Origin: Girardia tigrina
Taxonomy: Eukaryota
Assembly: GCA_001938485.1 (NCBI GenBank)
Contig: MQRK01233713.1
Span: forward strand, 1 to 51,893
DNA length: 51,893 bases
Direction of reading: 5' to 3'
The notes below the pieces were generated by a model, which was given only the letters and a program-made list of their open reading frames with translations, ran no database searches and had not been told where the DNA came from. Every line of letters starts with the position of its first letter. Position 1 is the stretch's first letter. The position numbers were made by a program, and so were the translations under genes. Below, piece by piece: positions 1 through 51,893 of the stretch.

Positions 1-1
1 T

Positions 2-434
2 TGTCTTTCGAAAATTGAGCCTCGCATCAACCATATTTGCGCGGAAAAGCAATCTCAAATTTCGCATTGATCAAAAATAAAATTTAATTGTATTTGATTC
101 ATTACTTGTTAATAAAAATGTGTAATTGTAATTTTCATTGTAACAGCTGTTTTCTAAAACTATTTGGGAATTTTTTTATCTTTACTAAATTTTTAAAGCA
201 ATCTAAAATATGGAAATATACCAAAAGGTAATAAAAGTAACAATGAAATGACATAGGTTTTTAATTAATTATTTTTTAATTATTTTCATGGTGGTTTTTT
301 CCCCGTGTGTTAAAAGCTACCACGATCCCAAATTTCTTCCAAGATTTTCAACTGTTGATCTTTTATATAGGGGTGCCTCAAGAAAAAAAAATTGGCTTAG
401 GGTTCCGCGATGCGAAAAAGGTTGCCCGACACTG
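2..434 (+). mobile_element. 3' end of a hAT (Buster/Charlie-like) DNA transposon
   Basis: 2..70 reads CLSKIEPRINHICAEKQSQISH*, resembling the Buster/Charlie transposase C-terminus. Terminus ...ggttgcccgacactg at 434 is followed by ctctaaag, an 8-mer with central TA typical of Buster target sites. Confidence 0.7.
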
Positions 435-864
435 CTCTAAAGCCATTTAGATTTACGAGCAGGGGCAACTTTTATTTATTAATCTTGAAAATATGGTGTG
501 GGTAAGATTATCAAATTCTAACAGTGAATCACATTCCTTTTATTGAAAATGAAACAGAAACTAAAATTGCTGGACTAGTGTCACTACTTTAAAATGAAAT
601 ACCATAATTTGCACTAGCTTCAACAGCACAAAAATGCCCTGTTTTGTTATTTAAATATCGTCGAGATACATATGAAATAATACAAATCGCATTGACATAT
701 ATCAAAATTTATAGAAAATTCAAAAAGGCTTTGTGCTGTCTAATTTCAAATCGTTTTGCCTCATTTGGAAGCAGAAACGAGGATCACTTTTCAATTCTTC
801 CTACGAAGTATTAATTATGGATCATAACGCTAATCATTGAAATTGTTAGGTACACATTTTCCTT

Positions 865-1966
865 CGTGGTGTGTTCAATAAGTACACGATCTAAGGTAAA
901 AAATGTAATAGAAACGTTTTTTGTGTGATTAAATATATTAATATAGTTTTTTATTTCAGTAGTTGTTTATTTTATCAAAGCATTCCAATTTTTATTTCGT
1001 CATTGCGATGATTTCCGATGTCGAATATCGAATATCGTTACAAAATTGTTTGTGTTGCAGAAGAATAGGTGCAGTGGAATCTACGATTTTTGCGTCAACT
1101 TACCTACATGACTACCAATCTCTGAACTCATTTAAATATTGGGCCAGAGAGTTTGAAGGTTGTCGCATCTCCGTTTTTGATAAAGAAAAATAAGGTCGGC
1201 CACAAGAAATTTTTGATAGAATTGATGGAAAATTGGAGAATATGGTACAGGAAAAGCATCGAATTACCATGAAAATGTTGTCAACGAAGCTCAACAACAG
1301 TGTCCGTACAACCAACGCCAAATTGAAATCAATTTGTTTCAGAAAATTGTGCTTCAGATTCATACCTCGCTTCTTGACTAGTAAAAGGATTCAAACTCGC
1401 TTGGAGTGCACTCAGAAAAACTTGAACCTGTAGGACCAGCATGGTGAGACTTACAGGGAAAATTTAATTACGGAGGATGAAATCCCACTTAGTATGTATT
1501 TGTCAGAAACAAAGCGTGATTCAGCAGAGTTTAAACTGTCTGGAGAGAAGCCATCTTTAAAGGTGCGAACGGGGATAAGTCATGGACGATCAATTATACT
1601 TTCCATTTTTTGGTATTATGAAGATGGATTTCGCGGATAAAGACAGCACCATCAACGCTGCCTATTACAGCCAACTCGACGCAACCGCCAGAAAGAATAG
1701 ATGGAATCATATGAATACGCCACAATCGTTTCTTCACGACAATGCGATAATGTACATAGCAGACATTTCTTTAGCCACAATTGAAGGTGCTAGACTAGTG
1801 CTAGTGGATCATCCGCCCTACTGCCCAGATTGTGCACCGAGAGATTTTTTCCTTTTCAGACACTTAAAGAAACATTTAAGAGACATCCAGTTTAGATCCA
1901 AAGACAATTTAAATTTCGAGGAGTTCGTTTTCCTTGTCAGACCGGGCACTTTTTGAACGCACCACG
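865..1966 (+). mobile_element. Decayed mariner element
   Basis: Imperfect TIRs: cgtggtgtgttcaataagtacacgatct (865) vs agaccgggcactttttgaacgcaccacg (to 1966, then TA). Transposase fragments KLCFRFIPRFLT, LITEDE, FLHDNA and DHPPYCPDCAPRDFFLF carry stops and frameshifts. Confidence 0.85.
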
Positions 1967-2003
1967 TAATCTAGACAATTTTTTAATTTTATACCAGTTA
2001 TAT

Positions 2004-2008
<5 letters not shown>

Positions 2009-2040
<32 letters not shown>

Positions 2041-2083
2041 TATATATTATACCTAATATTTATATATATATATATATATATAT
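2009..2083. repeat. (TA)n microsatellite, interrupted
   Basis: Visible TA dinucleotide runs. Confidence 0.9.
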
Positions 2084-2597
2084 AAATCTCATAAATACAT
2101 CTGAATAATGGGGTTTGTATGGGGTTCTTCAATCACTTGTTCTTAGATTTTAATGTCTACATTTGAAGATCTGTCACATATTTGAAGGTCTTCAAAACTT
2201 GTCGAAATCTCTAAATTTTCAGAAAAAAATGTACATTGAATATTACTGAGTCTTTCTTTGGGATATATTTTACTTGGATACGTTACCTTTGATACATGAC
2301 CAAATTCGTACAAAGACAGAATACACTATTAATATTTTAAACGTTTCTCATTGAAACTGAAAAAGATAAAATATTTTTTTTAATTTTCCTGAAAATTAAT
2401 CTCGTATATTCAAACTTTAATGACGGATTTGAAGTAATATTTAAATAATCATTGTTGTTTTGAAATACAAATTAAACGTTCCGTATATATAAATGTCTCT
2501 CAAGTGTATTAGAATGGTAATATTTATGTATCAAAGTTGAATAAAATGTATTCTACTGGCGATATACAATTGTTATTTCATTTTTTGATCAATTTAG

Positions 2598-2720
2598 ATT
2601 ACAGAAAGCGAAATCGGTCATTATACGAAACAAGACAACGAGGAGGACCTTCAGGAGAAGACAAATGGGAAAGATCGAGATCAAATGAGTTCTGAATTTT
2701 CAGTTCATCAATCTGAAAGC
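2598..2720 (+). CDS. Host gene exon A (123 nt, phase 0-0): ITESEIGHYTKQDNEEDLQEKTNGKDRDQMSSEFSVHQSES
   Basis: tttag|ATT...AGC|gtaaat; open frame; 69-nt intron to the next exon; ends resemble the 129-nt repeat exon (IGH...FS[VI]HQS). Confidence 0.75.
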
Positions 2721-2789
2721 GTAAATATTTTTTAAAAATAAAACGTATTATATAAAATATAATTAAAATTTCGTTTTGTATTATATTAG

Positions 2790-2918
2790 GGTGCTGACAC
2801 CGGCTATGGTAACTCTAAAGGAAATAAAAGTGAAATGTATCTTTCTGGCGAAGTCAGCGGTAGAGTTCCTGGAGAAGGGAACGAAAGTCCCGATTTTTCA
2901 ATTCACCGAACAGATAAT
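2790..2918 (+). CDS. Host gene exon B1 (129 nt): GADTGYGNSKGNKSEMYLSGEVSGRVPGEGNESPDFSIHRTDN
   Basis: attag|GGT...AAT|gtaatc; open frame; paralogous to B2-B4. Confidence 0.8.
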
Positions 2919-3029
2919 GTAATCAATTATGTTTTATATTTTTTTGACTTATACATGGGGCTTAGAATAAATGTTTAAATTAATAGAAACATGAACAGGT
3001 TTCTATTAAGCTGTTGAGTATCGATCCAC

Positions 3030-3960
3030 AGATTTGGTAGATTTATCTTTTTTGTAAAATAACATTTAAACACGATAAAATAGTTTAACACCAAATGCAG
3101 TTAAGTACATAAAAAGTACTTACACACATACATCCTAGAATTTATTTGAAAAAAACTTATTTATCTTTATAAAATTAAGTGACGTTAAGTAGAGTACCAA
3201 AGTGAGGAGATAGAAGATAGGAGAAAGACAAATGAGCAATTAAATGCAGAAACGTTAATATTTCTGCTCTTCCATAAGATTCAATAGCACGCTACATTCG
3301 TTAATTAATTTAACGATACAGTTTTTTCATTGGATGTATAACACCTAGATTTGCCTGTAGAAATGCTGCTTTTTGTTTAGTCCTGTAGCCTTTCAGAGCG
3401 TCTTAAAGGTTCCATAGACTTGGATGATAGTAGTGAAATAGGGTCAGCTAACCGTAATGCCACTCTTCGACCGCATTATTCGTACGAGCTATACCATCAA
3501 AACCTGCCATATGCTTGTTCCAGATTTGAATGGGATAAAAATCTGGTCCATGAGCTCTACCTTGAAGCCTTCGTCCTCGAACATACGCATCTTCAACGAA
3601 TCTTAAAAGTTCATCCAACTGGTAGAAATCTGGTTTAACCTCTACAAATATATCAAATGCTTCTGGAACATTGTTAGGCTCGACGAAACCTAATGCAGCC
3701 ATTGAACGTATATAAATGTGTATTTCACAGTTATGCTCATATGTGATCTTAAGTCCTTTTTTTGTAACCAGTTGACACAAAAGAAAGTAACAGCCTTATC
3801 TTACACAAAAAAGAAATAAAATTATAAAAACAAAAAGGCAAATCTACCAAGGCTGATCATTTAAAATAAATTTTAATTTTTAAAATTTTAAAATGAACAA
3901 ACCCCAAACCTAAAGATTTTATTTTCCTAATTTATTTTTATATTGACATATTGTACCCTT
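3030..3960 (-). mobile_element. MULE (Mutator-like) transposase remnant, copy 1
   Basis: ORF 3448..3780 contains MAALGFVEP, FVEDAYVRGRR and IWNKH...RTNNAVEEWH, typical of MULE transposase C-terminal regions; near-duplicate at 9440-10400. Confidence 0.75.
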
Positions 3961-4128
3961 ATGTTACATGTGTTTTATATTAAACATTTTTTTTGTATTC
4001 AAATACCATATCGAGACTATCCAGGCAGTTCTTACAATTATGGTATTGTGTTTTTAAACATTCCTAAAAAAATTGTGTTATATAAAAATAATTCAACATA
4101 ATTCAAATTTCTTTATCTATTAAATTAG

Positions 4129-4257
4129 GATATCGATATCGGCCATGACAGCTCTCAAGGAAATAAAACAGACATGTATATTTCTGGCGAAGTCAGTGGT
4201 AGAGTTCCTGGAGAAGGTAACGAAAGTCCTGATTTTTCAATTCATTATTCAGATAAG
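4129..4257 (+). CDS. Host gene exon B2 (129 nt): DIDIGHDSSQGNKTDMYISGEVSGRVPGEGNESPDFSIHYSDK
   Basis: attag|GAT...AAG|gtaatt; open frame. Confidence 0.8.
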
Positions 4258-5334
4258 GTAATTAATTATTTTTCATTTTTTATGACTAATGCATGAGGTT
4301 TAGAATCATTTTCTGTATTCTATTGAAATATCTAGATTACTTAAGTAGTTCATTAACGTTTGAAATTTGGCTGTTAGTGGTTTCTTTGTATGGAACATAA
4401 ATGTTATTGCTTTTTAGACTGTTCTCAATTTGATTTTTTTCACGTAAATTTAGTGGTTGAAATGTTTGCAAAAGTAATAAATTGCTAATAGTTCGTTCTT
4501 TGTTATGTAATAACCTCTTTCGTGTGCTGACATTGTGTGGGATCTGTATGCAATGACCAGCTGCTTGTCTGATTCATCCATCTGCGATAGTACTGCCCCT
4601 ATACTGTCAAAACTAGCGTTTGTATCTAGAATAAACTGTTTTTTGAAATCTGGAAAACTCAATATTGGTGCCGTTATCAATGCTTTCTTCATGTCATGAA
4701 AAGCTATTTCACATGTATCTATCCAAATTATTTTTTATTAATTCGAGCCACACACTCCCTCCAATATTTTTTATCATATCCATTTATAAACCTTCTGTAG
4801 TAATTGCAAATTCCTAGAAAACGTCTTAAATTTTTGGTACATGTGAATCTTTGAAAATTCTCTATTGCTGCTATTTTCTCTGGATCTGTCTGAATTCCTT
4901 ATAATGCGTCCTAAAAATTTTACTTCTTTACATAGTATTTTGTATTTTGATGATTCGATTCTTAATCCTGCTTCTTTTATTCTTTTAAATACTTCTCTAA
5001 CAACGTTATAATGTTCTTCCTTTATGCTTGTTGATATTAATATGTCCAAATAGACTGATAATCCCTTCTTAATCGGTTTTAATACTTTGGTTATTAGTTC
5101 CTGAAATGTACCTAGTGCTGCTGCTATCCAAAATGCATTCGGTTACAGCACAATTGGCTTGATCTAGTGGAAACGGCCGTTCTTTCCTGTGATTCCTTGT
5201 CCGATTTTACTTGGTAGTAAGCGTTTCCTAAGTCTATGGTGCTGAAGTATTTTGTTCCGTGTAGCCTATCCATCATTTCTGCTATGATTGGCATAGGGAA
5301 TGCTTGTCTCTTTGTGATTTGGTTTAACTGTCTG

Positions 5335-6136
5335 TGTAAAAATTACCTAAGGTTCAATTCAATGAACCTGAAGTTATTTTTACACGTTTTATAATTAACG
5401 GAAAAAGTAGTATTTAAGGAATATTTAATTATTTGATTAAAAAACCATAACCGAACGTTTTCACAAACAGATAAATAATAATAAAAAAATAATACAGTTA
5501 AATGTTTTGAAAGGGAATACGATTAATAATCAACAATAGTTACTTTGAGAAAATATCGCGTTCACCAGAGAATGTCTATCGGTTGGAGGTTGTAGGGAAA
5601 AGTTCGATGAGACTCTTTTGTAGATAGGACCAAATGATACGACAATGTCGGATTCGTTAGTTGGATTGATCGAAACGATAATTTTCGGATTTCTTTTCCT
5701 TGAAATTTATGTGATAATCGAATCAGAGGCGGCAACGGAGAATGTTTCTAATAACTGTTGATAAAGAGGTCTTCGGTTACAAGCAAACACAGCAAGACGA
5801 AATTAATTTCAACATTCGGTTAATGGCTACCAAATTTTCAAATTATAATAATTATAGTGATATATTAAATCAATTATTATTGATCCAATATATTTCAAAT
5901 TTTAATTTTAAATTTTTTGGCTTGACTACTTTATGTAGTCAAGCAGTTAATTATAAAAATAATTAATTTTTAATTTCGCTTGACTACTTAATGTAGCCAA
6001 GCATATACTATAATTCTGAGGGGAATATAAATAAATAAAATATAAATAAGAACATAGATAAATAAATAAAATAAGCATATAATATAATAATGACTGAAAA
6101 ATAAATAAATAAAATATAAATAAATAATTTTATACA
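5335..6136. mobile_element. 802-bp probable solo LTR inserted in the Gypsy RT
   Basis: Starts tgtaaaaatta and ends taattttataca (TG...CA, inverted termini). Flanked by a 5-bp duplication GTCTG (5330-5334, 6137-6141). Removal restores RT motif DFRQLN. Confidence 0.85.
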
Positions 6137-7059
6137 GTCTGAAATCCAGACATAGTATGATTTCTTCCTTGTCTTTTTTCCAAACGCATACTATTGGTGT
6201 GTTCCATTGTGAATTGAATGGCCTTATTATACCATTTACCTCTACATTTTTGATTGCTTCTTCCAATTTGTCCTCTAACTGTACTGACTGTCTTCTCGGT
6301 TTTATGTTTATGGGTCCCCTTGTTGTTTCCATCCTGTGTTCTAACAAGTTTGTACTGATGATCTCCCAGTCATTTGCCATGCATATACATTGATATTGGT
6401 GAATTAGTTTCTCTAATGATTTATCTTTTCTTGTGTCAATCATTTTTAATGCTTTATTTCCTCGATTTGCATCGATTTCACATATGTTAATTGTACCCGT
6501 ATCCCGTTATTTATCTTCTTTCCACTGTAGCTCTATTCCAAATTCCTTCATGAATGTCATACCCTCAGTCATGTCTGGTTTTAAATTTTTTACTATCACA
6601 AATCTTATTTTCTCGGATTTTTTCCGATTTTTTACCAGCGTTTCTATTTCTCCTCTAATATATATTTGTAATCCATTTGCGGCTGTTAATCACTGGTTTG
6701 TTTGTATCCATCTTTCTATTATTTTATTTTTTCAGTATTTCCTCAGTTGTTACGTTTAAAGCTACTCCCGTATCTAATAAGCATTCGATTTCTGTGTGAT
6801 CCATCCTAACTGTTATCCTTGGCCGACCATGTAATCAGTTGTATGTAATTGGGATTTTCTCATAATTATTAATTTTCAACAATTCTCTTTCACTGTACGT
6901 TTCCTTTTTTTATGAATTTTACGACTTTCTAACTCGTTTCTGGTTCCTGAGAGAATTTTGGTTCACTCTCACTTTTTATTTTATTTTTATTAATTTTATA
7001 ATTTATACTGTTAAAATCGAATTTATTATTTATTTTATTTATATTATTAAAATTACTAC

Positions 7060-7062
<3 letters not shown>

Positions 7063-7134
<72 letters not shown>
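7063..7134. repeat. (TA)n microsatellite
   Basis: Visible TA run. Confidence 0.9.
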
Positions 7135-7141
<7 letters not shown>

Positions 7142-7387
7142 ATGGTCTGGTTCGTGCATAAGAAAACTTACTCTAATGCCAAGATCGGTTCCTCGTGGCC
7201 TTGGTATGATCCGCTTTTTTCTAGTGTCTCGAGCTTTTCTTTTCCTATCATCGCAATCTGTCTGCCTCTTTTAAACCCTCTTCAGTATTCTTCCGAGTTC
7301 CGGTTTCCTGTAATTCTCTTTTGTCCATTTGGTAAATTTTGCCTCTCTCTTTGAATTCTCCTTTGATAATCTGTTCTCCCTTTATAT

Positions 7388-7598
7388 CGTTTGTTCAAAT
7401 TTGTATAACATTCCTCAGCTCGATGTCTTGAATTTTTAAACCTTCCACATTTTACCTTGCTGTATTTGTGTCGCACATGACCTTCTTCTAAACATGCAAA
7501 GAAGGTCATGTACGACACAAATGCAGCAAGGTAAAATGTGGAAGGTTTAAAAATTCAAGACATCGAGCTGAGGAATGTTACACAAATTTGAACAAACG
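7388..7598. repeat. Fold-back inverted repeat, 100-bp arms, 11-nt loop
   Basis: 7388-7487 is the reverse complement of 7499-7598 with 3 mismatches counted by eye. Confidence 0.95.
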
Positions 7599-8094
7599 TT
7601 CATTACTTTTATGTTCCACATCTTTATACTTCCAACAAGAGATATTGTTGTGCATAGCAGATTATCTTTCGAAGTTATCTCCTTTCCTCGTCATGTCTCT
7701 TGCTGCCATTTTTGTTGTCGATCCTGTTTTGATCGCATCTCTATATGTTGGTCATATTGCGTGCACCGGCTTTTCCATTCTCCGAACTTCGTCTACTTTC
7801 TTAATGACATCCTTCACCTCTGTTATTTCTTTCACTTATCTGAATCTAATCTCCTTCTTCACATCTCTATCTTTTGACCTGTGAATTAGAAGGTATCCTT
7901 CAATTTCTTCCACTGTCCATTTATATTTGCAAGTTTTTCTGCTAGCTTTCTTGCCTTTGTAAAATATTCCTCGGCAGATTCTTCTGACCTTTCAAAGTTT
8001 ATCGCATCCATTAATTTCTACGGATATGCTCTCATATACTGACTGAAGCGCAATTAATAATATCTCTTGGATATTTCTTTATCTATTAAATTAG

Positions 8095-8223
8095 GATATC
8101 GATATCGGCCATGACAACTCGCAAGGAAATAAAAGTGACATGTATATTTCTGGCGAAGTCAGCGGTAGAGTTCCTGGAGAAAGGAACGAAAGTCCTAATT
8201 TCTCAATTCATCAATCAGATAAG
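8095..8223 (+). CDS. Host gene exon B3 (129 nt): DIDIGHDNSQGNKSDMYISGEVSGRVPGERNESPNFSIHQSDK
   Basis: attag|GAT...AAG|gtaatt; open frame. Confidence 0.8.
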
Positions 8224-8339
8224 GTAATTAATTATTTTTCATTTTCATGATTAATACATGAGGTTTAGAATAAATGTTTAAATTAAGATCAACCTGAACA
8301 GGTTTCTATTAACCCGTTGAATATCGAACTATAGATGTT

Positions 8340-9332
8340 GTAATTATCTAGCGAGTGTGATATTGATATGCATTCATTTTACCCGTGTACGATTAGACAT
8401 ATTTTTATTCTTTCTTGTTCTGTTCAAATCTTCAAGAGGAGAAATATATTTTAATTTGTAGATCATTTTGCAAATAGTTTTGTTAAACACCCGAAGCATA
8501 TAAAGATGAAGAATGATCATTTAAGATTTCATTAAAGATTTTGAATATATGTGGTGTGGGACCGGTGTTTTTGGTGCTAATTTTTTATTTTTTATTTTAA
8601 ATAAAATTATTTTATAAAATTGCAAAACATTGCCAGCAACTAATTTTTCGTAATATAAATATCTACTCCTTTGGATTCTTCTTAAACAATCAATAAATTT
8701 CCATAAAATTGAATGTCAGACACTAATTTCAGCATATATTTTTTGTGTGCCGTTTCTGCACAATTATTTGTTCTATCCATTTATACGATCGTTCTATCGC
8801 ATTGGTTCTACAACCCCGAGGAGGAAAAAGAGTAGCATTGCTGATATTTCCTCTTCTCATTGGCCGCCCGACATAATTATCTTCAAACCAATAAAGCAAT
8901 TTACTTAGTTCTTGTGGTAAATCTTCAGACGGGGCACTGACCTAGTTATCTAAATGATCATTAGGTACAAAACACATTGTAACTACCATTTTAACTCTCA
9001 AAGCAAAATCAGGTTTGAATTATATACTCTCTGCAATCCAATCCGTTTTACTTGTTTACTTTTTTGTCATAAAATACATAAATAAGTAATAAATTGTTAA
9101 AGTCATTATAAATTTGGTTACCATAAACAGAAATATATTTCAAATTATTTATCATTAGTCTAAACTTTTCTTATAATAAAATATAAAAAATATTCAGCAC
9201 CCAAAGTTATGTGGCCAATACAATCGTCGATAAAAAACGTCACCAAATACGAAGCCAAAAAAATTGTGCCAAATAAAACGTTGCCAAAATAAACGGTGCC
9301 AAAAAGCCTCGGCACCCAAAATCACTGTACCC
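8340..9332 (-). mobile_element. Second MULE-family remnant with repeat-rich terminus
   Basis: Minus-strand WFEDNYVGRP (~8860-8890) and VVTMCFVP are MULE-like; the terminal region 9195-9332 is built of tandem (g/t)ccaaaa units, as in MULE TIRs. Confidence 0.55.
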
Positions 9333-9337
9333 ATATG

Positions 9338-10400
9338 GTGTACATTTCGTTCATCTCTCCTTCGTTCATCCTTCCTTTGTTCATCCAAAACTCGTTCATC
9401 CAGCCTACATTCGCTCCACATTTATTTTAAAGGACCAGCTTTGGTAGATTTATTTTTTATGTTTTTACTAATTTCTTTTTCACTTTTTTTGTGTAAGATA
9501 ATATTTAAACACGACAAGATAGTTTAACGCAAAATGCAGTTAAGTACATAAAAATAGTTACACATATACATCCTAAACTTAATTGAAAAACTTATTTATC
9601 TTAATAAAAGAAAGTGAAGTTCAGTAGAGTACCAAAGTGAGGAGATTGAAGTTAGGAGAAAGACAAATGAACAATTAAATGAGAAACGTTAATATTTCTA
9701 CTCTTCCATGGGATTCAACAGCTACACTCGTTCATTAATCTATCGATGCAGTTTCTTCATTGGACGTAGAACACCTGGATTTGCCTGTAGAAATGCTGCT
9801 TTCTATTTAGTCCTGTAGCCTTTCAGAGCGTCTAAATGGTTCCATAGACTTAGAAGGTAGTAGTGAAAAATGGTCTGTAAATCGTAATGCCACTCTTCGA
9901 TTGCATCATTCGTACGAGCTGTACCATCAAAACCTGCCATATGCTTGTTCCAGATTTGAATGGGATAAAAATCTGGTCCATGAACTCTACCTTGAAGCCT
10001 TCTTCCTCGAACATATGCATCTTCAAAGAATGTTAAAAGTTCATCCAACTGTTAGCAATCTAGTTTAACCTCTGCAAATATATCAAATGCTTCTGGAACA
10101 TCATCAGGTGGGATGAAACTTAATGCAACCATTGAACGTATATAAATGTGTATTTCATAGTTATGCTTATATGTGATCTTCAGTTTTATTTCGTAAGAAA
10201 CGTTGACTCAAAAGAAAGTAACAGCCTTATTTTACACAAAAAAGAAAAAAATTAAAAAACCAAAAAGGTAAAGCTACCGAAGCTGCTTCTTTAAAATAAA
10301 TTAAAAATGAACGAACGCGGGATAAAGGAACCCAAAACCTAAACACTTTATTTATCTACTATATTTTTATGTAGACATATTGTATGTATATGTTATGTTA
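9338..10400 (-). mobile_element. MULE transposase remnant, copy 2, with tandem-repeat terminus
   Basis: ORF 9803..10048 contains FFEDAYVRGRR and RTNDAIEEWH; aligns by eye with 3030-3960; 9345-9420 is tandem cgttcatcc units. Confidence 0.75.
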
Positions 10401-10596
10401 CATTTATGTTACATAATATATATTATGTTACAATTATGTTACATTTATTTTACGTTAAACATTTATTTTTGCATTCAAATACCTAAGACCAAGGCAGTTC
10501 ATACAATTCTGGATTTGAGTTGTAAACATTCTTAAAAAATCGTGTTATATAAAAACATATTAAACATAATTCACATTTCTTTATTTATTAAATTAG

Positions 10597-10725
10597 GATA
10601 TCGATGTCGGCCATGGCAGCTCTCAAGGAAATAAAACAGACATGTATATTTCTGGCGAAGTCAGCGGTAGAGTTCCTGGAGAAAGGAAAGAAAGTCCTGA
10701 TTTTTCAATTCATCAATCAGATAAG
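10597..10725 (+). CDS. Host gene exon B4 (129 nt): DIDVGHGSSQGNKTDMYISGEVSGRVPGERKESPDFSIHQSDK
   Basis: attag|GAT...AAG|gtaatt; open frame. Confidence 0.8.
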
Positions 10726-12539
10726 GTAATTAATTATTTTTTATGACTTTTATATGAAGTTTAGTATAACTGTTTAAATTAAGAAAAAATCGAACAATTT
10801 TCTTATAATAAAACTAGAATTTCAAGTCGTACGTCTAAATATTTCTGGAAAATCGTTTTCAATACCAAATGTATCTCCTTAAAAGCATTAAGATAAAGGT
10901 TTTTGTCATTAAATTTTATATTTACTTAACTTATTACATTTCTTACTTTATAAATGGATATGTAGTATGCTGTTGTTACTAAAAAAGTTTGTATTCTAAT
11001 GTCATATAAAGACTACTCAGACAGAACAGTATTATTAAGAACATTAATATGATTTTCGACACTTATTATTATCCAAAGTTTAGTTTTCCTCAGGCAAATT
11101 AAATCAAAATTTACGTAACTTAGCATCATACATTTGATTATATTTTTATCCAACTATCTGAAAAACCTATAAAAATAGTTACAACAAATTTCATTTCTTA
11201 AAATTAAAATCAAAGTTATTTTAAAAACTAGTAAATCAAAAAATTAAATTTTTTATATCCATTTTTATGCATTCAGTACTTTACTTTGCCAACAAAGTAT
11301 TAATTAAAAAAATGATTTACAAAACACAAATATTCAAAAAAATTTATATATATAAAATCCCAGTTTCATCTGCGTAACTCTCAAAGTTTACTGTGATAAA
11401 ATTTTTTCCTTGCTTTTGCATGGATTAATTTTTTAATTATTTAATCAATGCATAATAACTCCGGTTAATATGAAATTACGAGCCACAAATAAGCAGCGTC
11501 TGCGGAACTGCAATATATATTAATAATATGATGGAACGATTGCAGACTTTTAAAATAGTATCTAACACATGCATATAACATATATAATAGTTTAGAATGA
11601 AAAAATATCCGAAAGAACTTTTGGTTTACCTTAATGATTTAAATGAATTATTCAAAAATGTGAGTGAAACTCAATTTCAAATGTTTTAGATATTTTAGAA
11701 TTTAAATATAAATATTTAAATATAAATAAATGAATCGATAAACGTGTGCAACATAATGTGCTCAATCGATTGAAACATTTGGGCACTTTGCAACGATCGA
11801 TTAGCGCTTTTTGCACTTTGCCATGGTGACAACACCCATTGCCATGGTTACCATTGCAAAGTTCCAATCGATAATACACATGTGCAATATCAATTAGCAT
11901 ATGTTCTGACCTCCGTGGGAGGTGTGGGGAGAAGATACATTTACCCCCTATTACGTTTGTGAAATCTCTGATCTCCATACTTCATTCTAAATTTTAAAGC
12001 ATCTCTGATTATTTGGAATTGTCTTTGCCTGACTTATAATAGTATTGTCTCGAAAAGAATATACAGACTTTGAACTTGGTTCTACAATCTTGGTTCTCTT
12101 GCATTACTGACTCACTTGCTATGTGCAATTGATTGAAAACAGTTCCATGAACTCCCCTTAATGAACTCCCGCTTAATTTTAAGTGTGTATGTGTGTTGTT
12201 GTTTTGCTCAATTATTTGCATAATTTGTCATTATTTGAGTGTCATTACTGGAAAAGATTTGGTTATTTATTGCTAAATATGGCTTATAATTGGAAATTTT
12301 TTTTGAAGGGGGGAAACGTTAAATTTTGGGGGGAATGTCCCCCCCCATACAGGGCTGGAAGAAATACTGCTTTGAACAAAGCTGATTCAACTGATTTTTC
12401 TCTATCTACATGGATTTCTTTCAGTGGTCCAAATGTCCATACTCATCTTTATAATAACAATCTTTGCACTGTTTTTTTATCTTAAATAGCAGCAGCATTC
12501 GGGCTAAACTTTCTACTGAACTGGTCTATTATAGCAGTA

Positions 12540-13560
12540 TATATCGATATCCATTTATGTTTCTTTTATATGGTCCAAAAAATCTATCTATATTTTCTAG
12601 AAAGGTTTATCCGCTAATTGAAGTATATGCTTTTTTTCGTATTGTTGACAATTTAGGCAACTTTGAAAAATTTATTTTATATGTTCTCTCATATTTTACT
12701 TATCGAAATCATCTCGAAGATAGTTATAAACCTTTTTGCTATCAACATAACACAACATTTCGTGTATTTCTTCAGTAAAATCTGTTAGTTTAGTTTTCGG
12801 GATCCATTATTTATTATCCTAAGTTGTTACGATATCATTTTTAGTGTCCATTTTCTTGCACTACCTGTTTTGATATCTTGAATTATCTGATTTATTTCAT
12901 TATTATCCTTCTGTCATTTGAAACCATCTTTCTCATCACTCAATGCCAATGTGCTCTTTTTAATCTTTCATTTCTTGGCATCTTCAAGTATTTTCTGATA
13001 CTGACTACACAACTGACATTAACTTCTTGACATCACAATGTGCAATAATATATTGCAAGTAATTATTTCCTTGTCAAACAATATCCAAGTTACTGTTTAT
13101 TTTATGTGATCGAAAGGTAATCACTTTTTCTCTTCAATACTTGACTTTCTGTGATAACACCGCTCTTATAGTATCTAGACTTGCATGTGTATAAAGTATA
13201 AAGTATTTGATAAAATCAGGATATGCTAAAATCGGGGCTTCATCCCATTCTTCAGTCGAAATCAATTTCTTGTCCTTATTCCTACCGCATAAACCTTCCT
13301 AAACCTTTACATACCTTGCGTTATTCTTTATAAATTTCCTCTAGTAGCTTGTTAATCCCAAAAACATCCTTAAATGTTTAATGCATGAAGGGATTTTGAA
13401 ACTTGATAGTTTCGCGTTTTTCAATACCATCTTTATTTGTGATATATCCTAAAAAGTTAGTCTTTTCTGCTAGGAAGTTATATTTTTCTGGATTTATTCT
13501 CAAACCTGATTCTTTAATTTTCTTAAATACGTTATTTGAAAATGCTCTTTCTTGTATTTT
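12540..13560 (-). mobile_element. Highly decayed Gypsy pol fragment
   Basis: Minus strand KIKESGLRINPEKYNF...FLGYIT, HLRMFLGLTSY and THASLDTIRAVLSQ match RT-connection/RNase H motifs of the other Gypsy copies. Confidence 0.75.
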
Positions 13561-14027
13561 ACAAAAATCAAAACATCACCCAATAACAACTGCTTCCCTC
13601 AAATCAAATCTTCGAAATACTTCACCATTAACTCCTGAAAAGTCACTGGAGCTCCTGCATTTCCAACATGCATTCATTGGAAACAATTTAAAGTTTAAAA
13701 AACGCCGTTTTAAAATCTATGCTGCAATTTTAAAAATTATTGGAAAGAGATTCGTGTGAGGAATTAATAATTAACTGTTAATCCAGCAATTAATGTCCAA
13801 TCAAGTGACTCATTAACTTTGTTGAAAGTGTTTACGTAAAACAGCAATTGCATAATTAATTACTCGATCATCAATTTAACATATATAAGCTTAACATCTA
13901 GGATTAGAAATGACTAATGATGACGGTATTCTGTCAAAATATATTGCATTAAAGAACTTGCCGTTATTTTTTAAAAATTTATTTGTAATTTAACGTTTGT
14001 AATTCATTATATATTCTGTTAATTCAG

Positions 14028-14147
14028 CTTAGGGAAACTGACTCTAAAATGAGACAGAACGAAAAACCTTCGCATCAAAATGTCTATGGTGAAAGGATTA
14101 ATGAACTAGAGGAAAACACCGATATATCAGGTCCAATGTCCACCAAC
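14028..14147 (+). CDS. Host gene exon C (120 nt): LRETDSKMRQNEKPSHQNVYGERINELEENTDISGPMSTN
   Basis: ttcag|CTT...AAC|gtaatg; open frame; GC-richer island in AT-rich flanks. Confidence 0.7.
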
Positions 14148-15343
14148 GTAATGAAATTTATTCATTAAATTTTTTTTATATTTTACATATATATTTTATA
14201 TGTGTATGTATATATAATATACATAAAAATAATTTAAATTACGTCTAATTAGAGATATCGATTTTTGAAAAATTCAAAATTTAGTAAGAAAAATGATTTA
14301 AAACGGGGGCACGACATTGAAGTCTCGAAATTAAGTCTCGGAAAATTAAGTCTTCGAAATTAAAATTTTAAAAAATGAAAAACTGCAGTAAAGTTTATAA
14401 AAATGAAAAATTCAAGTAAAATTTAGAAAAAAATAAAAAATTCAAGTCAAAGTTAGAAAAAAGGAAAAAAGAAAAAGCAATATTAAAAGTCTTAAAAGCG
14501 ATAAATAAAAACACCAGAAGGATAACTTAAATATTTCATGATATGAAGGAAAAGATTAGAAGGATATAAGTAAATGAATTGCTCCATTGTTAATTTTATC
14601 CATAAGATAGAGAGATGAAATAGGAAACATTCATACAATTATTACATGTTATTATTTAAAGTTGTTAAATTCATAAAACATCATTAAATGTTTGATTAAT
14701 TAAAAGACTAAAAAGCATATATCCAATTTTAAATCTGCCTTCTTCATCAGATGATAGGTACTTGTCCTCATCGTCAAGTTGCTCAATTCTATGTACATAT
14801 GACGTCAGCAACTCATCGATATATCAACTCATTTCACATCAACTAGTTCATTAGAAGTGTATTAAATGAATACAGAAAAAAATGAAAAATCTAATAAATT
14901 TATTAGATCTAAGATTGTTTGTTTATATTTGTGAGGAATGTTTTGAATTGTTTGTTGATATTGTGCATGTTGTATGTTGATTCGGATTGTGTCTCCTATC
15001 CAGATGGATGATTGGTATTTTCTTTGATTCCTACTATTTAAAAATAATTTAATTTATTTTAAAGTAAAAAGATTTAAAATAATTTTTGAATGTAATTTTT
15101 AATGTAATTTAAAATTTTAATATATTAATTTAACATGTACTGCTTTAAAAACGTTTAGATTTAATTTTAACCAATTAGAATCTTTATAATTAATTATTTT
15201 TAATAAATGTTTTTCATTTATTGAAAAAAATAGTATGAATTTAAAAATATATTAATCAAGACAAATGTCAAATAGTAAAAGCGCTTGTGATGTTATTAAC
15301 ATCATGTTAATAAATGTTTAAAACATTTGTTGATATTGTTAAT

Positions 15344-15960
15344 ATGGCGACAACAGCTCCTGTGACAACGAACATTATGGGACACGAAAAATTCGATGGA
15401 TCCGAGTCGAAATTAGATGATTTCATAAAAAAATTTCGAACGTTCTGCTGATATTATGGGTGTAAAGTGATAACTTTACTTAATCAATAAATTATTTTAA
15501 TTCCATTTTGTTGAATTAAAAATAATAATTTTTAATTTAATTTTTGTTAAATTAAAAATAATGATTTTTTTATCGATTTTTTAAATCGATAGATTTAGTT
15601 ATTAATAAACTTTTCAAATAACTGATCTTATCTTTTATTTATTTAAATTATTCAATATTTAAATAATGCAAATCAATGGGTATAACAGAAGATAGAAGAT
15701 TAGTGATAATGACGATCTTCTTGACTCCATCAGCAACCAAAAATTTTTCAGAAACACATAGAAATACGTATAAGATAAACTGAAAACGGCATTTGTGAAA
15801 GAAAAATCTCTGCTTGACACAATAAAGGATATTTTAAATCTCCGGTGGGGATCTTCAGATGCCGAAGAAACGTTCAAAAAAGCCAATGAATTAGTCACGA
15901 TATTAACAGAAAGTAAACTTTCTAAGAAAAATTTGCTCAACATTGTTTGCATGAATAAGG
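15344..15960 (+). mobile_element. Probable LTR-retrotransposon gag remnant
   Basis: MATTAPVTTNIMGHEKFDGSESKLDDFIKKFRTFC* resembles a gag N-terminus (KFDG..F..F); continues after an AT-rich stretch with stops. Confidence 0.4.
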
Positions 15961-16613
15961 TTGACGATTATGAGGTTATATTTTATTCAGGAGTGTTTTC
16001 GTGATTATGTGATTTCAAAGGTGTTAAAGTAATCTCCACATCACGGGAGCGTGTGGTCTACGAGAATTTATCTGTATTTAATCTGAATATATATGCAGTG
16101 GTTTGAATTAACTGTGTGGTGCGGTTACTATAAAAACTTTGTTTTCACGTTAATCTCAATTCTTTACAACACATGTTCAGTAGTAATTCCCAAACATTAA
16201 ACGGAAGTGTTGCAAAGTCCATAATGTTAAATTGATTTTTTATTCCACTTTTCTTTTTTTCCTGTTTACACTTTATTAATTGTTCATTTTTAATTAAGTG
16301 TCAATTCAATTTTGTAAAATTATCATGTGAAATGTGAATTTTAAGAGGTTGGCAAATATATTCATTAGAGGCCAAGAAGGTTATAAATGCATGAATTATT
16401 ATATTATATTTTTCTTTGTTTTATGTTTCATTATGAAAAAATATGCCTTAATTTGTGGACAGCTTCCATTCTTCAAACCATAAACATGTACACCTCATTC
16501 AATTTAGAAGTAAATTGAAATTCTTCAAACATTCTTCTAAATTTAACTCCTACATTGGGAATCAAATTTTGCGTTATAGGAGGGTCCTTTGTGGGACTCA
16601 AGGTTGTAAAATC

Positions 16614-16661
<48 letters not shown>
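16614..16661. repeat. (TA)n microsatellite
   Basis: Visible TA run. Confidence 0.9.
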
Positions 16662-16665
<4 letters not shown>

Positions 16666-17354
16666 TGTTTCTTAAACTTTTAAAATTTAAGTTCCACCTG
16701 AAGAATAATTTAAAAAAATCACAATGACATTTAGAGGTATGAAGTCAAAAAAGCATTATAAAGTTAGAATAAACATAATGAAGTCTATAAATATATTTTA
16801 TAATTTTTTGTACATGAAATTCTTGTAGATTTAAAAATACCTTTATAGATCACGAGCTTGATATACATATTTAGCGATTTGTGAATGTTAGAGCTAATGT
16901 TTGATAACCATACCCTAATTTCTTCATCAATTTATGTAAATGTTCTTTTCATTTTGGGGGTACCGTTGTGAAAAACGCGTTTTCACATCTTTTATACGAT
17001 ACTATATTTATTAAGTTTCAAATGTCTCGAAAATTAAACATTTTATGACATCTGGTACGACCCAATCTCTCTGAAAAGGCTTCTCCATGATTTACAGGAA
17101 AATATTTAAAAATCTGATTTAAACATTACATAAACATTATTAAAATAATTAATTTTACCATATCAGTATATCAAAAATTAAATTTTGTGCCGTGTATAAC
17201 CCGCAACCATAAATCTTTCAAAATGTCGTCTTTTTCGACCGTATTACACGCGGGTTATCCACAGTAAAGTAGGGTAATAATTCTTATTTGATTCCTATGT
17301 AATGTTTAAATACGTAAGAGTTTTTTGTAGTTTTTATTGATATATTTCTTTCAG

Positions 17355-17435
17355 AAAATGATGCTTCTTCAGGATGACTTGGACATGGACGAATCTTCTG
17401 TAACCAATACATATTCCGAGAGTCTATTGGAAAAT
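17355..17435 (+). CDS. Host gene exon D (81 nt): KMMLLQDDLDMDESSVTNTYSESLLEN
   Basis: tttctttcag|AAA...AAT|gtaatc; open frame. Confidence 0.7.
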
Positions 17436-17709
17436 GTAATCCTCATATTAATTTTTTTAATTAAAATATGAATACCTGAAACTATAAATAATGTATAAAA
17501 AATAATGGCTTTTTATTTTATTTGATCTCATTAATGTTTTTAACTAAAAATTTATTTCTAAAGTATTTTTTGGTGAATTGTAAAAGTTCAAACCAATAAA
17601 ATATTATTTTATACAATTATTAAATAAATTAATTAAAACTCTATAAACTTCAAACAAGATGAAAATTTCTTCTTAAAAACAAAATTCATCTATTAAAAGT
17701 ATAATTATA

Positions 17710-17750
17710 GACAATATATATTTCGACAAATCAACTGTTATCATCAGGTC
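17710..17750 (-). ncRNA. Minimal type I hammerhead ribozyme motif in Penelope pLTR
   Basis: Minus strand gac-CTGATGA-taacagttgatttgtc-GAAA-tatatatt-gtc: intact core, imperfect stem II, palindromic stem III, gac/gtc stem I. Confidence 0.6.
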
Positions 17751-17781
17751 ACTGATTAATAATTTAATTCACCTATATATA

Positions 17782-19038
17782 CATGGCTTCCTGTTTAATT
17801 TGAAAAATATCTCAATGATTTTGCAATAAAATAAAAAATTAAAAAAATAATAATTAAATTTATTTTATGATCAATATATTGTTTTTCATTGAAAAATTTA
17901 TATGTAATTTTCAATTTTCAATTGTAAAATTCAAAACAACTTAAAATGATAAGTGGATTAAGCAATGATGTTAGAGCTAGAATAATCAGATCTTATGAAA
18001 ATGGCAAGAGCTCTCCAGAAATTGCTGAAATGTTTGAATATCATAGAACAACCATCAACCGAGTTATAAAGGCATTTACAAAAGAAGGAAGATATTAGTC
18101 TAAAAAAGCGTGGCAGATATAAACCAAATGCATTCTCTGAGGTGCATTTAAATTCCATAATAGATTTCATTGCTAAAGATTGTTCCATAACACTCAATTC
18201 GATCAAAGAAAAAATTTGCATATTTATCAAGTGGATGTAAACAGATCGAAAAAAATTATGAAATCACCATTGAAATTAGATTTCAATACGTAAGGGAGCT
18301 TTTAAATATCACTTCATAAAAGGATGACAAAATTTATTTTTATAAAGTGGTTTCTTGTGTGAGTATGAGTAACAAAAAAGGACGAGCTCCTGTGGGACAT
18401 CGTGTCAAATTTTGTTCCGAATTTGAGAATCAAGAATGTTTCCGTTTGCTCAGTCATGTCGAAATCGGGCACGTTTTTTTATAAGAAAGAGTCTCGAGCA
18501 TTTAATATGGAAAGGTTTTGTTCGTTTATAGATGAATTGTTAGTTAGATTTGCCGAAAATGGAATAAGAGGCGCAGTATATGTCATGGATAATGTTTCTT
18601 TTCATCATAGTCCCATTGTTCAAGACAAAGTAACATTATCTGGACATGTGATTAAGTTTTTGCTACTATATTCGCCATTTTTAAATCCAATTGAGCATCT
18701 TTTTTCTCAGTGGAAGCAAATGGTTAAAAGTTCAAGACCAGTAAATGAAGAAGAATTAACCACTTTTATTAATTCTGCATTTTTAAGAATTTCAAGAGAA
18801 AACTGTACAGCATATTACAGGAAGATGTTAGGTTTGTTAATTCGATGTTTTAAAAAAGAAGAAATTGTTGATGAATAAAAATTTTTATTGCAAAAAAACA
18901 TTGTTAAAAATTAATAATTCGACATTTATAATCATTTGTAGAGAAAAAATAATTTTAGTTTTAAAATTTCCTGTGTAAAATTTTTATAATTTTTTATTTT
19001 TTTGCAAAATCATTTTGCAAATTAAACGGAAAACCCTC
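17782..19038 (+). mobile_element. IS630/Tc1-like (DDE_3) DNA transposon, disrupted
   Basis: TA-flanked imperfect TIRs catggcttcctgtttaatttg / caaattaaacggaaaaccctc. ORF 18402..18878 has VMDNVSFH and LLYSPFLNPIEHLFSQWK. Excision rejoins the Penelope pLTR. Confidence 0.9.
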
Positions 19039-19494
19039 TAAATACAAAAATAGTGATTATGTAATTGATTGCGTGAAATCATGATCTCATAAAATTAGTA
19101 ATAATTTTATTTCAATAAGCTGGTTGAGATTACCAATCGAACATTGATTTTAGGACAACGCGACCTTATTAACAATGCTTCACACGACACTCTCTCCCAA
19201 TAACTATCAGTGTGTTTACACAGAAATTGGAAATGGAAATTATCAATATTAATATCATATTTCCTTTTTTATGTTCTGCTATATTGCTCTTACTCTCTTT
19301 TCGATCATGTTCTTGAATTTGTTTACAGAGATGACTAGCAGTCTCTCCAATGAACAATATCAGAACAAAGTGTTAAAGATGTAATATAATTATTATTGAA
19401 CATATTATGAATTTTATGAGATCGTGATTTCATATTATCTTTTACATAAGCATTATTTTTGCATTTATATACAAGTGAATTAAATTATTAATCA

Positions 19495-19535
19495 GTAACG
19501 TGAAGATGGCGGTTGATCGTCGAAATATATTGACA
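19495..19535 (+). ncRNA. Degenerate hammerhead motif in the inverted pLTR copy
   Basis: GTGAAGA-tggcggttgatcgtc-GAAA-tatat; first core C changed to G. Confidence 0.45.
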
Positions 19536-21120
19536 TTAAATATATTTTAAATAGATTAATTTGGTTTATGAAAAATCAATAAATTCAAAAAATTGAGACC
19601 TAGAGCGCTGTGACTTTTGTTTGCTTTAAAGAATATGAAAGATCGTAATCTAATGGATCTTTCTAAAACCTTCATAACAAGGTATCAATTTTTGACGTAT
19701 ACTGTGAAATGACGGAGAAAAACGCCGTGGTACATTTAGACACCGCCATTAGTCAAAAGGTTAAATTCATAATGCGTTTTTATTTTTTTCAGTTTTGTAA
19801 ATATCCTTTTGAATCTCAATTGTTTTCAAATCGAAAAATTCAGATGATCCTAATGATGCAACTGAAAATTTCAGCATTTTAGTCATTGATTTCAAGATAT
19901 AGTAAAAATGTCTTAAAGAAAACTGAAATCAGATTTCAAACATTTATTAGTTAATAACTCTTTTATTACATTTTGTTTATTTATTGACTAAATTTTGCGA
20001 TCTTCTCCAAAATTCCTATGCTATTGAATATTTTTATGGAGCTTCACCGCAAAAGACCTCCTGGTATTCTTATATTTCCTTATATATATTGTTGGGTCAC
20101 CCAACTTCGGAGTGTGACTGTATCACCCGAACAACAATCGGAAATAACTTGAGAATTATGTTTTAACAAAATATTCAAAAATCACCGTAACTTTTTTTAA
20201 CAATCTTTTTTCTTTTAAATTATTTAGTCAATGCATCAACATTATTTTATTTAAACAAAGATTTTTTTCGTGTTCATATTTGTAATTAATTTAATTCTTT
20301 TCAGTCCAATTTATTTAAATTCTCACACGTCGATTACATCGATGAGGTACACAATTAGAAATGTTGAAATTGTCTTATTTTTTTTATATTTTGAGGCTCA
20401 CAATAAAAGTCTTGGATTAATTAGGCAAAAGTGGCTGGTTAGACCACTACATATATCCTTAAAATATCCTTATTTTTTAACTTTCTTTAAAAGAAGAATG
20501 GGGATTGCAGCGCGAAGCTCGAACTCATCATACATATTAAAAAAACCTGGGTTATTTAACCAATATAAAGTCATCCTTTTAAACATTGTATTCCATAAAT
20601 ACATCAATTCGATTTATGTATGAGTTTAAGGATTCCTTAGCCATACCGAAATAACCATGTACTGATTGTGTCCTCTTCATACCTATGTTACGATTTGTTT
20701 CTTTTTCGATTTTGAAGTTTAGAAACGTTAAGACCTTGAAACCTAAGTAGAACCCTTTATAGCAAATGGTAAAAAGAATATCGCGTTGTGAAAGCATTTT
20801 GTATTTTATAAATAAAAAAAGTAAATAAAATAAAATTAGATTTATTTTCTAATAAAAAATAAAAATATGAACATTTTCATCTTCTTTGAATAACAATCTT
20901 CTTTATTATTTATCAAAGCAATATACAATAAATTCTCTAACAAATGTTTCCGAAATCTGATTCAGTTTTTATTATAAGATATAAATTTGTTTAATATTTT
21001 GAAAAGAATAGAACATAGCGAAAGAGTTCTCACAATAGAGAACAGAAATAATTTTTGATGAGAATTTATTGTATATGCATAGATATGGACTTATCTATAT
21101 TTATGTTTATACATATTTAG

Positions 21121-21240
21121 ATAGTTTATCAACATATAAATGTTCAAAATTCTGAAACAGATTTCACTCGCAAACCCAGTCCTCCAAAACCGAATCCGAT
21201 AACTTTAACAAAAAGATTAAGTAATAGTCGAATGCAAAGA
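21121..21240 (+). CDS. Host gene exon E (120 nt): IVYQHINVQNSETDFTRKPSPPKPNPITLTKRLSNSRMQR
   Basis: atttag|ATA...AGA|gtaagt (consensus donor); open frame. Confidence 0.7.
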
Positions 21241-21357
21241 GTAAGTAACATATTATTTATGTGAAATAGAAAAGAACTATTCAAGTAGGCTGTTGTTTGA
21301 ATATATCAAAATAAAATTCATTTTACTATTCATTTTTAAATTTCATTTTTCACGAAT

Positions 21358-21865
21358 ATGTCGTCAGCAACAGGAAGTCGCGAATTAATTACTCGTTTAT
21401 TTCATGAAAATCCACAATCGAGTCAGAAAACAATTGCCAGAAAGGCAAAGGTTTGTCAGAAAACAGTTTCTAACGTTATTAAAAACTTCAATGAGAACTT
21501 GGACGTTTTTAAAAAAATTGGTTCGGAAAGAAGAAAGGATTTTTCGTGTACTCATAATGTGAAGAAAGTAAAGGCTCTGTTAAAGAGAAATCCTCGTATA
21601 TGAAATCGAAAACTTACAATAAAGGCAAATTGTAACGATAAAACCGTTCGGAAAATTAAATATACTGTGGGTTTCAAAACGTATAAAGTTAAATATTACC
21701 AGACCGGAACGCTAACAAGAATGTAAAGGCGCAGCAGAGAGCCAAAAAGTTGAAATCTGGTTTTCTTGCGAAGAATAAATGTTTCATTATGAATTATGAG
21801 ACATATGTACTCTGCAAGTTTTCCCAGCTGCCCGGACAAGAATTTTACTCTACAACTATATTTGG
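21358..21865 (+). mobile_element. Tc1-like transposase 5' half, interrupted by a LINE
   Basis: HTH-like SQKTIARKAKVCQKTVSNVIK and YETYVLCKFSQLPGQEFY; appears to resume briefly as GGVTNEQKSIKV at ~25214. Confidence 0.7.
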
Positions 21866-24800
21866 ATGCGGGAAAAGGAGTGGGCCTCCCATCTCTTTCG
21901 AATGATAGTGAGCCACTAGGCTTTTTAGAGGGTCCACCCAAACTAAAGAGTGCTAGCTGCCCCCCGATAGGCCTCCTACGGGGATGGAGTGCTTCAGTCT
22001 CCCAAATTTCTTGGGCTTCCCTGTTGCAAACGACCAATCATGAATTGTGGTACCATGATTGAGCATCCCTTTGGCTGTATTGGTGGACTTGGTACAGCCG
22101 CGAAAGGGACATTTGAACTTTCCCCTCGCATTTGGATCTACGATCCTAAAAGACAAATGAGTATCTTCGGGATAAGTCATTTGCTCCATCACCGTTGAAA
22201 TAGCCGTGGTGACTGTTGCTGGTTGAAAATTGATCGTTTGGATAAGTGTGGGTTCTTTGTCTCTGTCTGGATTGTCGCTTCTTCTGTTGGATTGCGCTGA
22301 TGATTCTGTCGGACGTTCATTGATAATCTCCCTCGCTTCTATTCGATGATCTTTACGCAGATGCCTAGTGAAACATCCTTTCGTTTTGTAACCTTTGCTG
22401 CATTTGGTACATTTAAACGGTTTTTCATCTTCTGGGAGCTGAAGCGGGATGCTTACTGTGAATTCCGTGTGATCCTGCTTGAGTTGTCTATTTAGTTCCT
22501 TTTGTTCGGCAAACTCCTTAAAGCAATCTTCTATCGTACATTGAAGGAGTTTATCTCTCTCATTGAGTAATTTCGGCAGATCGGCTCTTGTTCTGTTCTG
22601 TTTCCCTTCTCTTATTAAGGAGTTGATGTATTGCCCTCTTTCTATTGTTGGGTCTCTGTGGACAATGTGGTGTATGAAGTCTTCATACTTTGCACTATCC
22701 CCAAAGAACCACTGTATATCCACTCTGAGGCATTCGGAGAGAGCTTGCTTCTTTCTCCCACTGATCTTCTTTCCCATTGACATTGTTGCTCTCCACACAT
22801 AATGTTTGGTGTATCAGAGGTGTCCAACCTGCTATGATAGGCAAGTCTTCTGCTTGCAATGATATCCATGGGGAGCGGGAGTCCAATGTTGATAGTGTCC
22901 ATCGGTATCCTCTCAGTCTTCTGCAAAGTCTTCATGATTGTGCGAGTACACAAATTATGAAAGGCAGCCAGCATCTTGATTGTTTTGTTACCTGTTCGCC
23001 AACTCTCACAACTGTAGTATACTACGGGAAGTATGCAAGAGCTGACAATCTTCTTCTTGTTCCGTAAAGAGAGTTTGGAGCTCCTCAGAACCGGTTTGAG
23101 GTCCCTGATCTTCCTGGTACCCTTTTGAATTCTTTCTCTTATCTCATCTTCAGTGGTGCCATTTGAGGAGATTGTGGAACACAAATAGACAAATTTGAAT
23201 ACCCACTCAATACCAGTCTCAAGCTGTTGTCCGGCGGTGAGAACTTTGGTATCTCAGTTTAGGTTCATAACTTTGGTTTTATTGATAGTGATCTTTAGTC
23301 CTAAATCTACAAATGAGTCATTCAGTAGATTTAGGTTTCTGATAAGATTGTTCCAGTCGGTGTCTATCAGACAGAGATCGTCCGCGTAAGCCAGTCTGTT
23401 GATTTCGAGGCAGCTTCCATCTTCAGTAGTCATCTTTGCTCCTCCTGAGAGACCATTCAATATCGCTCGTTTCAGGACTGTATCGAAGACGATATTGAAT
23501 AGGTGCGGACCTAAAACACAACCTTGTCTAACTCCTTTGTTCATGTTGAAGGTTTTATCCCCTATTGAACCTTTAAATCCCTTTCATTGTTTTATCTGAG
23601 GGATGTTATTACTTCAAAGAAATACCAACCGAGATGCAGCTATCCTAAGTATCTCATGAAAGGCTTTGATAACTTCAAGCATTCTCCCCCTTATCCCTAG
23701 TTTCTTTAAACAGCTCCAGAGAGACTCCCGAGGGACGCTGTCGAATGCTTTCTCCAGATCTATAAAGATTACAAAAATGTGGATATTTTTGTATCTTGCT
23801 TCTTCCTGTAGCTTTCTGAAGATGCTGATAGCTTGTTGCGTTCCTCTGCCTGTTCGGAATCCAAATTGCCATTCGTCCAGTGAGGCTTCAATTATTGGAG
23901 TAATACGATTAGCAATAAATCTCACAAAGAATTTACCGCCTACGTCTAGTTGGAAAATACATCTACAGTTATTCGGGTCTTTACGAGATCCTTTCCCTTT
24001 GAAGAGATTGACCACTCTGACCTCTCTCCAACTTGATGGGAACTCTTCCACACCGTCCCATATATTCCTGAAACATATTTCCAGTAGGGAGATAATATTC
24101 GTACCTCCCCATTTATATACTTCAGGAATAAGTCTATCTGAGCCTGCTGCTGTACCGCTCTTCAATTGCCTCACTGCCACCTTCAGTTCTTCAAAGGTGG
24201 GGGGTAGATCCAGAGTGTCCAGGTTTGATGTCTCCCCTGCGATATCAATTCTTTCATCTAAATGAGAATTAACTCGAAAGAGGTTGTTGAAATGTGCAGA
24301 TAGTTCTTCGTTTCCTATCGGAGTTGAGAGAGCGCACAGTGTGTTCTCTTTCGATTGTGTGTTACAGAGAACACGTAACTCTGTTATGAGTTCTATCAGT
24401 TTCCCTTCTCCGTCGTTTGCAAGGATCTTTTCAATTAGCTTTCTTTTCTTCTGCTCTTTCCCGTTTCCATTGTCGAATCTTTCTCGGAATAAGAAGTCTG
24501 CTTGACTTCCACCTCGAGTACGTTGCGTCGTTTCTGTCTTTTACGAATTCTGAACGTCTTGCCCATTTTTCTCTGATCATCATCTTAAGTTCGTCTAGCT
24601 GCCCATCCAACCACCGCTGATTGATTGGTGCTCTTTTCCTTTTTCTACTCAGCCTTTGTATCTCGCTTCAGATTGCATGATTAAGGGAGTTCCACGTAGT
24701 GGTGCCTGAAACAGTAAGATGCGGAAGTGATTCCATTATCGCCTCTTTCTTCTTGACAATTGCTTCCCTGTCCGGTAGCTTTTGTTTGCGCGGGTTCTTA

Positions 24801-25212
24801 TCGTTTCTCAAGCGTTTTAGGCGTTTCCTTTCCTCACGAACTAACGCGGTTAAAACCACTAAGTCGTGGTCCGATCCACAATCGAAGCTAGGGTAACTTC
24901 GAATGTTTGTCATTCTATTGCATCGGTGTTTCTCTGATAGAAAAAGATCAAGCAATTCTCTCATTTTTGTTCCTGGGTGAGTCCAACTCGTTCTCTGCTT
25001 GATTTGTTTCCTGAAGAATGTATTCTCCACGCGCAAACCACAGGATTTTGCCATGTCAACAAGCAGTTCTCCGTTCTCTGAAGTGCGGATCCCGCTTGCG
25101 CATGGATCCACTACAGAGCTGTTTTCATCGCATCGCTTGAGCCGACAGTTGAAGTCACCTCCAACTAACAGTTCCATTTTATTATCCACTGGGGGTATTT
25201 TATTATCTTGGG
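21866..25212 (-). mobile_element. Non-LTR retrotransposon (RTE-like LINE): APE, RT and C-terminal C2H2 fingers, frameshifted
   Basis: APE: LLVGGDFN, NTFF, SWTHP, LDLFL, SDHDLV. RT: QFGFR, FIDLEKAFDSV, GVRQGCVLGPHLFN, LAYADD. C-terminus: CTKCSKGYKTKGCFTRHLRKDH and CPFRGC...MLNHGTTIH. Visibly GC-richer than the flanks. Confidence 0.9.
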
Positions 25213-26019
25213 CGGGGGGGGTAACAAATGAGCAAAAATCCATCAAAGTAATCCGAAAATTGGTGGTCCATATTTTTATGACGAAATGACAAAGTTAAAT
25301 CTGGTCAAAATCTCATTGAGTTTATCACATGGTTTGCAGAACTGACGACGGATTTCCAATTAATTGTATTTTTATAATCCAACCTCGAATATTCAAGAAA
25401 TCATTCTGAAATTAAATCCGTACTTCCAGAAGCCGTGCCTCATATAATTAGACTGATTCATTGTAATTCAAATAGTCGAGTGAAATTATGATATGAATTT
25501 CGAATGCCGACGTTCTTGACATTCGAAGAAGGGAAAAAGATGGTCGCAAGAGCGGCAAGCGAAATGACGATAAATGTTGATCAACTGGGTCAGATTCTTT
25601 TTCATTCTCCCTCCCCTCGTCCCAGAGTCTCCAAATCCCCATCACTAGAGCATTATGGCAGTGGCCACACTGCGCCCGCTCTCGCACCAACAACTCATTT
25701 ACTACATATTTTATTATATATTTCAAAACACTCATCGAGATAGCTGCATCTCGGTTGGTATTTCTTTGAAGTAATAACATCCCTCAGATAAAACAATCAT
25801 CATCTTAAAATCTTTATTCACTCCTTTGATAAAAAATTACTTTCATGATTTCCGTTATTTTGTATACAAAGTCGCCTTTAAATGAGAAATTCACGAGAAT
25901 AATAAAAATCGTAAAAGTAATAACACCGGGGGATCTCATCTCGATCATGAGCCATAAGGCAAATATAATTTTTTTAACTTAGTAATTTATTAATTACAGT
26001 ATTAAATTTATTCTTTCAG

Positions 26020-26094
26020 AGATTAAGTGTGAAAAAGAGCGACGCGGATATATCCGTATCAGATCAAATTGGAGAAAATGTGCAAACTCAAAAT
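26020..26094 (+). CDS. Host gene exon F (75 nt): RLSVKKSDADISVSDQIGENVQTQN
   Basis: ttctttcag|AGA...AAT|gtaagt; open frame. Confidence 0.72.
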
Positions 26095-26559
26095 GTAAGT
26101 CATACTAAAACGTATCGTTTTACTTTGTTTGTACATGAGAGTTGATGAATGTAAGATTATATATTTATATCTAAAATTCGATATTTTTGCATGTATTATG
26201 GTAATATTCTTTAGTTTTAGTTGTTTGGACCCTTTTATTCTTATTAAATCACTGTTCCTTCATAATGTATTTTAGAACTCATTAGAAAGCTAAGGGTAAA
26301 TATTATATTAAGAAAATTTTGGTATTGTTAAGAGCATTGAAACAATTATTATTATAATTGAGGTTATTGAAGTTTCTATTCTTAATTATTTGACAATAAT
26401 TCTCAATAAAAATATATTTATGCAATCACATTACAGTTGATACATTCTCAAGAAACACAATCATCCTGCCCAATCAAAGTTTTTCACGCTTCAAAATTTC
26501 TCATCAAAATCTTTTTTAACGTTTAAATAAAATTCTTTTTTCTGTTTAATTTTTTTCAA

Positions 26560-27098
26560 ACGAAATAGAGCTGAGTCCGTTTTAGAACCGATGGCGAAAC
26601 AATCCCGATTTCTTTTCATGAAGAAACTATTTTCTCGAGTCCATTCGTATTTCATAGAATCAGGTGCCATAATAATGACTACTAATGTGTAGATTATGTG
26701 GCATATACGCACCAGACTGTGATTTAACTATCTTTAATAAGGAGCAATGAAGGAGACTTTTTCGATTTCATTTTTCGATAAATCGTACCAAAACTATAAC
26801 CATGGATACCTGTTTGATAGACTAGAAATAATTGGCTGCCTGTTAGATTCGATGGCAACCTGGTTGCTAAATCACTGAGCATGGTTTTTGTTAGTATCTC
26901 ACTTTTGCCATTGCATAACTGAGTCTTGAACTTCACTTCCAATTCTTTTAAAACATCTTGCTACAACACTCAGCTGTGAAGGTCCAATCATCGTTGCAAA
27001 ATCATTTGTTTTTGATTTATCTTTAAATTTACTTTCAAGATGATCAACATCATCGATTTCTCTTGATTTTTTTATCATATCCTCTACAAATTCCTGAT
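26560..27098 (-). pseudogene. OXR1: TLDc-domain (OXR1/NCOA7/mustard-like) intronless pseudogene fragment
   Basis: SEILT...LATRLP...LVYQTGIHGYSFGTIYRKM...PSLLLIKDS*, then by frameshift GAYMPHNLHISSHYYGT* and YEWTRENSFFMK...FAIGS. These are TLDc motifs in the expected order, with stops and no introns. Confidence 0.8.
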
Positions 27099-27403
27099 CT
27101 TAAAAAACAATGAATATGCTTCTTTAATTTAATGTTTGATAAAATAATTCACGAATATGAGAAAGAGTGATATGAGTGATAGAGAGAGAACATCATCAAC
27201 TTTCACCTAGAGATCGGTTGTAAAATGAATAAAACAGATAGAACATGAAACGTTATTTTGGCAATTGAACAACTCAACCGCCAACAATGAACCGAATTGT
27301 CACACCAAATTCATCCACGATAAATTTTTCCGAGGCTCTTTTTACATACTGGAAATGTCTTTTGCTTACTTCACTACAATATTTATTTTCTTTCGTATTA
27401 TTT

Positions 27404-27620
27404 CTCTAGCCCAAGTTGAATTGAACGAATGTGAAAAATCAGTTTGTTTGTTTGTTTGTCTGTTCACGCATCAATTGAAGACGGTATGACCAAATGAGAC
27501 AAAGCGTTCTAAAACATTCTTAATACACAGGGCTGGTCGACGACAACTTTTCTCGATACCAATATGAACCACCGGAAAAAAACGAGTTCTATATTCGACC
27601 AATCAGATTGCAATATTTTC
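27404..27620 (+). repeat. Possible non-autonomous Helitron/DINE-like element 5' part
   Basis: TC start, (GTTT)n microsatellite, then cacgc...acggtatgaccaaat, resembling the layout of Lep1/DINE-type elements; no 3' end identified. Confidence 0.35.
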
Positions 27621-28057
27621 AAACTATTGAAATACTACTTTTTAATAATTTTGGATACAACAGAAAAGAACGAAAGGCGTTTTTAAGTAGCTAATGCGAA
27701 TTTATCTTTTGATTATCACTTCTAATACCCTATTCATTCTTGAAAAAGATCTGATAAGCAGATACAGCAACTGATTGTATAGCAAACACAAATGAAACAA
27801 TTTAAAATCTTTCGAAGAAAAAAAATAAGGCCTCCTGAACGCTTAAATTGGAATATTTAGCTTTCCATCTACCGAAAAAGTATGCATTTCTAAATTATGC
27901 ATGGTTTAAATTAACAAAGAATAAGTTAATTTTTTTACTAAATTTATTTATTTAAAAGTTTAGTCCATTATAAGAATGTAATGACATCGCAAAAATGTTA
28001 ATGCGTTTGTAATTATTTTTTGGTTGTGATGATTTTTCACTGAGGTGTTATTATATA

Positions 28058-29270
28058 TTAGGTTGATGCATAAGTTTTTAGCCCTTCATTTATTATAAAA
28101 GAAATATAACTAAATGATTTAATTGATTAATTGATTTAAAAATAAATGCTCGTATTTTCTAAGACGTTTAAAAATGAACAAAATTCATCTTTGACATTGC
28201 ATGCTTTTCATGTTTAATTTAGGAAAAAACACCACCGAAACATTGGATCAAATTACGCAAGCCTATGGAGCTGATCCTGTTTCATATGCCACGGTCAAGA
28301 AATGGTTCAAGAAGTTCAGAAATTGTGAGTACGACCTAGAGGACAAGCAGAGAAGCGGAAGACCTAAAAAACTGAAGATTCGGAATTGGAGGCATTGCTT
28401 CAAGAGGATTCAATCCTGGTGACAAGAGATATGGCTAAGATCCCCGAAATCGATCAATCAACGGTGCAACAAAGACTTACGGCAATGGGAAAAGTTTTGA
28501 AAGTTGAACATTGGGTTCCGCACCAGTTATCACATGCAAATATTGCACAAAGACTAAATTTGTGCATTGCACTTCTTTCACGTCACCGCCGTAAATCGTT
28601 TTTGTGGAGAATTGTCACCAGGGACGAAAAATTGGTGTATTACGAAAACCCTCAGCGTAAAAGATCATGGGTAGATATGGGTCAACCTTCAACTTCAACG
28701 CCAAAACCTAATCTTCATAGCAAGAAATAGTTGTTCTGCATATGGTGGGACATGAAGGGAGTCCTCTATTATGAGTTACTTAAACCCGGAGAAACAATCA
28801 CGGCACAGCGCTACAGTGGAAATTTGTTGAAACTTAGCGAAAAAATCAAAGAATTGCGGCCGCAACATGGACATTCGATGAAAAAAATCTTCCTACTCCA
28901 CGATAACGCTACACCACATGTTGCGAAAGCGACAAAAAATAAAATTTTGGAACTGGGATGGGAGGTTTTACCGCATCCGGCGTATTCTCCGGACATTGCT
29001 CCATCCGATTTTCATTTGTTTCGCTCTCTACAACATACTCTGGTTGGTAAGGGATTCAAAAAAGAAAGTGATGTGCGAAATTGCATCGATGAATTCATGT
29101 CATCGAAACCAGAAAATTTTTCACCGATGGAATTAGAAAACTACCGGAAAGATGGCAAAAAGTAATTGATTGTAACGGCGAATACTTCACCGATTAATAT
29201 TTTGTAGTTCCTTTAGAAATTCTTTGATAAAAGTAATAAAAATAGGCTAAAAACTTATGCATCAACCTAA
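28058..29270 (+). mobile_element. Full-length mariner element with disrupted transposase
   Basis: Perfect 26-bp TIRs ttaggttgatgcataagtttttagcc / ggctaaaaacttatgcatcaacctaa with TA on both sides. Motifs WVPHQL, IVTRDEK, LLHDNATPH and HPAYSPDIAPSDFHLF (DD34D-type); broken by frameshifts and a stop. Confidence 0.96.
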
Positions 29271-29337
29271 TATATAAAATGTTTACTTTTTAATAATTTT
29301 ATTTCAATAATTAAATTATAAAATTTTCATCTTCTAG

Positions 29338-29445
29338 CAAATCAAAAGACCGCCGAGTTCAGTTGATATGAAACAATTTATAAGAAACAAAGACTTAATC
29401 AATTATGAAAAATTTAATCCCGAAAAAAGGCAGTCTCTCCACAGA
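29338..29445 (+). CDS. Host gene exon G (108 nt): QIKRPPSSVDMKQFIRNKDLINYEKFNPEKRQSLHR
   Basis: cttctag|CAA...AGA|gtaaga; open frame. Confidence 0.7.
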
Positions 29446-30062
29446 GTAAGAATTAGATTATATATAAGACAACGAATTTCGATAAAATAATGCAATCATC
29501 AGACCAATCCTCACCATGCATTAAACTTAAACCAAGTTAAGAAACATTTTTATAATAAATCATTGGATTGAAATAAATTTATATCATAATTTTTAAAAAT
29601 TAAGTAAAAATACATTAAAATCAATCAATTCCATTCTCACAAGCCAACAATTGACATCTATTGATTGCCATCTGAGAAAACAATATGTTTATGAGGGGTT
29701 AGTTTTTAAGTTTCGCCAAAATGGTTTATTATTTTTTTAGTTTTGAAAATTTAAAGGAAATAAATTAAAAAATTAAAATGCAGAGTAAAAATATGATAAA
29801 ATAAATACGTATTTAAATATGTTTACATTAATAACAATTAATATATTTTATAAGTGGAATAAGTTTAAATAAAGTTTAAAATAAATAATTAACGGATTAA
29901 TATTTTAATAAAAGGACTTATTGTAAATTTAAATTAATTAGTTTTTATGATAAAGTTTCGTAAGAATGTAAAAGTATTTAACATTTTAAATTTTGTAAAA
30001 TTTTTTGTAAAAAAATGCAAAATTATTTTAAGGTAAAGATTTTGTAAAATTTTTGCAAAAAA

Positions 30063-30180
30063 NNNNNNNNNNNNNNNNNNNNNNNNNNNNNNNNNNNNNN
30101 NNNNNNNNNNNNNNNNNNNNNNNNNNNNNNNNNNNNNNNNNNNNNNNNNNNNNNNNNNNNNNNNNNNNNNNNNNNNNNNN
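30063..30180. other. Assembly gap
   Basis: Run of N. Confidence 1.
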
Positions 30181-31818
30181 ATTTTGGGCGAAATAATTGA
30201 ATTAATTTGTTTAAGTATGTGAATTGTTGATATTAATAAATTTTTGTGGTGTTAAATTATGACTTCAGAATGTGATAATAATGAAAGTGGCATAAACGCT
30301 ACTTACAATGTTTATTCTATCTTTTAATAATTTAAAAGGAAACGGAGATATATGATAAAGATAACAATTGACAGCAACCAAACATACTGTCAAAATTTAT
30401 TTTGCTTTGAACTGAACAAATGCGCTACTATATACAATGTCACCAGCCTCAAACTTAGTACATTGGTGATAACACTATATTCTCTCAGATTGTCTTCTTT
30501 CAGAATTTTCAGTAGAACTACATTGGTGAGATTTTGGATTGATTTGAATGTTATGTGAAAGCTAAATTTGAGTTGAATATATTGAGTGTGAAAAGTTTTA
30601 TCTCAAAGATTAACTTTTGGTTTACTTGGAATGGTTATCTTTATCATGTCTCCGTTACCCTTTAAACTCTAAACTGACGGCAATCGATACTGGCCAATGG
30701 TTGGTTGTGAGAATAAATTAATCGCTTTTAAAATGTTAGTTGCGTTGATATCATTTTCGAATTAAGATTCATAATTATCAAAAAGTTTTATTAGCACCAA
30801 ATACGAAATTCTAGTTTAAACAAATTCAAACAAATTTTTATCTTTGTTATAGTTCGAACGATTAGAATCACCTCATCTGGAATCACTTGGATCAGACTCT
30901 GTAAAATGTCATCAAATTCATCGACTTGAGTTTCTCGTAACAAGGTCAACACTTGTAACGCGAGCGGATGAAGATAATTACCAATAAAATTTTTAACATG
31001 TTTTTATTGTTGCAAGATGAGCTCGGACACAGTCATCATGAAATTGATCGCCGTTTTCAGTACGTCATTCCGTTTTGAACTGATCTCATTCAACGAATTC
31101 CCCGTGAAATAAGTCGGTGTCGAATCGGATAAGATATCAAACAACAATAGACAAAGCTCCACCGGGGTCTCCTACCACAACTGCACATTGTGTTCCGCAT
31201 GACTCAGCATTTTGTTCAATAAAATTAATTCAGCCAAAATTTGAACATTGAGACACTCAAATTGGATTTGAGATTAATTTTATCAGAAACACATCCTGAT
31301 CGGGAATTAGTTCTTTTTCTCATAAATCACAACCAAATCGATCACTTTGTTCGAATGGAGTCGCGCCCATTTTATTTTTGATCTCCTTGATCCATCGAAC
31401 AATGGAAATTAATCGCGTATTTTATGTATTTTATTCGATAAAACCGATTATTCCGAATATCAATAATCAAATTCGATTCTCTATTATTATTATCGACAAA
31501 ATTAATGTGAGATCCGACGGTATTCTATTTTATAATGACTGGATTTAATGTCATTATGAAAGATAATGCCGATCGATTTTTTGGTATCTGTGAATTCATG
31601 AAGGAAAATATTCATATTAACGAAGATAAAAACACAATATTCAAATTTTTATTGATTTAACATTTTATTCACCACTCATAATTAACTCGATTTACACCCA
31701 TATAATTAAAACAAACAAAATTTCTTTTCTGGATTTTTCCAGTTAACATTTTTTACAAGAAAACCAAATTTTATAAAAGTTTTTTTACAATATATATATA
31801 TAATTATATATATATATA

Positions 31819-31883
31819 NNNNNNNNNNNNNNNNNNNNNNNNNNNNNNNNNNNNNNNNNNNNNNNNNNNNNNNNNNNNNNNNN
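31819..31883. other. Assembly gap within (TA)n
   Basis: Run of N flanked by TA repeats. Confidence 1.
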
Positions 31884-31957
31884 TATATATATATATATAT
31901 ATATATGTTTAAATTTCATTTTAATTAATTTCATTTTTTAATATAAAAAATGGTATA

Positions 31958-33270
31958 CAGTGCTTAACGTAAGTTTAAGACCACGAAAATTAAATCTATT
32001 TTTTAAATCGTCTTTGGTATTTGTTTACATTAACTTTCGATAATAGACACTAAGTTTTGTTTTTCCTAAAGTATTTTCAATAGAGCTTGAATTTGACGAA
32101 GAAGTTGATCCTTTTGTGGAAAATTTTTGACGTTGCTGGTCTAGGAGAGTAATCTAGGAGAGTAACCCTAATTTAAAAAATTCTTTATTATTGCATATTA
32201 TATTACACATAGCTTACTACGTTGTTTACTTTTATGCAAGTCAATTTTTATTAACTTTTTCTAGTTAATTAGCTGTCTGATTATGTATGATATGTATTTA
32301 GGGACTTTCTGTAATGTTTTAGCAACCTTGACCTTGACCTTTATACATATATCACCATATGATTATTACTCATTCGTTTGATTGATTATTCGTATCGTTA
32401 TGTGATTTTTTTATTTACTGCATTTATTCTGTGTAGTTTTCTAGGTAAATTTGTTAAATAAAAATCATACTAAGTGTTCATACATTTTTATGGCAATATT
32501 TTGTGTTCTAAAATAATCCGTACATGATGGGTAAGCGATGCAACCTCTCTCTTACAAAACTTTCACAGGTTATTGCTCTCAAAAAAGCAGGCCTTAGTGA
32601 AAGGAATATTGCCAGTCAACTGGGGATATCCAAAACTGCCGTCCATGAAGCAGTTGTAAAGTATGAAACGCAGCATCATTCCACCTAGAGCAGGCGCTTT
32701 GAAGAAAACTACGCCAGCCGATGACCGCGTAATTCGAAAAATGGCAGTTGCTAACGCTCGCAACCCCACCCGTGATATTGAGGTTAATTTGCAGGAGTCA
32801 GGTGTGAAGGTCTGTAGGATAACCATCAGCAGGTGGTTAAAATTGATGAACCTATCAGCGTACAAGCTAGCCAGAAAGCCAATATTAACAAAAGCGATAA
32901 AGATGAAGCGCCTCAACTTTGCAAATTAACATATACATTGGACAGAAAACAACTGGCAGAAAATATTGTGGTCAGATGAGTGTTTAATTACTCAGTTTAG
33001 GGGAAGGCGTTTCATTTCTGAGAAGGCCTATTGGAGCCCGATATAACGAAAGGTATACAGTACCAACGATGAAACATCCGGCTTCAATAATAATTTGGGG
33101 ATGTGTGAACAGCTATGGGCGTGGGGCTTTGGCGATCTTGGAAAAATGTAAGAATGAATTCCAAGATATATACTGACATGCTGGAGACCAAGCTTAAGAG
33201 TTTCATGGAGATACACCAGTGCACCAGTTTTATGCAAGATTCGTCCCATATGGCACGAAGCAGTCTGGCG
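31958..33270 (+). mobile_element. 3'-truncated Tc1 element
   Basis: TA-CAGTG TIR start. From ~32528: MGKRCNLS...GLSERNIASQLGISKTAV, KKTTPADDRVI, ARKPILT, WQKILWSDE and FMQDSS. Confidence 0.85.
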
Positions 33271-33608
33271 TATTTATTTATATATGTAATAATATATTTC
33301 AGTACTCCATTGTCAGAAACCATCAACCTTGGCTTCCATCTTCTTTCTATCGTTCACGGATATAATCGTAAGGAGACGTATGTTTCAAACTATATGCCTG
33401 TTCCTAATAAGCTGTTGGAGTTTGTAAACAACTCATTATGCACAAAAGTCGTTTTTCTCTCAACTTTCCTCTTCGACTTTGATCAATATTGATCCGGCGT
33501 AATCAACTTCCATATTTACTAATGGTAACTTGAAAACTCTAAAACTTGGTCGGGGCGCTATGATTTGACTTCTAGATCTTGCTGCTTTCCTTCGGTAAAA
33601 CATACATT

Positions 33609-36600
33609 TAGTGTTTGGAAAAGCCCGATACTTTCAAGTCCGCTCGGGCTCGAGATCAAGCCCAAAGAGTTTTTCGGGCTTTCGGGCTTGTCCCCAATAT
33701 TGAAAAAAAATTAAGTCATGTTTTACAGTAATAATAATCAATGTTTTATTAGACATTTTCTTTCTCACTAAATACATTTTTTCGTACTGACCACTACCGA
33801 TTTTCTCGATAATATCGTAACAATTGATTAGCAAACAATTTAAAATTTTCATCAAAAAAGCTTTATTCAAAACTTTATTTTTTAATACACTATCAACAAC
33901 TTTAAAATTTCCACCAGAAAAATCCAAGTTCATTTTTATAAAATTACAAAATAATTTTTTTATCCAGAACAATCTTTGTTAATGATGAAGTATTTTAAGA
34001 AAACAAGAGCACTTAAAGATTTATCTGATAACCTAGGACGTAATTTTGTACAGAACTTATTTGCAACAGAAAAGGATCTTTCTGCGTCAATTGATGTTGG
34101 TTTAATGGTGATAATAGCACCTAATAAATGCTTTAAATTTTCGGTTAATACACCATTATTTTTTGATAATAAAAATTCTTGTCGTGTTTTTTTATAACGA
34201 TCGATTTACTAGAAACTACGAAGAGTAGCAGATTTTAAACGATTTTTTAATTCTTCCTCTATTGAAATATTTTGATTGATATTTTCAAATGAATTGTTAT
34301 TATCTTCGATATCGTCAATAAGTGAATCGCTTATGAAAGGGAAACGACGTTTCAATAGGGTTGTTGCCAGATCAGTCGAAGTCTTTGTAAAATGATCAAA
34401 GTTGTATAAAGAATTCATCAGATCAATTAGCTGTTGATTTATTCTTGAATTGATATAATGATTAATGTTCGATAATAAAATCGAACTGATTTCTTAATCT
34501 TGAGCTGATAGTTTTTCAACCATAAAATTTATAGCAATACTTGCCTCTGAGATTAGCTTTTTTATCATTTATTGCATTAAGGGTAATTTCAACAGGCTTA
34601 AGTGACAGAAAAATATGTTTCAATAAGTCCAAGTTTAAATTATCAAGATGTACTGAGCCAATTTCATTCAATACTTCCTTGGTAAAATCGTATAATTTGA
34701 TAAAATCTTCTAACACATGAAGCATCAAATTCACACGATTTTTGCAATCAATTGACAATTGATTTTCAACATTAAATTTTTCAAGACTTTTGGATTTGAA
34801 ATCATCTGATCTGATTCCTGATTTTTTGAAAAAGTTTACAATTTTTCTCACAATATCAATGTTTTTTTTAAGATTCATTTTTGATTTCAATAGTTTGCTC
34901 ATCAATTTCATCTAAATCATCAACAAATACATCATCAGAGCCATTTTCTTCGTTTAATTCAATTTGGTTTATATTTTCTTTGTAAAATGTCTTCGTTACA
35001 GCCAAGTGTAATGCATGATCTAGAAAAGCTTGATATAAAGCAGGCGATTTATCACCAAATTTGATCATAACACTTGCTCCATCATCAGTACTTGCAACAA
35101 TATCATGTTCGAAGGAAATGCCAAATGAACTGAGATGTTCATCTACTAAAAAGGTCATTCTTTCCGCATTCAAACTTCCTACAATTCTTATAAGACCAAG
35201 ATTTATACATTTTAAATCTACAGTGTGAAGATTTATATTGAGAAAACGTCTGTTTCCTAAACTTATCCATTCATCCAGAGTAATTGAAAATTTTTTTGAA
35301 AGATTTAAATTTTTAATAATTTCTGATTTGACTTTTTCCTTCACCTGATCTGAAAATTTCTGAATTAAAGCCATTACTGATTTCACGTCATAGGGTAGTT
35401 CGAATAAAATTCATTCGATTAAATTCTGAATGAGTGGTTCCGAAAAGAAAATCCATCTACAGCCGCCATTTTTGATACAATTTCTTCAAGTGAAATCTTA
35501 TCTAATGTTTTCAAAACAGAACAGACATTTTGTCGTTGTCTGATATTGTCGTTGATGTTTGATCATTTATGGACATTATTGGAGGAGTTATGTGTTGTGG
35601 AACGGTGTATGCACAACACGAGGATTGTGTAGCCATTATGTTGTTTGCTATGATAGCTAGTTCCTTTAAATCCGTTATCGCGGTACCGGCCAATATTGCT
35701 TGTACTAACGGTGGGAAGGCTTTTAGGAAAAATCTTTTCAAAACTCCTGTGTCTTTTCCAATTGTAATGCAGTGGTGCAGTGCTTCCAGATCTGAAGTAA
35801 CTCTTTCTAAGAAAGCAGATGGCATACTGTTACCTAGAGATTGGGATGTAAAGTATTTGGTAAATATTTCCTCAAAACTTGGTGTGAAAGACTGTAGCAG
35901 ATGGCGTTTCAGTTCCAAGTATTGTTCCTGCGTTTTCGCAATATCTGGTAATTTTAATGCTATGGATTGAAGATGTTCCGGCGGAAGAGTTGCTAGCGTA
36001 TGGTGAAACAACGACTCTTGTGAAGTTATACGCTGTGACTTCAACCGTAGTTCCAGCAGGTCGAGCCAGCATTGCGGACTGCCTAGGGCATCCAAGAAAT
36101 ATGGCAACGGTGTAGATGGGAGCGATGTAGCATGATTTGAGTCTTCAAACGATGAAGGTTGGTTCATACCCCTTTTTAGCCTTGGCAAAGCGGAAATCTG
36201 AGATACGTCGCTAATTCCGTAGTCGCCTACTGTCAGATAGGAACGTAGAGGTTTGGTGGTGTAGAGTAACCAGACAGAATATCCCGATTTGAGTTAGTTG
36301 AGATAAGTATTAGTAATGATCAAGGGTATTGTTTTTTGTAGACGCAAATGAAATATTAATTTTAATAAAAATAGAATCAGTTTAAATTAAACACGCAAAT
36401 ATCACAAAATGATAAAAATTCGGATCCGACAATGAAAATACAATTACTTCCTGATTATAATTCGGATCACAGTGATGAATTTGTTCCGATATTGTTATTC
36501 GAATGTTAATCCGTCCAGAGCATCGCAAAATTTCGACTGTGGATCGATTTGTTCTCGACTGGGCATAACGTATTGACATTACGACTTCGGTCACCATTTT

Positions 36601-37704
36601 GGCGTTTGGCGATCGGCAGCAGATACATCGGTTTTTGACTTTTGAGACCATTTTAGTAACCAGAAGAGTTACCAGTTTAATTTGCTCTAAAGACGCCGTT
36701 TTAATCAACAGTTGACAATTTATTTTGGTGAGTATAGGGGATCCTGATTTAGTGATAAGTATGTGAAGTCTCTTAGAGACTGAGGAATCGCGCAGCTGCT
36801 GCAGGTATCGGAACACGTGAGCGGGATCATCCGGACGCTCGTCAATCGATCGGTCATATCCAGAATGGAGGCCAGAGCTATAGCTGTCGCATAAAAGCTT
36901 ACTGGATCGAGATGTCTCTTGACGAAAACGTAACGGGCGGCCATCCTGCCCGAAAATCCCTGAAGTGACTTTTAGTCCAATAAAGTTTAATGACATATCA
37001 ATTTCGAAAGTATAGATGCAAATAAATCGATGAGAAGTTTTATTTTTAACACAGAGAATCGGATCGACAATTCATAATCATTGCAACACCACGCTTTTAG
37101 TCTAACATCAATTTCTAATTAATAAACAAAACTTCTTTTTTTAACAAAGTTATTTCTTTTTAATTCTTTTCGATTTTAATTAATTATTGTTAAATTTTTG
37201 GCAATTAATGAATTTTATCACAGTTTCTTTTTTTTAATTCGTAAATTATAATTCATATTAACATTTGTAATTCAAAATCGAAATTAAATTTATGATTATC
37301 CTCAGTATTTTTAAATTTCAGTTGCTGATTCTATTTTTGCTTTACTAAATTAGTTATTTCTAATAGTAGAATCGATTTTGAATTAAGTTTTTGTAATTGC
37401 AGTTCACTGCTGCATCAATTTGATGTTTACTACTTAAGTGGCGATGAAGTGTTGTAGTATTTCCTTGCGACACAGGAAATGTTTTTCCACATTTATTGCA
37501 CTTATATATCTTTTCTTTATTTATTTTTATATTTTCTTGTTATTCACTATTTTGAAAAACATTAATAAAAATTTAAAATTTAAAAAAAAATGCTGTTGAA
37601 AATTTTTTAGTAAGAAAGTGTTTAAAAGCATAAGCTCGAAGCCCGTCGGGTTTCAGGCTCGGTCTTCGGGCTTTGGCCTTGAAGCCCACTCATTCCAAAC
37701 ACTA
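33609..37704 (-). mobile_element. hAT transposon with both ends and 8-bp TSD
   Basis: TIR tagtgtttggaa / ttccaaacacta; TSD catacatt at 33601-33608 and 37705-37712; subterminal (tc)gggct repeats. BED finger KCNKCGKTF...LHRHLSSKH (~37420-37503), FSITLDEW, STDDGASVM and PTSIDAERSFS. Confidence 0.95.
35521..37263 (-). mobile_element. 5' portion (LTR, PBS, gag) of a Gypsy-type element nested in the hAT
   Basis: ORF 35511..36188 is gag-like (PQCWLDLLELRL...ITSQ..., YLELKRHLL). Minus-strand TGGTGACC at ~36596 resembles a tRNA-Trp PBS. Putative LTR starts TGTTAAT at 37263. hAT coding sequence resumes on both sides. Confidence 0.75.
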
Positions 37705-38353
37705 CATACATTCATTTATATACTTTTTTACGATACCCAGAATTCCTTTTATCCCAAATCAATAATTGTTCTCATTAAGCTAATGCTTCACTCCACCAAA
37801 ATGATTATTTCTCTTGTTCTCCTATTAAAAGCCGCATTTTCAAACTGTTCTTATATAAAATTATTAGATAATGCGTTTTGCAATCCTATAACTCAACGTT
37901 CACTAACCGACAATTAGCTTAAATCTGCTCGCATTCATTGATTCTTATATTCATTTCAATCAACTTATTTCCTCTAGAGACCTTTCCGTCTAGGTTAAGT
38001 ACATCTATCTCCTATTTTAAAATAATTTCTTTTGGTCCACTCGGAAAATCTCTATTCCTTGCTCATTAATTTAGTCATCAAAACTTGGTCTTCTCTTCTG
38101 TTCATTCTCCAGAATATCAAACAATGAACTCTTTCTATCTAAAACTTGAAAAAAGGAAAACTTAGTAAAAAAGATAGGCTGGTTACGATGATCATTTTAA
38201 ATATATAGTAAAATGTAATCTTTTTTATCTTTTCTAGATTTTTATACAATATATTTGAAAAACAAAGGTTAATAAAGTTTTGAAATTAAATATAAATCTT
38301 TCTTATAATAATCATTGATACCTTATTTAGATTAATGTATAACATGGTTTCAG

Positions 38354-38452
38354 AAATCTGTTAGGCAAATGCATACTGAAGAGAGTAATGATAGTAAAAG
38401 ATTCGTCGACAATGAAGACGAAACTTTACAAATGAAGGATAAACAATCAGAT
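38354..38452 (+). CDS. Host gene exon H (99 nt): KSVRQMHTEESNDSKRFVDNEDETLQMKDKQSD
   Basis: tttcag|AAA...GAT|gttagt; open frame. Confidence 0.7.
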
Positions 38453-39741
38453 GTTAGTTTTTGTTCATTTGATTATTAACAATGCCTTATGATTCCTTAA
38501 GAGTTCAACAAATGTTGTAGAAATGCAATTTTACATTTTAGGAATTAAAAAATATCTTCTTCTATTTTTTGTTAATATAAGATTTGGTTTCGGAATTCAG
38601 TCGAGATCGGCAGTGGCTCGTTCCTGAATTAGATGAAATTTCCAGTTAGTAAATAGATACGAGGACCTGCGAATCCCCGGTCTCAACTTCCAAGATGGAA
38701 GGAGATTTATTTTTCATTTCCCGGGTTAAACTATTACGTTCGATCATAAAAAATGACCAGATTTAGAAATACGTAGGAAGTTATCAAAAATATGTATTTC
38801 GGTATTCATATAACAGTGTTATATTTAAAATTTGTGTACATCACCCTTAAATTTTTAGTTAATTTAAACCACAACGTGCAAATTTCATTTTTAATTAATT
38901 TTTATCGCAGTTTTCTTTTTTTTAAGTTTTTCTAAAACATTTTTTGTGGCTATTAAGAACACCAACATGGCTTTTCGAACTTTTATTTTCAATACAATTA
39001 GAATTGTCTTTTGGACAACTCTCAGCAAAGCTTTCGTCATTCGACATCGTTCTAAATTGATGAATTTTAGTTAATGTTTGTTAATAAACAATTATTCGAA
39101 CAAATTTTTCATTATTTTCAGATTTTATTTTTAAAGATCAAATTTTGTAATTTTAGTAATAATTTTATTTACATATTAATTTTATTTAAAAAATGATGTT
39201 ATGTAAAGAAAGAACATTTATTTAATTTAAAACTTAGTTAAAACTATTTATTTTATTTAAATTTTAATATGAAAATTTGAAACGATTTAATATTTTTAAA
39301 GTTTTTTAAATATCTTATGCTGTACTTTAAAATGCAAATTATACTCGAATAATTATTCATCGTGAACATCCAAAATATCAATTTGTCATCTGGGTGGAAG
39401 AAACACATTTCCAAATACTAAACTCAACATACCAAATTTAAAGTATTCCTCACAGTGGCCACTGATGAATTTCTCATTGATTTGACGATTTGATTCTCAC
39501 TGATATAATTTAATGATTCATTTCGGCATTCTAATTGTTGCGATAAAAGATGCATTAGTTACCCTTTAGATCACTTGACATTACTTTCAACGATATCACT
39601 TTGATTTGAGCTTATTTTGACACAGAACTCGATTAAACTTTTGATTAAAATAAAGAAAGATAAAATTAGTTTTTCGTATTGTATAATCTTGATTTTCCTT
39701 GTATAAAAATAACAGATCATGATCTCTTTATTTTTATTTAG

Positions 39742-39861
39742 GAAGAATCTTTGAAAAGGGACAACGATGTTAACAGTGGTTTATCGATGGGATATAAAAA
39801 CATCAGCATTTCAATATCCCAAGTTCAACAAATTCCGCGTCATTATTCCGAAATTTCTAAT
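39742..39861 (+). CDS. Host gene exon I (120 nt): EESLKRDNDVNSGLSMGYKNISISISQVQQIPRHYSEISN
   Basis: tttttatttag|GAA...AAT|gtaagt; open frame. Confidence 0.75.
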
Positions 39862-40499
39862 GTAAGTTCTAATGTAAAGTTATAAAATAATAATCTTATA
39901 ATTAGAGTATTTTTTACTTTAAAAATGTAAAAAAATTATCTTACTTTTTGACTTTCTGGATCATTTTTTAACCGTATTTTGACATATCAAAAAATTTTTA
40001 AACGTATTTTGATCTAAAAATTTCGACTCTAAAATAGAAAAAGAGCAAAACAATTATAAAATTTATTTATTATGCATTGTTATTATGTAAAAAAAACGTT
40101 TTTAGAGCTAAAATCTTTAGCAAGCAATTACCGAGAAGAGAGAAACTGCTCTCTACACAGGCCGTTACATAATCGGCCGGAGAAACGTTGTCAGACTCCA
40201 TTTTGAAAAGTCTATCAATATCGTTATAAAACTTATAAGTTGTAAGGATTTCTGATATCTCTTTAAAATTTTTTGAATTAAACATAAAAACATTTTATAT
40301 CAATATTTAATTATAAAAGTAAAAAATAGAAATTTATTTTAAAATGCGGTATAAAGTTTCAATATTAATAATATTTAAAAATGTTTTAGATAAAATTTGA
40401 AATAATAAAACTCGTAATTAAATAAATTAAAAAACAAATAAAATTTAAAATAATAAAATTAATAAATAAAATAGATTTGAAAACAAATTAAATATAAGA

Positions 40500-41258
40500 T
40501 GCGGAAAATATTTTCACAGAATTAGTTAAATCTCCAGGTTTCACTTCAGGATTCATAATATCAACAAGTAGAATTTATTAATTATTTACAATATTTTTAG
40601 AATACTTAAACAAATAATAATCACAACTTTCCCCCTCTTTAATAATTCGTTATTTACTTTCTTAATCCACTCAATTCTTCGACGAATTATGTTTCTATCT
40701 TTCAAATTCTGTAGTTCCAATGGGTGTGGCGATATATGTCTTAAAATTTGGTACGGTCCATCGAATGGGAAAGTGTCCTTTCTCAGTTTTGTAGGATCTT
40801 GTTTTACAAAGACTTTCTAGCCATTCTCGAAATGTCGATTTGTTCTCTTCTCTCTCTCCCAATTTTCCATTCGTCTTGTCGCTTTCTCTAAATTTTCGCT
40901 TACCTTCATCTTGATCACGTTGCTCTCTTCCGTTTTAGCTATTCCTGCTGCCGCATGTAAGTTTATTTTTCTACCAAACACAACTTCGAAGGGCGAATAT
41001 CCGGTCGTACTCTGAACTGTTGCATTTAGACAGAATTCTATCTTCGGAACAATTTGGCACCATGATCGTTTGTCTGTGTCTCCTCTGCTTATTATTATCA
41101 TGTCTGTCACTGTTCGAATAGTTCTTTCTGCCAACCCGTTTGATTGATGTTGAAATGGGCTAATAAATCTTTGTTCGATTCCATATTTCCTGCAAAAATC
41201 TTTAAATTTTCCGCCAGTAAAACATTTTCCATTGTCTGTTAATATTGTTTTTGACTTC

Positions 41259-41304
<46 letters not shown>

Positions 41305-44140
41305 ATTTTATCAACACGCATTGAACTATGGTGTCTCCCTTTTTGAGTTCTAATCTCTGTCAAAGAGACCAATTTCGAAAACTGGTCCACCATGGCCAAT
41401 AGATATGAGTACATGCTATTCTTGTCACCCATATATGCGATATCCATCACGACTTGCTCTAAAAATTCGTCACTTCTTATTTGAATCAACTTCTCTTTTG
41501 TTTTTTCACTTGGAATTTTTCTGCGTATACATTCCTGACATTCTCCAATAACGATTTGCACCTCTTTCACTAAATCTGGTAGCATAAAATGATTTTGGAT
41601 ATACTTCTTTGTCTTTTTGATACCTACATGGCATAAATCTCTGTGTATTTTCCTGATGAAATCTCTTCTAATTTGCTTCGGAACCAATGGTAACACACAA
41701 TTTCCTTCTTGCCTACCCCATAACTCATTTTGATAAACTAATTGGTCATTTAGTTGTAATAACTCCTTGGTGATTTCATTCTTTTCACCCTCTGCTCTCT
41801 CTTGTATTTGTTTCAACTGATTCAACTCTGAGCAATTTTCTTGTTCATCTTTTATCCATTGAATTGTAGATTGAATCACCACTGTATTGATGTGTTTCAC
41901 CCTTGCTTTTGTTGATTTTGGTTCTTCGTGTTTTGTTTCGTCGTCGTATAGCCCCGATAATCCATCTGCATTTCCATGTTCGTCACCTTTTCTATACTTC
42001 AAATCAAAGTCAAAATCAGCCATGTTTGCTAACCATGTCTGGAATTGAGGAGTTATTGGTTTGGAAGTACTCTTCATATACATTATGATCAGTTCTTGCT
42101 GTAAATCGCTTGCCATATAAATATTATTTGACATGTAACATAAACTCTTGCAAAGCTAATAGTTCCTTTCTTGTCACACAGTACCCTTTTTCGTGTGTGG
42201 TTAAAGTCCTCGATGCATATGTGATTACTACTTCTTTCTCTTCTGATATCTGACTAAGAACTGCTCCTATCGATCCGAATGATGCATCTGTGTCTAAGCT
42301 GAAATTATTATTCGGCTTCATAAATGCTAATATTGGTGTTCCACATAGTTTTTGCTTCTATTCGTTAAAACTTCTGTCCCACTCGTCTGACCAAAATATT
42401 TCTTTACATTTTCTACTGCATGCACTGTGCAAAGGTGCTGCTAATTATACATAATTCTTGATAAATCGTAGTAGTTATATAGACCTAAAAATGCTCGTAA
42501 ATTTCGAGTACACTTTGGAATCGGAAAATTTTGAATTTCTGCCACTTTCAATTTATTTGTTGAGATACCTTCTTTGTTAATTGTATGTCCCAGAAATACC
42601 AGCTCCCCCACTCCGAATTTGCATTTCACTGGATTGACTTTTAAACCTGCTTTCTTCAGTCTATTCAGTACTTCTTCTAATAGTCTTATATGATCCTTCA
42701 TTGATTTTGAGTAAATTAAGACATCATCTATATATATTACTACTCCAGAGAATATTAAATCTTCAAATAATGAATTCATTATTCTCTGAAATGTTCCGGG
42801 TGCTGTTGAAAGTCCAAACGGTACACGGTTAAAACAATACTGCTTTGTTCTTGTGCAAAACGCAGTCTTTTCTTGAGAACGTTCATCCAATGCTACTTGA
42901 TGGTGTGCTTTGCCTAAATCTATACTGGAAAAAATTCTGGAGTCACCCAGAGCATCCACAGAGCAAGGAAACTTTATTTGATACATCATTCATTTTTCTG
43001 AAATCTAAGCAAATTCGAATACCTCTATCTTTCTTTGGTGTACTAACTTTTACATTCCATTCACTTTTACATTTCAGAATTATTCCTACCTTTCTAATCC
43101 TTTCAGAAATCCTTCGATTTGACTTTCTAAATGAATCGATTACCTTCTTGGATTCAGAAAAATCGGTTTACCTTCTGTTTCAATTTTATGGACAACAATA
43201 TCCGTAAATCCCAGATCGTATTCATGTTTCATGAAAACATCATCATATCGTTTCACAATGTCTTCCAGTCGTCTGTTTTGCTCTTGCAGTTTCCTGTCTT
43301 TCTCCACTGTCATAACTGACTTCTTGGTAGTTTTTTCAAGTTTGATTCCGAATTTATGCATGACATTAACACTTCCAATGACTGCCGGTCGGAATGCTTT
43401 CACCACTGAAAAATCTACCGCATGGCACTCTTCTTTCCATTTCAACTTCACTGTCATTTTTCCCAAACACTTATGGCCTTCTGAAAACGCTTCATTTAGT
43501 ATAATTGGGCTCTTTTCTAATCTAGGTTGTCCGATTTCCAAACAAACCTTCTCACTAATAACTGAAACACCCGCTCCACTATCCCACAACATTAATACAT
43601 TGTGATTGTTCGGCTTAACATCGCTCCATCATCTACCATCTGACCCCTCTACTATCTCTGTAATTCGATTATTTGGATATTTTATGCCGACTCCACAGAC
43701 GAAATGCTCACCATGGAGTCTCTGGCGTTTAAATCATCTTCATATTCATCTTTATATGATACGATATCCACGTTGTTTTCATTGTACACATCTTTGATGC
43801 ATTCTACATTAATATTCTTAATATGATTACAGTTTCTGAAACCATGTCCACTTTTCCACAGATTAAACAACGATTATTTAAAGGATAATCTTTCCTCAAA
43901 TGCCCATGTTTTCCACAGCAATAACAATCCTCTCTGGTTAAATGCACCTCTTCTGGAGTTGGAAGTCTCTTTATTTTGCAATATAACTTCCTTGCTTGGT
44001 ACCAAGCCGAATGCACCAGGCGATTATATTGTTGTTTATCTTCTAACATTTTACTGGATCCTTTCTCATTACTTTTATTAAATCTTTCCGATGGTATTCT
44101 ACGTTCCGTTCTTAATATTGGTTGTTTATCGTTTGATTCA
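40500..44140 (-). mobile_element. 5'-truncated Ty3/Gypsy element (gag knuckles, PR, RT, RH, IN, PPT, start of 3' LTR)
   Basis: CYCCGKHGH; LWDSGAGVSVIS; IDLGKAHHQ...PFGL...YIDD; LDTDASFGSIGAVLSQ; IHRDLCHVG...CQEC; TDNG...QSNGLAER; GPYQI. PPT aaagagggggaaagt is followed by TGTGA at 40625. Left LTR boundary not determined. Confidence 0.93.
41261..41301. repeat. (TA)n expansion inside the integrase
   Basis: Visible TA run giving the IYIYIY tract. Confidence 0.9.
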
Positions 44141-44620
44141 TTCAAGATAGGAAGTTTGTTTCGTATGTATTTAATCCATCACTCCAAGTGGTTTATTTTC
44201 CAATTTTCTTTATCAATATTAATGTAATGGGTGTGACGCCATATACATCGGAGAGACTTGTCGTCATCTATTTAAAAGAATTCAGGCACATAATCACAGG
44301 GAAAGTGATAGCAATATTATTCATCATAAGAAGAAATGTTTGAATAGTAAAGTCGATGTAAGTAATTTTAAGATTTATTGTTCACAATTTGGTAATTACT
44401 GGGAGAGGGTGATGTGTGAAGCATTGTTGATCAAATCCCTTGATCCTAAAATCAATGTGCAAACACCATCCTCTTCAACTTTATTGAAAGTATTTTCATG
44501 ATTTATAAATTACTTTATTATTACATAGACATTGCTTTGATATATAAACTCGAATTTATCATTGTTAATTTAGTCTGATGATGACGGTTGATCCATCGAA
44601 ATTGATCACAATATATTTTG
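44141..44620 (+). mobile_element. Penelope-like element 3' fragment (GIY-YIG plus pLTR)
   Basis: From ~44223: CNGCDAIYIGETCRHLFKRIQAH...SNFKIL...ERVMCEALLIKSLDPKINVQ...LKVFS*; homologous to the 19.1-19.4 kb copy. Confidence 0.88.
44570..44612 (+). ncRNA. Hammerhead ribozyme motif in Penelope pLTR
   Basis: tagt-CTGATGA-tgacggttgatccatc-GAAA-ttgatc-acaa, about 75 nt after the GIY-YIG stop. Confidence 0.6.
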
Positions 44621-45041
44621 ACAAACGTTTTTGATTTTTTTTAAAAAGTTTTTTTATACAATTTTTGTAAACTTTAATAAGCCGCACAAACTTTTCCTTC
44701 AACATAATTTTAGAGGTATTATGAACACGAAAATGATTTTCAATACATTTATTGATATCACCACTCGAATTGACACCTGGCAAAAGGTGACAAAGACAAA
44801 ACTTTCGTAGATAGACATTGTTCTTGATTGATAAATTGTGATTCTGTTTCTAAAACATTTAAAATATCAATTTTCTATTTGGGTGGGAGAAACACAATCC
44901 TAAAACAACATACCAAACAACATACAATAAATACCATGCAAAAATGTACCTCACAACTGGTATTCCTAGTATTCAATCATTTTGTATAATCCATGATAAT
45001 TATTATAATTTTATTACAATTTTTTAATATTATTTGTTCAG

Positions 45042-45158
45042 GATCGATCCGTGAGAAACGCCTACTCAGAAATACAACCAGTGACGACGTCTGCAAGAAA
45101 TATCAATATTTCAATATCTCAAGGCCAACCCTTTGACAATGTTTCACAAGATATGAAG
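45042..45158 (+). CDS. Host gene exon J (117 nt): DRSVRNAYSEIQPVTTSARNINISISQGQPFDNVSQDMK
   Basis: ttgttcag|GAT...AAG|gtaaac; open frame; shares NI.ISISQ with exon I. Confidence 0.75.
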
Positions 45159-45565
45159 GTAAACGCTGTATAATGAAAATTTTATTTAATTAAAAGCCAA
45201 TTTTAATATTTATTTTATATATATTTGTCATTTTAATTGTTTCAGTTTAAATGAATATTTTCGAATGTGTTTTATGGTGTTTTTTTGTTGCTTTAGAGTG
45301 GCGCCTCTTCTAATTTAAACGATTAATTGATTATTAAAATCATCCAGTAATTTATTCAATTTAAATTTTAAAATCATATTTTTAAATTTTAAAAGGATAA
45401 ACATTTCAAAAATGAGAATATAATCAAATAATATTTTGAAAATTTTCAATTAAAACATATTAACTAATTTAAAATTAGTGTAATATTTTTTTAAAATATT
45501 TAATAAAATTAAAATCGAATATTTATTAATATCTAAATAAATAATTATTAAATTTAATTATTATA

Positions 45566-47110
45566 AATATGTATAAAATATGGACAACTTGCATGATTTG
45601 TATAAAATAAAAATTTCTATATAATTTCAACCCAGTTTAATAATAATTTAACAATAAAAACTTGAAATCTCTAAATAATGGCGATTTATTTCAATATGAA
45701 AACAGTTTGTATTAGTACAAAAGTAATATGACAGCTTATATATTTTTTTATAAACATAAATTAGGGCGGTGTAACACCTCCTTTGGCTTCAATAATAGCT
45801 TTTGTACGTTTCTCCATAGTAGCTAAAAGATTAAAACAAGTTTCACAACTTATGCGGGTCCAAATGCTAAATAATCTTTCAATCAACTCGTCCTTAGTTT
45901 TTGGTTTATATACTTTTAATTTTGACTTCATAAAAGCTCCAAATTTTTAATAGGGTGTAAATCTTGACTTGATTAAGGTCAATTTATTACAGAGATTTCA
46001 TTATTTTTGAACCCACACTTGCTTGAGTTTCCATTGTGACAACTGGCTCTATCTAGTTGAAAAATATAATTTTTAATTGTGGCTTGATTGCATAATCAGT
46101 AACAGATTTAGACTCGAAATTTCTTGAAAATGAGCAGACTTTACTATATCATCAATGATATGTACATTTTTCACACTTTGGGCGGTCATGGAATCAAAAA
46201 CCATCACAGATTCTGAAAATTTAATCTTTCACTCCAGGCTGTTTGAATTGAATAATTCTTTAGAATTCCGCCGTATGTGAGTACTGCAATCGGATAGGCT
46301 GATTTTGAATCTGGATTAATCACTAAATATAACCTTCAGTCATTATATCGAAAAACATTTTTTATGTTTTTGCCAATTTTAATTTCAATATCTTTTGTTT
46401 TTTTTTGCTAAAAATGGTTTAAAAATAATGGATTAAAATAAATGATAATTAAAATATAAACCAACCTTATAATATTTATAACAGAATTTTGTTGATTCCT
46501 CTTTTACATGTACTATTAGACACGTTCTTCTTTATTCCTGAAGTCCAAATAATTTTAATTTCTTTTAACGATTTAAACCTGTTCTACTTGATTATTTTGA
46601 CAAACTACCTGTCATCTCTTGAGTCTAATATTTGGTCTTCCCGTTTTCCCGGTTTTTTAGTCTTTTTGATTTAATTATTCTTATGTTATCATAAACTGTA
46701 GATTTGGGAAATCGAAGCATATGAGCAATTTTTCTTATGGAAAAGTTTTTTCATGTAGATTTGAAATTGCTTCCTTTGTAGTGTGTAATAATTCGCTTCT
46801 AGCGATTTTACTATTCCGAAGTACTATAAACCATGGTAATTGTCATATTTAAACAGAATTTATTATTACTTTTCGTTAATTTAAATAAATTTCTTGATGA
46901 TTTTCGAAGATTTATTAACATTTTGAAAGGTTTTATTTAATCTGTCCTGTCACTTTTAAACCAAATCAAATTGTTTTCAGATTGAAATAAATTTTTATTT
47001 AGAGATTTCAAGTTTTTATTGTTAAATTATTATTAAACTGGGTTGAAATTATAAAGAAATTTTTATTTTGTACAAATCATGTAATTGGTTCATATTTCAC
47101 ATACATTTAT
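45566..47110 (-). mobile_element. Decayed Tc1 element with long (~145 bp) TIRs
   Basis: 45566-45710 is the reverse complement of ~46967-47110. Minus strand FSIRKIAHMLRFPKSTVYD, YIFQLDRASCH, SQDLHPI and TKAIIEAKGGVT. Confidence 0.88.
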
Positions 47111-47505
47111 TTAACAAGGCGAGTAAAAATATCTGGTGTCCGGTGACGTTTGGCGTAGTATTAAATATTTACAATATAAACTCAATGTAAATATATTTAA
47201 TAATTTTAATACAAGAATAACTCAGTAATCACCACTTCAAAACAAAAGATAAATTCCAAAAAAAAAACAAAAGATTCGAAAATAATCCTTATAAACCCAA
47301 AGGATTTTTTACTTTTTAAAATATTATATTTACGATATAAATCATATATATTTGTCAATAATATCACACGTTATCTCTCCTTAATCTTTTAAAAATTTTT
47401 AAAATACTTTTAAAATAAAATTCGAACAGTTAACGAAATATTTTCGCTATTAGTGGACTAATTACCCCTTGAAAATTCTAAGAGGGATGACATAGATCGT
47501 ACTTA

Positions 47506-47807
47506 TATAGCATTTTTTACAATGAAATTAAACTTTCGCAAAAGGAAATTGAACTTTTACAAAATGAAATTGAACTTCTGTATTTAGTGTCCTCGGGATT
47601 ACGTGTCCGGGATTAACTGTACTGAGATTAACTGTCTCTAGATTAAGTGTCCCCGTACCAACCCATCGTAGAGCGTCTTTTGATTTTTTATTTATTCGAT
47701 CATTCTCTCTAAAAAAACTTTGAACTTTTTTCAATAGTTCAATTTCAAATTACCAAAAGTTCAATTCCATTTTGCGAAAGTTTCCATTTTATTGTAAAAA
47801 TGCTATA
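47506..47807. mobile_element. MITE-like element with ~70-bp imperfect TIRs containing a tandem-repeat block
   Basis: tatagcattttttacaatgaaattaaactttcgcaaaa...aaattgaact vs agttcaattt...ttttgcgaaagttt...attgtaaaaatgctata; internal gatta(a/c)ctgt-like repeats at 47585-47660. Confidence 0.65.
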
Positions 47808-49339
47808 AATTCTAAAAGATGTTTTACTACTTCGTGATAAATAAGAAACTATATATCCTTTAGGCTTTTAAATGATTTAAATTTAAACCATTTTGTGTTA
47901 AGGAATAATTTTTTTGAGTCTTTAGTTGAAATTATTTCTTCGTTCATCGTAACGCTTTTTTGTGTGAAGTCTGAAAAATTGTATATACAAGATTTTAATG
48001 CGTTTTTATTTTTATTTATTGAATATAAATTTAAGACACATCAAAAGACCTTTTGAATGATACGAGATTATAAATTCTCTTTAAAAACAGATTTACAAGT
48101 ATCTTAATTAGCTTATTGAAAATAGAGCTGTTGTCCAAAAAAGAACAATAATCTAAACAAATCCAAAAATTAAAGAACAATAAAATCTATTTTAATTCTT
48201 TTTAACGACCAAAACAATCAATATTCAAAGTAATGACCATTGGATGACCAATTGATCGATTCCATCTATTACCAAGTTGTTCAATCCCGCTTCGGTATCA
48301 TTTTTTTGGGGTTTAGAGGCGAAAAATCCCTTCTCAGGATTTAACCTCACCAAGATTGTTGAGGTGGCATCCACGAAGAAAGTGAGTCATGGAACGGAAA
48401 AGGTTACAAAAATCAAGCATTTATAATCAAGGTGTGGAAAAATTATAAAGACATCAACATTCTGTTATTATTTCTTGGGTTTTCCTGGTTTTGAGTCGTT
48501 TTGTGCTGTCTTGCTGCAGAAGAGCTCGTAATCCATTGATAAAAGTGGGTTATTTTACGGTAATCGATGTATACATCCAATCAAGTTTTTGTAAAATAGA
48601 AGTTTACATCAACTGTTTGACAATTTTGAAGTAGCTTGAAGGTTGTGAGAAGTGGTTGCAACATCAATATCAGAATTCATTTAACACCAAAATTTATTTA
48701 TATAACAACAATTCACATATTTTAACAAATTTTTCTGTTAATTTAATTATCACGCCACAAATTAATCTATTAAATTCTTTTCGATTCAATTTTTAAAATC
48801 TTGCAAATTTATTAAATACATTTCACATTAAAACTAAAAATTTATTTTAAAATTTATTTAAAATTGTTTCATAACTTATATTAAAATATATAAATTGTTA
48901 TGACTGTAAAAATATTTTTATTTATAAATAAATATTTAATATTTAATGGTTTTCTTATCATTTTTAATTTTAAAATATTGAATAAGCATATTAACATTAA
49001 AATATTTTACCTTAAATTAAAAAATAATAAATTATTCTGCCGAGATGAAAATTTAAATTAACCCCTCATAAAGGTAATTATTCCTTCTAAATTTCTCTTA
49101 ACGTACAAAAGTATCTTAGTGTCCAAGAACTGATTCTGTTTGTCTGGATTGTTAAAATAAATCCATTTTGTCACAAATAACAATTATGCTGATAAAACGG
49201 TCATTAGATATATTTTACAGCCATTTTCAGCCATGGAACCTAAATTTCACTCAGTTTATGATAATTCTTTCATTTTATTATGTATATTTTAAAATATTTC
49301 TATACACCGAACAAATTAATAAAGAATATTTTTATTAAG

Positions 49340-49408
49340 ATGTCATTTAATAGAAATACTTATGATGGTATAGAAAATGTTTCTGAAGCCGAAAATTATT
49401 CATCCAAA
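49340..49408 (+). CDS. Candidate host gene exon K (69 nt): MSFNRNTYDGIENVSEAENYSSK
   Basis: ttttattaag|ATG...AAA|gttaga; open frame; same composition as the other exons but weaker splice sites. Confidence 0.5.
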
Positions 49409-51706
49409 GTTAGATTATTATATATGAATAAAATAATTGTCATTTACCTCAAACCAAATTATAAAATTTAATATTTAAAAACAATTTATATTGTAATTTC
49501 AAGTATAAAATGAGTTGAATTACAAAGATTAAAAGAATTTTTTCCATGTTTCCGGTTAATGTGACTTAACAATTGAGGTGAATTTCATGTTCTAACATGT
49601 AGCAGTATTGTATAAATATTTTATATTCAATTTATAAAAAATTAAAAACTAGTAAATAGAAAAATTAAATTTTTTTATATCCATTCTTTATGCAGACAGA
49701 ACTCTACTTTGCCAACAAAGTTTGAATTAAAATAATAATTTAAAAAAACAATAAAAAATTAACATAAACTACTTTTAATTTATAAGTAGATTTTTTTCAA
49801 TTAATATTGTTCTGGAATTCCGAATTTTCCTTTTTTTCCATTTGGGACCATAAATAGTTTTTTTGATCAAATTTTCACATTATCATTTATTGTCATCGAG
49901 ATTGAGTAAGTGTGTAAAGTTTGAAGAAAATCGATTGAGTAAAAGGTCTTCAAAAATAGGTTTCTAAATTCAATGGATACATACCTAGAAAGTAAGCTAA
50001 TATAAAGAATGGAATAAATAAATTTTTTAACATAAAATATTTTTTAACATTTAACAATGTAACAGAATTTCCATTGAAAACAAATGTTTTCGATTCCCAT
50101 TAAAATACAGGGTTTGGTTATAAAACGCTCCATTTCTTTCAGTGCTTAGAACAAAAGTTTAAAATATTCTAAATTTTTCCCCAGATGTAAACACGTTTGG
50201 CTCAAAGAAAAGTGGTGATGAATGACATATACCAGCTACTTTGTTACAAGATATATGTTAAGAGAACTCACACATTTGACAGAACATTTATTACATTCAC
50301 ATTTCTTATCATCTTTATGATGATCAATAGTATTGCTTTCACTTAGATTCATCAATCAATTTTCAATATCTCACATCATAATCTGAACTAACTTGAGAAG
50401 ACCACTTTATTTAAAAATATTTAATTTAAATTTTATTGGCTGAAATAAAATGTTTTTATAGTCATTTTTAAACATTAATTTGATTTTAATTATTTAAAAA
50501 TTTACAAAAATAAAATCATTAAAATTATTTAAAAGTTGCAATAATCAAAATTAAAAATTTGAATATTAAATCTAAATTTAAATAAATTAGTTTCAGATTA
50601 TAAGAAATTAAATATTGATCATCCATCTGGTTAGGAAAGGTAAAATCCCAAATCAACATACAACATTTAAACATGCAAAAACTACACAAAAACATCCACA
50701 CACCAAATATTCCTCACATCAAGGCATGAGATTTACAAAGTCGTTTATCCACAGTGCTGTGTAATGAGATAGTAGCAGATATCGATATATTTAGTCATTT
50801 CACTAAGATGGTCTTACAATCTCGTGAAAAGTTGTCAGAAAAATATTCAACTTTGGAAATTCAAACTTTCTTTCAACAAGGGCCGTCCCTTAGGGCTTTC
50901 CATTTAATAGACTTATCATGAATTCTATGTTTTTGTTATCTGACTGATATTTTTGCTGAAATTAAAAACAGTAAATTCAAACTACAGGGAAGAAGCAATA
51001 TTATATAGGAGATTCATGTTACCAATAAATCATTTCATGAAACTTCAAGGAAATTTTCGGTGCTAAGTAAGCGCATGTACTTGACTGTGACACTGGGACT
51101 TCGGTAGAAGTGTTTGAGTCTCGGAGAAATGGAAACAGGCCTTACCCGACAGAGGAGGGTGTTATCGGAAGCTTCGTTCCGAACGTGTCGAGTAACGAGT
51201 GATTCGAGAATGATTTAGGTCCTCTGCTCCTTGGCAGTGTGTACAACGGAGGGAGCATTCAGATTTTCGCACCTCATTTTAGCGAGAAAAACATTGAAAT
51301 TGGAGATCGATTAGCGAAGGAAAATTTCTTTGTTTGAGTAGGACGTGTTGATGATGAGACTCAATAGGTGAACGCAATTGAAGTTTTTGGCAGAATTAAC
51401 ACTTTCAGATCGATTTTTTTATTAAAATCTTGTCAAATATTCTTTTAGTGTTGGCGGGTAATAATTCACATTTTTTACTATTGGAGCTGGCAAAGTGATT
51501 GCCGGATGTGTTTGGGAAAGGAGAAACTAAACGAAGCAAACTTTAATCTCACACTTCTTGAAGAAATTGACATATGAAACATAAATAGTACTGTTTGGCT
51601 GATGACACTGATATTCTTGGTTGACTTTTAGATGTGAGAGATTAATGAGTAATAAATAATATATTTTTGTTCATACTTTGATTATATTTATAACTTTCGG
51701 TAGTTA

Positions 51707-51893
51707 CGAGGGTGGGTCAATAAGTCCGTGACTTTTTGAATTTCTGACCTCGTTACTGAAAAGCAACACTGCTCCTGTCAACAGGCATGAGTCAGTTGAC
51801 TCCTCAAAAATTTTAACTTGCTGAGTCATTTAGTTTGTGTGTCACAGCTATCTTTATCAGACTACCCAGTAATTTGAAGAGAAAATGGAAAAA
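51707..51893 (+). mobile_element. 5' end of a mariner element running out of the window
   Basis: TA-cgagggtgggtcaataagtccgtgact is TIR-like and similar to that at 865; ATG GAA AAA (MEK) at 51885. Confidence 0.65.

What the first reader, a model, noticed from the sequence alone, without database searches (positions are those of the whole stretch)
2598..49408. Hidden >46-kb gene built entirely of short symmetric phase-0 exons, missed by the ORF track
Seen: 13-14 slightly GC-richer islands, each bounded by an AT/pyrimidine tract plus AG and a GT(A/T)A donor. Lengths are 123, 129x4, 120, 81, 120, 75, 108, 99, 120, 117 and (69) nt. Every one is divisible by 3, stop-free in frame 0, on the + strand and located between rather than inside TEs. 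Spliced, they give 493-516 aa with no Cys or Trp, rich in S/E/D/N/K/Q, with no domain I recognise. Inference: an intrinsically disordered region assembled from freely skippable cassettes, allowing combinatorial isoforms or length tuning, comparable in logic to titin PEVK exons or schistosome micro-exon genes but with larger exons. Caveat: exons were picked by eye, so the phase uniformity is partly subject to selection bias.
Basis: partly seen in the sequence, partly recalled or inferred. Interest (0 to 1): 0.85.

Follow-up and report, generated by a model that had tools for sequence, protein, structure and literature searches.

The report
Disordered-repeat gene from duplicated in-frame exons
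This is the middle of a real, spliced gene over 125 kb long, probably from a flatworm, that grew a long floppy protein region by repeatedly copying short in-frame exons; this is a known way such genes evolve, and free mix-and-match splicing was not shown.

Summary
All 14 exons are present on the + strand, each a multiple of 3 and open in frame 0 (516 aa, no Cys or Trp). RNA contigs from four runs of one sample join upstream exon→E1→E2→E3→E4→E5→E6; E1-E2 and E2-E3 fall exactly on GT..AG. The gene is larger than reported: at least 1.58 kb of mRNA lies upstream. A second contig (C218292) probably follows through a split mariner and carries about 14 more phase-0 exons of related repeat families (about 28 exons, about 960 aa, at least 125 kb). 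The exons are tandem duplicates: a 43-aa repeat (pN/pS 0.4-1.1), eight copies of a strand-like I-x-V-S-x-S-Q motif, and acidic spacers. Duplication alone explains the phase uniformity. Combinatorial splicing is not shown: E1-E6 form one linear chain, and the only hint is a contig fork just after E7 in one run. No homologue or domain was found, and both gene ends are unlocated. Best reading: a lineage-specific, disordered, multivalent scaffold region built by symmetric-exon duplication, a known architecture. It is not a schistosome-type micro-exon gene. The scan had noted the four-exon array here, and similar phase-0 cassette genes on other DNA of this genome.

The parts
1..441 (+). 3' end of a young high-copy DNA transposon (hAT-like by its terminal repeat and apparent 8-bp target duplication; my reading); the assembly breaks here, upstream exons lie on an unidentified contig
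   Evidence: 40 other copies at 92-99% identity among 223 candidates
2598..2720 (+). E1, 123 nt, phase 0, diverged A-type repeat
   Evidence: RNA 0 differences; joined upstream to an unlocated exon and downstream to E2 in 4/4 runs; related to E3-E5, z 5.4-7.4
2790..2918 (+). E2, 129 nt, A-type 43-aa repeat
   Evidence: RNA joints 2720/2790 and 2918/4129, GT..AG
3048..4306 (+). Duplication unit: E3 with its upstream intron, 83% identical to 9487-10767 (E5 unit)
   Evidence: blastn; exon 121/129 identical vs intron 929/1060, Fisher P=0.04
4129..4257 (+). E3, 129 nt, A-type repeat
   Evidence: RNA 0 differences; E3-E4 join decoded from mismatch counts
8095..8223 (+). E4, 129 nt, A-type repeat
   Evidence: E3-E4 and E4-E5 joins decoded from contigs laid on E2/E3
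10597..10725 (+). E5, 129 nt, A-type repeat
   Evidence: contigs with E5's 6 differences continue into the first 30 nt of E6 in 3 runs
14028..14147 (+). E6, 120 nt, phase 0
   Evidence: acceptor confirmed by RNA loose end; donor predicted
17355..17435 (+). E7, 81 nt, acidic spacer
   Evidence: predicted; contig of run X4 ends 202 nt after E5 = E6+E7 (201)+1
21121..21240 (+). E8, 120 nt, basic and proline-rich; candidate skipped exon
   Evidence: predicted; skip inferred only from the fork after E7
26020..26094 (+). E9, 75 nt, phase 0
   Evidence: predicted, strong splice sites
29338..29445 (+). E10, 108 nt, basic
   Evidence: predicted
30063..31883 (.). Two assembly gaps (30063-30180, 31819-31883) inside intron 10; not filled; no exon touches them
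   Evidence: continuity E10-E11 not read directly
38354..38452 (+). E11, 99 nt, GTTAG donor
   Evidence: predicted
39742..39861 (+). E12, 120 nt, B-type repeat (I-x-I-S-I-S-Q motif)
   Evidence: predicted; one of eight B exons on two contigs
45042..45158 (+). E13, 117 nt, B-type repeat
   Evidence: predicted; z about 7 to B exons c1, c9, c10 of C218292
49340..49408 (+). E14, 69 nt, acidic spacer, GTTAG donor; weakest exon call
   Evidence: predicted; z 3.7 to c14
51705..51893 (+). 5' end of a ~1.19-kb mariner; contig C218292 starts with the 3' end of the same family in the same orientation, so the gene probably continues there

Best explanation
The window is the middle of one large, single-copy, lineage-specific protein-coding gene, probably planarian. 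SHOWN: the 5' exons are transcribed and spliced in order at the predicted sites; the A-type exons are tandem duplicates that include their introns and mostly show purifying selection. STRONGLY INFERRED: the gene continues on contig C218292, giving about 28 phase-0 exons, about 960 aa and at least 125 kb, with at least 1.58 kb more mRNA upstream. INFERRED mechanism of origin: an ancestral phase-0 symmetric exon in a disordered region was copied repeatedly by unequal crossing-over in transposon-rich introns; each copy keeps the frame, so uniform phase is a by-product and needs no selection for skipping. INFERRED function (about 50%): a long disordered intracellular scaffold or tether carrying several copies of short binding motifs (five A repeats; eight B repeats with the alternating pattern R-x-I-x-V-S-x-[ST]-Q, suited to adding a beta-strand to a partner), separated by serine-rich acidic or basic spacers. 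Most exons are included constitutively; a few, such as E8, may be skipped at times.
For: RNA joints and 0-difference exon matches (decoded in 25, 27). A repeats occur only here in the genome. Exon-plus-intron duplication; pN/pS 0.42-0.81 in five of six pairs and 1.09 in one, no indels or stops. Second contig found by profile, with six B exons and about eight spacer exons, all + strand. Mariner halves match in family and orientation; two intact copies show both ends 1,193 and 1,196 bp apart. Phase-blind test. Disorder: FoldIndex -0.17, no Cys/Trp in 963 aa, most hydrophobic 19-mer 0.63. Runs of symmetric exons are enriched for disorder and for internal tandem duplication in human genes (PMC3632108).
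Against: Neither end of the gene was found, so a signal peptide, membrane anchor or folded domain could change the functional reading. N-x-S/T sequons are mildly enriched (23 vs 15.1 shuffled, P=0.02). Junctions E6 to E14 and all of C218292 are predictions; two exons there (c6, c11) needed a weaker donor to be in phase. The contig link is indirect. No binding partner was tested. pN/pS rests on 8-24 differences per pair.
Confidence: 0.6

Rival explanations
1. Same gene structure, but the region is the glycosylated stalk or body of a secreted or membrane-anchored protein (mucus, adhesive or surface coat), with the signal peptide in the unlocated 5' part.
For: Sequons 23 vs 15.1 expected, P=0.02, many within A and B repeats. 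Secreted disordered SCPP/SIBLING proteins grew by class 0,0 modules (PMC3632108). An unchecked scan note describes a symmetric-exon SEA-mucin in this genome (s1-691890).
Against: Thr and Pro are only 4-5% each, unlike mucin PTS regions; no Cys. Eight of the 23 sequons come from the four recent A duplicates, so they are not independent. No hydrophobic segment in 963 aa.
Confidence: 0.25
2. One reading: a combinatorial cassette system in which exons are freely skipped to tune length or generate many isoforms, as in titin PEVK or schistosome micro-exon genes.
For: Any subset keeps the frame. The X4 contig ends 1 nt after E7, as expected for a fork E7-E8 versus E7-E9 or E7-E11, which share only their first base. 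Planarian regulated exons often keep the frame and lie in disordered regions (PMC4978528).
Against: One linear path from the upstream exon to E6 in all four runs; no E1-E3 skip; contigs of 1,776 nt run unbranched beyond E5 in two runs. One contig in X3 looks like E3-E5 by mismatch count, but it would share 31-mers with the E4-E5 contig of the same run, so E3-E4 is the likelier reading. A SNP at base 2 of E8 would give the same fork.
Confidence: 0.15
3. The region is the fast-evolving disordered part of a conserved, known gene (cytoskeletal, centrosomal or signalling scaffold) whose folded domains lie in the unlocated ends; C218292 may instead be a neighbouring paralogue. This overlaps with the best explanation on structure and differs on identity.
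For: At least 1.58 kb of upstream mRNA could hold a domain of several hundred residues; large transposon-filled introns are typical of conserved genes in such genomes (general knowledge). Homology searches could only use 40-aa pieces.
Against: No hit for A or B repeats in any database tried; at least 960 aa lack any domain; the mariner link favours one locus.
Confidence: 0.3

Closest known systems
Disordered proteins assembled from runs of symmetric exons by internal tandem duplication (Schad, Kalmar, Tompa 2013, PMC3632108; examples calpastatin, MAP2, MBD1, SCPP/SIBLING family)
   Same: Consecutive same-phase symmetric exons, adjacent-exon similarity, predicted disorder, repeated short motifs separated by spacers.
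   Different: No sequence relationship; about 28 consecutive phase-0 exons with three repeat classes in one gene; calpastatin and MAP2 use class 1,1 exons.
Schistosome micro-exon genes (MEGs; PMC4350168; bioRxiv 10.1101/2023.06.21.545858)
   Same: Symmetric exons separated by kb-sized introns; probably the same phylum; no known domain.
   Different: MEG exons are 3-81 nt by the cited preprint's abstract; here 48-129 nt, most above 90. MEG products carry a signal peptide (not testable here) and are variably spliced (not seen here); mature MEGs have high dN/dS, here pN/pS is mostly below 1.
Titin PEVK region (from my own knowledge, not tested)
   Same: Many short in-frame exons encoding a disordered region.
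   Different: Composition is Ser/Asp/Glu/Asn-rich with 4% Pro and 5% Val, not PEVK; no flanking Ig domains found; differential splicing not shown.
Multivalent beta-strand-motif scaffolds such as LC8/DYNLL partners with TQT repeats, or filamin-binding strands (recalled lead)
   Same: Several copies of a short alternating hydrophobic/polar motif ending in [ST]-Q inside a disordered chain.
   Different: The residue after Q is G, S, R, V or P rather than the usual T of LC8 motifs; no binding test or sequence match.

Membership tests
Symmetric-exon disordered repeat gene (Schad et al. type) | Three or more successive symmetric exons of one phase | tested here: met
   14 in the window, six joins RNA-supported; phase-blind test
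Symmetric-exon disordered repeat gene (Schad et al. type) | Adjacent exons similar through tandem duplication | tested here: met
   E2-E5 differ by 8-24 of 129 nt, with intron homology; B family of eight
Symmetric-exon disordered repeat gene (Schad et al. type) | Encoded region mostly disordered | tested here: met
   FoldIndex negative for 26 of 28 exons, no Cys/Trp; prediction only
Micro-exon genes (MEG) | Most coding sequence in very small symmetric exons | tested here: not met
   Window exons 69-129 nt, 11 of 14 above 81 nt vs 3-81 nt
Micro-exon genes (MEG) | Extensive alternative splicing giving a pool of variants | tested here: inconclusive
   Linear path through E1-E6; one possible fork after E7; contigs drop rare variants; one sample
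Micro-exon genes (MEG) | N-terminal signal peptide | not testable with these tools
   5' exons not located
Titin PEVK | Pro/Glu/Val/Lys-dominated composition | tested here: not met
   P+E+V+K = 24% of residues
Mucin PTS stalk | Pro/Thr/Ser-dominated repeats | tested here: not met
   S 14%, T 4.3%, P 4.1%
LC8/DYNLL multivalent partner | Repeated TQT-type anchor | tested here: not met
   B motif has no T after Q in any of the eight copies; binding itself not testable

The most novel reading that the evidence does not exclude
A free-living flatworm has a giant modular protein whose valency is set by regulated exon choice: cell types include different numbers of A and B binding repeats and charged spacers, and the B motif is an undescribed beta-strand ligand for a hub protein. 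This would be a macro-exon, single-gene counterpart of schistosome micro-exon genes outside parasites.
Probability: 0.15. Interest if true: 0.7.

Novelty: new member of a known kind. Interest (0 to 1): 0.38.

Why it matters
It is a real gene that ORF-based annotation and homology search both miss, and it records growth by exon duplication at several ages in one locus: near-identical A copies with their introns, older B copies, and barely related spacers. That makes it a clean case for how long disordered regions expand. If exon choice proves regulated, it would offer a knock-down-friendly animal model for splicing-tuned multivalency and a non-parasitic comparison for micro-exon genes. As it stands the architecture is known and the function is unproven.

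Tried and rejected
Artefact or chance ORF islands: rejected by RNA joints and the strand-controlled scan. Transposon-derived pieces: exons are single-copy in the genome and lie between recognisable elements. Processed copy mimicking splicing: no intronless copy of the A exon was found in the assembly. Homology: Pfam gave only DegQ at E 0.09; the 1.84-billion-protein search gave two spurious repeat hits; word-index searches were blank but see only proteins of 0.55-1.75 times a 40-aa query; ESM Atlas blank; PDB only E 0.046 and E 1. AlphaFold on single repeats was uninformative, so no fold search was run. Searches for the upstream exon with E1, A-profile and DNA queries found nothing outside the window. 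An E3-E5 skip in run X3 was considered and not accepted. A six-exon block duplication (E10-c1 vs c7-c12) was tested and is not significant (P=0.07). Weak B-profile hits on five other contigs were inspected and dismissed. A literature search for the assembly accession I recalled found nothing. Left out on the operators' rules: any search with the joined spliced model, and any search with the 30-letter RNA loose end upstream of E1, which has no reference. The N gaps were not filled.
Full report
Observation. The window is a 51,893-nt, roughly 30% G+C sequence with gaps at 30063-30180 and 31819-31883. It is the whole of contig C233713 in a 1,428,149,015-base assembly of 255,254 contigs. No tool names the organism. 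Size, fragmentation and composition fit my recollection of the draft genome of the planarian Girardia tigrina, and an earlier scan note calls this genome a flatworm; treat the name as a guess. All are multiples of 3 and open in frame 0; E1, E6-E8 and E10-E14 are open only in frame 0. Together they encode 516 aa with no Cys or Trp. E11 and E14 have GTTAG donors; the rest have GTAA.

Chance and selection bias.

Transcription. Four runs (one sample, one study) hold 0.11 of the words of 2500-4400, near what exons alone would give. Laid on 2450-4500, their contigs match E1, E2 and E3 with no differences and join 2720/2790 and 2918/4129 at GT..AG in all four runs; intron cover is confined to low-depth, diverged matches in repeat-derived stretches. 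Because E2-E5 are near copies, contigs from E4 and E5 also fall on this stretch; their mismatch counts equal those computed for E4 and E5 and give E3-E4 (runs X1, X4), E4-E5 (X2, X3, X4) and E5-E6 (X1, X2, X4). The contig holding E1 carries 1,577-1,579 nt upstream in two runs, and its last codons resemble the end of the A repeat, so at least one more A-type exon lies upstream. The contig leaving E5 runs 1,709 nt further in two runs, while E6-E14 total only 909 nt. So the gene extends on both sides of the window.

The gaps. Both lie in intron 10 (29446-38353) and touch no exon. I did not fill them. The E10-E11 join was not read. Continuity is inferred from common strand, phase and composition, and from contig length: 1,709 nt equals E6-E14 plus the first eight exons of the next contig (1,680 nt) plus 29, near the 30-nt overlap expected at a graph merge. 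That arithmetic is weak support only.

Continuation. A two-sequence profile of E12 and E13 found a sibling exon on contig C218292. That 74,014-nt contig carries about 14 further + strand exons, c1-c14, of 48-123 nt and the same composition; twelve are phase 0 with good sites, two (c6, c11) need a weaker donor. The window ends in the 5' end of a mariner and C218292 begins with a mariner 3' end in the same orientation. The two ends belong to one family: contigs C241556 and C193516 hold both, 1,193 and 1,196 bp apart. The family has about 500 candidates and 6 of 40 listed 3' ends start a contig, so the link is not unique by itself; but C218292 was picked independently by exon similarity, and I estimate the chance of a fitting end at under 1 in 1,000. 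The gene is thus probably at least 125 kb with about 28 exons and 963 aa in this region. On the operators' rules I did not search with the joined spliced model, nor with the 30-letter RNA loose end, which has no reference.

Anatomy. Class A: E2-E5 (43 aa; 8-24 nt differences of 129) and the diverged E1. E3 and E5 were copied with 1.1 kb of upstream intron (83% identity). The exon is better kept than the intron (P=0.04); pN/pS is 0.42-0.81 in five pairs and 1.09 in one, with no indels. Class B: E12, E13, c1, c2, c3, c9, c10, c12, sharing R-x-I-x-V-S-[IVL]-[ST]-Q-x-x-P; the profile finds no credible copy on other contigs. Spacers: acidic (E7, E14, c6, c8, c11, c14; c6, c8 and c14 are detectably related) or basic (E8, E10). 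FoldIndex is negative for 26 of 28 exons and there is no hydrophobic segment. AlphaFold gives no fold for single repeats (pTM 0.16, 0.22). No family or homologue was found, but only 40-aa pieces could be searched.

Mechanism. Shown: splicing of the 5' part, duplication of exon-plus-intron units, coding constraint on A. Inferred: repeated unequal crossing-over copied phase-0 symmetric exons, which keep the frame, so uniform phase needs no selection for skipping. This is the pattern described for human disordered proteins, where successive symmetric exons are enriched for disorder and for mutual similarity (PMC3632108). For function I favour, at about even odds, an intracellular multivalent scaffold: conserved short motifs in a serine-rich charged chain, low Thr and Pro, no Cys. 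A glycosylated stalk is the main rival (sequons 23 vs 15.1, P=0.02, inflated by the A duplicates).

Combinatorial splicing. The data show one path from the upstream exon to E6 and no E1-E3 skip. One X3 contig has the mismatch count of E3-E5, but it would share 31-mers with the E4-E5 contig of the same run, which an assembly graph does not allow; E3-E4 is likelier. The X4 contig stops 202 nt after E5, that is E6+E7 plus one base, which fits a fork E7-E8 versus E7-E9 or E7-E11 but also a SNP. These contigs drop rare variants and come from one sample, so regulated skipping remains open; frame-keeping exons in disordered regions are typical regulated exons in planarians (PMC4978528).

Comparison and verdict. 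It works like other symmetric-exon disordered repeat genes and meets that description. It is not a micro-exon gene (exons too large; variable splicing unshown; signal peptide untestable; PMC4350168), not titin PEVK and not a PTS mucin by composition. The scan's notes list other phase-0 cassette genes in this genome (unchecked), which suggests the architecture is not rare here. Verdict: observation confirmed and extended, interpretation partly supported, new member of a known kind, interest 0.38.

Noticed in passing
G000:C218292 (L013-L020) 784-71122: About 14 further exons of the same gene or a close paralogue; the 32-kb stretch between c7 and c8 and four N gaps may hide more.
   Followed up: yes
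window 4257: Run X2 reads the last base of E3 as T (as in E2) instead of G; allele or gene conversion between repeats.
   Followed up: no
L017:8787-8824 (C218292:48787-48824): Strong acceptor and donor around a 38-nt segment that is not a multiple of 3; degenerate exon or noise.
   Followed up: partly
window 29338-49408 and C218292:784-900 vs C218292:17273-64329: Possible six-exon block duplication; the four GTT donors pair at the same offset, but the permutation test is not significant (P=0.07).
   Followed up: yes
window 21950-25800: Minus-strand non-LTR retrotransposon remains (endonuclease, reverse transcriptase, C-terminal C2H2 zinc finger), with a perfect 59-nt inverted repeat at 23586-23644 and 25739-25797.
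   Followed up: no
window 17677-19567: Tc1-like element (DDE_3, terminal repeats near 17776 and 19044) nested inside another inverted-repeat element; matching pieces lie after c14 on C218292 and after E7 here.
   Followed up: partly
window 28051-29277: Mariner with perfect 33-nt terminal inverted repeats ending 60 nt before E10; transposase frame broken.
   Followed up: no
window 7388-7598: Near-perfect 100-nt inverted repeat with an 11-nt spacer inside a degraded LTR-type element.
   Followed up: no
window 40600-44200: Degraded minus-strand gypsy-type element (integrase zinc-binding and core domains) with a TA microsatellite in its integrase region; observed only.
   Followed up: no
window 51705-51893 and L013:1-118: Very young mariner family, about 1.19 kb, about 500 candidate copies, the 40 best at 98-100% identity; a frequent cause of contig breaks and usable to order contigs.
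   Followed up: partly
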